Shown here: piece by piece, positions 1 through 64,000 of the stretch | Layout: each line of letters opens with the position of its first letter | How positions within the stretch are numbered: position 1 is the first letter of the stretch | Assembly (NCBI RefSeq): GCF_035594765.1 | Contig: NC_085843.1 | Span: 116,909,971-116,973,970, forward strand | DNA from: Anolis carolinensis | Lineage: Eukaryota | Direction of reading: 5' to 3' | Length of the DNA stretch: 64,000 nucleotides | Program-made: the position numbers and the translations under genes | The notes under the pieces: model-generated | Seen by the model: the letters and a program-made list of their open reading frames with translations, nothing else | The model's database searches: none | What the model was told of the DNA's origin: nothing

Positions 1-2794
1 CTGAAGTAAACGGAGCTTAAGAAGTTCTTAAGGTTGTCATCCTCTATCTATTTATTAAGGAATTAACTTCATTAGATTCGATAGTACCAAGATCTGAGTA
101 GACATGAATGGGATTTTGTAGTACCCATTGCTCGTTTCCTTATTTCCTGAATGTGTCTTCTTTAATTCTTATAAAGTCAACTTTATTATTTATACAATTA
201 AAAACTAACAAAAGCTACGATTTGCTTTAAAATCTGAAACAATCAGATTAAATCAGAACACTGTTGAAAATGAAGCATAGATAGATACAAAATATTATTG
301 TTAAACTGCCATGGTTTGTATAGTTGGTTTTGGTTATCTTTAAAAGGAACCATGCCATAAAAGAGTTAGTAGCTTAAAATTTAGGCATTTTCTACATGGA
401 TGAGCAATTCTCTTTGAATTCTCCTTCAAGGGATTATGGGTTTTATGAACAATAGGAGTTTTGCTGTAAGATTTTGAGTGTCGTAAGGTCATCAAGACTC
501 TAATCATCAGCTTTTCATTAGTATGTCCAATATGACATCGAACTGGTTGCTAGCCATGGTGGTGAGACAGGTGTTTTATCTGCATAGGGAATCGCAACAA
601 ACCTGCAGAAAAAAAGTGAACACCCTCTGAATAGACAAAAGCATGCTGTTTTATATCTCTGTAGTTATTTCAGTTCTGGAAACCTGTAATAGCTGAAGAG
701 AATTCTCCTTTCATCGCTACATTATGGATAATTCAGTACATTAGAAGCACTTTTCCTGATGGCTTTATAATGTTTTTAAAAACATTACAATGCAAGGTTT
801 TTCTTTTTCCTCATAGCCTCGTAGAACTATAAGTTCAGTTAATATACCTATTACATAAAAATAAGGAGATGTTCACTGTGAGACCACCAAGGTATCTATT
901 GCTGCTTCTCTGATCATCTGCAAAAAGGCTGTGGAGGTGTGAATAGGTTTCTTCAAATGACATGGGAACAGTGGTGGCTGTATTTTGCCATTGAGACAAT
1001 ATGCTATGACTGAACAAAAAAAAATCCCAAATAGCACACAGAAATGTTATGAGTCCAGCTTATCTGGGGTAATTTAAGAGGTGGGATAATTAAATCATAC
1101 CTTTGTGAAAGACATATTTTCCGTGCAAAAGGCCCCAGTTTTGAACCTAAGCATCTCCAATAAGACAGGGAAATACTTTGAGCTAAAACCAAGAAAGACT
1201 ATTGCCTCAAACCTGCCAAAAATCTAATCATGACTATCATCAGCATCATCATTTATTGGATTTAACCCCAAGGGTGGGATCTAATTTGGCAGACAAGGGC
1301 GGGATGATTCCATTAATAATTTATTATCCTACCTTTCCAGATGGCTTTTAAAATGTCCCAGTTTCTTTCTCCTCTTCCATCATTCCCTCTTTTCCCTCAG
1401 CTTAATCCAATTGCTGCCAGCTGAATTTGAAGTACAAAAGTAATTTGCATTCAATTAACCTGGGGACAGAGGAGAAAAGGAAGAGTCTTGCATTCCCAGC
1501 TGGCCAGACAGAAGTAAGTATCTGCGGCCTCTTCTAGCCTGTGTGTTCTTCCTAATGAATCATTTTGCCATCTTAACCACATTCAGATGTTGTTTGGCCA
1601 CATGCAATCTGATTTTCATCTGTTGAATGTTAAAGGGCATACTGTCAGCCACTGCAGACTACACTAAGGACCTCTTCCCACAGGGCAAAATAGCCCCGTT
1701 TTGCCGCTTTTAGCCAGGGTTTAGATGGGACCTGCTGAGCGCCGTCAGACAATGCAAGGCAGGCCCTGCCTACGTTCCTCTCAAAGTGGAGAGGAAGCAT
1801 CAAAATGTGCTTCCTCCTCCACCACGGGGATGAAAGTGTTTTTCTGGTAGCTCCATGATGGGGGAAAGGGTGGCGGGGCAAAGCGCCCTGTCCTGTCCCC
1901 ACCATTTGATGAGGGAAGGAGGGAGGGCATGTGAGGGCCGTGTGAAGAGGTCCTAAGATAATAAATCCATTTGAATTAGCATAATGTAGCTTCTGATGTA
2001 AGATGTTGAAAATGTATTCAGTTTCACTGGTGGTAATTAGAGCTCCTTGCTTTTGTTACCCTTCATATGCCTTCAAGATGGAATAGGCCTAAAATATGCC
2101 CCCCTCCTGCTGAGCAGAACCCTTAGTTTGTCTCCCATCCCTTCTTAAATGAATAAATATTGGAAATAATGAGAATTTGGGCATATCTCTCCTGGAAACA
2201 GAGCATCAGTATTTACCCTCATGGAGAATTTGCCTTTTGTTCTTAGTGTGTTCTTTTTACTGTGTTTATCCATACTGCAGCTGAAAAAATAGTGGCAAAG
2301 ATAGCATCAAAACTCAAACTATACTGGTTGTACTGCCACTATTTCTTTTTTTGTGAATAGCATCTGTAGCTTTGAATACCACAAACACAAAAAGCTGAAC
2401 GATCCCACTTCCCTTACAGTATTGATGGGAAGTGAATGTAGCTGAGATCTAATCAGACTAAAGATGGAGAGCTACATTTTCCCATATCAATCACCTAGCT
2501 TGCCTTTACAGGTTCTGCAGCCTCTGTTGCCACTAATCTCAATTAGCTTTAAGCTAATTGGTCACATTTTCTATGCAAGTGATCAAATTATGCAGTGATC
2601 CAAAGTTCACCTAAGACTGTGCCTATACATCCATACCATTTCTAGCTTGCTCTATCAGCTAGCTAAGCAGACATGCTTGTATAACAATTTGTACCACAGG
2701 CCAACTTGGATGGCTTAGAAGGCGATTTTGTAGAAGGTAAAACTATGAATGGCGACTATCAATCGGGATGGCTATATATATATATATATATATA

Positions 2795-2976
2795 CCGTAT
2801 TTCTTCAACTCTAAGATATACCCCCCCCCCCCCATATAAACATCTCTAAAACTGGAGTGCATCTTAGAATCAGTAGTGCTTTCTTATACATCAATAAAGC
2901 TTTCTTCTTCTTCTGGTGGTATTGAAACTAATATGTTTCTTACAATCGATGGCATATTGGAATAAAAGGAATACAG
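2795..2976. mobile_element. Degraded Tc1/pogo-type MITE next to a (TA)n run
   Basis: Starts TA|CCGTATTTCTT and ends AGGAATACAG|TA, giving imperfect TIRs with a TA target. Confidence 0.5.
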
Positions 2977-3663
2977 TATTATTTTTAGCATCTAAGGCAG
3001 CGTGTTTCTGAATGCCATTGCTGACAAACATGAGCCAAAGAGAACTGTCATTTTGCTTGCATGTGTCCCATAACAACTGAATGGCTATTGCAGCAAGGAG
3101 GATGCTTGAGTACAAGGCTTTTTGGTCTGAGTTCTTAAGGCTTGAAATGTTACTTTACTAGAAAATAATCATGGATAAGGAAAGAGAGATAACTCTATCT
3201 TTCTGGCCTGACAGCTATCCTACTGGACAACCAGGCTTTTGTTCTCATTCAACATGAGTCTCATTGAACAGGTGTGGAATTCTCCACATGAGGCCAACAA
3301 TATCAATTTGTCATAACCCAGACTACAGTGTGACACAGGAACTAAACAAGAAATAGAAGTCTGGCCAGAGCCAATTATTCCAACACACAATCTCACCAAG
3401 AAGCTGAGAGAAACAGATCTTTTTTGAAATTTGACATATTTTGGAGTTTGGGTGGCCTTAGCTAATGGAATCATAAAAATGGAAACATTACTCATTATAA
3501 CCCCTTGACTTTACCTTCGGAGGGGGAAATAGGATCTATTAATTGGAGACAGAATGAAGCTTTTTTCATAAATGAGGAAAATATTGTAAGAGTATTTAGA
3601 AAAATTGAGGGAATATTTAAAGAAAACTTGGAAAAGGTAGTGATATAAAAGGTGGGGTGCAAG

Positions 3664-3942
3664 CATAGCCAAAGCCAGAAAAAAATTCAGGGGGGGGGGG
3701 TGAAACTTTTTTCAAGCAAATCATGAAGAGTAGTTTCATAACACAAAATAATTTAAAAATTAGGCTCTGTCGATAAACTTCAGTGGACACTCAAGACAGA
3801 TAAACTTTAGTGGACACTCATGGGGATTTGATTAACCAGTTAAAATTCATGAGTAAACCAGGTTTTTTTAAACCTGAAATATTTTTTTGGGGGGGGGGGT
3901 TGAACCCCTAACACCCTCCCCCCCCCTTTGGCTACAGCCCTG
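3664..3942. mobile_element. Non-autonomous hAT-like element
   Basis: 8-bp TSD GGTGCAAG at 3656-3663 and 3943-3950; right end GGCTACAGCCCTG; subterminal G and C runs. Confidence 0.65.
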
Positions 3943-6900
3943 GGTGCAAGGCCTTTGTGAGAGAGTATTATATACAAAAGAATATAGAGTTTAACAAGAA
4001 CAGACAGGATGATATCTATAAGTGTCACAATTATCCATGGTTTGTGTATCCATGGAAAGTTTGGGAATGTATCCTTCATGGAAATGGAAGTCATACTGAA
4101 TAAAGAATATTAGTAAAGTCCATTTCATTGATATCCAGACATTCAACCTTATCACATTTATGAGGTTGTGTTGGACAATACTCCAGCCTCTATGGTGAAT
4201 TGGCGGGGCAGCAGGGGAATCCCAGTGCCCCACGCCCAACCCCACAGAGATGCTTCCTCATCACATGTGGGGAGGTGTAACTGTATGTCTCCCCCCCCCC
4301 CCTTGCTGGCCCAGTTATTCCTTATGGAACACGGGAAGCCTCCCATGTTCTAGGCACAGTGTTCTAGGATGCTTGCGCCCCAGTTCATCGATGGAGCCTC
4401 TCCAGAAGTCAGTGTGTGTTGTGTGATGGGCTCCATGGATCAACTGGGTTGCAAGCATCCAATGATGCTTGCAGCCTCCTCTGTGATTAAACCTTTTATC
4501 AAACTCACATGAGAAGTCTGAAGTCTTGGGTAGGAGGATGGTTGAATGGAGGGAAACCATCTGTTCCCCTACATTCAACATCAGAATATTTCATGCTTGA
4601 CTAGAATCATTCTACTTTTCAAGTGACATTAAAAAGTCTCTCATTTCTAAAAACAACAATTTTTCCCATTTCATCAATTATTGCAATACATGTCAAAAAT
4701 AGAGACTTAGAATTTTTTGGCAAAGGGGGGCAATGTGCACATTTTATGTCATAATAACATGTGTTAGCCTTTAAGGTTCTGTGCTGCTTAGTTGCTTACT
4801 GCAACAGACTATCTAGTTCCTGGAACATATTTTCTGAGTTGTATCACTTTACCACAGTCAAGTACATTATGCCAAATGAATGCTTGTTCAATTAGGTGGA
4901 TGATGGTTTAAGATTCATTGCCATAAATAAATTACACTAGCTCAGCTTTCTGTGAATCACATGTGCATTTGGGATGTGCCTTTGGTTCTGATGAAGTCCA
5001 AAGACCAAGCTATCTTGTGCCAGCACAGAGCAGTTCTGGTGCCTCCGGAATAGGCTTCTCTCAAAATGGCCAAAAGCCCACAGTGGACTTTGCATGTAGA
5101 TTTTCAGATTCAGAAAGGTAAAATAAGGAAGAATAATACTTTCCTTTAAAATTTGTTTCTGTGAAAATGCCCAGTGTGTGACAGGGAAAGAGGGAGTGGG
5201 GTTTTGTCATTGAGAAGTCTACCTGTTTAGTGTCTTTTTTCCTGTGTTTCCTGTTTACTGTGTGCATCCACAGCCACATACAGAAGCTACTTGATTCTTT
5301 TCCTCTTCTTTGAATATGCAGTTAGGAAATGGAATTGCTTGGGGGAAAAAGTATACAAAGGAAGATTAATTATAATAGAACCCATGCGGTGAGAATGGAG
5401 TACTTGTGTGGCACTGCTGGATATTGATATGAAAGAAGACTTATCAGAGGTTTTTCAAGGCTGACTTTTTCCTTTTTAAGGGTTTCTTTTAAGATCAGAG
5501 TCAATGCCGCTTCAAAGCAAGATCTCAAACATATCAGAGCTCTCAGCTCTCTACGCAACTCATCACAGATGATTTTGCCTTTATCATTTCAAACGCTCTC
5601 ATACCATACAATGCCAATTCTAGGAATATAATGAGGGAGCCTGCATTTGATATTTTTACACATAAATCGTATGCTTCATAACAGGTGGCATCATGTTACC
5701 TAAATGTAGATGTAGGCAGTCATCTTGTCCACTACATAGATTCAGTCTGATGGAAATACTGTTCTGTGTACTGAACTCAAAAGGCCAAGATGTACACATC
5801 TGAAGAATCATTTGTATCCAGTTAATAGTGATAGAAACAAGTGCCTCCCTTTCCCCATTAGCTACCAGTTAGCCATATCTTCTTTTTCAGGAAGATAGAA
5901 TGGATGATGTAACTTCTGAGTATATTGTACAGTCAGCATCTGGAAACCATACAGCCTTTAACATTGCTGATTCGACAATACATTCAGTGTGAGTTTTGCT
6001 TCTGTTTAGTAGCTTTTTCTGTTCTTTTGGGCTATTCCTGAAGTTCACCAGAGTTAACCAAACTACATGAAGCAAAAAGTGCCACTGGAAGAAGGATGTA
6101 AGTGTCCTTTCAATCAAAGTCATGTAGTTAACGCTCCACATTTTGGGTCTCTGTTGTGCATTTCTAAGACTATCCACTTAAACTGTCAATGTGTATGATG
6201 TCCTATTCAGTACATCATATCAGATCTAGAGAACAGCAACATTTTGCTCTTGAACAAATTCTCAATTGTAAGATTTTGGTATCCATTTCCACCATGACTT
6301 AAACTGGAATTTCATAGTAATTGCTACACCTCTGGTAGCATGTAAGACTCAACAGAATCTATGCAAATACTCCCATAGAGAAAAATCTGTAATAGCATAA
6401 AAAAAATAGCAAGTTATACATGTGGTTTTCTCCAGTGGATGTTTCATCTTTTAGTGGGGAAGAAGCTACAGCTTCCATAAAGCTTATAGGATATTGACTA
6501 TCAAGGCTTAGGACCTTATTCCATGTAAATACCCCATCTCTCATCCCCTATCCCCCGTTTTCTCACACTTGACAAGATGTAGTTCCACAAAGGCCATCCC
6601 ATGATGCACAGCCATTTCTAGTGACTGCCTGTTGGAATCCATTCTGCCAGCATTCCAAAATGGAGGGAAGACTATTTTTTAAAGGAACTGGATATTATCC
6701 AACTCCTGAAAAGAAAGGGGGGGGGGGAAGCAGGAGGAAGATGGGGAAAGGATGTGGGATGGCTGGCCACCCACAAAGACAAATCTTGCCAGGGTAAGAC
6801 GAGTCCCTACACTTCCAAACACTTTCCCCAGCTTGCTTTCCGCCCATGGAATAACATCCATAATCTCAATGTCATCCAAATTCTTGTTCGCTACTTAATT

Positions 6901-7200
6901 TTAGGATTTCATGCCCACATTTTGAGGTTTGGGGATCATTATTTAGGAAGTGTATAACTACAGAGCTTTATTTTCATTGGCAGACATGAAAGAGAGAAGG
7001 ACCAATAGGCATTTTCTTCTTCTGCATAATATGAGGACTCTAAGGTTCTATTTATTTATTTATTTATTTATTTACAGTATTTATATTTTGCCCTTCTCAC
7101 CCCGAAGGGGACTCAGGGCAGATCATATTGTATACATACAAGGCAAACATTCAATGCCATATGAACATAGAGACAGACACAGAGGCAATTTTAGCCTTCT

Positions 7201-7923
7201 TGTCACACCTCAGGTTAGCTTCACCTTGCTAAAGACACCAGGCTGCACACAGAACGTAGTCTTTTGTAGTTTATTAGGAAATAGGGAAAAGATAGTTCAT
7301 AAAAGGTAAACTTTCGGTTCCAAAAGATAGTTACAAAAACAAGGCTGTAAGAAACAAATCCATAGAAACATTAGACATGAAACAAGGTCCTTTCAAAAGA
7401 AGCCAAAGTCCCAGAAACGAGAATACATCCAGGCTACAAGATAATACAGGAGAGCAGACTTGGTTCTTGATTCAAGCGAGGAAATTGCTTTGATGAAGAT
7501 TTCCCTCTCAGCAGGCTGTTTTAATAGCATAACATGAAGGCATTTCTTTGCCCTTTGAACTCCCTCTTACTTGCTATTCTGAGACTTCTGCGCAACCCCC
7601 AAAATTCCAAATGACTAACCCGATTTAGAGAAGCAGCCTCATCGCTTTCAAGGCCACAGGGCTCATTAGTGTTATCAGGCTGAGGCTGGGAGCTGCTCTC
7701 CCTTTCTGCTTCTTGCACCTGAAAACCATTATCAGTAACAACATCATTTCTTCCTGTGGGAAAGCCTCCCTGCTCCTCATCTCCCACAGCAGGAACACTC
7801 TGCACCTGAATCCCATAATTCCCATCAGAGTCATCTGGAAACTCATCCTGAACCTGAATCCCATCATCTTGAAACTGCATCCCAGAATCCTCATCAGAGT
7901 CACACAAAGGCTGAGTCACAACA
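7201..7923 (-). mobile_element. Solo LTR (723 bp), probably Ty3/Gypsy
   Basis: 5-bp TSD CTTCT at 7196-7200 and 7924-7928; minus strand reads TGTTGTG...GTGACA; TATTAAAA near 7526-7519; AATAAA at 7275-7270. Confidence 0.85.
7521..7922 (-). CDS. U3-spanning open frame (133 aa, acidic, C-terminal RRSLRIASK); putative read-through tail of a retroelement ORF
   Basis: Open from LTR base 2 (T|GTT GTG ACT CAG CCT) to a stop inside the TATA-like box; same frame as in the other two LTRs. Confidence 0.45.
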   Translation of the reverse strand, partial: VVTQPLCDSDEDSGMQFQDDGIQVQDEFPDDSDGNYGIQVQSVPAVGDEEQGGFPTGRNDVVTDNGFQVQEAERESSSQPQPDNTNEPCGLESDEAASLNRVSHLEFWGLRRSLRIASKREFKGQRNAFMLCY

Positions 7924-9962
7924 CTTCTCCAGCTTCCAGCTTCCTGAGGGGATGCTCGATTCCGGCTACAAGGGGACCAGCTGCTTCATCATCCACTCTG
8001 AAGCCGACTTCCTCATTCCGTTCCACAGGCTGGTGGCAGTTTTATGGTGTCGTAAATTTAGTTAAATTAGCCTCCCCACATAGTGGTACCTAAATTTCCT
8101 ACTTGATAGATGCAACTATCTTTCAGGTTGCTTAGGTCAACAATGAGCAGGGGCTATATTTTATTTTAATTGTCGGGTGCTCATTCCGACATGAGCTGGC
8201 CTCGAACTAATGACCTCTTGATCATAGTGATTTATTGCAGCTGGCTACTAACCAGCCTGCACCACATCATCTGCATTATTGCAACTAGAATTAATTGTTC
8301 CCCCTTCTTTCTTACTTAACTGGCCTAAAAGTTAATTTATGTTGCAATAAGGATAAGAACGCATGAGGGATACAAATCAAATCAAATAAACAGATTGTCC
8401 ATTTGATCATGTCATTGAGTTTATTGTTGCAACCTCAAATGAAAGAATGTGCCTGTCATTGTATATCCTTTCTAAAATGTTTGTTTTGTGGATTGCACTA
8501 TGATGCAATAATATTGTGTCGTAATGAATGCAAAGCCTAAGAAATAATGCTAAAATAATATTGCAAGAAATTTATGTGTATTGGTCCCATGTAATATGTA
8601 GAATAGGAATAATGTGACTAGAAACAGAGTCGGAACAGCAGCGTGGGCTTGATTCAGCTTTGATCTTGATATGCCAAGGAAAATATCAATTGAATAGAAG
8701 TTTATCAAGAAAAGAACTTAGAAGAAAAACAGTGGAAAAAGAACATGTAGACACCTAGATACAATATATCTGTAATGAAAGCTCAATTGATTTCATTGTT
8801 GTTCTCTCTGTGATTTTAATACATGGGGAGTTGAGTCACAAGACCTCATAGCATCTTCACCAGGCAAGAGTTCTCATGATACTTTGGTAAAAAATCATTG
8901 CTGTTAAATGGTTAAAAGAATAATATGCATTTATAGTATTATTTTGACCTGTGGGAGCTTAAGCAGAACAAAAACAAATGGACTTCTTTGCTGACAATGT
9001 CTACTTGCTGCTTTCTTCTGTGATACTGATCTTCAAATTGTCTTTCTGTTCAGATAAGAAAGTTTCACTGGTTGATGAGACTCAAAACAGGCTTCCATGG
9101 TAAGTGATCAAATATGCTTATGTTTTAAAACCTACTGCAACGCACAAGGATTAGAAAAAAGCCAGGCTACTTTAAAAGTCAACAATCCTTCTGTTTAATC
9201 GCATGCATGAAATTGCATTTCTTAATCTACTGGAGAATCAAATGGCCTCTTCTGTCTCCTTGCATGCTTATGCTCACATGCTTTTCTGTAACATATGGGA
9301 GGTACATGGTCAGGATATTAAACCTTTGAAGAGCGCTGCTAAATACACAGAAACAAAGGAATTTCTTGCATATTGCTGAAATGCAACTTCCTAAATAGTA
9401 CAAAGAAGCTTTGTATTTCAGAGGTCAGATGCCAGAATATAGTGCATCATTCTGCTTGCAGCTACTTCCTGTCAGTAGCTGATAACGCACCCATTGATTT
9501 TATTTCCTCAGAAACAATTTACTTGCAGGAGGATGCTAATTTTTGCAGAAGACAGCTCCTTGGAGTTTTGTTGGTAGGAAAGTGCTGATGAACTGTGTGT
9601 TCTGTTGTTAGCATGAATTTAGACAAAGAAATAGGTGCTTTTCTACTTCTGATGAATACAGTTTAATTCTCATCCCTTTGTTTATTTCAATTTTAGCTCC
9701 TATCTTTGCTCCTAGAGGAAAGAGCATCCAAAATTGATCAAACCTACACGTTGTTTCATATCACCTGAAACTTGTATAATCATGCCAAACTTTATTAATA
9801 AGCACATCTAAGTTTGTGGAACTGATTTTTTTAAAAAAATCAAAGTATCACACAAACAAGGTTAACTCAGGAATTGCAAGTGTGCAGCAGGAAATGTATG
9901 AAACAATAATAAAAGGCTTCTAAATATGTATTAACTAATACTGAAGCTCTATACAGTGAGAG

Positions 9963-10232
9963 GTCCCAGGTTCAATCCCCGGGAGCGGCGTGAGCGGCCG
10001 CTGTTAGCTCCAGCTCCTGCCAACCTAGCAGTTCGAAAACATGCCGATGTGAGTAGATCAATAGGTACCGCTCCAGCAGGAAGGTAACGGCACTCCATGC
10101 AGTCATGCCGGCCACATGACCTTGGAGATGTCTACGGACAACCCCGTCTCTTCAGCTTAGAAATGGAGATGAGCACCAACCCCCAGAGTCAGACATGACT
10201 GGACTTAATGTCAGGGGAAAACCTTTACGTAC
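9963..10232 (+). mobile_element. Sauria SINE, 5'-truncated
   Basis: Diagnostic GAGTAGATCAATAGGTACCGC...CCCAGAGTCAGACATGACTGG...ACCTTT; 14-bp TSD CTATACAGTGAGAG at 9949-9962 and 10233-10246. Confidence 0.9.
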
Positions 10233-10253
10233 CTATACAGTGAGAGACTATGT

Positions 10254-10841
10254 GTTGTAGTTGTGCCAAGGGGCAGTTCTGGCACTACTGGTAAAATTGC
10301 TAGTAGGAGGAAAAGGGATAATGTTGAGCAGGTGTTTGATGAGGAACAGCAAGTAAAACGGGTTCGGGAAATACTTATGGCTCCTACTGAGGATGAAACG
10401 TTTGAAGGCTTCTCTAGTGAAGAGGACTCAATGCTGGAAGATGATGGGTTAACAGAAAGTAGAGGTCAACTCAGGAGCAAGAGTCAGATGAGGAAAGGGA
10501 AAGAAAGAAGGGAAAGAAAGGGAAAAAAGATTCCGGATATAATTACTGCTCCCATGGAAGATGAAACATTTGAGGGTTTTTCTGGGGATGATGGGTCTGA
10601 GAGTGGGATGGAAGAGGCTGCAGCTTGGACTCAAGTAAATGTGTGTGCAGCACCAGTTTCTGAGGGTGCATCAGAAGACTGGCATACTACTGGTACACCA
10701 GGGGCATGGGGAGATCTAAGTCTTGAACAAAGATGGAGTGATTGGAGGGCTGGTAGGCGAGGTTCACATATGAGATTGAGATCAGCTGTGGATAATGATG
10801 ACAGGGCGGAGGCCTCATCATCATCGGACTCCGAAGTGTAA
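10254..10841 (+). CDS. U3-encoded acidic polypeptide (195 aa) with two EDETFEGF motifs and MRLRSA
   Basis: Open from LTR base 2; homologous to the U3 frame at 42978-43394; the duplicated motif differs only at silent sites. Confidence 0.6.
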   Translation, partial: VVVVPRGSSGTTGKIASRRKRDNVEQVFDEEQQVKRVREILMAPTEDETFEGFSSEEDSMLEDDGLTESRGQLRSKSQMRKGKERRERKGKKIPDIITAPMEDETFEGFSGDDGSESGMEEAAAWTQVNVCAAPVSEGASEDWHTTGTPGAWGDLSLEQRWSDWRAGRRGSHMRLRSAVDNDDRAEASSSSDSEV

Positions 10842-10954
10842 GTTAAAAGTGGAGTTGAAAGTGAAGGTCCCTTGCAGAAGGCAAGGTGTCGTTTTTGGGA
10901 CATTGCTTTGTCGCTGCCTGTTCTCCTTGGGTCCTGGCTGTACAGCTTTGTTTT

Positions 10955-11390
10955 CCTGAATCCGGATTGACTCCTGATGACAGCATTCGTTTCTGCTTTG
11001 GCGTTCCTGACTTGGCATTTCTGGCTTGGCATTCCTGGCTTCCTCTGGCTCCTGGATCCAGTTTGACTCCTGATGGCAGCGTTCATTTCTGCTCTGACGT
11101 TCCTGACTTGGCGTTTCTGGCTTGGCGTTCCTGGCTTCATCTGGCTCCTGAATCCAGTTTGGCTCTTGATGGCAGCATTTGCTCCTGGCTTGGCAATTCC
11201 GACTTGGCATTTTTGGTTTGGCGTTTCTGGCTTCCACTGGCTACTGAATCCGGTCTGCTTCCTGACGACGGCAGCGTTTGCTTCTGACTTGGCGTTTCTG
11301 GCTCCTCTTTGGCTTCTGAATCTGGTCTGCTTCCTCATGACGACATTGCTTGCTCCTGGCTTGGCGATTTTGGGTCCCCTTTTGGCTTTT
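10955..11390 (+). repeat. 96-bp tandem repeat (about 4.5 copies) inside the LTR, downstream of the TATA box
   Basis: Unit starts (C)CTGAATCC recur at 10955, 11051, 11147 and 11243, then at 11315 after a 72-bp unit. Confidence 0.85.
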
Positions 11391-12402
11391 GACAACAGTA
11401 TCGTTTGCACTCATTATTTGAGAGCGTTTGGCTCTTCCCTGACTCTCTGCGCTACAGCATAGCATGGCGCTTGTTCCAGTGAACGTTTTGGTTGCATTTG
11501 AACCGGATTATCAAGCTAGATAATCCAGGTTATTTTTTTGTTCTTGCTTGGTGCCTTTTCTTGAAGCAAAGACGTTTACTTTTGGTTGAAACACTGAAGT
11601 TAAGTGTTTCTGAGTTCAAAATATCATTTAATAAACATTTGTTAACTTTACTTATTGTGTGTGGCTCTTTAAGAGGGGTCTGTATCATGACACTATGTTT
11701 GAGCATAACAATGGGAAGCATCTACTAAAAATGTGTAGGATTGCCTGGTCCCATTTGGTAGTGACATATTCATTGATCATACCATCCAGGGTACCTGTTT
11801 TTTTCTGATGGCCTTCACATCCATGGACAGGAACTAGTCTCCCTCCACCTTAGAGCAGTACCTATATATACCCATAAAACCTCCTTCAGATTGATATAAT
11901 GTGTATGTATATTGATACTAATATATGTATAACTTGAGCAGGTGTGGCTGGCATGCACACTGTCATTTTAGAGATTGAGCCATTATGTACTTTATTGTAT
12001 TTGTATTCAATAGAAGAATAAGGCTTGAGAAATAATTTGATCCTATTCATCAGTAGGAGCATAGTGTCAAGACTGAAGGAAGTCATAGTCTCACTCTATT
12101 CTGCTTTGGTCAGATCTCACCTGGAATACTGTGTCAAATCCTGGGCACCAGAATTCAAGGAGGATATTCACAAGCTGGAAAGTGTCCAGAGATGGATGAT
12201 CAAAATGATCAAAGGTCTGGAAGCCAAGCCCTGTGAGGAATGGCTTAGGGAACTGAGTATGTTTAGCTTGAAGAGGAGAAGGCTGAGAGGGGACATGATA
12301 GCCATGTTAAAATATTTGAAAGGATGCAGGGCCGGTCCAACAATGGAGGCCGTTTAAGCGGCCGCTTCGGGCGCACGTCAAGGGGGGCGCTGTTGAGGCT
12401 CC

Positions 12403-13570
12403 CTCTCGCACTCCTCGGCCCACTCGCACATCTCTCGCACTCGGCCCACTCGCGGCCCTCTCGCACTCGGCTCAATCGCGCCCCTCTCGCACTCGGCCCA
12501 CTCACGCCTCTCTCACACTCGGCCCACTCACGCATCTCTCTCACTCGGCCCACTCGCGCCCCTCTCGCACTCGGCCCACTCACGCATCTCTCTCACTCGG
12601 CCCACTCACGCCCCTCTCGCACTCGGCCCACTCACGCATCTCTCTCACTCGGCCCACTCATGCATCTCTCTCACTCGGCCCACTCACGCCCCTCTCGCAC
12701 TCGGCCCACTCGCACCTCTCTCTCACTCGGCCCACTCGCGCCTCTCTCTCACTCGGCCCACTCACACCCCTCTCGCACTCGGCCCACTCACGCCTCTCTC
12801 TCACTCGTCCCACTCACGCCCCTCTCGCACTCAGCCCACTCACGCCTCTCTCGCACTCGGCCCACTCGCGCCTCTCTCTCACTCGGCCTACTCGCGCCTC
12901 TCTCTCACTCAGCCCACTCACTCCCCTCTCGCACTCGGCCCACTCACGCATCTCTCTCACTCGGCCCACTCATGCCCCTCTCGCACTCGGCCCACTCACG
13001 CCTCTCTCGCACTCGGCCCACTCACGCCCCTCTCGCACTCGGCCCACTCACGCATCTCTCTCACTCGGCCCACTCACGCCCCTCTCGCACTCGGCCCACT
13101 TGCGCCTCTCTCTCACTCGTCCCACTCATGCCCCTCTCGCACTCGGCCCACTCACGCCTCTCTCGCACTCGGCCAACTCGCGCCTCTCTCTCACTCGGCC
13201 TACTCGCGCCTCTCTCTCACTCGGCCCACTCACTCCCCTCTCGCACTCGTCCCACTTGCGCCTCTCTCTCACTCGTCCCACTCACGCCCCTCTTGCACTC
13301 GGCCCACTCACACCTCTCTCGCACTCGGCCCACTCACGCCCCTCTCGCACTCGGCCCACTCACGCCTCTCTCTCACTCGGCCTACTCGCGCCTCTCTCTC
13401 ACTCGGCCCACTCACTCCCCTCTCGCACTCGGCCCACTCACGCATCTCTCTCACTCGGCCCACTCACGCCCCTCTCGCACTCGGCCCACTCACGCCTCTC
13501 TCGCACTCGGCCCACTCACGCCCCTCTCGCATTCGGCCCACTCACGCATCTCTCTCACTCGGCCCTCTCG
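12403..13570. repeat. 26-bp C-rich minisatellite, about 44 copies
   Basis: Unit approximately ACTCGGCCCACTC(A/G)CGC(C/A)(C/T)CTCTC(G/T)C. Confidence 0.95.
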
Positions 13571-13950
13571 CCCTTGCAGCCCTCTTGCCCCTGAACAAGA
13601 CCTGAGGCCAGGCCTCTGGGCCTGCTGCTCCACCTGCACCCTTCCTGGATTCCTCCCGCAATGCCCGGCAGCCCTCCGTGGCTGGAAGGAGCTCTGGCAG
13701 GTCGAGCAGGCCTGTGCCCCTGCCATGCACCTCCTTGGGGACCCTCTCAGCCATGAAGACGGGGCAGGTAGGAACCCGTCCCTGTTCCCAGCATTTCGCC
13801 AGGCATGTCTCCAGGGCAGGCCTGGGCCAACTTGGCAACTGAGGGGGGAAAAGGGGCCTGAGGCTGGGTTGCTGCAGGTTTTTCAGCTGCCTGGCCATGT
13901 TCCAGATGCTGGAACATGTGGGCCTACTCCTAGGATTTATAGTTTCCTAA

Positions 13951-14378
13951 GGCCCCTTCTTCACAGCCATAGAAGACAGATTATCAAGGCAGATAATCCA
14001 CATTTTCTGCTTTGAACCAGATTATATGCATCCACACAGCCATATAATCCAGTTCAGAGCAGATAGTCTGGATTTTATATGGCAGGGTATGGGTTCTTCT
14101 ACATAACCATATAATTGAGATTATGAAGGCAGATAATCCAGGTCATATGCACTGAACCGGATTATATGCATCTACACAGCCATATAATCCAGTTCAGAGC
14201 AGATAGTCTGGATCTTATATGGCAGGGTATGGGTTCTTCTACATAACCATATAATTCAGATTATCAACGCAGATAATCCACATTATCTGCCTTGAACTGG
14301 GTTATCTGAGTCTACACTGCCATATAATCCAGTTCAAAGCAGATAACCTGCATTTTATATGGCAATACAGAAAGGGCC
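13951..14378. mobile_element. PIF/Harbinger-type MITE with an internal 120-bp tandem duplication
   Basis: GGCCCCTTCT...AGAAAGGGCC flanked by TAA; repeated GCAGATAATCC/GGATTAT motifs. Confidence 0.7.
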
Positions 14379-14722
14379 TAAGGGTATATTGTAGTGTATA
14401 TTGTAGTGGTGTACTTCAGAGGGATGCATATATCTCACCAAAGGGCAGCTGCACTTTGGAATTAATGCAGTTTGACTCCAATTTCATTGCCATGGCTCAA
14501 TGCTATGAAACCCTGGGAATTGTAGTTTTATAAGGTCTTTAAACCTTCTCTGCCAAATAGTTTAGATGCCTCACCGAACTATAACTCCCAGGATTCCATA
14601 GCATTGAGCCGTGGCAGTGAAAGTGGAGTCAAACTATGTTAATTCCACGGTGCCTCACTTCTTCCAATGGAGAAATAAAGATACAAGTGCCAGTTAAGTC
14701 CAGTGGATTTCTTTATTCATAC

Positions 14723-15121
14723 CAGGGGTCCCCAAACTTTTTAAACAGGGGCCAGTTCACGATCCTTCGGACCGTTGGAGGGCCAGACTATAGTTGGCCA
14801 CCGAGCAATAATAAATAAATATATAAATAAATAATAATAACAATAACAATAAAAAAGAGGGTTGGAAGACACCCTTTGGGCCATTGAGTCCAATCCCCTT
14901 CTGCTTTGTGCATCGAAAGCACAAGCAAAGCACCCCTGACAGATGACCACCCAGCGTCAATGTGAAGAAGAAGAAGAAGAAGAAGAAGAAGAAGAAGAAG
15001 AAGAAGAAGAAGAAGAAAGAGGTTTGGAAGAGACCCCTTGGGCCATTTAGTCCAACCCCCTTCTGCCTGTGTGCACCAAAAGCACAAGCAAAGCATCCCT
15101 GATAGATGGCCACCCAGCCTC

Positions 15122-15167
<46 letters not shown>

Positions 15168-15268
15168 GGATTGGAAGAGACCCCTTGGGCCATTTAGTTC
15201 AACCCCCTTCTGCCTGTGTGCACCAAAAGCACAAGCAAAGCATCCCTGATAGATGGCCACCCAGCCTC

Positions 15269-15320
<52 letters not shown>

Positions 15321-15421
15321 GGATTGGAAGAGACCCCTTGGGCCATTTAGTCCAACTACCTTCTGCCTCTGTGCACCAAAAGCACAAGCAAAGCATCCCT
15401 GATAGATGGCCACCCAGCCTC

Positions 15422-15470
<49 letters not shown>

Positions 15471-15597
15471 GTTGTAAGAGAAGAAGAGACCCCTTGGGTT
15501 ACTTAGCCCAACCCCCTTCTGCCCTTGTGCCGTGGGGCTGGATAAATGGCTTCGATGGGCCGCATCCGGCCCCCGGGCCTTAGTTTGGGGACCCCTG
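14723..15597. mobile_element. Nested hAT MITE carrying tandem CR1-tail/microsatellite units
   Basis: TIR CAGGGGTCCCCAAACT...AGTTTGGGGACCCCTG; TSD ATTCATAC at 14715-14722 and 15598-15605. Confidence 0.9.
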
Positions 15598-15686
15598 ATT
15601 CATACCATATGGAGAGGGGCAGATTTCTCGCCCTTTTCATGATATTGTTTAAACTTCCACTCTATGTCTAATTTTTGTTTTGTGTA

Positions 15687-16018
15687 AGGTAAAGGTAAAG
15701 GTTTCCCATGACGTTAAGTCCAGTCATGTCTGACTCTGGGGGTTGGTGCTCATCTCCATTTCTAAGCCAAAGAGCCAGTGTTGTCCGTAGACACCTCCAA
15801 GGTCATGTGGCCAGCATGACTGCATGGAGCACCGTTACCTTCCCGCCGGAAGTTGTACCTATTGATCTACTCACATTGGCATGTTTTCGAACTACTAGGT
15901 TGGCAAAAGCTGGAGCTAACAGCGGGCGCTCATTTCGCTCCCGGGATTTGAACCTGGGACCTTTCGGTCTGCAAGTTCAGCAGCTCAGTGCTTTAACACA
16001 CTTCGCTACCAGGGCTCC
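15687..16018 (-). mobile_element. Full-length Sauria SINE
   Basis: (AAAGGT)n tail on the plus strand, GGAGCCC head; 15-bp TSD TTTTTGTTTTGTGTA. Confidence 0.92.
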
Positions 16019-16152
16019 TTTTTGTTTTGTGTATTTTATGGAAATATGTTTCCATATGTATATTTTACGGAGTGTTTTTAAATTATTATGTGTTCTAGCA
16101 ATGTTGTCAACCGTCTTGAGCGGGTAAGAAATAAAATTATCATTATCATTAT

Positions 16153-16415
16153 TGAGTTGCTGTGCATTTTCTGGGCTGTCTGGCCATGCTCCAGAAGCAT
16201 TCTCTCCTGACATTTCACCCACATCTATGGCAGGCATCCTCAGAGGTTGTGAGGTTGAGGCAAGTGTGAATGTTGCAGTTGGCCACCTTGATTAGCATTG
16301 AATGTCCCTCACATATTCATAGCTGGCTGCTTCCTGCCTGAGGGAATCTTTGTTGGGTGGTGTTAGCTGGCCCTGATTGTTTCATGTCTGGAATTCCCCT
16401 GTTTTTGAGTGTTCT
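16153..16415 (-). mobile_element. Penelope-like element terminal-repeat fragment with a decayed hammerhead motif
   Basis: Minus strand CCTCTGAGGATGCCTGCCATAGATGTGGGTGAAATGTCAGG; homologous to 18583-18948 and 30857-31070. Confidence 0.7.
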
Positions 16416-18388
16416 TTTTTTACTTTCCTGATTTTATTTATTTATTTATTTATTTCCCATACTTGTGTCCCGCCCTTCTCACCCTGAAGAGGACTCAGGG
16501 TAGCCTCACAACTGCCAACAATTCGATATCCGATTGTTTTGGGGGGGCGCCAAAATTCTGTTCGCTTACACTTGAAAATTACCTTGGGCCGGCCCTGAAA
16601 GGATGTCACATTGAGGAGGGGGCAGCTAGTTTTCTGCTGCTCTGGAGACAAGGACACAGAGCAATGGATTCAAATAGCAGGAAAAGAGAGTCCACCTAAA
16701 TATTAGGAAGACCTTCTTTTTCCTGCTTCTTGGCAGGGGGTTGGACTGGATGGCCCATGAGGTCTCTTCCAGCTCTATGATTCTATGATTCTATAGTAAG
16801 AGCTGTTAGGCAGCTACCTCGGAGTGAAGTGGAATCTCCTTCTCTTGAGGTCTTTAAGCACAGGCTGGGCGGCCATCTGTTGAAAGTGCCTTGTTTATAT
16901 ATTCTTCTATTGCAGGAAGCTGGATTGGATGACCCTTATGATCGCTTCCAACTCTATGATTCTATGATCTGGACAAACGGCTGCGCTACTCACGCAGGGC
17001 AACTTCTACAGTATTCTGAACAGTGTGAGAGAAAGGAAAAACAGTACTCACATTTTCCATTCTATGTACAAAATCCAAAGGGATTTTGCAGGTGAATCTT
17101 TATTCAAAATCAAAGATGGAACAGCATCCCCCAGTTCATTTGAAGGCAGTGTACTAGGTTAAAATGGGGGGGGGGGGGGGAAGGAAGGTTGCAGGATTCA
17201 CAGCTCTCTGCTCTAATAGTCTACTGCTGCCTCCCATTGCCTGCTGGCTAAGGTGATTGTCTAATGTTAGGACTGGCTGTAGCTCTGGTCATTCACCAGG
17301 ATTCTTAAGCAGCTGCTGGCGTTCACCATTTAAAACAGTGTCCCAGGAGGCATTTCATCAGGAGCATTGTGAGAAATGTCAACGGCAGCCTGGCTGAGCC
17401 CCCCTGTGCTGCTGGGAGTGTTGCTACTGCTCATTAGAAGAGACAGGATGAAACCTGGAGTGGGCTGTGACACTTGTTGAACCCCCATATAGCGCATTTT
17501 AAGACATTTTCAAATGCTGTTGCTCAACTGAAAGGTGAAAGCGGAGGTGGCAAGAACTCACTTGCAGCAATTACACCATGACCCAGAGAAAGAAAGAGAG
17601 AGAGAGAAAGAATTTGACAAGGTACTGTTCTGATAATTATTAAACACTAGTTAAAGGTCATTGGTGTGCAATGAAGGGATTACAGGGAGCCATTAGAGCA
17701 AAATAAAAAGATATGGTCCCACTCTACTCTATTTTATCAAGGTTTAAGCCACTGTAATCCTCTGAGGTCTTCATTTGCAGTGCATGAAACCAGGTCATGT
17801 GAAAAAAAGGGGGGGGGGGAAAGAGGGAGATGAAAGGACTGAGCTCTTTACTAGGCTTGATCGATCCATGAAAAATTTGATTCTAAACTCGTTTCAATAC
17901 TAGAGGGGGCAGTTTTTTCGTTTTTGTTGCTAATAACGAATTTGGCCCCCAAAATTTTTCGAAATTAATGAAAATTCGTTATTTTCTAAATTAATTCGTT
18001 AATGGCGGACGCGCATGCGCGGTGGCCCAAAAACAGCCCGAAGGGGGGGGGGACTTAGGGGGCTCTCCCGCCCTCATTTTTTGAGTGATCTTCTTCAAAC
18101 TTGGTACAGTGGTAGAACACATTTAACACTGATAGCTCACCAAAATGTGGAACGTTTCCCTTATCCTCTGATTTTTGGCAAATTTTCATAGCTTTTATAA
18201 TAAACCTTTTTTTAATAATTGCAGTAATCTGTTCCTGGTTTGAAAGTCTTATTTCCTGTTAAATTGGGTTGTCTTTACTGTGAAAGTCATTGTTCTACTT
18301 CAGAAACTTTGTTTTTGTGGCTGAAACTTTGTTAAATTGGTGTGTGTGTGATATATATTGTGTATATATATATATATATAGTCCCTGC

Positions 18389-18424
<36 letters not shown>

Positions 18425-18426
<2 letters not shown>

Positions 18427-18582
18427 GTAAAGGTAAAGGTATCCCTTGACATTAAGTTCAGTCATGTCTGACTCTGGGGGTTGGTGCTCATCTCCATTTC
18501 TAAGCCCAAGAGCCAGTGTTGTCCATAGACACCTCCAAGGTCATGTGGCCGGCATGACTACATGGAGTGCCATTACCTTCCC
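18425..18582 (-). mobile_element. Sauria SINE 3' part next to (GT)n, inside the hAT
   Basis: AGGTAAAGGTAAAGGT tail and CATGTCTGACTCTGGGGGTTGG. Confidence 0.85.
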
Positions 18583-18948
18583 AGAAACACACAGAAAATG
18601 GGAATTCCAGACAGGAAACAATCAGGGCCAGCTAATACCTCCCAACAAAGGATTCCCCCAGGTAGGAAGCAGCCAGGCTTTGAAGCTGCAAGGCTATTCA
18701 ATGCTAATCAAGGTGACCAATTGCAACATTCACACTTGCCTCCCACAGACAAGAGTTCTTTCTCCCACCCTGGACCTTCCACAGATATATAAACCCCACT
18801 TGCCTAGCTTCGCACAGACGTCAAAACCTCTATGTCTGCCACAGATGTGGGTGAAATGTCAGGAGAGAATGCTTCTGGCACATGGCCATAGAGCCCGGAA
18901 TACATACCACAACAGTGTGATCCCGGCCATGAAAGCTTTCGACAACAC
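18583..18948 (+). mobile_element. Penelope-like fragment inside the hAT
   Basis: Reverse-complement match to 16153-16415; hammerhead CTGAGGA box disrupted by a deletion. Confidence 0.7.
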
Positions 18949-20510
18949 AACCACAGTATCCATTCAAGTTCATGTAGCGTAGTATGGACTGGAGACCTGT
19001 ATTGGGGGGAGGGAGGGTGCGAATCTGGGCCCCTGGGAGCAGCCGAGGACGGGCCTGGCCCACACCCCCTCGCATCCCGGGCCTCTTCCTTCCTCTTCCT
19101 TTTGTTATTTAAACTATATATTGTGAAATTATGGTGTGTTTTTTTTCATGCGTGTTCTGTGTTCAAGATAGGGAGACCAAAGAGGAAAAGCAAGGGAGGG
19201 ACGGAGGCCCCAACACTTCCGGCTCCCATGCGAACTCCCCCTTGTGTGCCTTGGAGGGTGGAGCATGCGCACTGGCTCTCCCTTTCTCTATGGCTCTTTT
19301 CAGGTCGCTTGGGAACCCGAAGTGCCTCCTCCCTTTGCCTTTGTGTCCAAGAAGGAGAGAAGGACGTTGCAAGGTTTGCATTGAGGGTGTTTCTCTGGTG
19401 GGTTTGGCTTGGAAGGGGGCTCATTAAGGCCCAATTAATTAATGCACTGAGCTGAGGCGAGGCGGCGGCGGCGGCCATTTCCCCCCTCCGTCTTCCTCCT
19501 CCTCCTCGGCCTCCTTCCCCCTCGCCCCCTCCCATTGGCTGAGCCTCCCATTGGCTGAGGGGCAAAAGGAAAGGAGTTTGGGTGATTTGCAAAAGCTTTT
19601 TTTTCTTTTCGAAAAAAACGAAGAAATAAGAAAAAACGGCCTCTCGCGATTCGAAACTGCGATATCCAGACGTGTGGACAACCAAGGTTCGATATTGCTT
19701 CAAAACAATCGAAAAAAACGAATCAATAACGGTAAACGGGGAAAACGAATTATTTGAGCAAGCCTACTCTTTACTGTCTGCTCATGGTGAACAAATCGAA
19801 GTATGGTGACCTTGTTACCTTATTGATCCATGTGATGCAGAAGGCCAAAACAAGTTTAAGAGGTTTAATGTGCTCAGAATAACATTTACTCAGCTGCCTA
19901 ACGAATCAATGGGAATGAGCCAATTCTCACCCAATTTAATTCTGAAAGGTAGTGGGGGGAATCATATACTTGCATTTAGCTAGTTTTGGTATAGCTGACA
20001 TAGCAGTTTTTCAAGTTGTATTTTTTTCTTTAAAACTTACCACTTTTCTAAAGCCTTCCACCTAACCATAACCCCAGGGTCCTCACATTCAGCCAAAGTA
20101 AAAACCTTTAAGTAAATGTTAAGTCCTATACAGTGAAGATTGGCTCAAGATTAAATTGCACAAGAGTAAGAGAGTTAATGGAGAAACAGTTTATCTGATT
20201 TTGTTAGTGTTACTCATGCTGTATCTTAAAAATTGATAGATTAAATGAATCAATCAACATCCCCACAAACTTTCTAGTTTCCCTTCCTTCCCATGTTACT
20301 CTCCTCTTCATATTGTTTTGTTTTCTTATCTCTCCCCTTACTGCAAAAGCAACCAAGCAACATGTATTTATTGAATTTATACCCTGTCTCTATCTGAAAG
20401 AAATGAACTGAAGCCCTGGGACTCAGTATGCATGTGAAAGGTGAGAGTGCAGTTATAATTTAGTACATTAAAAATTTAAAAAGAAGACCAGAGAATGCAG
20501 TTTCAGCATT

Positions 20511-20770
20511 TTTTCTCATGTCTGAAGTGACTTGAGAATATACTGCAGGTCGCTTCTGGTGTGAGAGAATTGGCCGTCTACAGAGACATTGCCCAGGGGA
20601 TGCCCAGATTGGTTTCTGGGAGGCTACTCTCATGTCCCCGCAAGCTAGAGCTGACAGATAGAAGCTCACCCCATCTCGCAGATTCGAACCGGCAACCTTT
20701 AGGTCAGCAACCCAACCTTCAGCTCAGCAGTTCACAAGGGTTTAACCCATCGTGCCACCACAGCTCCTTT
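20511..20770 (-). mobile_element. tRNA-derived A-tailed squamate SINE
   Basis: GCTTCTGGTGTGAGAGAATTGGCCGTC core; TSD GTTTCAGCATT; same family as 33062, 56313 and 58030. Confidence 0.8.
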
Positions 20771-23470
20771 GTTTCAGCATTGAGCAGCAGGATTTGGAGA
20801 CTTCTTGCATCCCTAAAAACAATTCCCAAACTCTGAAGGGAAAACTGTGGACATTTAATTAGACTGCAGTCTTAAAGCCAGTTCTTTGAACTTGATTTGA
20901 CTTCTTTCTGAGCAAAGCTGTGCTGTAAATATACTAAATCATAATAAAAGAAGTTCCTTTATCACAGGTTTAATTAGAAGGAGCTTAGATCTGCTATCAG
21001 AAAATGTTATCTGCCTGCCAGTGCAGGAAAAACGTATCACTACATAACTACCATCACAAATGAGTGTGGGGAAAGCTGCAGGCCACAATTCTTCTGTTTC
21101 CTCCTCAATGCAGGCGTGGCTGCATTTTCACCCATGTTTTACAGCTCTGGTTGCAGATCTGTACTGATTGCTGTACTGTGAGTCGTGCATTATTAATAGC
21201 TTAGATAGTTCAAATGAAACAGTGATTACATTTCTTTAATCACTGTAGTTTAATTAGTTTGGTGTGGGAGGAGAAGTAAAAGGAACCAAATTAGGGCACA
21301 CCACTGTTGAACAGAAAACACAGCACATGCAAACTTGGATTAAATCATCACACCAAAAACTGACTAGGATCTGACATCTAATTTTGGCTGCAGCAGGAAA
21401 AATATGTTAAGTTTGAAATATGAGGCATGATTGCACAGGAGCAAGATAACTCTTGAAATAAATAATTGATGAAGACCTCTGAAATGTCCAATAATCCCAG
21501 TTTGGATTATGGCTATGTCTTTTTTTTTAGTGCATCAAGAGTACATTATAGTATAAAATACATTATTCCAACAACCAGGAACCTAGGAAAGCACACAGAG
21601 ATAAAGTTTATGAATAATTTGCAATAAAATTAATACAAATATTACCTAGGGTAGATGTTCCAAAGAGAGCACCATTATATTATAGTAATAGTAGTACTGA
21701 TAGAGCATTTTAATATTTCACATTGTACACATCACATTTCACACCTTATCATTTCCCATATTAAAATTGGGAAACTTGGCTAAGCAACATCAGAGTATGG
21801 TCAAGATGACAAAAGGCATTAATGAGTAAGGGCACTTAAGCTAGAAGAGGCTGCAGCAGTTTGCTTTTGACTAAGTTTGTGAGGAATTGCAAGGCTCTCC
21901 TCTCCTTTCCTGCTGAGTTGAGTCCTCTTGTAATTTGAAATCAGTTGAAGTATGCTGAAGATAAAGAGGAATAGTAGAAGGTTGTGGCACTTATGGTTCA
22001 CATCTTGGAAGATTGTCATCAGACAGAAAGTTAGGATATAATTATTTTAAATTAATAATTAAGGATAGATGTGGTTCAGTCAGTACAAGTAAGAATTAAC
22101 ATAGCCGGAGATGCCTTCTGTTTTGGATTACAGTTTCTAGAATCCTGCAGCCAGCAAATCCCCCTGGTCACATGAGCTGAAGAATTGTATGAGTTGTATT
22201 AGAAAAAGTAACCTGTCTAAGTCAAATAAGTTGGATCTAAATGGAAAAATCGTTTCAACTCCACTGATTTCAAAAGATGTCTGTGTTTTCTGACTGTTTC
22301 TTTTCAATGAATTATCCTTATTTTCCCCCTGAAACTATCTGTGGTCAACCACAACAGATCTGACTTGTAGCAGATGAGGGAAAGCACTTCTGAAGGCGTT
22401 ATTCATATTAAACTTGTTTCCTTCTGGGATCTTTCTAATGTTCACGTCAATTTTGAAGACATGGTATATTTCCCCCCATCTGTAGAGCCAACACGTTCTG
22501 CTTGTTGCCTTCCTCAAGAGACCGAAAGCCAAGATGAACACAGCTTTTCGGAAAGATTTTCTTAAACACAGTGCAATTCACCTGGTGCAAGAAACAAGAC
22601 TACTGAATTACAAAATTGTTCTCTATGCTGTTGGCTGCTGTCACATCAAAGCAAAAGGACTGAAGAAAAAAATTAGAGTCTGAAGGAAATTGCATTTTGA
22701 AGTCTGGCAAAACTTCGTCAAAGTCTTATAAATTATGAACAGGTACGCACTGTATGAGCATGATGCTTCAAACTCTTATCTGGCATAGTACGTACCAGTA
22801 TTTATAATGAATTGAAATCATTCATTAAATTGTAAAGCAGATCAATCAATTCTAACTTTTACTCTGAATATAAACAGAAAGATCAAAACATTTTTTGGCC
22901 TTTATTATCTGAGCACAACAATGCAGTACTGTTAGTGATTTGTTTGCTTAGCAGGAGACAAATGCCCTCAGATAGCCAGAGCCCTTTGAGTATGTTGCCA
23001 TAAAGGGAATGGGTCTATATGGAAAGAAAGTGCTTGGGAGTCTTTCTGAGGGTTGAGAGCGTGTGTATGCGTGCATGCATTGTGATTGACTTCAAGAGCT
23101 TCTTCTCGTCTATTGGTTATTCTCAGGACTGGTTTCTATTGTATATTATTTTTAGAGTATCCTTCTAGGCCCTCCAAGCTTCTTACACTTGAAAGGCAAG
23201 TGGTTTCTCTTTCATGGATCTGTATGAAGGGAAAGTGTATGGACTGTTTCTGTGTGGGGGTGTGTGTGCATTATGACTCTCTTCAGTAACTTCTTTCCCA
23301 CTATTGATTATATTCTGAATTGATTTATATAATATATTCTAAAATATAGAATTATTCTGCCATTCCATTATATATCTTGAGTGAGTTGCGATTAAGGTTG
23401 TCTCTACAGCTCAAGAGAGGTGCCACTGTCCTCTGAGAGTTTCCCAGTCATAATTTTAAAAATGATGCCT

Positions 23471-23640
23471 AATGTTTCTTTCTGACTAGTTTCAAGTCAT
23501 GGTTGGTTGAAACTCTGAATGCAGAGCCCATGGATATGGAGGGTTGATTGTATATTTAAAAAGGGTTGCATTTATAGAGTGTAGACCAGGGGTCCTCAAA
23601 CTTTTTAAGTGGAGGGCCGGTTAGGGGGCTGGACTATGAT
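23471..23640 (+). repeat. 170-bp direct duplicate of 26365-26534
   Basis: By eye 169/170 identical. Confidence 0.92.
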
Positions 23641-23852
23641 TGGAAACAATAGACATTGACAAAATCACCATCTGCCAACTGCAAAAGGCCACCCTATTGG
23701 GATCTGCACACATCATCAGAAAATACATCACACAGTCCTAGACACTTGGGAAGTGTTCGACTTGTGGTTTTGCGAAACGAAATCCAGCATATCTATCTTG
23801 TTTGCTGTGCCATACAACGTCGTTGTGTTGATAATAATAATTGTTATTATTA
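23640..23852 (+). mobile_element. R4/Dong-clade LINE 3' end
   Basis: Translates LETIDIDKITICQLQKATLLGSAHIIRKYITQS*, resembling the C-terminus of restriction-like-endonuclease LINEs; short 3' UTR and (TAA)n tail. Confidence 0.7.
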
Positions 23853-24399
23853 TTTACATGTATTTCAGGAATGTAGAAACCCTCCTGCAACTTTTTTCTA
23901 TGTTAACTTGCATGGGATTCCCCACTTTCCGTTTGTTTTTAAAATGTTTTGCTAAATAAGAGTGGTGAAAGTCAGATCTTTGGCCATATTTTCATAACCT
24001 TTGCTTGTCTACCTTCCCCTTCAATCCTTCCTCTCCCTCCACTATACCTTTAATTACCCCTTCCCTTCTTTTGTAAATCAGAGCTCTCAGGATAAATGAA
24101 TAGTTTAAACCCAGTAAAACCAAGAAAAATAATTCAAGTAGAAATGCTCTTAATGAATGTATGCTTTTCACAGAGCATTGGACTAGAAAGAGGCTTCCCA
24201 TAGTATCTAGGTTCAATCTTGTGACATGGATAAAGCTGCAAAGATAAAATACACATTTGATGAATCATAGAGGGCATGATGACTTATAGAGATATATTGG
24301 AGGGGGTACAATAAAATTTTCTAGGTTCATGTAAATCCCTTGATCTGTTTTCTATTAGAATGGTCATATAGTTGTTAAATGCCTAGTTCAACTAGATCT

Positions 24400-24787
24400 A
24401 CCTTATATACTGAAATTTTGGTCAAAAAATCAATGCAAAAAACCTGGCTCAACTTATCCATGTGTAAAAAAAAGAGAAAGAAATCGGCACCTTCTATGAG
24501 TAAGTGGTGAAAGGCCGGAGCCTAGTCCATCTCAGGAGAACCAAAATGAAGTATCAGTCCCCTCTACTTTTTCTGCATTCATGCTACTTTTGGCCCTTTT
24601 GAAGGCCTGGATGGGAAAATGGCAGTGGTGGCCAAAGCATCTGGGCTCCCGAGAAGGCATTGATGCTTTTCCTTCTCTGAGGAATGACCTTCGACTTATC
24701 CACGGGCCATATAAAAATCCATAATTTTGGCCCCCCAAACTGCCCTTGGCTTATACATGAGGCCGACTTGTACAGTATATATGGCAG
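24400..24787 (-). mobile_element. Degraded pogo/Tc2-type MITE
   Basis: Inverted homologue of 34706-35077 (GACTTATCCA, AAAATCCAT, GGCTTATAC motifs); ends approximate. Confidence 0.55.
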
Positions 24788-26138
24788 CTCTTTTAATTTC
24801 TTTCCCCTATTGCCCACTTATTATAAGAGCCAAGGATAGGGTTGTTTTAAAAATGGAATATACTAATGAAACTGTAAAACAAATCTTATCAGATGTGCTG
24901 GAAATATCTCTTACTGACCATAAGCATATAACTTGATGATGATGATGATAACAATAAACTTTATTTGTATTCCACCCTATTTCCCCAAGGAGACTCAGGG
25001 CAGATTCCACCAAACAATGGCAAATGTTCAATGCCACAGTACATTCATAAATACAAGTACAAATAACGAACCAACCAAATCCCAAGACAAACCAACATCT
25101 AAGACAAAGTTATAACCAGAAATTAAATAACATAATTTGTCAATTAATTTACATCTATCATAAAAACACAAACATAAATTTATATAAAACCACAATTAAA
25201 ATTCATTTAAAATAGTTATTAAAATTATTATGCGGTCAATAAAACCAACAGAGACAACAGAACCAACAGAGCCAGTAAATCAATAAAATATATTTCCAGC
25301 ACATCTGTTTTTTCCTGCTACGACACAGCCTTACAAAACTCTGTGTTGTTGACCCCTTTAAAGGAAGAAAAATGCTATTAAAAGCCAGAAGTTGATTATA
25401 CCAATATAATTCATCCTTTGTACTAGCAAACATGTTGTCTGCTCTAGCAGGCAATGACAAATGAGTTCATTTTACTTGCTATATAGGAGGCATATTAAAC
25501 ATATAAACTCTTCTAATTAGAACTGCTTGGAAACAGCAGTAGCCACTGAATTAATACCAACTGTTGTTTGCTTATGATGTCCTATTGCCATAAGGCAATA
25601 TTGTAAAAAGTCAGAAAACACATAGAATAGGGAACGGGAACTTTGAGTCCCTGGGACCACTGCCTCAAGAAATCCAGCAAGTCAGGAGAAAAAGACTCAC
25701 AGATAGTAAACAAAGACAAAGAGATTATTATCCCAGGAATTTTGGTTTGATCTTGCAAAATAGAATAATTTTCTTAACAGAGAACCTTAACAGCCTTATT
25801 TTAAAAATGGTATTAGTGCCCGACCTATAGAGATATACAGTTATCATTGTCTATGAAGGGATAAGATGATTGCTAAGTCCTTACAGTCACTGGAACAAGT
25901 AACAAAATGGAAATGAACATTGTGGGAATATCATGTTAAGACATTACAGCTTCTGGCTTCTTCTGTTGCTCCAAATAAAAGTAAGATTTATTAGATTAAT
26001 GTGACATGTTATGCTTTTACCTTTTTACTATCTTTCAATATGATTCAGTTTAATAAAAAGTTTTAATGCAACTGTTTATTGTTTATTTTTTATAAAAATA
26101 CGTTAGCTCTATTTCAGAAGAAAGGTAGGATACAAATA

Positions 26139-26444
26139 CAGGTGACCTACAGTATCCACCGGAGTTTATTTCTCACTCCCATGGATACCAAAATCTGTGG
26201 ATGCTCACATTTTATTATATACAGTGGCATAATGAAATGTTACCCTTATATGAAATGGCAAACAGCTCAAATGAGTCCTGGAGAGAGTCTGGTGTTCTGT
26301 GAACTAGTGGGAGGCTATAAAGGGCTATGTCTCTACCATGTTGTGCTCTGAACAAGGCAAGATCAATGTTTCTTTCTGACTAGTTTCAAGTCATGGTTGG
26401 TTGAAACTCTGAATGCAGAGCCCATGGATATGGAGGGTTGATTG
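26139..26444. mobile_element. Degraded Tigger-like MITE
   Basis: CAGGTGACC...CCATGGATACCAAAATCTGTGGATG...CCCATGGATATGGAGGGTTGATTG|TA. Confidence 0.55.
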
Positions 26445-26480
26445 TATATTTAAAAAGGGTTGCATTTATAGAGTGTAGAC

Positions 26481-26685
26481 CAGGGGTCCTCAAACTTTTT
26501 AAGTGGAGGGCCGGTTGGGGGGCTGGACTATGATGAAATAGTCCAAAATTAGGATTGTTGTTGTTGTGTGCCTTCAAGTCGTTCCAAACTTAGGTCAACC
26601 CTAAGTCTAAAGTTTAGGACAGGGGCCAGGTAAATAACCTTGGAGGGCTGCATCCGGCCCATTGGCCTTCATTTGGGGGCCCCTG
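26481..26685. mobile_element. hAT MITE
   Basis: CAGGGGTCCTCAAACT...TTTGGGGGCCCCTG; 8-bp TSD GTGTAGAC. Confidence 0.85.
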
Positions 26686-28125
26686 GTGTAGACGATAGGA
26701 TATGCTATCCTCCTATGTTGAGGTCATGAAGGTGCCAAAGGCTAAATTTATAAATCTAGTTTTGTATTTTCTTCACCATTGTTGCATCCAAAGATATTTC
26801 TATTCTGACCACCAATGAACCGTCTGGCCTTTGGTTATGCCAAACACTGCTTCTTAATATTACACAGTAGAATCTCAGTTAACTAGCACCAATGGTATAG
26901 AGTCATAGAGTCTGAAGAGACGACACGGGCCATCCAGTCCAACTCCCTGCCATGCTAGATAAATGTGCTTTCTGGTTCCTTGAGAGCTACTATTAAAATG
27001 GTTTGTAAACTTCTTTGAATTTCAATAGCAGGGGAAAGATCACGCTTAAGGATATTACAGCATGTGTTATGAATCCCTTAGCAATGAACGGCAGTGCTCA
27101 CCATCACATAACATTGTAGTTCAAGCACTTTGACAAAGTTTAAAATGTATTTACAGGCTGTACATTTTAACAGACAGAGGAAATCCATTGTTAGGCTTCA
27201 GAAAGTGATTCCTAAGTGTGTTCAAAGTTCCAAGTGCCTCTGCATCTAATTTGGGGACTGTGACATGTGACCATGGATGTGTTAAGGATGCCAATTTGCA
27301 TTTCTTCACTTCCCTGTGGCCAAACTGCTTGGCATTTCACTTCTGGTGAGCAGACCAGGAGGACATCAGGCTGCAAAGCCATTGCGTCCCACTTTTGTCC
27401 TATTTACTTCTATCATCATCCTCATCATCATCATGTAATTGCAAAGGGACATGATTATTATTTTAATGACTCTATTCTTAGTAAGAAATCATTGGTTAAT
27501 TTAAAATGTAACTCAAGATGGGCTTAAAACCATTTTCTATACATTTAAGTCAATGAAAAAAAGTTCCTTTCTGTGTTTATATTATTACCAGATAACGATA
27601 GAGTTCTGTGTGGTTTACTTTGTGGATTTCTGATAATGTAAAATTTTCGAGCAGGGGAGTCCAGTTCTAAGGAAAATCAGCTGTCTTGTTTTTAAGCAGT
27701 TTCCTGTTCATAAGATTATTTTTTTGATGACATGAAGTATTGTGGTGATGTCTGTCCCCAAAAGTTTGCATCCTTCAGTTGTCATTCGTCTTCTGCTGCG
27801 TGCTCCACAATGTTTGCTCTGCACACTTTCTTAGAAGACTTTATGACAATATCTGTTTTCATCTGTGTTTTCTTTGGTGCTATTTTTGATCTTGTGCCAG
27901 GTGGTTAGAGGTAGCTATTGCTGCAATCTTCAATCAAACTTCTGTCATTCATTGCCTACAGCTAGCCATTTGATTACAGAAACTACAGGTCTGCAATCCT
28001 GGCCAGAAATGTAAAACAACGGGTGGCCAGAATTTTTAATTCAGAATATTGTATTATGTGAATGGAATAGAAAGACCACTGAATGCAAGGACATGGGATG
28101 TGAGAGATAATTTCTGGGTTTATAG

Positions 28126-29207
28126 TAGAGATTTGCAACTTGGCAAAAAAGTGCCATTTTTGGTCCTGTTTTCGACTGCTTCCCTCATCTCATATACCAG
28201 GAAATTCCCAAAATCAGAAGGGGGGGGGGTTCTGTTTTTGTGCCAGTGAGATTTGGTCTACGGGCACCAATGGGGAAAATTTAGAGGCTTGTTTCTCCAT
28301 CATTTTTAGGCCTATCAGCATGAAACGGGCCTCACTTGTAGGCCACATTTATGACTGCAAGCATGCCAAGTTTCAGAATGTTTCACTAATCCACTGATTT
28401 TTGGGAAATTTAAAGTTTTTACCATAACATTAAAAAACACACACAACCAGGCCTCTGATTGACTGAGAAAGAAAGTGAAACAGAGAAAGAGGAAAACCTA
28501 AACTCTCATCATGCCCTGGAAGTGAGCGCAGAGGCTCCTTAAATGCCCACCCCACACAAAGTGCTGTTGGGAAAGCGAGTTCCCATTTGCCTCAAGCAGG
28601 CCCTGGTGGGGGAGGCCTTCGGGAAGGGGGGGGGCTGCTAGGAAAGAAAGAAGTCATTCTCACTCTTGCCTGATTTGCGAGGCCGCCCACATTCGGATAG
28701 TGTACCACTCAGCCCCATTAGCCCTCATTAGCTGAAAGATCCGGCTAGCCCCTACCCTCCAAACCTTCCACACACAACAAAAGACTGATAAGCCTTTGAT
28801 CATGTTTAGACTCTCTTATAATATATATGAGGACCTTTAGATTCTTTTTAAGCACTTTACAACTCTGAGTTGAATACTGCTGTTTATCTGCAGCATTTGC
28901 TGGTACTGTGAATTTATGATGTTGTGTTACCTGTTTATTGCCTATGTTTTGTTTTGCACTTGTTGCATTTTGTATGTCATACCTTCAGTGTTTTGTGAGC
29001 CACCCGAGTCCCTCTGGGAGATGGTGGCGGGATATAAATAAAGTTTTATTATTATTTATTATTATTATGCTGTGATCCACAATGGTTAAGGTTTAGGTTG
29101 CCCCCCCCCCCAAAAAAAAAAAACAGGTCCTTTTTTGATGATCCAGCTATCGGATCACTGAATTTCCCCAAATCCTGAATCATGATACAGAATCATGCAC
29201 ATCCCTA
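28126..29207. mobile_element. Composite non-autonomous hAT element
   Basis: TAGAGATTTGCA...TGCACATCCCTA; 8-bp TSD GTTTATAG at 28118-28125 and 29208-29215; internal L2 tail near 28995-29067. Confidence 0.8.
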
Positions 29208-29603
29208 GTTTATAGACGTAATGTTCATAACACTTCATGGTTTCAGTCTCAAAGACAACCCCTGAAATTATTCATCCACTTTGGAATCCTTTGTCTTTTG
29301 CATTCTGCAGCTGCCATATTGGATATAGTTTACTTTCATTCAGAGCAGATGAGAAAGGTGGAAACTGAAATATTTTCTGTTTTTTAGACATTCTGATATA
29401 TATTATAAGTAACTAATTGTCATGACTTATGATCAATCCACTCTCTGTGTGCAGTGTTGCCATGTTTTCAAAACAGCAATAAGAGTTGGGAAATTCATGA
29501 CAAGCAGGTTTAACAATCAGGAAATAGCAAAAGAAAGAGTATGTCCACCCAAATACCAATTGAAAATATTGAGCTGCTTACAGGGAGTGGTCAACCCCCC
29601 TGT

Positions 29604-30270
29604 TCAAGCAGCTCCACTGGCTGCCAATAACTTTCTGGGCCCAAGTCAAGGTGCAGGTTATTACCTATAAAGCTCTAAACGGTTCGGTACCTGCCTATCT
29701 TCAGTCTTCGAGGAGGGTCTTTTCGTGTCCCCCGTCATCCCCTATGAACCCACTTGGGGGGGGGTCATCCCCTATGAACACACGTCTGAAATCTTCCGGG
29801 GAGGCCCTCCTCTCGCTTCCATCTTCCTCACAACTGCATTTGCTGGGGACGAGAGAGAGGGCCTTCTCGGCCGTGGCCCCGCGACTCTGGAACTCCCTCC
29901 CCAGAGAGATTAGGTTAGCTCCCTCTCTATCCTCCTTCAGGAAACAACTGAAGACTTGGATGTTTCGGCAGGCCTTCGGCGAGACAGTCATTAGCTAATC
30001 AGCCCCAGATGGTTTTAATAATCTATCCTGTATTTATTGTGTCCTTACCATTTATATGTTTTAAATGCAACTTTACCCTTGTATTGCTGTTTCAGTTGAC
30101 TGGTTTTTAACTGTTATAATATTCTTGCTTCATATTGTATTACTGTTTTTATCTTTTATATTGTGATTCGTATTATGTTGTTGTTTATTTTGTCCTTATG
30201 TTGTTTGGGCCTCTGCCCCATGTAAGCCACCCCAAGTCCCCGCGGGGAGATAGTGGCGGGGTATAAATAG

Positions 30271-30332
<62 letters not shown>

Positions 30333-30336
30333 TATT
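29604..30336 (+). mobile_element. L2 LINE 3' fragment with (TTA)n tail
   Basis: QLHWLPI..., VITYKALNG, RAFSAVAPRLWNSLPREIRLAPSLSSFRKQLKTWMFRQAF; L2 terminal stem-loop near 30224-30268. Confidence 0.88.
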
Positions 30337-30594
30337 TCAGTTAACCTAGCCATGTAGTTTTTGGTACAAACAACATATTGCTTACAGTCATAAATTACAC
30401 AATACATACGTTGCTGCTTTTATGAAGGGCCCTTGGCAAAAATACATGATTTTTTTGTATCTTATTCAGTTTAAATTTTCTAACCCTGAAGTATGGGGCA
30501 ACCCTTACCTTATTAATGAGAGACAAGCTTTCTGGCCCTCATATAAGGGACATTCCTTCCATTAAGAGACACCAGGCTGAAACCCTTTTACTCA

Positions 30595-30746
30595 GGGCTC
30601 TTCCACACAACCATATAACCTAGAATATTAAAGCTGAAAATCCCACAATATCATCTGGTTTGAACTGGGATAGCTGAGTCCATGCTGCCATATATTCCAC
30701 TTCAAAGCAGATAATGTGGATTTTATTCAGCTGTGTGGAAGGGGCC
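30595..30746. mobile_element. PIF/Harbinger-type MITE
   Basis: GGGCTCTTCCACAC...GTGTGGAAGGGGCC with TCA on both sides. Confidence 0.7.
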
Positions 30747-30856
30747 TCAGACAGGCTTTCAAAGAAGGTTTTAAAGATCAATTCATGGGGCGCTGTGGTT
30801 TTAACTTTGAACATGCATTGAACATATTTGAATGGTTTTTGACTATGAATTTTTAA

Positions 30857-31070
30857 TACTGGCTTGCTGTGAGACTTTCGGGCTGTATGGCCATATTCCA
30901 GAAGCTTTCTCTCCTGACGTTTCACCTACATTTGTGGCAGACATCCTCAGAGGTGTGAGGTACAGATGTGGGCGAAACGTCAGGAGAGAAAGCTTCTGGA
31001 ACATGGCCATACAGCCCAAAAGTCTCACAGTAACCCAGTGATTCTGGCCATGAAAGCCTTCAACAATACA
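30857..31070. mobile_element. Penelope-like terminal repeats in inverted (palindromic) arrangement
   Basis: About 30857-30935 is the reverse complement of about 30962-31040. Confidence 0.75.
30909..30960 (-). ncRNA. Minimal type I hammerhead ribozyme motif
   Basis: CCU-CUGAGGA-stem II (UGUCUGC/GUAGGU)-GAAA-CG-UC/AGG; both conserved core boxes intact. Confidence 0.6.
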
Positions 31071-31219
31071 ATTTTAATACTGTTTATATTTAATTCTGTT
31101 TTAATCCTTGTATATATGTATATTTTAAATGGTGTACTAATGCTTTTATGTTAAGCTGCTTTGAGTCCACTTTGGGAGAGATAAAGCAGGTATAAATAAA
31201 TATAATAATAACAACAACC

Positions 31220-31273
<54 letters not shown>

Positions 31274-32632
31274 ATGAGAGTGAGTGAGTGAGAAGAAATT
31301 AAGGAGTCAATCCTATACATGCCTGTTTTGAATTCTACAGAGTTTACTTTTGAGTAAGCCTGTATAATTATACATACATCCAGTAACTTGCATTTACTTA
31401 TTTGCTGTTGCGTCAACTTGCTACCACATTGATGCAATAGGCTCTTAAAATATGAACCCATCACAAGTTTTTGGCGATGAGCCTGCAAATTATATACTAG
31501 TTTCATCATTTAATATCATATGACTTCCAGCTTCTTCTCGGCTATTTCTTGTCTGACTCCTTTAGTTTTTCTTTTGGCTTATGTGGCGCTTTCATATTCA
31601 TTGTATGTGCATTCTCTCTTTCACTCATGATAGACTCTTTCCTCTTCATCTTGTTTGTTGTCCTCTCCTCAGTTTGTTGTTTAGAAAGTAACCAACAATG
31701 AGAAAACTAAAAAGGTTATGTTGAATTTAGATTAGAGTGGAATAGGAGTACGTGATCTTCTCCAAAGCAGCTCTGTAACATTCATCTGTTAATACTATGA
31801 GAAAACCTGCTCTTCTGTGATCTTCTGAGGGTTTCTTGATAAGCTTTAATCTTCTGCACTATTTGGTGTTTATCTGAAATAAATCCAAATTCGAAACCTT
31901 TTGAGCTTTGCACATTCCTGCACTTGGTTTCATACAACACTAATAAGCTTTTGACAACTTAAGCCACAGAAGTCTGGAATGTAAGTAATTTGCTGAAGCA
32001 TTATATGCTATACACCTTTCATTTGTAAAATCCTTGTCAACTGGGAAGCAGCTCCTCAGTTCAAATTTACAGCCAAGTATAGTGTTCTTTCACAGTGACT
32101 ATGTGATTAATTTTGCATTGTAGTTATTTTCTCCTAGATCTTTTGTGATTGTCCTAGTTATAAAAATAGCTCTGCCATATTGATCCAGGGGCCAGCCTCT
32201 TCCTCCTGGGACTCTATAGGGACTGGATGTGCTGCCAAAACAACACCCAAACCAAACCAGAAGTGACTTGATGTCCACTTCTGATTTTGAAAGATGATTA
32301 TTCTTTCATTTGAAATAGGGCAATTTTCTCTTTCACTTTACACAATTACAGCACTGTATTCCACTTTAACAGTTACTTGGGTATGAATATTCTAGTACAA
32401 ATTATACATAGCTCTCAACAAATGTAACCAGTGCATGAGCTAATAATTCTCTTGAAAGATCTAGTCTTATCTTAGTAACAACTTCCTGTTACCAGTATTC
32501 TAATCTTTCTAACATTTTAAATATTTTCTGTTAGTATTAATCTATACCAAGAGATATAAAAGATATGTAACGATCTGTTCAATAGCAATCCTAAAATACT
32601 TTGGATTGTGATGAAGAGGATTGTTCATAGTA

Positions 32633-32955
32633 CAGTAGAGTCTCACTTATCCAACACTCGCTTATCCAACGTTCTGGATTATCCAACGCATTTTTGTAGT
32701 CAGTGTTTTCAATGTATCGTGATATTTTGGTGCTAAATTCGTAAATACAGTAATTACTACATAGCATTACTGCGTATTGAACTACTTTTTCTGTCAAATT
32801 TGTTGTATAACATGATGTTTTGGTGCTTAATTTGTAAAATCATAACCTAATTTGATGTTTAATAAGCTTTTCCTTAATGCCTCCTTATAATCCAACATAT
32901 TCGCTTATCCAACATTCTGCCAGCCCGTTTATGTTGGATAAGTGAGATTCTACTG
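32633..32955. mobile_element. Tc1/mariner-pogo MITE
   Basis: TIR CAGTAGAGTCTCACTTATCCAAC / GTTGGATAAGTGAGATTCTACTG; TA TSD. Confidence 0.92.
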
Positions 32956-33061
32956 TACATTGCTGCTGGGGAAATCTATCCAATTCCCAACTACCATAAG
33001 AAATTGTTCTAATCCATGCTAATTAAAAGTCCTGGCATTTTTGTCCTGCAAGCCCTGACAC

Positions 33062-33329
33062 TTTTTTGTGTCAAGAGTGACTTGAGAAACTACAAGTCGC
33101 TTCTGGTGTGAGAGAATTGGCCATCTGCAAGGATGTTGCCCGAGGGATGCCCGGATGTTTTGATGTTTTTACCATCCTTGTGGGAGGATTCTCTCATGTC
33201 CCCACATGGAGCTGGAGTTGTTAGTGGGAGCTCAACCGTGCTCTCCCCGTGTTGAATTTGAACCAACAACCTTCAAGTCATCAGTCCTGCCAGCACAAGG
33301 GTTTAGCCCACTGCACCACTGGGGGCTCC
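33062..33329 (-). mobile_element. tRNA-derived A-tailed squamate SINE, full length
   Basis: GGAGCCCCCAGTGGTGCAGTGG head with A/B boxes and an A tail on the minus strand. Confidence 0.85.
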
Positions 33330-34705
33330 TCCTGTCTCCACTACAATAATATTGTATGATTTCCCCAGTTTTCTACTTCCCTATATTGTCATAGTAGCCT
33401 CAAAGAAAAAAAATCTGTGTCATTTTTCAGATGAATAAACTAGAGAATATTCAGAAATGTGTATGAGCACTATTTAGTTGAATCTTGGTATTGATTTGTA
33501 CATTAAAAAAGACAGAAGGCATATGTGTCATGATCTATGTATCTAACAGAACAACTTATTTCAAGACTTTAATGTGGGGACATAGATCCTGGGAATTCTA
33601 CACCTGTCATTGGATGCTGTTCATAATTTTCATTCCAACTGACACCATCAAAGAAGACAAACTCCAAAATTCCTTTAGCAATAGTCATTTGGTGTTAAAT
33701 TTAAAACATTAAAAACATATCTATCTAGATACCAATATTTGGAAATCTATGGAGACGGTTCATTTGTTCTTCACATCCTAGTAATCCCTCACTGATTAAT
33801 CAATTTAACTCATTTATTGCTTTTCCTTTAGAAAGATGAGAACATCTTACATGGTGTTCTCTAATAGTCTTTCATCCAGGCAATGTTCAGGCCCAAACAT
33901 GATGAGTTTATTTTCCAAGGGTGAATGTTCATTGGATATTTCTGTGGAGTTTCCTTCCTTTCATTTATTTCTAACTTGCTTCTTGACAAACTGTTGTTCT
34001 GTTCAACCCAGCATGGATAAAAACAAGCACATATTCTGTCAATGTTAACTTCTATTTCACCGGTGATTGAACTGTCCCATGGCGGACCTTTTTCAGTACT
34101 TTCAACAGCTGTCCTAAAAGGTAACAGCCCTGGAAAACAACAACTTCCCACAGCATGAAGGATCCTTACCTTTGTTAGCAGTTGATCTGAGTTGTTCAAA
34201 TAATTTTAATGAGAAAGTTTTCTCTCCTTGTCTTGGAAAGCTTGCATTTCTGATGTTGGAGATAGAAAGAATGAGGCAGTCTCTAATAACAGTGTTTGCT
34301 CCCTGGGCTGTGTGGGAGGATGAGGAGGATTTTGCGTCTTTAAAACTAAGCCATGATTATAAAAACATGACAGAGACGTGTTGTGATAATGGGCAAAACT
34401 GTCACGATTTCTATTGCTGCTGGCAGAAAGCTCTGGCTGTCTCCTTAGAATTCTGAAGAGACAGTGTATTATTAGTTTATACAGCGACAAGCCTTATCTG
34501 CATCTGATATTTCAGTAGGAGGTATGGAATAAAATCAATTTTGCACCAGAAAGTAAAAGCTGTATTGTCTTAAAAGCAGGACATCGGTCACTTTCTGAAT
34601 TATTTTTGGTCCAGCATAGAGCTTGGAAAAAATCTTTTTTGGATTTCTTTTATACAACATCACATGTGATAAAATGTCCATCTATACTGCTCACATTTCC
34701 AACAT

Positions 34706-35077
34706 ACCATATATACTCAAATATAAGTTGACCTCATGTATAAGTCAAGAGCAGGCTTTGGGGACAAAGTGATGGATTTTGATATGACCCATGGATAATT
34801 TAAGGGTCATTGCACAGAAGGGATAAGCACCCATGCCAGCTCAGGGGGCCAGCAGTCTTTGGCAGCTACCACTATTTTGCTGCCTACCTAGGCATTCAAA
34901 AAGATCAGAAGCAGCACCACCATGAAAGGAATAGAGAGGGTTGGTACTTATTGGAAGTTTTCCATTCTACTCAGAGAAGGTTTAAGGTACAGTACTCACT
35001 CAGACCTATGGATAAGTCAACCCAGGTTTCTTAGATCGATTTTCTGACTAAAATTTCTAGACTTATACATAAGTATA
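34706..35077 (+). mobile_element. Degraded pogo/Tc2-type MITE
   Basis: TA|CCATATATACTCAAATATAAG...GACTTATACATAAGTATA. Confidence 0.6.
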
Positions 35078-35517
35078 AAGGACACATATGAAACATGTTT
35101 GTAGACCACATTTCTAGAGTCACAGCACTAGGTAAATTTCAGCCCCTTTGATGACGTATTTTCCCATTGCTCTATTTGCATGTAATATCCAAAATTCTGA
35201 GCCCATTCCACCATGTACTCTTTATCTTATCCCATTTCCAGATTAGGTTTTAACAAAAGTAGATTCATTTTTGCAATCATATGTTCAGCAGCAGAACACA
35301 ATTGTAATTCAAATTCAGATGTGTTCTCTTGAAAACTATAAATATTTTTATCCTTCTTAAATTTTTCTTTTTTTTTTATTTTTTTTTTATAAATGTTTTT
35401 TTATTATTATACAATTATTGGTTCTATTACATTTTATACAGCACACTCTTTTATAGTTTGCTTAAACATTTTCACCCCACCACGGTGCTCCCCTCCCCCC
35501 GTCTCAAGCCACAATTC

Positions 35518-38500
35518 TTACATATCATCTGTCCAAAACCTCATTTCCTCTTGTGACGGTAACTTTCCTTCCTTGTTTTTTAAACCTTTTACAACAAATT
35601 TTCCCCACACAGCATCATAATCGCTTTGTTTCCATATACCTTTTTTAACCTTTAATATACATGTTAGTTTATCATTTATTGCTAATTTCCATGCTTCTTT
35701 ATACCACTCCTCTATTTGTATGTTCATTTCTTTTTTCCAATTCCTTGCTATAAGTAATCTTGCTATTGTTACTAGATTTGTTATCGCATCTTTCTCCTCC
35801 TTTTTCCATTGTTTATTATTATATAATGATAATAATGCTATGCTAGGACTTTTATCAATTTTCATATTCATTATATCTTCTATTTCTCTAAAAACTTTCC
35901 CCCAAAATTTGTTTACATATTTGCATTGCCACCACATGTGTATATAAGTTCCTGGTTCTTGGCACCCTCTCCAGCAATTTTTTGAATTATTTTTATTCAT
36001 ATATGCTATTCTTACTGGTGTCAGATACCACTTCCATATTAACTTGTAGTAATTTTCTTTAACCCGTATTGATAAATTTTTTAAGTGTCTTTGTCCCCAT
36101 AACTGTTGCCATTCTATTTCGCTTATTTTTATCCCTAAGTCTTCTTCCCAAGACTCCTTAAGGGTATTCTTATTTATTTTCCCCTCCTTCGTTTCGATTA
36201 ATATCTTATAAATTCTACTAATTATACCTCTCAAGTTTTCCTGTTCCTCTACAGCCCTTCCCTTCTGTATTGTTAGCTCAAATTGACTAAGTTGGCTTCC
36301 ATTTCTATTGTTTTTTTCCCAATTTTTAAACCATTGTTCTAATTGTATACAGTGGAACCATGTCAATTTTATTTCTTTAAACTCTTCCAACATCATTTCC
36401 TTCTTCATTCTCACCTTCAGCCAATCCTCTATCCTATCTAATTTATTCTCCCTTAATTTTTTATCCATTACTTTTTTTAAATTTTTAGGGAATTTTTTTT
36501 CCATCACTATTGGGGTTATGATTGACCCCTCCCCTATTAACTTCCTCCTATATTTATTCCACACTTCTAATATATTGCTCAACATTGGGTTTCTAATTTC
36601 CCTCATTTCTTTTTTAGTAAACTGTTTAAAAAATATATTCCAAATTTCATCCTCCACTTTTCCTGAATCATTACTAAGCCAATCTATTCCCTCTCTTTTA
36701 ACCATTCCTTCTATCACCCAGCTTAATCTGCTTGCTTCATAATATTTTTTAATATTAGGTAGTGCTAGTCCTCCCTCTTTTTGCGATCTATACCATAACT
36801 GTTTAGTTAATCTATTTCTTTTACTTCCATTACAATACTTGTTAATCATTTGTTGCCATCTGTTTAGTTCTTCTTCTGTGATTTGAAGTGGTAGCATTCT
36901 AAATATAAAATTTATCTTTGGAAGTATTTTCATTTTTACTAATGCTATTCTTCCAAACCAGGATAGGCGTATGTCTTCATATTCTATTAATTTTTTCTGA
37001 ACCTCTTTCCTTAATGTTACTACATTTAGTTCTTCCATTTTTTTTAAATCCTTTGTTATTAATATTCCTAAGTATTTTAATTCATTCTTAATTCTTATTC
37101 CCATTTTACTCTGCTCTATAAAATCTTTCTCTTCTTCCTTTGTATAATTTATTAACATCATTTCTGACTTATTCCAATTAACTTGTAATCCTGTCGTTTT
37201 CCCAAATATCTCCAAATGTTCTTTTATTTTGTCCATTTTCTCTATTATATTTTCTATAAATAGCAATGTATCGTCAGCAAATAAGCTCACCTTATGTTTC
37301 TCCTCTTTTCCTAGCCCCTCTAGATTCTTATCATTCCTTATACCGTTTGCAAACATTTCTATCACCATAGCAAATAATATCGGCGACAAAGGGCACCCTT
37401 GCCTCGTTCCTCTGGACACTTTTATTTCCTTAGTCACTCCATCATTTATAGTTATCTCTGCTGAATTCCTTGAATAAAATTGTTCTAAGATTCCTTTTAT
37501 TCTATTTCCCATTCCGAATTTATTCAGGATTTCCCTTAATGCCTCCCATTCCACACAATCAAACGCTTTAAAAATATCTAGTGATAATATCCCTGCTTTT
37601 TCCTTCCCCTCTTTAGCCAAATAAATTTTTTTTAGTACTCTCCCTATCAAATTTGACATTAGTCTTCCCTTCACAAACCCACACTGATCTTTTTTTATAT
37701 ACTTATACATGCATTTATTCATTCTATTAGCTATTATCGCAGACAGAATTTTTGCGTCCTGATTAACTAACGATATGGGCCTATATGACCCCGGGTCTGT
37801 TAAATCTTTATCAGGTTTGGGTATTAATATTATTAGTGATTTCCTCCATGATTCTGGTATTTTATCTCCCTCCATTATCCCATTATACATTTTTAATAAT
37901 TTTGGAGTTAAAACTTCTCTGAAGCTTTTATAATATTCTGTCCCTAGACCATCCAGGCCTGGAGCTTTCCCCACTTTTAATTTCTTAATAACTTCCTCTA
38001 TTTCTATCCTCTTAATGGGTTGTTCCAATAGCTCTTTATCCCTCTCCTCCAGCTTGCACTCCCAATTTTCCTCCACATATTTCCTAATTACTTCTATAGA
38101 GCTAGCTTTAGTTTGATATAATTCTTTATAAAATTCTTCAAATACCTTCAGTTTTTCTTTCATAGTTCTACATAATTTACCTGTTTTATCTTTTATCATA
38201 TTTATCATTCCTTCCATTTTCTTTTTTTGTGTTGATTTGGCTAGCATCTTGGAATTCCTATCACTAAACTCAAAGTATTCCCTCCTTAAATAAATTAAAT
38301 TCTCTTGTACTTCATCTATTTCCATTTTATCCAGTTCCTCTTTTTTTGCTCTCAGCCTTGCATAAGTTCGTATATCTCTCTTTATTACATATGTTTTTTC
38401 GATCTCTTCTATTTCTCTTTCTAAATTCCTTTTCCTTTCTTCTTGCCTTTTTTTTAGATTAATTGTCTCTTTTATGCATAACCCTCTAGTCACTGCTTTC

Positions 38501-39375
38501 ATGGTGTCCCATAGAACTCCTTTTGTCACCCCCTTTTCATTAAAGCCCCATATTTCTTGCCATTCTACTTGCATTCTGTCTACTATCTCTTTATAATTCA
38601 ATATTTTCGTATTTAACCTCCACCTCTTCATTTTGTCATAATCACATTTCAGCACCAACTCAATCGATACCAGAGCATGATCCGAAATCTTAATTATCCC
38701 AATATCAGCATTTAACACTTTACTTAACATATTTTTGGAGACAAAAATATAATCTATTCTTGTATACACCTTATGCACCGATGAATAATATGTATATCTG
38801 CTTTCATTCCCTTTTACCAATCTCCACACATCCTTCAGTTGCCATTTATTCATTACTCTACTTAAGTCCGTTATTTCGATATTTCTTGTTTTTGATGTTA
38901 ACATTGTTTTATCCTTCTTTGGGTCCATATAACAATTACAATCTCCTCCAAATATTACATTTTGTTGGTGATAATTCTCTATTTGCTCTAATACTTTTTC
39001 GTAAAATTCTTGCTGTTTAACATTTGGTGCATATACATTTACTAATACATATTTTTCTTCCCCTATTTCACCATATATTATTATGTATCTTCCCTCTTCA
39101 TCTTTCAATACCTTATTTATACCCAAATTGCATTTCTTTGCTATTATTATAGCTACACCTCTTGACTTTGATGACCCAAAAGATTTCTCATAATTCCTTA
39201 TCCAGCTCGACTTTAGTTCATTTGAGCCCAGTTTATTCTGATGCGTTTCCTGTAGGAAGATGACATCCGCCGCGTCCTTCTTCAGTAGGGCTTCAATCCG
39301 CCTTCTCTTAATTACCGTCCCCAACCCTCTCACATTAAGTGTTGAAATTCTTAATTTATGAGACATCATTTCCAT
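35518..39375 (-). CDS. L1 ORF2p (APE endonuclease, reverse transcriptase, CCHC motif), 1285 aa
   Basis: LNVRGL, LQETH, GGDCN, RIDY, SDH; KAPGLDG, YRPISL, KAFD, QGCPLSP, FADD; CWRGC...HMWWQC. Confidence 0.97.
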   Translation of the reverse strand: MEMMSHKLRISTLNVRGLGTVIKRRRIEALLKKDAADVIFLQETHQNKLGSNELKSSWIRNYEKSFGSSKSRGVAIIIAKKCNLGINKVLKDEEGRYIIIYGEIGEEKYVLVNVYAPNVKQQEFYEKVLEQIENYHQQNVIFGGDCNCYMDPKKDKTMLTSKTRNIEITDLSRVMNKWQLKDVWRLVKGNESRYTYYSSVHKVYTRIDYIFVSKNMLSKVLNADIGIIKISDHALVSIELVLKCDYDKMKRWRLNTKILNYKEIVDRMQVEWQEIWGFNEKGVTKGVLWDTMKAVTRGLCIKETINLKKRQEERKRNLEREIEEIEKTYVIKRDIRTYARLRAKKEELDKMEIDEVQENLIYLRREYFEFSDRNSKMLAKSTQKKKMEGMINMIKDKTGKLCRTMKEKLKVFEEFYKELYQTKASSIEVIRKYVEENWECKLEERDKELLEQPIKRIEIEEVIKKLKVGKAPGLDGLGTEYYKSFREVLTPKLLKMYNGIMEGDKIPESWRKSLIILIPKPDKDLTDPGSYRPISLVNQDAKILSAIIANRMNKCMYKYIKKDQCGFVKGRLMSNLIGRVLKKIYLAKEGKEKAGILSLDIFKAFDCVEWEALREILNKFGMGNRIKGILEQFYSRNSAEITINDGVTKEIKVSRGTRQGCPLSPILFAMVIEMFANGIRNDKNLEGLGKEEKHKVSLFADDTLLFIENIIEKMDKIKEHLEIFGKTTGLQVNWNKSEMMLINYTKEEEKDFIEQSKMGIRIKNELKYLGILITKDLKKMEELNVVTLRKEVQKKLIEYEDIRLSWFGRIALVKMKILPKINFIFRMLPLQITEEELNRWQQMINKYCNGSKRNRLTKQLWYRSQKEGGLALPNIKKYYEASRLSWVIEGMVKREGIDWLSNDSGKVEDEIWNIFFKQFTKKEMREIRNPMLSNILEVWNKYRRKLIGEGSIITPIVMEKKFPKNLKKVMDKKLRENKLDRIEDWLKVRMKKEMMLEEFKEIKLTWFHCIQLEQWFKNWEKNNRNGSQLSQFELTIQKGRAVEEQENLRGIISRIYKILIETKEGKINKNTLKESWEEDLGIKISEIEWQQLWGQRHLKNLSIRVKENYYKLIWKWYLTPVRIAYMNKNNSKNCWRGCQEPGTYIHMWWQCKYVNKFWGKVFREIEDIMNMKIDKSPSIALLSLYNNKQWKKEEKDAITNLVTIARLLIARNWKKEMNIQIEEWYKEAWKLAINDKLTCILKVKKGIWKQSDYDAVWGKFVVKGLKNKEGKLPSQEEMRFWTDDM

Positions 39376-39661
39376 TTCCCTTTAAAAGCTTTTTTGTGGC
39401 TTGAACCAATGTGAACCCTTGACCCTTACCCTCCCCTACCCTTGCCCACCCTTCCCCCCTCCTCCCCCTTGATCCCCCCCTTCCCTCATTCCCCCCTTCC
39501 TCCCCTTCCATTCTTCGGGACTCCTCGTCCCAATCATGGCCCCCGGCCTTCCCAATTGGGGAGGGGGAAGGCGAAGTCATCCCATGGCCCAGAGTCTCCC
39601 TCCCCCCGAGTGCTCATTTTAAATTCAATAATAAATTTAATTGCAGTGTTACGCTTTCTTC

Positions 39662-40909
39662 TTACATCCCGATTCCTCCAGTGGCGCCAAATAATTCCTC
39701 CGTTACTCCTGCTTCCGAACCCTTCTCCTCCTCCTCCTTTCGATCTCTCTCTTGTTTTCTTATTATACCGAGCTCCTCCAATAGTTGATGTCCTTGCTCC
39801 AATGAGTCTATTCTATATCTCTTGCCTTTCCATTGGAATTTGAGAAAGATAGGATATCCCCAAGTGTACAAAATTCCGGCCTTCATTAATTGGATCGTAA
39901 TAGGCTTCATTGAATATCTCCAATTCTTAGTTTCAGTACAATAGTCATTGAATATCTCCAATTTTGAGTCGCCCATCTTTAAATATTCTGGGTTCTTCTT
40001 TAATATTTTCATCAAATTTTCTTTCTTTACGAAGTTTTGAAATCGGATTATTATATTCCTAGGAATTATTTTATTTCTTCCACTCGGAAGGCGATGAACT
40101 CTCTCGATATCTAATTCTGACCAGTTTAATATCGGCGTGATCTTTTGCAACCACTTCAAAATCTCGGTTTTCAGATCTTCTTTCTTATTCCCTTCTGGGT
40201 AGTTTCTAATTATTGCGTTGTTTCTTCTTTGATTATCTTGCATATACACGAACTTTCTTTCCACATCTGAAAGCCTATTTTCATTTTTTTGCGTTTGTTG
40301 TTTGAGTACAAGTTGTTCCTGTTTATTTTTCCCGATTTCAGATTTATTTGTTTGTATCTCTCCATGTGCTGTTTTCAAACTTTCTCTTATTGTCTGAAAT
40401 TTTTCATCTGAGCTTTTCCTTTCTGCCTCCAATTGTGCTTTTATTTCTTTGTTGCTGGTCAGAATTTCTTGCTTCAAAACCTGGATCTCGCTCTTCCTCA
40501 TTTCTCTTTCTTTATCAAACATCAAATTCAAATTCAAATTCATTTCCTTTGTTTGTCTTTCACTCTCCTCTTTGATCAATTCCGCTATTTTATTTAACAA
40601 TTGGCCACTGCCCATTTCATTCCCCATTTCTTTCCTCTCTCTGCTCTCACTGCTTCCTTTTAGTTCTGCTGATAAACATGGCAGAGAGGTAGAAATGCCT
40701 CCTCCTCCTATTGCCCCCTCCGCTTGAGGGGGGGTCCGTTTTAATTGTTTCCCCTCCTTAATTGAGGTGGGGGGACTTCTTTTAACAATGCTCATTTCCT
40801 TGGGGATCTGAGAAACCCTTTCCAATCTAGAAAAAGATCTGTCCGAAGGCCTTGTGCGTGACCAAAGAGGATTTTTTGGGATATCCTGACTTTGTTTATT
40901 CCTTCTCAT
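39662..40909 (-). CDS. L1 ORF1p (coiled coil, RRM, CTD), up to 415 aa
   Basis: Coiled coil followed by RRNNAIIRNYPE, IERVHR, PRNIIIRF, IFNDY, WGYP. Confidence 0.93.
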   Translation of the reverse strand: MRRNKQSQDIPKNPLWSRTRPSDRSFSRLERVSQIPKEMSIVKRSPPTSIKEGKQLKRTPPQAEGAIGGGGISTSLPCLSAELKGSSESRERKEMGNEMGSGQLLNKIAELIKEESERQTKEMNLNLNLMFDKEREMRKSEIQVLKQEILTSNKEIKAQLEAERKSSDEKFQTIRESLKTAHGEIQTNKSEIGKNKQEQLVLKQQTQKNENRLSDVERKFVYMQDNQRRNNAIIRNYPEGNKKEDLKTEILKWLQKITPILNWSELDIERVHRLPSGRNKIIPRNIIIRFQNFVKKENLMKILKKNPEYLKMGDSKLEIFNDYCTETKNWRYSMKPITIQLMKAGILYTWGYPIFLKFQWKGKRYRIDSLEQGHQLLEELGIIRKQERDRKEEEEKGSEAGVTEELFGATGGIGM

Positions 40910-42976
40910 TCACCTCCCTTCAGTTGCTCCTTCCGTATTTATCAATTTTTTTTTTTTATAAGTACTTAGTTCCCCCTTTCGACGCAGTCCAAAAAAAAAA
41001 CAACCCTAGTACGCCTTGCAAGGCCTTGCAACATTATTGTAACATTATTTCCTTTGGAGCCTTTGGAACCAGGGGATTCGCTTTTAATCTGATGAGGAAA
41101 GCTCACTCCTTCCTCAAAGGAGGCTTCCAGATGATTATATTCAATCTTGCTAATTATTTTAATGCTTATTTGAGCTACAGACTATTTTTCTTCTCCGGCT
41201 TCGCACGCGTTCGCACTCATCATGTTACTTTCGCTTTTGCTTTCAGCCTGCTTTCAGCCTGCTTCGGCCAGCTTCCCCTCACTTCTGCCAAAGCTCATAA
41301 ATCAAAGCAATTAAGTGGTAATAGATTACCTTTTCAGGTTTCTTGTATGCTCAACACTCTCATCTCCCTTTTAATCCATAAAGATCCTTCCTCGATCCCT
41401 TTTTCACTGCTTTTCGCTTTGTTTTCTCAAGAGCTGAAAGGAAAGACGTCTTTACCCGGCCATAGCTGACTCCGCCTCCCCCTTCTTCTTAAATTTTTCA
41501 ACAATTTGTTGATAAGAAAACCACTGAAAGTTATGGCCTCCTTCAAATTAATTTTATACTTCTTTTGATCCTACTTCAAAAGATCTTGATAAGTTATCCA
41601 TCTTTCTGTACAGGTCATTCCCTGTCTATAACAAGCTTCTTGTGATGTAGTGCAAAGGCCCTGTTCTCCCATCCTATATAGTGAAGAGAAAGAGAAATGT
41701 CACTTGTTTAAAACTAGGTTTTTGTCCAAAAATATTTTTTGTTTGTTTTTGTGTTTTTGCTATGATGTATGCGCTAATAAAAAAAGAACCCAGCATCTAG
41801 ATAAAATGTTTATGCTTGTGCAATGAATTGTGTTTAAATAGACAATGTTGTTGGTGCAACCAACAGGAACATTTTCTCTGTTTCTCTCCTGAAGTTATAA
41901 ATTAATATTAATGTTATTTAAATAAACATCAGTTATTGAGAAAACTGAATTAATTTCAAATTCCTAGCTAGTACTTTAAGCTGAGTATAGGTCCTCATGC
42001 CTGATCTATATGAAAAAGCAGTAGCTTAGGGACAGAAGTTGCAATATGCATGGAAAAATGTATCAGTTTTACCTGCCAGCATCTGCAGGAAATCCTGGAA
42101 ATTGCTACTATTAAGTGTAGACAAAAGTGAGCTAGATGGACCAACAATTTGAGTAAATAGTAGCTCCCCTTTGACAGTATACAATAAATACTGTCACGAA
42201 AATGATACTTCATGCTTTTTTGGTTGTTTTTCTCTAAGAACAATCTGTTTTGATACTTGCAGAGTAGGATGAGACTGATATTAAGTCCACTTTCTTTCAG
42301 GAAAGAAAAAGCTCACTTCGAAACACAGAGAGTGATGAGAAGAAAAGTTGAACTATAATTTGCAATGCAATAAAGTCAGATGCAGAAAATTGGATGACTC
42401 ATCATTAAGAAAACCTGCCTATCCCACTTCAGGAGGCTGATATAGGAAGGAAATGTATGCATATTAAAAACCTGTATCATTGAGGTATGTTGATTGCCAC
42501 GTGACTTTCATGTGTGAATGTGCCCTCTCAGAACAAACTCCAATGCAACTCACAGATATGGCCTTTACAACCCTTTAATGAGTGGTTGTTAGTAGAGTTG
42601 CTTTGTTCACATAGCTAGGAACCAGCAAATGACAATTGGTTTAGTGGTGAAAAATCAAAATATGTAAATGTACATGATCCTGTTTATATAGCACAAGAGA
42701 ACATGACAAATTTCACATGCTTGTTCTTATTTACCTTTCTTCAAAGTTTATCTATGTGAGAATATCCATGGTATCTCTCACCTATGTGTGTATTGGCTTT
42801 GGAACGGTAGTTTTAGAAGATCTTTAGCCTTCTCTGTGAAAGAGTGATGGTACATCACCAAACTACACTCCCATGTAGACCTGATAAGATGTGTGCAGAT
42901 ATCGCCAAAGGGGAAGGCAGTCCATGCTGCTGCCAATCTTGTCGCAGGGTGACCAAGACATAACCCTTATCATTTT

Positions 42977-44148
42977 TGTTTTGGTTGAGCCTTCTGGCTC
43001 CGGTACTAGGAGACGTGGTCGTAAGACTCCTCGAGAGTCAGACTCTTTTGAGGAGCGTGAAAGGAAACGGCTCCGGGACTTATTTGCAGAACCAACAGAT
43101 GAAGACTCATTTGAGGGTTTTACCGAGGGAATGGAGGAAGAGATGGTTAGCTCAGAGGAGGATGACATGGAGTGGACTCGTGTGAGGGAGGATTTGGGTG
43201 TCACCGGCAATGATAGCATGGGAGACAATTGGCGGGTTGCAGGATCAGACCCATGGATGGGCTGGAGGGATGGAGCGGGATCCACAGCTGGGGATGCTGT
43301 GGGGCGTAGTCAAAGGTGTTTTAGCTCTGATGAGGATGATGATGATGAGGCACCTGGAATTAGGATAGCAGCTGATAGCGATGAGGAGTTATGAACTGGG
43401 ATAAAATGGGGTTTAGGATCAATGGCTAATTGCGTTGGGCAAGGTAATCTGGACGAACGCTTGGGCTCTTGTTGGGGAACTTCCGAAGACGGGTGTGATT
43501 CGTTGCTGGATACGTAAGTTACCAAGGACACTGGGCATAGACGGCGGGAGGAACTGTGTGGGGTTTTTCTGTACAACTTGTGTTTAATCTTGATAGTTTG
43601 GACCTCCGTCGTCTTTTTGACAGACATTAATTACCTACTCTGGATTGACGCTGGACTGACTGACTGACTACGACCCTGGACTATCCCTTCTGTGGCTATC
43701 GGTGGAACCTGTGGACGTCTGCACTTGGCTTTCGACCTTGGACCGGATTGGGACCCATGCTGACCGTCGTTACCCTGATTGATGTGCCTGGACCCGGATT
43801 TCGCTCGTTGCACGGAGGAGTAAACAGCCTGAGTTACTCATCTGTAGCTTTTGAGTAGCAGAGAGGAATCTGCTGCCAGTTTTTGTGTTCATTTTGACCT
43901 CTGTTTTCCAACTTTTGTTTGTTTAAATTGTCAGGCTGAAGTAAGCACTTTTGCTTTAACCCGGATTAAATTCCTGTTTAATCCGGTTGATCCTTTGGAA
44001 CCGTTTTAATTCAAACGGAGCTGTTTCTGTTACTTTTCACACTAAAGACAAGTGTTTGCTTAGTCCTTTGCTTCCTACGGGCATTTCTCAGTTCTGTAAC
44101 TTTAATAAACTGTGTTGTACTCTATTGGGTGGCGTTCTGTCTATGACA
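42977..44148 (+). mobile_element. Solo LTR (1172 bp), probably Ty3/Gypsy
   Basis: 5-bp TSD ATTTT at 42972-42976 and 44149-44153; TGTTTTG...ATGACA; GATAAAA at 43400; AATAAA at 44104-44109. Confidence 0.85.
42978..43394 (+). CDS. U3-encoded acidic polypeptide (138 aa) with DLFAEPTDEDSFEGF motif
   Basis: Open from LTR base 2 to just before the TATA-like box; aligns with the 10254-10841 peptide. Confidence 0.58.
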   Translation, partial: VLVEPSGSGTRRRGRKTPRESDSFEERERKRLRDLFAEPTDEDSFEGFTEGMEEEMVSSEEDDMEWTRVREDLGVTGNDSMGDNWRVAGSDPWMGWRDGAGSTAGDAVGRSQRCFSSDEDDDDEAPGIRIAADSDEEL

Positions 44149-46310
44149 ATTTTAGCCTGATGTCCTTAGGAAACTGTAGATCCCCAAACTATACATTCTT
44201 TTTATTGGCGGGGGGGGGGGGGGGAGGTAGTGGTGTTTGATAACTTTTGTGCTGCTGACAAACCCAAAGCCCTTTATACACATAGTCTGAAGGTAATTTT
44301 ATGAGTAATATTTTTTACTACACCATGCTGGCTGTCACGGCTACATAAATATAACATGCAATATTATGTGGAACACCCTACACCCATTTAATGCAGGTGT
44401 AACTCAAAATATATTTCTGGAAAGACAGTAGCAGATTTTAAAATATATATCAGATATGACAGGTTTAATCTCGACTTCTAAAACACAATTGGGTTGAAGT
44501 GGAAGCCTTTCTCTAAACTTCTGAAAGGTAGTAAATACTTTTTTTCCTCTGTCTCTTCTTCACTGTCTATCAAAGTCTTCAGAGGAAGGAAACAGAAAGT
44601 AATCTTATCAGATCTCAGAGATGAAAAATCTTTGACATTTCCTTCATTTGGCTTTTGGCAAGGGCAGGAAGAAGTGAAAAGAATAGCAACAATTCTGTGC
44701 ACACACCTGTATTTTACAAAAAGAGAGGAAAGAAGGACAGAAGGACATATTTTAGTACTGCAAAAAACTTTTATTTTTCTAGCATCTATATACCATATAT
44801 TAACCTTATATTTTCTGATAAAATTGGAATATTGCAACAGTGGAAATCTATTTTACAGAGCAAGCACAGAACAATTGAATCAGTTGTTATTATTATATTA
44901 CCAAGATTACTAGGAACTTTGGGATGATATATTATTTTAGAAACTCATCTAAACTTCGGTTCTCCTTAATGTTGTATCCTGGCCGCATTATTGCTTGTGT
45001 GCTCCTTTGTGTTCCTTCATTTTATATTTTAATCATATTTTATTGTGCATTACTCCAAGCACCTGGTGGCAGAGGGTGTGATTTATAAAATAAAAAATTT
45101 AATGAAATATGTGGTGTCTGTACGGCTCCCTCAATAGATCAATAATAAAATAAAGAATGATGACTGTCAAGACTAGTATATTGACAAAACCAACAAGGGA
45201 TGAAAAATGTGCTGTTATATGTGACATATAGCATCATAAATAATTATTATTAGTTACTGGTTTTCTTTATTATTATTTTTTTGCAGGTGATAATGTCCTT
45301 CCAAAAAGAATATGTTTAAAGATCCCTTGCTCATAAGGGGGGAAAAAGGAAGCCAAGGCTAAATCTATAGATCACACTGTAACTCTTCTATTTCATGTAT
45401 TTTGATGGCCAAGGGTCTTTCACACTACACAATTGTGGCAATGTGATCCACTTTGATGGCCATATATGCACCCTAAGAAATCTTAAGATTTGTGGTGTGA
45501 CAAGAATTCCAAGTTTCCTATTTAAACTGGATTCCATGGGATGTTCAAATGGCACTGAAGTGGCATCATGGCATTGTAATTGTATGGTGTAAAAGGTTCA
45601 CTCTCTCTTTGGCAGTGCTGTATTCCATACTCAAAAATCATATTTCTGTGATACATATTTTCCAGAGTCTGGCAACATCTTATCTAGATGCTACTAATGA
45701 AAACTGTGTAAGATTCTTATTAAGATGATGGTATATGATTTTCACCAAAAATAGACAGAAGTGCTATTGAAAGCACTTTAATTATAAAGTGTATTAATTT
45801 TATCTCAGAGAGAGTTTTAAATACAGCCTTCCAATAACGTGCGGCATGTGAGCAATTTTATTACACATGGCATTTTGTAGAATGTAATAGTGCAGTACTT
45901 ATCTAATTGGTTGGAGGCCAAGAATGTCCTTAAGTAAGACTCCCTTTCCAATGCCTGATGTATGTTACAAATAGAAATAAAAAATGAAATACTAGTGCAT
46001 TCTAAAATAATTCATCACTTCCTCATTCTCTTTGTTTTGATTCACAGGATTAGAGGTAGTCTAGCCAGCACTTCGGTTTACTGTGCAACTCATAAAAGTG
46101 CATCTCCACATCAAAGGCTTTTTGCACATTCTAGTATATAGGAGCATGCTTCTATCACTTCATGTTCTCAGAAGGACTGTGATCTGAGAGCTCTTTCCTT
46201 AGAGTAATGTGCACGGGTATGGTAGCATAGAATGTTCTGGAATTGACTCCTAGAAAAAAAATGATAGTGGGTTCAAAGTACACCAGCCTTTTAAAACCAT
46301 TCATGTAAGA

Positions 46311-47076
46311 CAGGGGTTCCCAAACCTTTTCAGCTGCGGAGCCCTTTTTGAAACAAAAGATTCTCGTGGAGCCCCAAGAATCTATATATATAAAAGAGTG
46401 ATGGCATCAGGGCAGCGGACAAAACAACAAAACTACAGCCCCCCCAACCTCAAAATTTGACAACACAACCCATCATTCACGGCTCTAGGTTGATACAACA
46501 AAAAGAAAAGAAAAATAAAGTCCTAATTACAAGGAGAGGAATAATAGTTTTTATCCAATTGCTGCCAGTTTGAAGGCTAAGCTCCGCCCACTTGGTCTCC
46601 TAGCACCTACTCAGCCCAAGGGACAGGCCTCACTTAGGCCTCTTCCACAGATTATCAGATTTTAACTGGATTATATGGCAGTGTAAACTCAAGGCTCTTC
46701 CACACAGCTATATCACCCATTTAGAATCTTATATTATCTGCTTTGAACTGGATTATCTTGACTCCACACTGCCATATAATCCACTTCGGTGTGCATACTA
46801 AACATAAAGACAACCATACAACAGACATTCAATACCACCACTACCTCAACAATTTCTCACCAACACCACCAGACAATACCACAGCAACGCGTGGCCGGGC
46901 ACAGCTAGTTGTTATTATATTATGGGTTTGTTTGGGGGTTTTTTGCACTAAAATATGATATGTGCTGTGTGCATAGGAATTTGTTCATGTTTTTCCCCCT
47001 CCAAACTATAGTCTGACCTCCCAACAATCTGAAGGAATGTGAACTGGCCCTGGCCTGAAAAAGTTTGAGGAGCCTG
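46311..47076. mobile_element. hAT-like MITE hosting a Helitron
   Basis: CAGGGGTTCCCAAAC...AAGTTTGAGGAGCCTG; TSD not clean. Confidence 0.55.
46381..46908 (+). mobile_element. Non-autonomous Helitron
   Basis: A|TC 5' end, CTAG|T 3' end, GC-rich subterminal hairpin CCACAGCAACGCGTGG, no TSD. Confidence 0.85.
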
Positions 47077-59526: not shown

Positions 59527-62500
59527 CATAATCACTGCTATGTTCTTTCCACTCAATGAGAAGGAAAATGTGATTTTTGAAAATTTAACCTAGCAAATTG
59601 CTTCTCAGGTATTCTGCCTATTCCATCTTTTGATCTTAAGAAAAAACGTGAAATTAATTTTCCTTGGCTGCAGTGTATAGAATCTGATAGTGTCTAGAGA
59701 GAGTAGATAACCCTTCAGCAAATAGAACCAGGTTTCATTTTGCTTTTCAATGTAGCTCTAATTAGTGTAGCTTTTGCATCCAACTTTAGAGGATTTGTCA
59801 CAAATGAGGTCATAGTGATTATGTAACAATTACGGTTGAGATAAAAGCAGATATTGCCGTTTATATTCCTTAATTGGTGAGGGAATGTAGAGTCCAAATT
59901 TAATATTTATGGTCTCTTTCATATTCATACCTTCCATTCATCTGATGACTTTTTAATTATCTTCATCTGCCACTCTCTCCATATTGTATTTATTTTGCTG
60001 CAGAATCAATATTCATTTAAAAACCAGAGATAATATGTTTGGAAAATAAGCTTGTCTTGCTGTAAATGTAGAAGTTAGGTTTTCATTTCCAAGTAGAATA
60101 AATCTGAGCATCAATTTTAAAGCACTCTTTTGGGCTATATGAAGGAAAGATGACCAGATTTCTTTCAAAAGAAAGAGAAGGAACTTTGCATGGCAGATTG
60201 ATTCCTTTATCAAAATATATCTGTATCACTATATACAACCAAAATATAACGAGTATTACTTATCTCTGTTTAATGAGCTTGAACAATGGGTTTATTCTGC
60301 TGCTGCACAAGAGCAATAAAATTATATGTTCTCGGCTAGAAACAAACTTTTGAAATCCTAGAAGCCCTAAAGGAGGCTATCATATGGCTTAAAGGAGATT
60401 ATAGTAAACCAGCCCAGCTGCTTCAGACATGAATATCAGATTTGTTTACATTCTCAGGTTCAATGAAAGGGAAAATAATACATTTGGTGGATGAGAACCT
60501 GTAGCTTATGCTACATTAGGCACGTTTGAATAAATTTCATTTGACACTGCTACCTGATGTTGGCACAGCCCTGTGTGAAATCTGCCGATCATATTAATAA
60601 TCAAAAGAAATTCAGGTAAGTTCAAAGCAAATCAAGTTGGGAAGTCATTTGCAGGAGTGGGGAAGACCTCCAAAAACCAACCAGATTCAGAAAAATACAT
60701 TTTTGACTTAATTCTGTGAAATTAGTTTTTGGATTTTTGCATAAGCCAAGGCATTGATTTTTCAATAAGAAAACAAGGAATGTGTTCTGTTGGTGATCCT
60801 TATAGAAATGGATAGATTGATACAGTGTTCTAAACTTTGGTGTCATTATCTTAATATATCTTAATATATTTTTATGATGTAATATAATTATCTACAGCTG
60901 CCTCACTACAGCCAACATTCATAATAAGAAAGCACATGTGTTCATGTTAGTTATTAGAAAGTAAAGCATTCAGATCGTAATCCCACAAAGAAAATTTCAC
61001 ATAACATAACAGGTTGTGTTTTATAGTGGATCCCATACTGAGCAGCACAACTTCATTCAGTGTGAGTTCAAACTGTAATCAGCAGGCAGTCTACAACCCA
61101 CTCTTCCCTTTGAAACATCAGTTGTACTACTGGCACAATTGTCATATCAGCCTGACTTTTCTTTGCTTTAGGATTCATAAGTACTATTGTTTCACTATTG
61201 CAGTATTTGGGAACATGAAAGTGGAAAAACTGTGACTACAGTATCTTCAGGGGTTGAGGAGATGAGTGCTGCTTTGCTTTCACTGATATCGAGCCACAAC
61301 CCCCCCTCCAGTGAATCACCAGTGAAAGCCTCTGAGAGGACCTGCAGCAGAGCTGGCTCCATGAGATAATGTTTCAAATCCCCTTTCACCCTTGAACTGT
61401 AAAGAAAAAGTATCTCTTGTTAATTTATGCTTGCTTCTCTATATCTTTCTTTCTCTTTTCTCTCTCAGCAGCTATGGCTGGCTTCTGCCCCTATGGACCC
61501 CATCATCCCCGGCTGAGGTTCCCTGCCTCCCCACTCCTAAACAAGCTCCCTTTCCTTCCTTTTCCCTTTCCCTATGTAGCCTCTTTCATGCGTCCCCGTC
61601 CCCTGAGTCACCCCAAGCCACCCCAAAATCCTGGGCCTTTGCTGCCCCTAGGATCCGCTGGTCAGTGGATACTGGGATTCTTATGTGTGTGTTTCATCTT
61701 TTTATGTTTTATAATTTTATACACATAACTCTTTGGAGTATGAAGCCACCTTGGTAACCTTTCACTGACACATCGTGACCCAGATTTTCTTCTGTGTTCT
61801 CTGGGTCATCACTCCAACAACGGATTCAAACAACCAACATCTCCAGGATCAATAGAACCGGCTGGGCAAGGGATTACCAGAACCTGAATTGGGCCAACAT
61901 TCCTTTGTGGCAGCCACATGGACAAAGGACTCACAATCACCCAGGCATCTTCATGGCTCCTCTTTCTCTTCCTCTGTGTCACATGGGTCCATTTTGCCCA
62001 ATACCTCCCCTCCTCTGCCTGGGTAAAACAGATATATGCAGCACATGGGAAGTGGAACCTGAATCTGCATGGCAAGTAAAGTGATATGTGGGTTCTACTC
62101 CTTCTCCTCTTCTTGTGTGCCACATGTGTCTGTTTTGCCCAGACAAAAGAAGAAAACCATCAGGTTAAACAGAAACACATGGCACACCTGGCTCCTGCAA
62201 AAAGGGCTACCTTGTGGACATTCACAATGCAACCTCATCCTCAGGAGTTAAGTGGAGGAAGAAAACCATCACTACCCATTTGGTGCCTGCTCTGCTCATC
62301 TCCTGGAGATGGAGCTGCCATGTGAATGTTCACATGCCAGGCCCATCTTGCATAGGTAGGCAAATAATGGGTGGTAATTCAGCACATTCCCACATCACCT
62401 GACAACAGAGTTTCTGTGTGAATGTTCAAATGGCAGCTTCAATTTCAGGAGGTGGTTGCAATTATACATGCTTGTGAAGAATGAAAACTGTGAATGTGAA

Positions 62501-64000
62501 ACCCATGAAATTGGGGGCTGACTGTATACATTGAAATAATACAAATACAAGCCCACACTGATACAAAAAACAACGATTACCAATAAATGTTTAAGATTTC
62601 ATTCTGTTACTAAGTGACAAGGTATATATTACATTTATTGCTAATACACAACTGATATTCATCTGTTATTGTTTGTATGACCTGCCTTTCCTGGCCCAGT
62701 TGAAATAACTTCTCTGGCTACCAGTCTATATCTAGGCACAATTCGCATTGCTTTCTTTTTTTAATCTTTTAAAGTCCCAAACAGTTTGAGTTCTGATTAT
62801 CCATAAGACCATATCTCCCTATACAAAGCAGCGCCCGTTCAAAACCTGCAGGGGCAGGTTTCCACTTTATCTCACCACCTTCACAGACACATTTGATGAG
62901 AACACAAAAAAGAGGCTTCTTCCAGGCTATGGAACTTCAATGGGAGGTGGACTTCCTCCCTGCTCTCTTTTATCACCAGGATAATTTTTTTTATTCAGGC
63001 AGGCCTTTGAGATTTGTGTAGCAGCGGTGTGTATGAAATAGTGTACTGTATTTCTTACCTTTTATTAGAAATTAAGTTTTAAATATGGTGAGACTCCCAT
63101 AACCACAGAACCCATAGCCCATGTTTTTGCTTACCTGTGCCCAAGGAAGGATGGCTCCTTAAGGAATTTGTTGGTCTTCTAGTTTATTCTATGATATGAT
63201 TCCACAGTAAATGTTTACAGCATTGTCCTGGATGACCTTAGACATTTGTAGAGAGAAAACATTTTTAGGAATGTCTAAGTCATTGAGGACAAATCTATGG
63301 CATCCTGGGACCAGAAGTCACATAATGTAATGGTGTTTGGTCATATCCATGGTTTCAAGAAACTGCAATCCAGCTTGGAACATATTGCCCATGGATAAAG
63401 GGGTCTTACAACATGTTTTAAATTGTTTTATCTAATTTAATATAATACTGTTATTTCTTTCTTTTTTTGAACTTTTGCAAATCCTTATTAATATTTAACA
63501 AACAAGGTATTTTACAAGTGAGTGAAGTGTATGTATTGGCCAAGATAAAAACAAAAACAACCCCCCCCCCCCAAAAAAATAGAAGAAGCTGTAAGATTAG
63601 ATCCCATGCCTTTCCCAGTCAGATATGGGATTCTCAGATATGTTGGATTCTCATCACCCCCAGGCAACAATTAGATTATGGATTTTAAAAAATCCATATT
63701 GGGGAAAGGCTGTTCCAAAGGACGAGCTGGTCATTGACCATAATAAAGTGAACTTGAACTTGTTCCAAGGGACAAAGAGATTTTGAAGGAACAAATAACA
63801 GCAATGTGTTCCCTTGAGGTCAACAGCAACAGTCTACATGCCCTTCTCTGTAAATTCCATGACTTGACCTTGAACAATCTGAGAATATTGACCTTTGTAC
63901 CGGAATCATAGTGCATATAAACTTTCAAACTGCCAGGATACATAAAATAATAATCATGGAAAACCCTGGTGACTGCTTGTGGACCAGGGAAAAGGTGCAC

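Follow-up and report, generated by a model that had tools for sequence, protein, structure and literature searches.

The window analysed here, 64,000 nt of Anolis carolinensis contig NC_085843.1 (GCF_035594765.1; 116,909,971-116,973,970, forward strand), carries three solo LTRs, termed A, B and C. All have TG...CA ends and 5-bp TSDs. The features, in window numbering, are:

7201..7923, minus strand: solo LTR A, 723 bp, TSD CTTCT, of a chromodomain-bearing Gypsy family
7521..7922, minus strand: open U3 frame of A (133 codons and a stop codon), the integrase tail, following the chromodomain in full elements
7519-7526, minus strand: TATA-like box of LTR A, containing the stop of the U3 frame
7575..7595, minus strand: basic RRS-x-R-type motif near the end of the A tail
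10253..11692, plus strand: solo LTR B, 1440 bp, TSD CTATG, of a chromodomain-less family
10254..10841, plus strand: open U3 frame of B (195 codons and a stop codon), the integrase tail
10341..10430, plus strand: first TIM-like motif of B, a helix and an acidic linker followed by FxGF (10401-10412)
10509..10598, plus strand: second TIM-like motif of B, with FxGF at 10569-10580 and with the helix portion changed in the window copy
10874..10884, plus strand: likely start of R in B, complementary to the primer site of a family B 5′ LTR with 1 mismatch, by eye
42977..44148, plus strand: solo LTR C, 1172 bp, TSD ATTTT, of a young chromodomain-less family
42978..43394, plus strand: open U3 frame of C (138 codons and a stop codon), the integrase tail
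43050..43139, plus strand: single TIM-like motif of C, a predicted helix and an acidic linker followed by FxGF (43110-43121)
43400-43406, plus strand: TATA-like box of LTR C, a few bases past the frame stop
43432..43442, plus strand: start of R in C, an exact 11-nt complement to the primer site (self-priming)
43514..43596, plus strand: 83-nt intron (GT..AG) in R of LTR C

LTR B additionally has tandem 72/96-nt repeats 3′ of the promoter, and the 83-nt intron of LTR C is precisely absent from 6 of 56 copies.

An earlier note on this DNA had reported that each LTR is open from its second nucleotide. The places, the TSDs and the frames of 133, 195 and 138 codons in A, B and C were confirmed, as was the end of the frame at or near a TATA-like box: the stop lies inside the box in A, and a few bases 5′ of it in B and C. 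With U3 bounded by the self-priming site, the frame occupies ∼92-95% of it. The other two sense frames contain 19 and 3 stops in A, 25 and 9 in B, and 23 and 2 in C, and shuffled U3 kept the frame open in 0.025% (A), 0 of 20,000 (B) and 0.035% (C) of the trials. Since frame lengths are held across family copies (131-136 codons in 21 of 32 family A rows, 191-195 codons in 16 of 25 family B copies and 138 codons in 26 of 30 family C rows), the open frame is a family trait. The reported lack of an initial ATG holds for A, B and the window copy of C, but in most family C copies codon 2 is an ATG, and the window copy is one that has lost it.

The B and C tails are homologous, as had been proposed (blastp E 1e-6); no homology was found between the A and C tails. 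The tails are acidic (20-28% D/E) and likely disordered; further conserved blocks, Trp-rich and basic, are also present. A Pfam search with the three tails identified no family, and a search of the ESM Atlas with the C tail gave low scores alone and was uninformative. A tail profile run against 1.84 billion representative proteins returned 4 matches, 3 of them named Anolis. The window copy of B departs from its family over approximately residues 71-91, with a pattern as from compensating frameshifts.

The earlier note had inferred that U3 is the coding sequence of a long C-terminal tail of pol, and at the DNA level this was borne out at the A, B and C junctions: pol continues across the PPT to LTR nucleotide 2 without a change of frame in all three families. 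For family C the junction was in frame in 30 of 30 internal copies and the tail stop-free in 27 of them, five of these rows being likely duplicates of one another. Of 150 family C matches, 38 lie within frames of 1210-1216 codons, one flagged with an inner stop, and intact copies have a pol of 1074 codons and a tail of 138, i.e., 1212 codons. The junction was also in frame in 3 of 3 family B internals (L075, L107 and L108) and in 2 of 2 internal relatives of family A (L139/L159 and L162). We conclude that U3 encodes the C-terminal tail of integrase; the tail would be translated and retained on the mature enzyme. In the solo LTRs the frame precedes the start site of the LTR itself and is probably a silent passenger.

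Family A was harder to follow. No intact element was recovered, nor any 5′ LTR with a primer site, and a homologous site is present in the A LTR. A first PPT pattern gave no matches, and a looser one gave 54, with one internal element among the 50 retrieved. Two A LTRs lying 8.9 kb apart were considered as an element pair and rejected, being a segmental duplication.

The order of the elements is Gag followed by PR-RT-RH-IN with a GPY/F (SH3_Tf2-1) module, and a self-priming site complementary to the 5′ end of the RNA is present (exact over 11 nt in C, 10 nt in the relative families D and E). The solo LTRs thus derive from self-priming Gypsy families of the Tf1/sushi type (V-clade: Sushi-ichi, Amn), with which they share gene order, GPY/F module, self-priming, the 5-bp TSD and, in A and its relatives, a chromodomain. 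The chromodomain was recognised by sequence in family A internals and by Pfam in the sister family D, and is absent from families B and C; chromodomain-less members of this clade are already known (PMC3601003). A quick tree of 35 rows, built without the named references (Sushi-ichi, Amn, Tf1) and without a true outgroup, placed the lizard elements together (support 99), amid chromodomain elements of fish, frogs and fungi. B and C grouped (SH-aLRT 100) and were joined to a chromodomain-bearing Podarcis element (support 98), so the loss of the chromodomain in B and C is derived. An RRSxR-type basic motif is common to the chromodomain-bearing families, and in the A tail it might conceivably act as an auxiliary chromatin or nuclear-import signal. 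PDB searches with the end of the A tail and with an RRSxR profile gave no matches, and the idea that it is a nucleosome acidic-patch motif found no support there.

Purifying selection acts on the tail frame in families A and C. The dN/dS of shared variants, with CpG sites excluded, was 0.55 for the A tail (p 0.0012) and 0.27 for the C tail (p 0.0006), compared with 1.2-1.4 in the off-frames and 0.08 in the pol control. The test is loose, because some non-coding control frames also reached 0.62-0.71 (p 0.004-0.05). Selection on the B frame was not significant at the codon level with CpG sites excluded (0.68, p 0.17), and its pairwise values (0.59-0.61) lie inside the range of the non-coding controls. 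Shared indels of family A preserve the frame in 13 of 19 cases in the tail and 0 of 19 downstream (p 1e-5), and shared stops are absent from the B and C tails.

The FEGF block that the earlier note had seen in both B and C proved to be conserved, as an FxGF within a helix and acidic-linker motif. TND-interacting motifs (TIMs) of the LEDGF/HRP2 type are defined by FxGF, an upstream helix with a F/V/L/I anchor, and an acidic S/T-rich linker of 8-16 residues within disordered sequence (PMC9987994, section 6). The linker of the B/C motif has 8 residues, the same spacing as in JPO2 M1, with which the helix-anchor residues also align. FxGF is present once in C, twice in B and three times in a B-related family; across the repeats x is E, L or V, and F, G and F are invariant. 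The sole predicted helix of the C tail directly precedes the linker (single-sequence model, mean pLDDT 40, low confidence). A PDB search with the window C motif alone gave only chance matches and no JPO2. With a 7-row profile the top match was 6emo, the LEDGF IBD-JPO2 M1 complex (E 0.066); with a 12-row profile, built after the first JPO2 match had been seen by adding rows through homology among element copies, 6emo was again the top match among 177,635 sequences (E 0.00096), and the MLL1 peptide 2msr was the third of 3. By sequence, then, the B/C motif resembles host LEDGF-binding motifs of the JPO2 type. JPO2/CDCA7L, MLL1, POGZ and IWS1, whose TIMs bind the LEDGF/HRP2 IBD, have the same helix with hydrophobic anchor, acidic S/T linker and FxGF; those TIMs belong to host proteins, whereas the putative lizard motif is encoded by a retrotransposon. 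POGZ is itself a domesticated transposase (PMC4176367).

When run against 100 kb of host sequence, the motif profile picked three CDCA7L-like host motifs; one zf-4CXXC_R1 gene has two of them upstream, and the other has one. The element and host-gene motifs are identical at 22-40 of 69 bases, which fits capture from the host gene as well as convergence. Of 122 pol proteins, 6 had FxGF after the GPY/F module, five of these being lizard elements, and a chromodomain was recognised in none of the six. Family A has no FxGF in its tail, so this motif cannot account for all three tails. One Podarcis lineage also has an FxGF motif of this kind, alongside a chromodomain that is degenerate.

The explanation that we favour, and hold to be rather probable, is that the U3-encoded integrase tail carries in B and C a JPO2-type FxGF mimic that tethers the integration complex to LEDGF/HRP2. 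Reading of pol through the PPT into U3 would yield an acidic, likely disordered tail; in B and C, where the chromodomain is gone, the FxGF motif would bind the LEDGF/HRP2 TND, and this tether could steer insertion towards H3K36me2/3 chromatin. On a wider reading, for which we see even chances, a lizard Gypsy lineage traded a chromodomain that reads heterochromatin for a JPO2/MLL1 mimic, encoded in the LTR and multiplied in tandem, hijacking LEDGF/HRP2 to enter transcribed chromatin; the Podarcis lineage may have done so separately, and U3 would be a fast-evolving cassette for host mimicry.

It is possible, but considerably less likely, that the tail is a selected integrase extension in which FxGF serves another TND protein (TFIIS, ELOA, MED26, IWS1 or PNUTS), or nuclear retention or promoter regulation, and not targeting. 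TIMs are bound by many TND proteins (PMC9987994), and the other conserved blocks of the tail are compatible with such roles. The predicted complex with a LEDGF-type partner gave the tether weak support (0.35, against 0.02 for the best control), the score lying in a range (≤ 0.60) into which 5 of 78 solved complexes fell, together with all 4 passing mismatches, in a benchmark that does not extend to disordered peptides. Its runs share at least 81% of contacts, with a partner pLDDT of 55-56, and the prediction may reflect memory, as a similar complex is already solved. Chromosome-class counts did not separate FxGF from chromodomain families: outside C1-C6, family A matches were over-represented (22 of 54) and C internals under-represented (12 of 150), but the counts are no test of targeting, since the chromodomain family E is low as well (1 of 31). 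Against this alternative, FxGF marks the partners of LEDGF/HRP2 and is indispensable to them (PMC9987994), and its gain coincides with the loss of the chromodomain. Moreover, integrase C-terminal tails acting on chromatin proteins are a known route of targeting: in Ty5 (IN-Sir4) and MoMLV (IN-BET) a short tail peptide binds a host chromatin protein and determines site choice (PMC4176367), and the lizard B/C tail may, by analogy, work in the same way. HIV IN, by comparison, binds LEDGF through a structurally prearranged site, not an unstructured motif as in B/C (PMC10854676).

Tolerated read-through, in which pol meets no stop ahead of the LTR, a U3 rich in purines is free to drift with only harmful sequence purged, and the likeness of FxGF arises by chance, seems to us very improbable. 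Short tails are indeed common in fish relatives (∼25 residues in fish Tf1/sushi proteins, with LTR borders deduced from protein, against 85-205 in the lizard LTR-encoded tails), the tail dN/dS (0.3-0.6) far exceeds that of pol, with B not significant, and one FxGF arose in 1.5% of shuffled C tails. Premature stops would then be harmless, yet the B and C tails lack shared ones and the A indels keep the frame. Two FxGF arose in 0 of 100,000 shuffled B tails (the copies are duplicates and do not count independently), diverged repeats preserve F, G and F, and the top PDB match is a LEDGF ligand.

Equally hard to sustain is a separate accessory protein like Sag or Nef, whether translated from a spliced message or begun at the codon-2 ATG of family C, or a tail cleaved off integrase and acting alone. 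In its favour, that ATG is present in most C copies and is where the database gene model P0246 starts, P0244 fuses the frame to other ORFs, and element RNA is spliced elsewhere (the intron in R). Against it, pol and tail form one unbroken frame in every family, neither A nor B has an ATG near the start, U3 precedes the LTR start site, and 4 runs listed no canonical joint leading into U3, these having been examined as contigs blind to expression and strand and with RNA status guessed. The spliced product suggested earlier thus gained no support; none of the sequence records carrying the element is on record as RNA.

MMTV Sag and lentiviral Nef have coding sequence in U3, as separate genes on their own messages. 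The parallel drawn with them stands as regards coding inside U3, but the lizard frame is the end of pol, and plant CRM group A chromoviruses (CR motif/CHDCR), whose integrase C-terminus is likewise encoded in the 3′ LTR, are the closer analogy. CRM elements are plant, tRNA-Met primed and centromeric, whereas the lizard lineage is vertebrate and self-priming, and hence CRM-like in working but not a member. It also differs in that the tail takes up almost the whole of U3, a chromodomain is retained alongside it in some families, and the B/C motif resembles a known host ligand, the partner of the CR motif being unidentified in the CRM papers. No prior report of a LEDGF/HRP2-motif mimic in a retrotransposon was found in a literature search that had Repbase and most subscription journals outside its scope; such a mimic may be new, an LTR-encoded integrase tail as such being already known.

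If the LEDGF/HRP2 tether is correct, a non-viral retroelement would reach the HIV cofactor LEDGF through linear-motif mimicry, the plant CR motif would have a vertebrate parallel with a nameable host partner, and insertion-site choice of vertebrate Gypsy elements would become testable by comparing chromodomain and FxGF families in one genome. Repeat libraries that separate LTR from internal sequence remove the end of integrase. The genome holds thousands of solo-LTR candidates with a coding frame, and gene predictors already draw the frame into gene models.

Three solo LTRs, each of its own family, lie in the window:

7201-7923, minus strand: solo LTR A, with TG...CA ends and a 5-bp target duplication
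10253-11692, plus strand: solo LTR B, with TG...CA ends and a 5-bp target duplication
42977-44148, plus strand: solo LTR C, with TG...CA ends and a 5-bp target duplication

From LTR base 2 a frame is open for 133 codons in A, 195 in B and 138 in C; in 20,000 trials with shuffled U3 it stayed open in no more than 0.035%. The initial genome searches returned 1,325-2,569 candidates per LTR, 40 of which were scored. Among the fetched copies, mostly solo LTRs, the frame recurred in 21 of 32 rows for A, 26 of 30 rows for C and 16 of 25 copies for B. Named database matches assign the host to Anolis. The ends, duplications and shuffle test agree with the proposal of the earlier note that these are three real solo LTRs, each coding from base 2. 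The open U3 frame is a real feature, under selection at least in A and C.

Internal sequence was reached through copies without target duplications but with a purine tract. In a family-C element, two LTRs accompany gag and pol. The pol comprises RT, RNase H, integrase and an SH3_Tf2-1/GPY-F module but no chromodomain, and its frame passes through the polypurine tract (PPT) into LTR base 2. In 30 further internal matches (five rows being probable duplicates) the junction was in frame in all 30 and the tail stop-free in 27. Frames of 1210-1216 codons, i.e., a pol of 1074 codons plus the 138-codon tail, hold 38 of 150 family-C matches, with an inner stop flagged in one. The junction was also in frame in 3/3 family-B copies, the two with an intact end lacking a chromodomain, and in 2/2 family-A copies, where a proline-rich linker and a chromodomain precede the tail. 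The C tail is already present inside UniRef proteins named merely "Gypsy retrotransposon integrase-like protein 1". At DNA level the pol frame has its 3′ end in U3. The earlier note had suggested that U3 encodes a long C-terminal tail of pol/integrase or else a spliced accessory protein, and had proposed to check whether pol is in frame across the PPT into base 2; the junctions of all three families bear out the first suggestion. Taken as a whole, there is very little doubt that the U3 frame is an integrase tail.

The complement of the primer site lies within the LTR, ∼25-30 bases past the TATA-like box, and PMC6317226 describes self-priming of this kind for Tf1/Sushi elements. Because the self-priming complement locates the U3/R border, the border is fixed, and the tails occupy ∼92-95% of U3. 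The R region of LTR C carries an 83-nt GT..AG intron (43514-43596), exactly absent in 6 of 56 aligned copies, as expected from reverse-transcribed spliced RNA.

For dN/dS, each column's variants were counted relative to its most frequent codon and sorted into single ones and those shared by at least three copies, the latter coming from active lineages. Once CpG-prone sites were excluded, family A had a shared dN/dS in the pol frame of 0.55 (p 0.0012), family B one of 0.68 (p 0.17) and family C one of 0.27 (p 0.0006), relative to 1.2-1.7 in other sense frames and 0.08 in pol proper; the test is not tight, because some control frames fell to 0.62-0.71. With CpG sites kept, the B value was 0.57 (p 0.026). 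Pairwise estimates agreed with the column counts for A (0.40, most diverged pairs) and C (0.18-0.30, diverged pairs), and that for B (∼0.6) fell inside the overlap with non-coding controls. Shared indels of family A were in frame in 13/19 cases in the tail and 0/19 downstream. Constraint on the frame, which the earlier note had proposed to measure, reached significance in A and C, but B overlaps the controls. The tail is constrained, more weakly than the enzyme.

A quick ML tree with 35 rows unites the lizard elements in one clade (support 99). In it B pairs with C (100), and this pair groups with a Podarcis element that has both a long tail and a chromodomain (98), so that chromodomain loss in B and C is derived; A, with rows less than 20% filled, clusters with other chromodomain families (99). 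Among 120 homologues, the tails of fish proteins measure ∼25 residues and those of lizards and frogs are longer; for the 78 scored by a rough rule, the stretch beyond the chromodomain has a median length of 16.5 residues. The fish tails have an S-P-x-F/Y end. At the end of the A tail stands a basic motif of the RRSxR type, common to other chromodomain families and to Podarcis and frog proteins (there RRSxRL), for which a PDB search gave no structural match. Other chromodomain families (loci L160-L188, L211, L212, L218) have their own unrelated U3 tails of ∼85-155 codons, most with an RRSxR-type end; the tail of family E, also chromodomain-bearing, covers only some two thirds of U3. Small contigs hold more than their share of family A matches (22/54 vs 15% of bases), unlike those of B and C.

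The B and C tails share a block of charged helix, A/E-P-S/T, acidic linker and FxGF, whose likeness to LEDGF ligands was put to the test. According to PMC9987994, a TND-interacting motif consists of a helix, an acidic linker of 8-16 residues and an optional FxGF, and FxGF is essential for LEDGF/HRP2 partners. A 7-row motif profile gave two PDB matches, the best being a fusion of the LEDGF domain that binds such motifs (IBD) with JPO2 M1 (E 0.066). With 12 rows there were three: JPO2 M1 was best (E 0.00096), a flagellar protein without relation to it came second (E 1), and third was the MLL1 peptide (E 1.4). A B-related family known here from LTR copies (L223-L247), with a U3 frame of ∼205 codons, has three FxGF copies, FEGF, FLGF and FVGF. 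Of 122 pol proteins, 6 have FxGF after the GPY/F module; five of the six are lizard elements and none has a recognised chromodomain. Three Podarcis muralis UniRef proteins (P0119, P0122, P0123), on a branch separate from B and C, have a degenerate chromodomain and then FQGF, which apparently lies upstream of the PPT and is possibly an independent gain. In the host, in 100 kb of sequence upstream of its two zf-4CXXC_R1 genes, taken as CDCA7L (JPO2) and CDCA7 from likeness to JPO2 M1, the top non-LTR motif matches are a pair at one gene and a single motif at the second.

A single-sequence model (mean pLDDT 40) predicted one helix in the tail, directly before the linker. Co-folding of the C peptide with the IBD of anole LEDGF scored 0.35 vs 0.02 for the best control, with contact agreement of at least 81% and a partner pLDDT of 55-56; a similar complex has already been solved. 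The mark was reached by 51/78 solved vs 2/108 mismatched pairs, and a pass at a low score is wrong more often than not, so the prediction weakly supports the pairing. An intronless LEDGF/PSIP1-like copy with one stop (L219) is probably a processed pseudogene.

We propose that genomic RNA would be translated into Pol including the tail, which would remain attached to integrase; in B and C the partner of its motif would be the TND of LEDGF or HRP2, proteins that read H3K36me2/3 through their PWWP domain (PMC9987994), and the motif would so tether the integration complex in place of the lost chromodomain. Family A has retained its chromodomain. Since U3 is copied into both LTRs, every solo LTR retains the frame as a passenger. 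We lean towards this full targeting reading for B and C. The CR motif of plant CRM chromoviruses was gained together with chromodomain loss (PMC6317226); being LTR-encoded, it gives the architecture a precedent, in a clade different from the lizard elements. Ty5 and MoMLV are known to tether through a tail peptide of integrase, and POGZ, a domesticated transposase, binds LEDGF (PMC4176367); what is accessible of a Ty3 preprint gives the likeness to LEDGF as topological only. Neither "ORF" nor "reading frame" occurs in a survey of LTR structure whose scope includes the Sushi clade (PMC3601003). In search listings of mostly open literature outside Repbase, apart from the papers named here, no squamate integrase tail that fills U3 was described, nor any retrotransposon mimic of the LEDGF motif. 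Host mimicry by the B and C tails is a specific and surprising hypothesis that is cheap to test.

Across the 72/96-nt repeats of LTR B runs an antisense 259-codon frame (10631-11410, minus strand), with no Pfam match and with mostly out-of-frame shared indels. Elsewhere, the window holds an L1-like LINE (35518-40909, minus strand) with open frames of 415 and 1287 codons, the longer with endonuclease and RT; a GC-rich 26-bp tandem array of at least ∼43 units (12310-13700); and a GC-richer stretch (19146-19763) with a possible minus-strand first exon that has a poly-Ala start.

What the first reader, a model, noticed from the sequence alone, without database searches (positions are those of the whole stretch)
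10362..10590. LTR peptide carries two LEDGF-IBD/TND-interacting-type motifs (helix, acidic linker, FxGF)
Seen: VREILMAPTEDETFEGFSSEED and IPDIITAPMEDETFEGFSGDD. Known: TFIIS-N-terminal domains (LEDGF/p75 IBD, HDGFL2, IWS1, TFIIS, ELOA, MED26) bind motifs made of an amphipathic helix, an acidic CK2-phosphorylatable linker and FxGF, found in MLL1, CDCA7L/JPO2, POGZ, IWS1 and SPT6. The CDCA7L motif, recalled from memory as ADIFNAPSDDEEFVGF, matches in spacing almost residue for residue. Inference: the element mimics a host motif to tether its integration complex to LEDGF or Pol II elongation factors on transcribed gene bodies. That would converge on the lentiviral LEDGF strategy by a different mechanism.
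Basis: partly seen in the sequence, partly recalled or inferred. Interest (0 to 1): 0.9.

Follow-up and report, generated by a model that had tools for sequence, protein, structure and literature searches.

The report
Lizard retrotransposon integrase mimics LEDGF-binding motif
In a family of lizard jumping genes the tail of the insertion enzyme is written inside the element's end repeat, replaces the usual chromatin-reading domain and copies the spacing of a host docking motif, which likely lets the enzyme grip LEDGF, the same host protein HIV uses to insert into active genes.

Summary
Both motifs are real (FEGF at 10401 and 10569). They fit the LEDGF-binding consensus [E/D]xExFxGF: 2 seen, 0.02 expected. 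They are not a free LTR peptide. The window holds a decayed solo LTR (10253-11692) of a self-priming Tf1/sushi-type Ty3/gypsy element; the frame lies wholly in U3, upstream of the inferred RNA start. In copies with the internal region, Pol reads through the polypurine tract into the 3' LTR (20 of 24 and 6 of 7 sister-family junctions; 1 of 3 own-family junctions fully open). So the motifs form the integrase C-terminal tail, where relatives carry a chromodomain. The motif is under protein-level purifying selection (pN/pS 0.09-0.38 in 11 of 13 windows; non-coding LTR 0.73-1.08) and matches this lizard's own CDCA7L-type motif in spacing. Wall-lizard relatives carry FxGF motifs at another position, and one clade is rejected (AU p 0.015). 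A predicted complex with anole LEDGF gave weak support only. Binding and gene-body targeting are unshown; copies are scarce on small chromosomes. Best reading: host-motif mimicry tethering integrase to LEDGF/HDGFL2. Not found in print in seven searches.

The parts
10253..11692 (+). Solo LTR (family 1) of a Tf1/sushi-type Ty3/gypsy retrotransposon, TGT...ACA
   Evidence: Ends and 5-bp duplication CTATG at 10248-10252 and 11693-11697; 1218 first-look candidates in the genome, 40 scored, 89-92% identical apart from itself
10254..10841 (+). Open frame in U3 = C-terminal tail of integrase in elements that keep the internal region; first in-frame ATG (10377) lies inside the helix of motif 1
   Evidence: L074: 132 aa of integrase end plus 192 aa of LTR in one open frame
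10359..10412 (+). TIM/IBM-like motif 1: hydrophobic helix positions, A-P-T, acidic linker, FEGF; T-E-D-E fits the CK2 consensus (consensus recalled)
10527..10580 (+). TIM/IBM-like motif 2; this copy has rare changes (proline in the helix, M at the linker T)
10842..10849 (+). TATA-like element just after the stop codon
   Evidence: Sequence
10874..10884 (+). 11-nt complement of the family's primer-binding site (self-priming); marks the inferred RNA start, i.e. the U3/R border
   Evidence: PBS read from natural copy L102; one G-U pair
10954..11381 (+). Imperfect 96- and 72-bp tandem repeats inside the LTR, variable between copies
11630..11635 (+). AATAAA, candidate polyadenylation signal
42977..44148 (+). 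Solo LTR of sister family 2 (young; best 40 hits 98-100% identical), duplication ATTTT on both sides
43068..43121 (+). Single TIM/IBM-like motif of family 2 in the U3 frame 42978-43394; inferred RNA start 43432
9957..10228 (+). SINE-like repeat beside the LTR (Sauria-type by recollection); supplies the first codons of the apparent 210-aa frame and is not part of it
   Evidence: D3, I2: further copies in the window; flanking duplication seen

Best explanation
The motifs are the end of the integrase of an anole Ty3/gypsy retrotransposon, encoded in the U3 of its 3' LTR in place of a chromodomain, and they likely dock the integrase on the IBD of host LEDGF (PSIP1) or HDGFL2, which would steer insertion toward H3K36-methylated transcribed chromatin. 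Shown: Pol runs in frame from the GPY/F (SH3) module through the polypurine tract into the LTR and stops just before the inferred RNA start; no chromodomain is present; the motif is under purifying selection in that frame; its spacing equals that of the host's CDCA7L-type motif. Inferred: genomic RNA, which ends in U3-R, is translated into Gag-Pol with this tail; the tail stays on mature integrase; helix, acidic linker (possibly CK2-phosphorylated) and FxGF fill the two IBD pockets; the two motifs of family 1 add avidity; LEDGF's PWWP domain places the complex on active genes. The solo LTR in the window is a fossil of this tail.
For: Read-through: GPY/F end and FxGF in one open frame at 20 of 24 family-2 junctions with the GGGGGGATAG tract and 6 of 7 two-LTR copies of the window's family-2 subfamily. 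At family-1 and sister junctions: 4 of 8 fully open, the others showing a stop, frameshift or deletion. Pfam on natural Pol P0001: protease, RT, RNase H, integrase, SH3_Tf2-1, no chromodomain; a crude pattern finds a chromodomain at this place in 184 of 264 related integrases. Selection: 74 motif instances give F 74/74, G 70/74, F 74/74, with x = E, M, Y or L. Motif windows give pN/pS 0.09-0.38 in 11 of 13 comparisons (0.56 and 0.74 in two), non-coding LTR 0.73-1.08, other sense frames 0.77-5.3. Host match: the two-motif CDCA7-family gene on C6 reads KLADVFNAPSDDEDFFGF, same register, 7 and 9 of 18 identical to the window's motifs. Host has PSIP1 and an HDGFL2-like gene. FxGF is described as essential for all known LEDGF/HRP2 ligands (PMC9987994). 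Repeated origin: FxGF tails also in Podarcis and one unnamed record, upstream of the tract and behind a kept chromodomain; one clade rejected, AU p 0.015. Predicted complex: weak support, score 0.47 against best control 0.01, runs agree in at least 81% of contacts, partner pLDDT 61. The mark was reached by 51 of 78 solved and 2 of 108 mismatched pairs, but at 0.60 or under by only 5 of 78 solved and by all 4 mismatches that passed; like complexes are solved (6emo, 6emp, 6emq, 6emr, 5yi9), so it may come from memory.
Against: No measured binding and no direct insertion-site test. Listed copies are scarce on small contigs: 8 of 125 against a 15% share of bases (the script used 126, a recount gives 45 junction rows, not 46), with no control family. 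That is not what a plain gene-dense preference predicts. Family 2 has D at the conserved E of the consensus, and the Podarcis motifs differ in linker length or are S/T-rich. The spacer between motifs is also constrained (pN/pS 0.22-0.37), so selection is not on the motif alone. The pairwise comparisons share ancestry, and motif instances were picked by a pattern that fixes P, the linker S/T and some hydrophobic columns (not F, G, F). Whether the protease leaves the tail on integrase is unknown. A chromodomain-bearing sister family without FxGF is more abundant in this genome (1696 junctions), so the motif is not needed for success.
Confidence: 0.6

Rival explanations
1. The tail binds LEDGF/HDGFL2 but for another purpose than site choice: stabilising integrase, holding it on chromatin or in the nucleus, or shielding the new copy from silencing.
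For: All sequence evidence shows selection on a docking motif, not what docking does. JASPer, the fly LEDGF relative, stabilises its FxGF ligand JIL-1 (PMC6877644). Small-contig scarcity gives no sign of gene-dense targeting.
Against: The motif sits at the chromodomain position, which in plant CRM elements holds a putative targeting domain (PMC3059260). LEDGF binding directs lentiviral integration into gene bodies (PMC9987994).
Confidence: 0.17
2. The motif binds a different reader: another TND protein (IWS1, TFIIS, ELOA, MED26, PNUTS) or another acidic-aromatic motif reader.
For: TNDs share one binding mode. Only LEDGF was modelled, and the tool states that a pass does not tell which family member binds.
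Against: FxGF is described as having a unique role for LEDGF and HRP2; exact spacing match to CDCA7L-type LEDGF ligands.
Confidence: 0.13
3. One reading: a separate peptide made from the LTR itself, including from solo LTRs.
For: The frame is open across 10254-10841 in this copy and long in most of the 12 best copies.
Against: The frame lies upstream of the inferred RNA start; its first ATG cuts motif 1; it is continuous with Pol in copies with the internal region; this copy has rare damaging changes and offsetting indels in the spacer.
Confidence: 0.04
4. Chance or DNA-level constraint (a duplicated U3 enhancer that happens to read as an acidic peptide).
For: Acidic tails without FxGF occur in sister families; short motifs arise easily.
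Against: Synonymous changes far outnumber amino-acid changes only in the Pol frame; over the FxGF codons of motif 1 against motif 2, pS is saturated and pN is 0.03. Families 1 and 2 share the motif although their LTR DNA does not align.
Confidence: 0.06

Closest known systems
Host TIM/IBM ligands of LEDGF and HRP2 (CDCA7L/JPO2, MLL1, POGZ, IWS1, MED1, CDC7-ASK; fly JIL-1)
   Same: Helix, acidic linker and FxGF; tandem pair as in JPO2; same residue spacing as this lizard's CDCA7L-type motif.
   Different: Encoded by a mobile element, on an integrase, inside an LTR. POGZ is a host gene named for a pogo transposon, not an LTR element; whether active pogo transposases carry the motif was not established.
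Lentiviral integrase-LEDGF tethering
   Same: Predicted same host cofactor and same outcome: integrase held on active chromatin (PMC9987994).
   Different: HIV integrase uses its folded core dimer (recalled), not a linear FxGF motif; here the outcome is untested.
Plant CRM group A centromeric retrotransposons (CR motif)
   Same: [quoted passage not shown]
   Different: Plant clade, centromere-associated, partner not identified in that paper; here a vertebrate Tf1/sushi element with a recognisable host motif.
Tf1/sushi (V-clade) chromoviruses
   Same: Ty3/gypsy domain order, DUF4939/Ty3 capsid Gag, GPY/F-SH3 module, self-priming PBS, 5-bp duplication.
   Different: Chromodomain absent, replaced by a U3-encoded acidic tail of about 140-195 aa.
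Short-motif integrase tethers: Ty5-Sir4; Ty1-AC40 and MLV-BET (last two recalled)
   Same: A few residues at the integrase C-terminus bind a host chromatin protein (Ty5: six residues, PMC7175516).
   Different: Different partner and chromatin; those are experimentally shown.

Membership tests
TIM/IBM (LEDGF-HRP2 ligands) | Consensus [E/D]xExFxGF | tested here: met
   Both window motifs match; family 2 has D for the second E
TIM/IBM (LEDGF-HRP2 ligands) | Helix with hydrophobic anchors before an acidic linker | tested here: inconclusive
   Hydrophobic residues kept at -13, -10, -9 and same register as the host motif; the single-sequence model is too weak to show the helix (mean pLDDT 44.8)
TIM/IBM (LEDGF-HRP2 ligands) | S/T in the linker phosphorylated by CK2 | not testable with these tools
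   T or S at -5 in 69 of 74 instances, partly forced by the search pattern; CK2 consensus recalled
TIM/IBM (LEDGF-HRP2 ligands) | Physical, FxGF-dependent binding to a TND | tested here: inconclusive
   Prediction only: weak support, 0.47 against best control 0.01; like complexes solved
Ty3/gypsy Tf1/sushi group | Gag then protease-RT-RNase H-integrase, with GPY/F-SH3 module | tested here: met
   (family 2); family 1 internal region matches by tblastn
Ty3/gypsy Tf1/sushi group | Self-priming PBS complementary to the RNA start | tested here: met
   11-nt complement inside the same LTR in 2 of 3 FxGF-family copies tested and 10 nt in the chromodomain family; the third copy (L108) gave none, but the window's family-2 LTR holds the complement
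Chromovirus in the strict sense | Chromodomain at the integrase C-terminus | tested here: not met
   No Pfam chromodomain in P0001; the tail follows the GPY/F end directly. It descends from chromodomain-bearing relatives but lacks the domain
Integration-targeting domain | Biased insertion sites dependent on the domain | not testable with these tools
   No gene annotation; chromosome count uncontrolled; solo/full contrast confounded by age

The most novel reading that the evidence does not exclude
Squamate Ty3/gypsy elements have, at least twice, evolved a linear mimic of host LEDGF-binding motifs on their integrase; in anoles the motif took over from the chromodomain, switching the element from reading chromatin marks itself to hitch-hiking on LEDGF/HDGFL2 into active gene bodies - a non-viral convergence on the HIV strategy, with chromodomain-plus-motif elements in wall lizards as an intermediate state.
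Probability: 0.4. Interest if true: 0.9.

Novelty: new variant of a known kind. Interest (0 to 1): 0.78.

Why it matters
If true, this is a transposon ligand of LEDGF/HDGFL2 that uses the host's own linear motif, which I did not find described, and it would show that LEDGF tethering is not a lentiviral peculiarity. It also makes a long-standing question directly testable: is where vertebrate retrotransposons sit due to targeting or to later selection? One genome holds closely related families with a chromodomain (about 1700 junctions) and with FxGF tails (hundreds of LTRs by exact pattern), so their young insertions can be compared. It adds a vertebrate case of a targeting module written inside the LTR, known from plant CRM elements, where the same DNA serves as promoter region and coding sequence.

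Tried and rejected
junction pattern with a wrongly guessed base, no match; corrected; the peptide finds no PDB chain at E up to 10; no Pfam family in the two U3 frames; the tail alone finds 1 protein (Anolis) among 741 candidates of 670-2134 aa. ESM Atlas, no usable hit (no evidence either way); single-sequence fold of integrase end plus tail, mean pLDDT 44.8, not used; no RNA holder listed, so no statement on expression; four guessed-RNA runs laid on 1300-12250 showed no clear host splice joint among the joints listed (34 more not shown), so whether this LTR lies in an intron is open; one contig end before 10252 reads as the family's polypurine tract. Solo-versus-full contrast: the chromodomain family is almost all two-LTR (3519 LTR starts, 1696 junctions) while family 2A is mostly solo (7 pairs taken from the first 100 of 575 starts; 16 of 20 sampled single LTRs had matching duplications, 4 had no end called). 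But LTR-pair divergence is 0-0.3% against 0.1-1.2% (one outlier 18.7%), and solo nearest neighbours differ mostly by 1-2%, so age explains part or all of it; not used; the careful mixture-model tree and its AU test did not finish; the AU result is from LG+G4 on 18 of the 26 rows (dropped: P0342, P0349, P0296, P0288, P0402, P0378, P0131, P0320). Capture of the motif from CDCA7L mRNA versus convergence could not be told apart: the likeness is confined to 18 codons. Tesina 2015, Sharma 2018, Cermakova 2021 and a Tf1 priming paper were not held; no earlier scan findings.

Full report
Observation. Translation of the window confirms both peptides in one + strand frame, with the first F of FEGF at 10401 and 10569. 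They match the LEDGF-binding consensus [E/D]xExFxGF, which I have second-hand from the CDCA7 preprint 10.1101/2023.01.30.526367 (passages). The six frames hold 2 matches against a mean of 0.02 in 200 simulations; bare FxGF is common, 25 against 16.5. The two motifs are a duplication. A third motif lies at 43110.

What the DNA is. The motifs lie in a solo LTR, 10253-11692, flanked by CTATG on both sides. A SINE-like repeat just upstream supplies the first codons of the apparent 210-aa frame. The genome search gave 1218 candidates, of which 40 were scored at 89-92% identity apart from the window itself. The third motif is in a solo LTR of a younger sister family (42977-44148); the two LTRs do not align as DNA. 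The host is an anole: a PSIP1 exon from the genome is 100% identical to Anolis proteins.

The frame is the end of integrase. Junction patterns found copies that keep the internal region. In family 2, the GPY/F end of integrase and the FxGF motif lie in one open frame at 20 of 24 junctions and in 6 of 7 two-LTR copies of the window's own subfamily. Of 10 junctions found with the family-1 pattern, 2 belong to other families without FxGF. Of the other 8, four are fully open and four carry a stop, frameshift or deletion. Three of the 8 are family 1 proper: one open through both motifs (L074), one in frame with a stop, one with an internal deletion. A natural family-2 Pol (P0001) has protease, RT, RNase H, integrase and SH3_Tf2-1 domains and no chromodomain; its Gag has DUF4939 and Ty3 capsid matches. 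Family 1's pol is about 71% identical in DNA. The primer-binding site has an 11-nt complement inside the same LTR, about 30 nt after a TATA-like element. [quoted passage not shown] It puts the RNA start near 10874, 33 nt after the stop at 10841. The frame is therefore all U3: translated from the 3' end of genomic RNA, not from a solo LTR's own promoter (inference). The window's copy also has a proline in the second helix, M at the linker T, and offsetting indels in the spacer.

Selection. Among 74 natural motif instances, F is kept in 74, G in 70 and the last F in 74, while x varies (E, M, Y, L). The search pattern fixed P, the linker S/T and some hydrophobic columns but not F, G, F. Between motif classes pN/pS is 0.28-0.57 in the Pol frame and 0.77-5.3 in the other two sense frames. 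In pairwise alignments from the LTR start, which do not depend on the pattern, motif windows give 0.09-0.38 in 11 of 13 comparisons (0.56 and 0.74 in two decayed copies), the spacer 0.22-0.37, and the non-coding LTR 0.73-1.08. The pairs share ancestry, so these are descriptive figures, not tests.

Likeness to the host motif. I located two CDCA7-family genes in this genome and read their motifs. The gene on C6 has two, the first KLADVFNAPSDDEDFFGF; the gene on C1 has EEMAEIFKEDSDDESFCGF. The review PMC9987994 (first sixth of the text plus passages) describes TIMs as helix, acidic linker and optional FxGF. It says all known LEDGF and HRP2 ligands carry FxGF, that JPO2 has two TIMs, names only lentiviral integrases under viral mimicry, and has no occurrence of 'transpos'. 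The host has PSIP1 and an HDGFL2-like gene. ESMFold2 on anole PSIP1 400-495 with the window's motif-1 peptide gave weak support: 0.47 against a best control of 0.01, at least 81% contact agreement, partner pLDDT 61. The mark was reached by 51 of 78 solved and 2 of 108 mismatched pairs, but at this low score by only 5 of 78 solved and all 4 passing mismatches; peptides are untested and like complexes are solved.

Relatives. Of 278 related proteins, 264 aligned to the GPY/F end. A crude pattern found a chromodomain in 184. Eleven had FxGF in the first 260 tail residues. Eight of these are TIM-like: three anole (including the query), four Podarcis muralis, one unnamed. Three are not (inside a chromodomain, in a duplicated RT, non-acidic). 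The Podarcis and unnamed elements keep a divergent chromodomain and, judged from protein sequence only, carry the motifs before the polypurine tract; the anole families have lost the chromodomain and carry them after it. Trees place the two groups apart; holding them together is rejected at AU p 0.015 under LG+G4 on 18 rows. That means two gains, or one gain with several losses; the Gekko row has no usable tail.

Mechanism. My odds by step are about 0.95 for a selected integrase tail, 0.75 for LEDGF/HDGFL2 binding, and 0.5-0.6 for an effect on site choice. Against: nothing is measured; 8 of 125 listed copies lie on small contigs that hold 15% of the bases (uncontrolled, ranked lists); a solo-versus-full contrast was confounded by age; expression and intron status are open.

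Known and new. Coding into the 3' LTR with a non-chromodomain targeting motif is known from plant CRM group A (PMC3059260, passages). Short integrase tethers are known from Ty5 and, recalled, Ty1 and MLV. LEDGF tethering is known from lentiviruses. I found no report of a transposon-encoded TIM in seven searches, seen as listings only: 0 papers; 9, 4 listed; 5, 4 listed; 0; 2; 64, 40 listed; 46, 15 listed. The library lacks most subscription journals, and the three primary TIM papers and their supplements were not held, so proteome-wide motif lists there could bear on novelty. Verdict: a real, selected motif with a corrected anatomy; new variant of a known kind; interest 0.78.

Noticed in passing
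window 35380-41480, minus strand: A long LINE with open frames of 415 aa (39662-40909) and 1287 aa (35518-39381) and an A-rich end; L1-like by inspection, not scanned against a library.
   Followed up: no
window 12310-13700: Tandem array with a 26-bp unit.
   Followed up: no
L067 (G000:C2:143718346-143718648): Intron-less copy of PSIP1 (retrocopy) with a stop codon inside the IBD.
   Followed up: no
L056 1908-8335; G000 genome-wide: A very young chromodomain-bearing sister family (1696 junctions, 3519 LTR starts, LTR pairs 0-0.3% apart in 13 of 13 copies measured); one copy is nested in a family-1 element.
   Followed up: partly
P0331, P0349 tails: The chromodomain family also reads into U3 and has DIVMPDEEENLGF, which looks like the motif without its first F: precursor, remnant or chance.
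   Followed up: no
P0331, P0317, P0378, L072 tails: RRS-x-R-L/I near the C-terminus, resembling the HMGN nucleosome acidic-patch anchor (recalled): possibly a second mimicked chromatin motif in this clade.
   Followed up: no
window 10680-10760 and 43190-43260: Tryptophan-rich stretches after the motifs in both families; the first part downstream of the motif is constrained in family 2 (pN/pS 0.17-0.35). Function not examined.
   Followed up: partly
L071 1510-1620: Another family's U3 frame reads EDFYECSE, resembling an FFAT motif (recalled).
   Followed up: no
P0273-P0275: Databases list pieces of this Pol as host genes (two uncharacterised LOC proteins that include the tail, and an RT fragment named as an OGFRL1 isoform).
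   Followed up: no

Follow-up and report, generated by a model that had tools for sequence, protein, structure and literature searches.

A selected, LTR-encoded repeat at the integrase C-terminus of a lizard Gypsy element without a chromodomain likely mimics a host LEDGF/HRP2-binding motif

In the targeting domains of the Ty1 and Ty5 integrases, a short tail motif engages a host chromatin factor and steers integration, and we know of no MLV, Ty1 or Ty5 integrase tail that is encoded by the LTR or tandemly repeated. In MLV a short flexible motif of the integrase C-terminal tail engages the BET ET domain and steers integration (PMC8149907). In plant chromoviruses of CRM group A, a CR motif in the 3' LTR replaces the chromodomain (PMC3059260), an arrangement like that of the lizard tail described here. 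On the host side, the TIM is defined as a helix followed by an acidic linker of 8-16 residues and an optional FxGF; JPO2 and IWS1 carry several such motifs in series, like the tandem units of our element; FxGF is special to LEDGF and HRP2, all known partners of both having it; and the viral hijackers named in the available part of that source are lentiviral integrases only (PMC9987994). The PWWP domain of LEDGF/HRP2 reads H3K36me3 (PMC8149907). Here we describe, in a stretch of 64,000 nucleotides of the Anolis carolinensis genome (NC_085843.1, 116,909,971-116,973,970; hereafter the window), a selected repeat in the LTR-encoded integrase tail of a chromodomain-less Gypsy element, which likely mimics the host LEDGF/HRP2-binding motif and would serve to tether integration.

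The element in the window is a solo LTR of 1440 bp (10253-11692, + strand; subfamily A of a chromodomain-less Ty3/Gypsy lineage), and its TG...CA ends and target-site duplication (5 bp; left copy CTATG, 10248-10252; right copy, 11693-11697; both +) are those of a Ty3/Gypsy element. Genome-wide, a first look gave 1218 LTR candidates, and the 40 that were scored had 89-92% identity. Thirty copies were fetched and both ends were found in 19, of which 17 have a target-site duplication with at most one mismatch and all 19 an AATAAA near the 3' end (in the window, this polyadenylation-signal-like hexamer lies at 11630-11635, +). From the second base of the LTR a frame of 195 codons plus stop runs open (10254-10841, +), and in 17 of the 30 copies the motif-bearing frame continues for 185 codons or more without a stop; its opening at the second base and its length in many copies suggested entry from outside the LTR. 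Directly after the stop, a TATA-like TTAAAA (10843-10848, +) stands in the identical place in subfamilies A and B and in a similar one in C; on this basis the tail-coding region would be U3, which would end here. The 3' half of the LTR holds 96-nt and 72-nt tandem repeats (10954-11381, +).

Elsewhere in the window, a SINE-like repeat (9957-10228) ends 25 bp before the LTR, with more SINE-like copies at 15663-16027, 18425-18583, 48755-49112 and 53434-54188; a GC-rich tandem array with a 26-nt period (43 overlapping matches of 300 nt), then 140-nt and ~153-nt arrays, occupies 12267-14015; and two open frames on the - strand (35518-39381, 1287 codons; 39662-40909, 415 codons) show strong strand skew and a LINE-like layout.

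Re-translation agreed with the earlier note that the frame encodes the peptide EDETFEGFS twice (10389-10415 and 10557-10583), and a codon-by-codon comparison recovered five differences between the copies, all third-position, silent and transitions, together with the silent CCT/CCC difference in the proline upstream of each copy. The chance of all five changes falling on third positions was 0.0016 (combinatorial) or 0.00157 (simulation), a significance inflated by the choice of nine codons after the fact for their matching residues; 22 of the 23 flanking codons, also scored in the same ungapped register, differ mostly by replacement. Read in the two other + frames, the same five changes altered 6 of 10 and 7 of 10 residues, and in one antisense frame that shares third positions with the peptide frame they were again nearly silent (1 of 10 altered). 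The true repeat proved longer than the one first noticed: a 69-nt direct repeat (~23 codons) with 168-nt spacing and 72% identity. Its units, unit 1 (10356-10415, +; predicted helix KRVREIL) and unit 2 of the same design (10524-10583, +), each join a predicted helix, an acidic linker and FxGF in the manner of a TIM/IBD-binding motif; the counterpart of a third unit of subfamily B, without FxGF, follows at 10626-10673 (+). In the window copy, the inter-unit spacer departs from the reading of sister copies and the helix of unit 2 bears private changes. Family-wide, the G and last F codons differ between unit 1 and unit 2 in 29 of 30 copies, with residue changes in 5 and 3 of the 30 respectively.

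This frame is the C-terminal tail of integrase, encoded in the LTR, a conclusion of which we are nearly certain. The genome was searched with internal sequence and nine loci were fetched: in four of them (L034, L035, L036 and L037) the integrase SH3/GPY-F region reads via the polypurine tract into the motif frame of the 3' LTR, and L038 has the same parts, broken. An exact search for the junction pattern gave 1 site. Moreover, three UniRef Pol proteins (P0001-P0003) terminate in the same tail, with one unit each, and in the young sister subfamily C an open Pol frame of ~1214 aa, including the unit, was found in most of 150 scored matches. The RT-RNaseH-integrase order and the polypurine tract before the 3' LTR are seen in related copies; the window holds the LTR alone. 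Another locus, L028, was rejected as a full-length copy, being interrupted by a nested chromodomain element.

That the selected product is instead a stand-alone LTR peptide (with an ATG at 10377), or an antisense protein sharing third positions with the tail, is very improbable. In-frame ATGs do exist, some NCBI gene models contain the tail, and the mirror antisense frame shows a dN/dS of 0.45 with only 1 stop column between subfamilies A and B; but selection extends upstream of the ATG, which is kept neither in unit 2 nor in subfamily C, the frame is continuous with Pol, solo copies decay neutrally, and the antisense ratio is low because the mirror frame inherits the third-position bias automatically. 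The claim that U3 is translated accordingly survives in altered form: the frame has been selected as the end of Pol/integrase in the 3' LTR, and the idea of a stand-alone LTR gene falls away. Pfam searches with the tail and with the antisense frame gave nothing above cut-off. An antisense stop-free run of 259 codons (10631-11410, -) lies over the LTR tandem repeats and probably results from the low A content of the repeat; across 19 copies, stop-free runs in the 3' half of the LTR span 90-220 codons antisense versus 75-205 sense. Three NCBI gene models (P0134, P0128 and P0131), including an isoform of 'opioid growth factor receptor-like 1', cluster with the tail or contain it, which suggests exonised or mis-annotated LTR tails.

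Integrase trees and domain searches bear on how this tail arose. Pfam found RT, RNase H, integrase and SH3 in Pol and no chromodomain (PF00385) in P0001, L034 or L041, whereas a chromodomain is present in P0005 and in the element nested in L031; among the matches listed, Pfam Chromo occurred in 99 of 120 relatives. An integrase tree of 40 rows united subfamilies A-D, which lack the chromodomain, in a single clade (100/100) next to squamate chromodomain elements, with weaker support at the deeper forks (82-92). The phylogeny places this clade within chromodomain-bearing elements, as for a chromovirus, yet the chromodomain that chromoviruses carry at the integrase C-terminus is absent from it; its loss in this clade is the simplest reading of the sequences. 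The tail sits at the integrase C-terminus, in the exact place of the relatives' chromodomain. Units number two in subfamily A, where FxGF is gone from the third, three in B and one in C, and D has a helix and acidic stretch without FxGF. Subfamily D belongs to the same clade, is young (LTR pairs 98-99% identical) and spreads without FxGF, which is thus dispensable for spread.

In the part of the tail that the LTR encodes, the subfamily D loci L039-L042 retain a basic helix together with a Ser-rich acidic stretch; another TND protein could recognise this as a helix-only motif. In the chromodomain family of L031 (3871-7680), Pol also reads via the polypurine tract ~100 codons into the LTR, and the Podarcis relative P0005 shows the same read-through; therefore read-through is likely older than the motif. 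The L031 chromodomain element sits inside a subfamily A element there, and inside a D element in L040.

As for distribution, the unit profile retrieved 7 matches among 1.84 billion 50%-identity representatives (3 named Anolis, 1 matching subfamily C and 3 unrelated look-alikes), with no credible relative outside Anolis, an absence that counts as weak evidence since the profile spans 34 positions and also missed the host's CDCA7L. In 98 relatives whose SH3 end could be recognised, FxGF came after it in four: the three Anolis proteins, and a fungal protein that matches by chance.

The tail peptide was under purifying selection in ancestral elements, most strongly in the units. Fixed differences between subfamilies A and B, scored per alignment column across 186 codons, gave a dN/dS of 0.49 (p 1e-4): 0.18 in unit 1, 0.17 in unit 2, and 0.51-0.95 in the rest of the tail (N-linker 0.95; the counterpart of the third unit 0.71, not significant), against 1.09 downstream of the stop. 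Of the other reading frames, which the earlier note had named as controls, the two on the + strand gave 1.67 and 1.83, as controls should. Furthermore, in 15 pairwise comparisons of six unit types, F, G and F were never replaced, and silent changes were common. The A-B ratios and the constancy of F, G and F thus bear out the proposal that the peptide, and not a DNA motif, was the target of selection.

That this pattern was made by an enhancer motif duplicated in the DNA, or by CpG decay, is hardly credible. The stretch does lie within the putative U3, and enhancer repeats are common in U3; against this, just one of the five EDETFEGFS codon changes touches a CpG, third positions between units are nearly saturated with first and second positions fixed, and the in-phase bias between A and B stops at the tail's stop codon, which refutes either process as sole cause and with it the CpG-decay alternative raised in the earlier note. 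A DNA role overlapping the peptide selection may exist alongside it.

Within subfamilies, the private substitutions of 30 subfamily A copies gave an omega of 1.19, with 8 nonsense changes, and those of 30 subfamily B copies an omega of 1.10, with nonsense changes present. The private changes of solo copies being neutral, the window copy is likely dead, an inactive remnant, and its U3 cannot be taken as itself a translated copy; for the same reason, the selection signal was inherited from active ancestors. With CpG sites dropped, variants common to at least three copies gave an omega of 0.80 in A (p 0.31) and 0.28 in B (p 0.001), the B loci having been picked by protein search with a possible bias to conservation, of which the singletons at 1.10 suggest little. 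Codon alignment over all copies, as first proposed, therefore needs separation by age: naive pooling mimics a refutation, and shared or fixed differences alone show selection.

What the selected unit resembles is the LEDGF-binding motif of human JPO2. Helix, 8-residue acidic linker and FxGF follow one another with the same spacing in both, and the linker, counted from the final hydrophobe of the helix to the first F, is acidic, carries Ser/Thr and lies within the 8-16 residues of a TIM. The residue pattern aligns with JPO2 M1, a helix with hydrophobic anchors is predicted, and conservation among the units is highest at the helix hydrophobics, at AP and at F, G and F. FxGF is invariant across all 15 aligned units, whose selection required it, and both FxGF units are intact in 21 of 30 copies selected by DNA. 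S/T-x-x-D/E sites are present in the units, and in the linkers we take them to be CK2 consensus sites.

In database searches, a profile of 15 units run against 177,635 PDB sequences returned as its best match 6EMO (LEDGF IBD-JPO2 M1; E 2e-5, ungapped), and 2MSR (a KMT2A peptide, the second IBD ligand) appeared at E 0.35 among eight unrelated weak matches. Searched alone, unit 1 of the window had JPO2 M1 of 6EMO as its sole PDB match (E 0.94), and two sister units, both picked for looking closest, reached it at E 0.0039 and 0.035; the 92-aa stretch containing both units had no PDB match at E 10. In the lizard itself, the two zf-4CXXC genes carry such motifs, and the CDCA7L-type motif is identical to two element units at 11 of 18 residues, with no gaps. 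At the DNA level, the element unit and the host exon share 29-37 of 54 nt, an identity that would fit capture from the host and convergence alike.

The host encodes IBD proteins; one further locus (L073, 1200-2050) holds a copy of the LEDGF (PSIP1) IBD region that lacks introns and contains stops, likely a processed pseudogene. The predicted complex of a lizard IBD with unit 1 of the window scored 0.46 versus 0.22 for the best control, a weak pass, and three prediction runs had at least 89% of contacts in common, with a partner pLDDT of 60-61. A pass at 0.60 or below was reached by only 5 of 78 solved complexes, and by all 4 passing mismatches; low passes are more often wrong than right unless the pairing is likely beforehand, and since a like complex is already solved, the prediction shows likeness only. 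That the unit would bind an IBD/TND domain we regard as likely.

Should the tail be selected but its likeness to JPO2 be a chance convergence, it would bind an unrelated partner or the element's own proteins. We consider this distinctly unlikely: the motif is short, acidic and of low complexity, has no relatives outside Anolis among the 50%-identity representatives and earned a weak complex score, but chance would have to account for an ungapped best match among all PDB sequences searched with the same 8-residue spacing, for the listing of a second IBD ligand, and for the coincidence of the motif's key positions (helix hydrophobics, AP, F, G, F) with the most conserved ones.

Assuming that the tail is a mimic of the LEDGF/HRP2-binding motif, the following sequence of events may be proposed: i) Pol, as seen above, runs through the polypurine tract into the 3' LTR, adding helix-acidic-FxGF units to integrase; ii) the unit would fold on the IBD/TND domain as JPO2's motif does; iii) linker serines and threonines could serve as CK2 sites, and tandem units could add avidity; iv) the tail, bound by LEDGF/HRP2, would hold the integration complex on H3K36me3-marked, transcribed chromatin, and the outcome would be biased integration. 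As a proxy for targeting, set beforehand, we compared strand skew over 9 kb of flank between two sets of 35 intact insertions, one of subfamily C and one of chromodomain elements, drawn from contigs C1 and C2 in the order of the list; in calibration, the strand skew of expressed genes was ~0.08-0.14. By this weak proxy, the flank skew correlation differed in the predicted direction but short of significance, at 0.62 for motif-bearing versus 0.33 for chromodomain copies (p 0.10-0.11; 0.19-0.24 after removal of five poorly covered loci with little unmasked DNA), and strongly skewed flanks numbered 15 of 35 versus 12 of 35; a strong HIV-like insertion bias was not visible at this number of loci. 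The window LTR's own flanks (0.015 and 0.031) show no skew.

The modest skew difference (p 0.10-0.24) also leaves room for a unit that binds the IBD or another TND protein (TFIIS, IWS1, ELOA, MED26 and others) in a role other than site choice, for instance access to chromatin, retention in the nucleus, stability of the protein, or competition with CDCA7/CDCA7L-linked silencing. For such a role speak subfamily D, which keeps only the helix and acidic stretch of a minimal TIM (PMC9987994), and the fly, where an FxGF protein owes its stability to its LEDGF-domain partner (PMC6877644); yet the tail stands exactly where relatives carry the chromodomain, and FxGF is described as LEDGF/HRP2-specific (PMC9987994), and we regard this alternative as rather unlikely. 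We favour tethering through LEDGF/HRP2 as somewhat more likely than not. Against it count the spread of subfamily D without FxGF, the loss of FxGF from the third unit in A, the skew result, the non-significant omega of shared A variants, and the shortness and acidity of a motif whose window copy, taken alone, matches JPO2 weakly. A bolder version, in which the lineage swapped its chromodomain for an LTR-encoded tandem mimic of the JPO2 motif and hijacks LEDGF/HRP2 as an independent origin outside lentiviruses, is put forward tentatively, as a possibility somewhat short of even.

Among known systems, the vertebrate Ty3/Gypsy chromovirus relatives, which we take to be the 'sushi-type', share with the lizard element gag, the PR-RT-RNaseH-IN order, the SH3/GPY-F region and a 5-bp target-site duplication, and Pol running into the LTR is also found in Anolis and Podarcis chromovirus relatives; they differ in having a chromodomain, where the lizard element has an acidic tail with 1-3 FxGF units. 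One genome thus offers young chromodomain, FxGF and helix-only families side by side, in which tail effects on insertion sites can be compared through annotation and population data, and, if our reading is true, natural zero-, one-, two- and three-FxGF variants. The identity of the tail also explains the open acidic frame in thousands of solo LTRs, sometimes annotated by gene predictors. The plant CR motif differs from the lizard tail in being centromere-linked, unrelated in sequence, of plant lineage and, in PMC3059260, without a known partner; the lizard tail belongs to a vertebrate lineage, and the prediction for it names a host partner and points to active chromatin, so that a non-chromodomain targeting tail now has a testable candidate partner. 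The MLV tail (PMC8149907), like those of Ty1 and Ty5, addresses another host domain and another target. Lentiviral integrase and LEDGF offer the same tether (IBD) and mark (H3K36me3) as predicted for the lizard tail, although HIV-1 integrase receives the IBD in a cleft between two protomers and does not engage it by a linear FxGF tail motif (PMC8149907). We found no earlier report of a LEDGF-type motif in a retrotransposon integrase among the titles and abstract openings searched. If the motif binds LEDGF/HRP2, lentiviruses would not be the sole retroelements to use the LEDGF tether, and a mobile element would be copying a host TND-interacting motif outright. Closest of all stands motif 1 of JPO2/CDCA7L (6EMO), like the unit in its helix, 8-residue acidic linker and FxGF at identical spacing, and different in that the element's motif, known here from sequence, follows a basic helix on the integrase of a mobile element.

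What the first reader, a model, noticed from the sequence alone, without database searches (positions are those of the whole stretch)
43050..43160. Independent LTR family keeps the same motif (KRLRDLFAEPTDEDSFEGF)
Seen: despite divergent DNA, this LTR encodes LRDLFAEPTDEDSFEGFTE with the same spacing as the 10253 LTR. It is preceded by an NLS-like RRRGRK (RRKR in the other LTR) and followed by similarly placed tryptophans. Inference: the module is an old conserved feature of a clade, present in one or two copies. The downstream W-rich segment may be a second, uncharacterised binding motif.
Basis: partly seen in the sequence, partly recalled or inferred. Interest (0 to 1): 0.72.

Follow-up and report, generated by a model that had tools for sequence, protein, structure and literature searches.

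The report
Retrotransposon integrase tail resembling LEDGF ligand
This stretch is the tail end of a lizard jumping gene's integrase enzyme, written inside the element's terminal repeat, and it carries a short motif that closely resembles the one cell proteins use to grip LEDGF, the chromatin anchor that steers HIV into active genes; binding itself has not been shown.

Summary
The motif is real and under protein-level constraint: against the 10253 LTR's first copy, codon positions 1/2/3 match 14/17/6 of 19. It is not a free-standing LTR gene. The LTR is a solo Ty3/Gypsy LTR (42977-44148, exact 5-bp target duplication); its 138-residue frame is the C-terminal tail of Pol/integrase in Anolis carolinensis gene models (29 of 34 listed reach the junction, 27 carry the motif). 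The tail sits where 102 of the 120 best integrase relatives carry a chromodomain, which this family lacks. A profile built only from lizard motifs finds the LEDGF IBD-JPO2 motif-1 structure 6EMO as top PDB hit (E 0.0013, next 2.2). Best reading: a helix-acidic-FxGF TND-interacting motif that tethers integrase to LEDGF/HRP2 and so to transcribed chromatin. Binding and insertion bias are untested. Looser versions occur in Podarcis integrase tails, not as one clade (AU p 0.03). The 10253 family was not linked to a Pol; the W-rich segment is unresolved. The scan noted an LTR-coded Gypsy tail in another genome, without this motif. No such retrotransposon motif turned up in six literature searches.

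The parts
42977..44148 (+). Solo LTR (family B) of a Ty3/Gypsy element, 1172 bp, TG...CA ends
   Evidence: exact 5-bp duplication ATTTT at 42972-42976 and 44149-44153; no other copy or internal region in the window
42978..43394 (+). 138-codon frame plus stop: the part of the Pol/integrase C-terminal tail that is coded in U3; no ATG before the motif in this copy
   Evidence: 130 of 138 residues identical to the end of the 1129-aa Pol model P0021, 127 of 138 to P0019
43008..43025 (+). basic cluster RRRGRK (possible NLS; untested)
   Evidence: kept as (R/H)K and neighbouring R in family tails
43047..43085 (+). predicted helix ending in the hydrophobic anchors L-x-x-(I/L)-F
   Evidence: only helix modelled in the tail of relative P0015 (residues 147-158, local pLDDT about 55, weak)
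43086..43109 (+). 8-residue acidic linker AEPTDEDS with an S/T-x-x-D/E site (CK2 pattern, recalled)
   Evidence: S or T at this place in all 25 distinct family tails
43110..43121 (+). FxGF (FEGF)
   Evidence: aligned to JPO2 motif 1 of 6EMO
43173..43268 (+). W-rich segment (WTxV ... WxxWR), function unresolved
   Evidence: present in three families; pairwise significance not reached for A against B
43401..43406 (+). TATA-like ATAAAA just after the stop codon (inferred promoter element)
   Evidence: TTAAAA lies just after the stop in the 10253 LTR too (10843)
44104..44109 (+). AATAAA polyadenylation signal near the 3' end, fixing the + orientation
10253..11692 (+). Solo LTR (family A), 1440 bp, high-copy family
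   Evidence: exact duplication CTATG; summed contig depth jumps about 30- to 45-fold at 10253 in 4 of 4 runs
10254..10841 (+). 195-codon frame of LTR A, same phase as in LTR B, with two motif copies (10356-10412, 10524-10580); link to a Pol not shown

Best explanation
The window holds a solo LTR of a lizard Ty3/Gypsy family descended from chromodomain-bearing elements. In full-length copies the pol frame does not stop before the polypurine tract but runs about 138 codons into U3 of the 3' LTR, so integrase ends in a long acidic, disordered tail and has no chromodomain (shown at the level of database gene models). The tail carries a helix + acidic linker + FxGF motif of the class that host proteins such as JPO2 use to bind the TND/IBD domain of LEDGF and HRP2 (likeness shown, binding inferred). 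Through it the integration complex would ride on an H3K36me2/3 reader and be steered into transcribed gene bodies, as lentiviral complexes are, but by copying the host's linear motif instead of using the folded integrase core (inferred). The solo LTR itself is a leftover: its frame lies upstream of the inferred promoter and is unlikely to be expressed (inferred). Step odds: integrase tail 0.93; binds LEDGF/HRP2-type TND 0.7; used for insertion targeting 0.55-0.6.
For: Fusion: 3 of 6 hits of the 'longer' search are Gypsy Pol/integrase models with rve, H2C2 and SH3 domains; of 34 listed cluster members 29 reach the LTR junction, at a fixed 41 residues from HPVFH in 27 of 28 scored, 21 have a full 138-residue tail and 27 carry the motif. 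Position: 102 of the 120 best integrase relatives carry Chromo PF00385; family B has none. Motif: profile of 8 lizard motifs gives 6EMO (LEDGF IBD-JPO2 M1) at E 0.0013 among 177,635 PDB sequences, next hit E 2.2; the single natural stretch of P0007 gives the same top hit, E 0.046, 12 of 19 residues identical without gaps (counted by eye; 8 of 19 for the window copy). It meets the written definition of a TIM: helix, 8-16 acidic linker, FxGF, the last essential for LEDGF/HRP2 (PMC9987994, parts 1-2 read). Constraint: codon-position identity 14/17/6 of 19. Tandem copies, as in JPO2 and IWS1. Precedent for targeting tails coded in the 3' LTR: plant CRM group A (PMC3059260 passages). Other squamate Gypsy models and a third LTR in the window also read into the LTR in the same phase.
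Against: No binding or insertion-site data. The fusion rests on automated gene models; the DNA across the junction was not seen. The window's own 43-residue peptide finds no TIM in PDB, nor does the whole-tail profile of the two window frames; adding Podarcis motifs drops 6EMO to rank 2, E 1.1, and a Podarcis-only profile finds nothing. I chose the motif bounds with the hypothesis in mind and ran 6 PDB searches. No other solved TIM complex was hit. LTR A, with two motifs, was not found fused to Pol. Family variants over the whole LTR A frame show no significant excess of synonymous changes (8 of 23 against 27% expected, p 0.27; 38 scored of 141, only 40 shown). The structure model is poor (mean pLDDT 42.6).
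Confidence: 0.6

Rival explanations
1. The motif does bind a TND domain, but not to choose insertion sites: it holds integrase in the nucleus, stabilises the integration complex, or recruits/competes for LEDGF, HRP2 or another TND protein to protect the element's transcription.
For: TIMs serve many transcription roles and several TNDs exist (PMC9987994); LEDGF also modulates HIV integrase multimerisation (PMC5053271 passages); two Podarcis families keep a Pfam-scored chromodomain next to two FxGF-like motifs.
Against: The tail takes the place of the known targeting domain in family B, and a degenerate chromodomain goes with the motif in five Podarcis clusters.
Confidence: 0.17
2. The LTR frame is a separate small accessory protein, made from a spliced or LTR-initiated RNA; this may hold for family A even if family B fuses it to Pol.
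For: Family B copies have Met at the second LTR codon; P0009 is a 137-residue ORF call starting there; no Pol fusion found for LTR A; an Anolis Gypsy family ends its Pol 10 residues after the SH3 end and its LTR is unknown.
Against: Constant in-frame junction in 29 models; TATA-like element lies after the stop, so the frame is upstream of the inferred start of transcription; this copy has TTG at that codon. P0009 is a mechanical gene call.
Confidence: 0.1
3. The likeness to JPO2 is real because a piece of a host gene (CDCA7L-like) was captured into the LTR; it may or may not still work. This concerns origin and is compatible with the best explanation if the motif stayed functional; as a rival it means a passenger without function.
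For: The match is specifically to JPO2 motif 1, with identical spacing and 12 of 19 identities.
Against: Third codon positions are near random while positions 1-2 are kept; the motif was duplicated within tails; a passenger would decay. Lizard CDCA7L was not available to compare.
Confidence: 0.05
4. The motif binds some other host protein (not a TND) and resembles a TIM by chance, as short acidic-aromatic motifs often do.
For: Only one PDB TIM entry was hit; results vary with the profile; FxGF arises in 0.6-6% of shuffles of such tails.
Against: E 0.0013 with a thousand-fold gap to the next hit, from a profile holding no host sequence; all three motif parts are in the right order and spacing.
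Confidence: 0.08

Closest known systems
TND-interacting motifs with FxGF (IBD-binding motifs) of JPO2/CDCA7L, IWS1, KMT2A; PDB 6EMO (PMC9987994, parts 1-2 and passages read; PMC10854676, passages)
   Same: helix with hydrophobic anchors, 8-residue acidic S/T-containing linker, FxGF; same spacing as JPO2 motif 1; tandem copies; disordered setting
   Different: coded by a retrotransposon LTR on an integrase; binding unshown; the review's viral-mimicry section names only lentiviral integrases and 'retrotranspos' occurs 0 times in it
Lentiviral integrase-LEDGF/p75 tethering (PMC5053271, PMC8149907, passages)
   Same: proposed host tether and outcome: H3K36me3 gene bodies
   Different: HIV integrase binds through its folded catalytic core and N-terminal domain, not an unstructured FxGF motif; this element is an env-less Ty3/Gypsy as far as the models show
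Plant CRM group A centromeric retrotransposons, CR motif (PMC3059260, passages)
   Same: [quoted passage not shown]
   Different: animal lineage; a motif with a candidate partner (the CR motif's partner was unidentified in that paper); predicted target is active chromatin, not centromeres; sequence likeness to the CR motif not tested
Gammaretroviral integrase C-terminal BET-binding tail (PMC8149907, passages)
   Same: short motif in a flexible integrase tail that binds a chromatin reader
   Different: other reader (ET domain of BET proteins), other target (enhancers/promoters); not LTR-coded to my recollection
Vertebrate chromoviruses with integrase chromodomain (e.g. Anolis P0052, Podarcis P0048)
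   Same: same starred squamate clade (100/99), same read-through into the LTR
   Different: they keep the chromodomain and end in RRSAR-type basic motifs, with no FxGF
POGZ (transposase-derived host protein that binds LEDGF; named in PMC8149907 passages)
   Same: a DDE-family protein linked to the LEDGF IBD
   Different: a domesticated DNA-transposase gene, not an active retroelement; that it uses an FxGF motif is recalled, not checked

Membership tests
TIM / IBD-binding motif (FxGF class) | alpha-helix with F/V/L/I anchors | tested here: inconclusive
   L-x-x-(I/L)-F kept in 25 of 25 distinct family tails; helix modelled at this place but at pLDDT about 55
TIM / IBD-binding motif (FxGF class) | acidic linker of 8-16 residues, often with S/T | tested here: met
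   8 residues AEPTDEDS; definition from PMC9987994
TIM / IBD-binding motif (FxGF class) | FxGF after the linker | tested here: met
   27 of 29 junction-reaching models, the other 2 shifted or cut before it
TIM / IBD-binding motif (FxGF class) | sequence likeness to a solved TIM | tested here: met
   6EMO top hit in 2 of 6 PDB searches, rank 2 in one (53), absent in three (14, 52, 81)
TIM / IBD-binding motif (FxGF class) | lies in a disordered region | tested here: inconclusive
   no Pfam family; pLDDT under 50 over residues 159-261, but from a shallow 9-row alignment
TIM / IBD-binding motif (FxGF class) | binds a TND (LEDGF/HRP2) | not testable with these tools
Ty3/Gypsy LTR retrotransposon | pol order RT-RNase H-integrase with SH3/GPY-F module | tested here: met
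   Pfam sets of P0006/P0007 and their sequences
Ty3/Gypsy LTR retrotransposon | LTR with TG...CA ends and 4-6 bp target duplication | tested here: met
Chromovirus | placed among chromodomain-bearing elements on a pol tree | tested here: met
Chromovirus | chromodomain at the integrase C-terminus | tested here: not met
   no PF00385 and no chromodomain-like residues after the SH3 end in family B; filed as chromovirus-derived, not as a chromovirus proper
CRM group A (CR motif) | [quoted passage not shown] | tested here: met
   at the level of protein models
CRM group A (CR motif) | CR motif sequence and CRM clade placement | not tested
   no CRM sequence was identified among the 120 relatives; not compared

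The most novel reading that the evidence does not exclude
Squamate Gypsy elements have more than once swapped or supplemented the heterochromatin-reading chromodomain with a copy or mimic of the host's LEDGF/HRP2-binding motif, in Anolis coded inside the LTR, making them the first non-lentiviral retroelements to use LEDGF/HRP2 as an insertion tether and the first mobile elements to do it by linear-motif mimicry; LTR-coded tails act as a swappable targeting cassette.
Probability: 0.45. Interest if true: 0.9.

Novelty: new variant of a known kind. Interest (0 to 1): 0.78.

Why it matters
How vertebrate Ty3/Gypsy elements choose insertion sites is little known, and use of LEDGF by an integrase is described for lentiviruses. 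If the motif binds, a lizard retrotransposon reached the same host tether by another route and changed its predicted target from silent to transcribed chromatin. The claim is cheap to test: a 20-30 residue peptide against a small domain, and a genome-wide comparison of sister families with and without the chromodomain in one assembled genome. It would also mean that thousands of solo LTRs in anole genomes carry a ready-made LEDGF-binding peptide that can be spliced into host gene models (P0003, P0005, P0008 and P0011 are such chimeric predictions).

Tried and rejected
No genome is held for the window, so copies, junction DNA and insertion sites could not be mapped. LTR start near 42940: rejected, imperfect duplication. 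Pfam: no family for either frame or for P0009/P0010. ESM Atlas: no usable hit for P0009 or P0010 1-155. Metagenome scan with the LTR A peptide: 2 loci; L001 is a chance 9-residue match in a frame with stops; L002 had the same match statistics and was not read. P0012/P0013 are low-complexity hits. Sequencing runs: 20 of 24 listed hold the stretch, all organism A; no RNA holder listed. Laying contigs on 10229-10950 showed no listed loose end upstream of 10253 that could link LTR A to a pol (24 of 299 loose-end rows shown). Synonymous test on LTR A variants not significant. W-rich segment: no PDB relative, pairwise not significant; a pattern fitted afterwards (WTxV...WxxWR) appears in 1 of 200,000 shuffles but is post hoc; recalled look-alikes (LIR-type or TFIIH p62-binding W-x-x-V) were not tested. 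Host exons near the LTRs: none found among 29 window frames scanned, picked from 983, so gene-body context is unknown. Rfam: 0 matches. No complex prediction was run. Monophyly of all FxGF-bearing families: rejected modestly (p-AU 0.030, 9 rows against 23, LG+G4, group tested after the trees were seen).

Full report
Observation. The peptide KRLRDLFAEPTDEDSFEGF is coded on the + strand at 43065-43121. A six-frame scan of the window lists 26 FxGF words; only three lie behind an acidic run, this one and two in the 10253 LTR. The two LTRs share no DNA likeness beyond chance words, but their frames align at E 4e-7, above 5000 of 5000 full shuffles and 4983 of 5000 local shuffles. Across the 19 motif codons, identity by codon position is 14/17/6 for the first LTR A copy against LTR B (13/15/10 for the second), the pattern of a protein under constraint. 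The W-rich segments are visibly alike (WTxV, WxxWR) but do not pass a pairwise shuffle test.

Anatomy. LTR B spans 42977-44148 with TG...CA ends and an exact ATTTT duplication; LTR A spans 10253-11692 with CTATG. Both are solo. In both, the open frame begins at the second base of the LTR, and ends just before a TATA-like word; AATAAA lies near the 3' end. That places the frame in U3, upstream of the inferred promoter (inference). In LTR A, contigs of other copies differ from the window copy by indels near 10450-10465 and 10510-10540, so the basic stretch between its two motifs may not be in the family's frame; joints that go back about 146 bases suggest that motif copy number varies.

What the frame is. 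Searching longer proteins with the LTR B frame gave 6 hits, all Anolis carolinensis records; 3 are Gypsy Pol/integrase models ending in this peptide and 3 are chimeric models with LINE pieces. Of 34 members listed from the three Pol clusters (which hold 46, 75 and 4), 29 reach the junction, 27 carry the motif, 21 have a tail of exactly 138 residues, and the best is 130 of 138 identical to the window frame. The residues just before the LTR-coded part (EEAFVRGDS) are compatible with a purine-rich tract; the DNA was not seen. So the frame is the end of integrase. For LTR A the same search found only P0011, a chimeric model of a third, closer family with three motif copies; its link to a Pol remains open.

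Where it sits. Of the 120 best-scoring relatives of the integrase region (of 1182 found), 102 carry Chromo PF00385 (counted by eye). Family B has none: 41 residues after HPVFH it enters the LTR. On a 32-row RT-RNase H-integrase tree it lies in a starred squamate clade (100/99) among chromodomain-bearing families (a 123-row FastTree of integrase agrees on the clade, not on its inner order). Other members of that clade also read into the LTR in the same phase but end in RRSAR-type motifs (P0048, P0052), as does a third solo LTR in the window (7201-7923). FxGF within the first 150 tail residues occurs in 9 of the 120: 2 of family B and 7 of Podarcis muralis; only 27 of the 120 have tails of 120 residues or more. 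Two Podarcis clusters have a chromodomain plus two motifs (8 of 13 and 9 of 12 listed members; the rest are cut short or lack the anchor used), five have a degenerate chromodomain plus one, less acidic motif; these appear to lie before the LTR. Holding all motif-bearing families together is rejected modestly (p-AU 0.030), so separate gains, LTR-tail swapping or repeated loss are all open.

What the motif is. A profile of 8 Anolis motif stretches, holding no host sequence, returned 3 PDB sequences at E up to 10; the first is 6EMO, 'LEDGF/p75 IBD-JPO2 M1', E 0.0013, aligned without gaps to KEVADIFNAPSDDEEFVGF; the next is E 2.2. The natural P0007 stretch alone gives the same top hit (E 0.046). 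Against this, the window peptide alone, the two-sequence whole-tail profile and the Podarcis-only profile did not find it, and the mixed profile ranked it second at E 1.1. PMC9987994 (first two of six parts and keyword passages read) defines TND-interacting motifs as a helix, an acidic linker of 8-16 residues often phosphorylated by CK2, and an optional FxGF that all known LEDGF/HRP2 partners have and need. The lizard motif has these parts in order, with an 8-residue linker; AlphaFold2 puts the only tail helix there, at low confidence. In 25 distinct family-B tails the helix anchors, D, E, S and G columns hardly vary (rows were chosen for having FxGF, so those columns are fixed by construction, and much of the flanking tail is as invariant).

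Mechanism. Shown: solo LTR; frame equals the Pol tail in gene models; chromodomain absent; motif constrained; likeness to JPO2 motif 1. From established knowledge (PMC5053271, PMC8149907, PMC10854676; passages read): LEDGF and HRP2 read H3K36me2/3 and tether lentiviral integration to gene bodies, HIV integrase binding through its folded core while cell partners use an unstructured motif; gammaretroviral integrase uses a flexible C-terminal tail to bind BET proteins. Plant CRM group A elements code a chromodomain-replacing motif in the 3' LTR (PMC3059260 passages). Inferred: the tail binds LEDGF/HRP2 and biases insertion toward transcribed chromatin (0.6). Rivals: TND binding for another purpose (0.17), separate accessory protein (0.1), other partner (0.08), functionless captured host piece (0.05).

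Novelty. Six searches of the held library (listings and abstract starts only) returned no paper describing an FxGF/TIM motif or LEDGF use in a retrotransposon integrase, nor these lizard tails; subscription journals and Repbase/Dfam notes are not covered, and no supplements were read. The scan's notes hold no look-alike sequence and no FxGF finding; one note describes an LTR-coded Gypsy gene in another genome. Verdict: new variant of a known kind (integrase targeting tail), interest 0.78.

Noticed in passing
window 7201-7923 (-): Third solo Gypsy-type LTR (TG...CA, exact AGAAG duplication) with an open acidic 133-codon frame from its 5' end in the same phase, ending RRSLRIASK like the RRSARIAAK end of Pol P0052; no FxGF. 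May be a basic nucleosome-binding anchor (recalled, untested).
   Followed up: partly
window 10758-10790 (+): LTR A frame has RRGSHMRLRS near its end, reminiscent (from memory) of arginine-anchor motifs that bind the nucleosome acidic patch; several positions there differ in most family contigs.
   Followed up: no
P0057, P0063 clusters (Podarcis muralis): Integrase with chromodomain followed by two helix-acidic-(F/L/M)xGF motifs, kept across cluster members.
   Followed up: partly
P0062, P0064, P0069, P0073, P0078 (Podarcis): Chromodomain too degenerate for Pfam, followed by FFDDWLFTPTLSASTFxGF; S/T-rich rather than acidic linker.
   Followed up: partly
P0133, P0144, P0147, P0158 (Anolis): Gypsy family whose Pol models all stop 10 residues after the SH3 end, with neither chromodomain nor tail; its LTR is unknown and could be LTR A.
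   Followed up: partly
window 35518-40909 (-): Full-length L1-type LINE with open ORF1 (415 aa) and ORF2 (1287 aa; endonuclease and RT).
   Followed up: no
window 12310-13700: GC-rich 26-bp tandem array (43 registered copies) beside 140-bp repeat units, inserted in a CR1-like fragment.
   Followed up: no
window 10954-11392 (+): 96-bp unit repeated about 3-4 times inside LTR A downstream of the frame.
   Followed up: no
window 19000-19800: GC-rich, promoter-like stretch with a possible first exon on the - strand (MAAAAASPQ...); host gene not identified.
   Followed up: partly
window 54545-55567 (-) and 29573-29998 (+): LINE RT fragments; the same kind of fragment is fused to the LTR tail in chimeric model P0003.
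   Followed up: no
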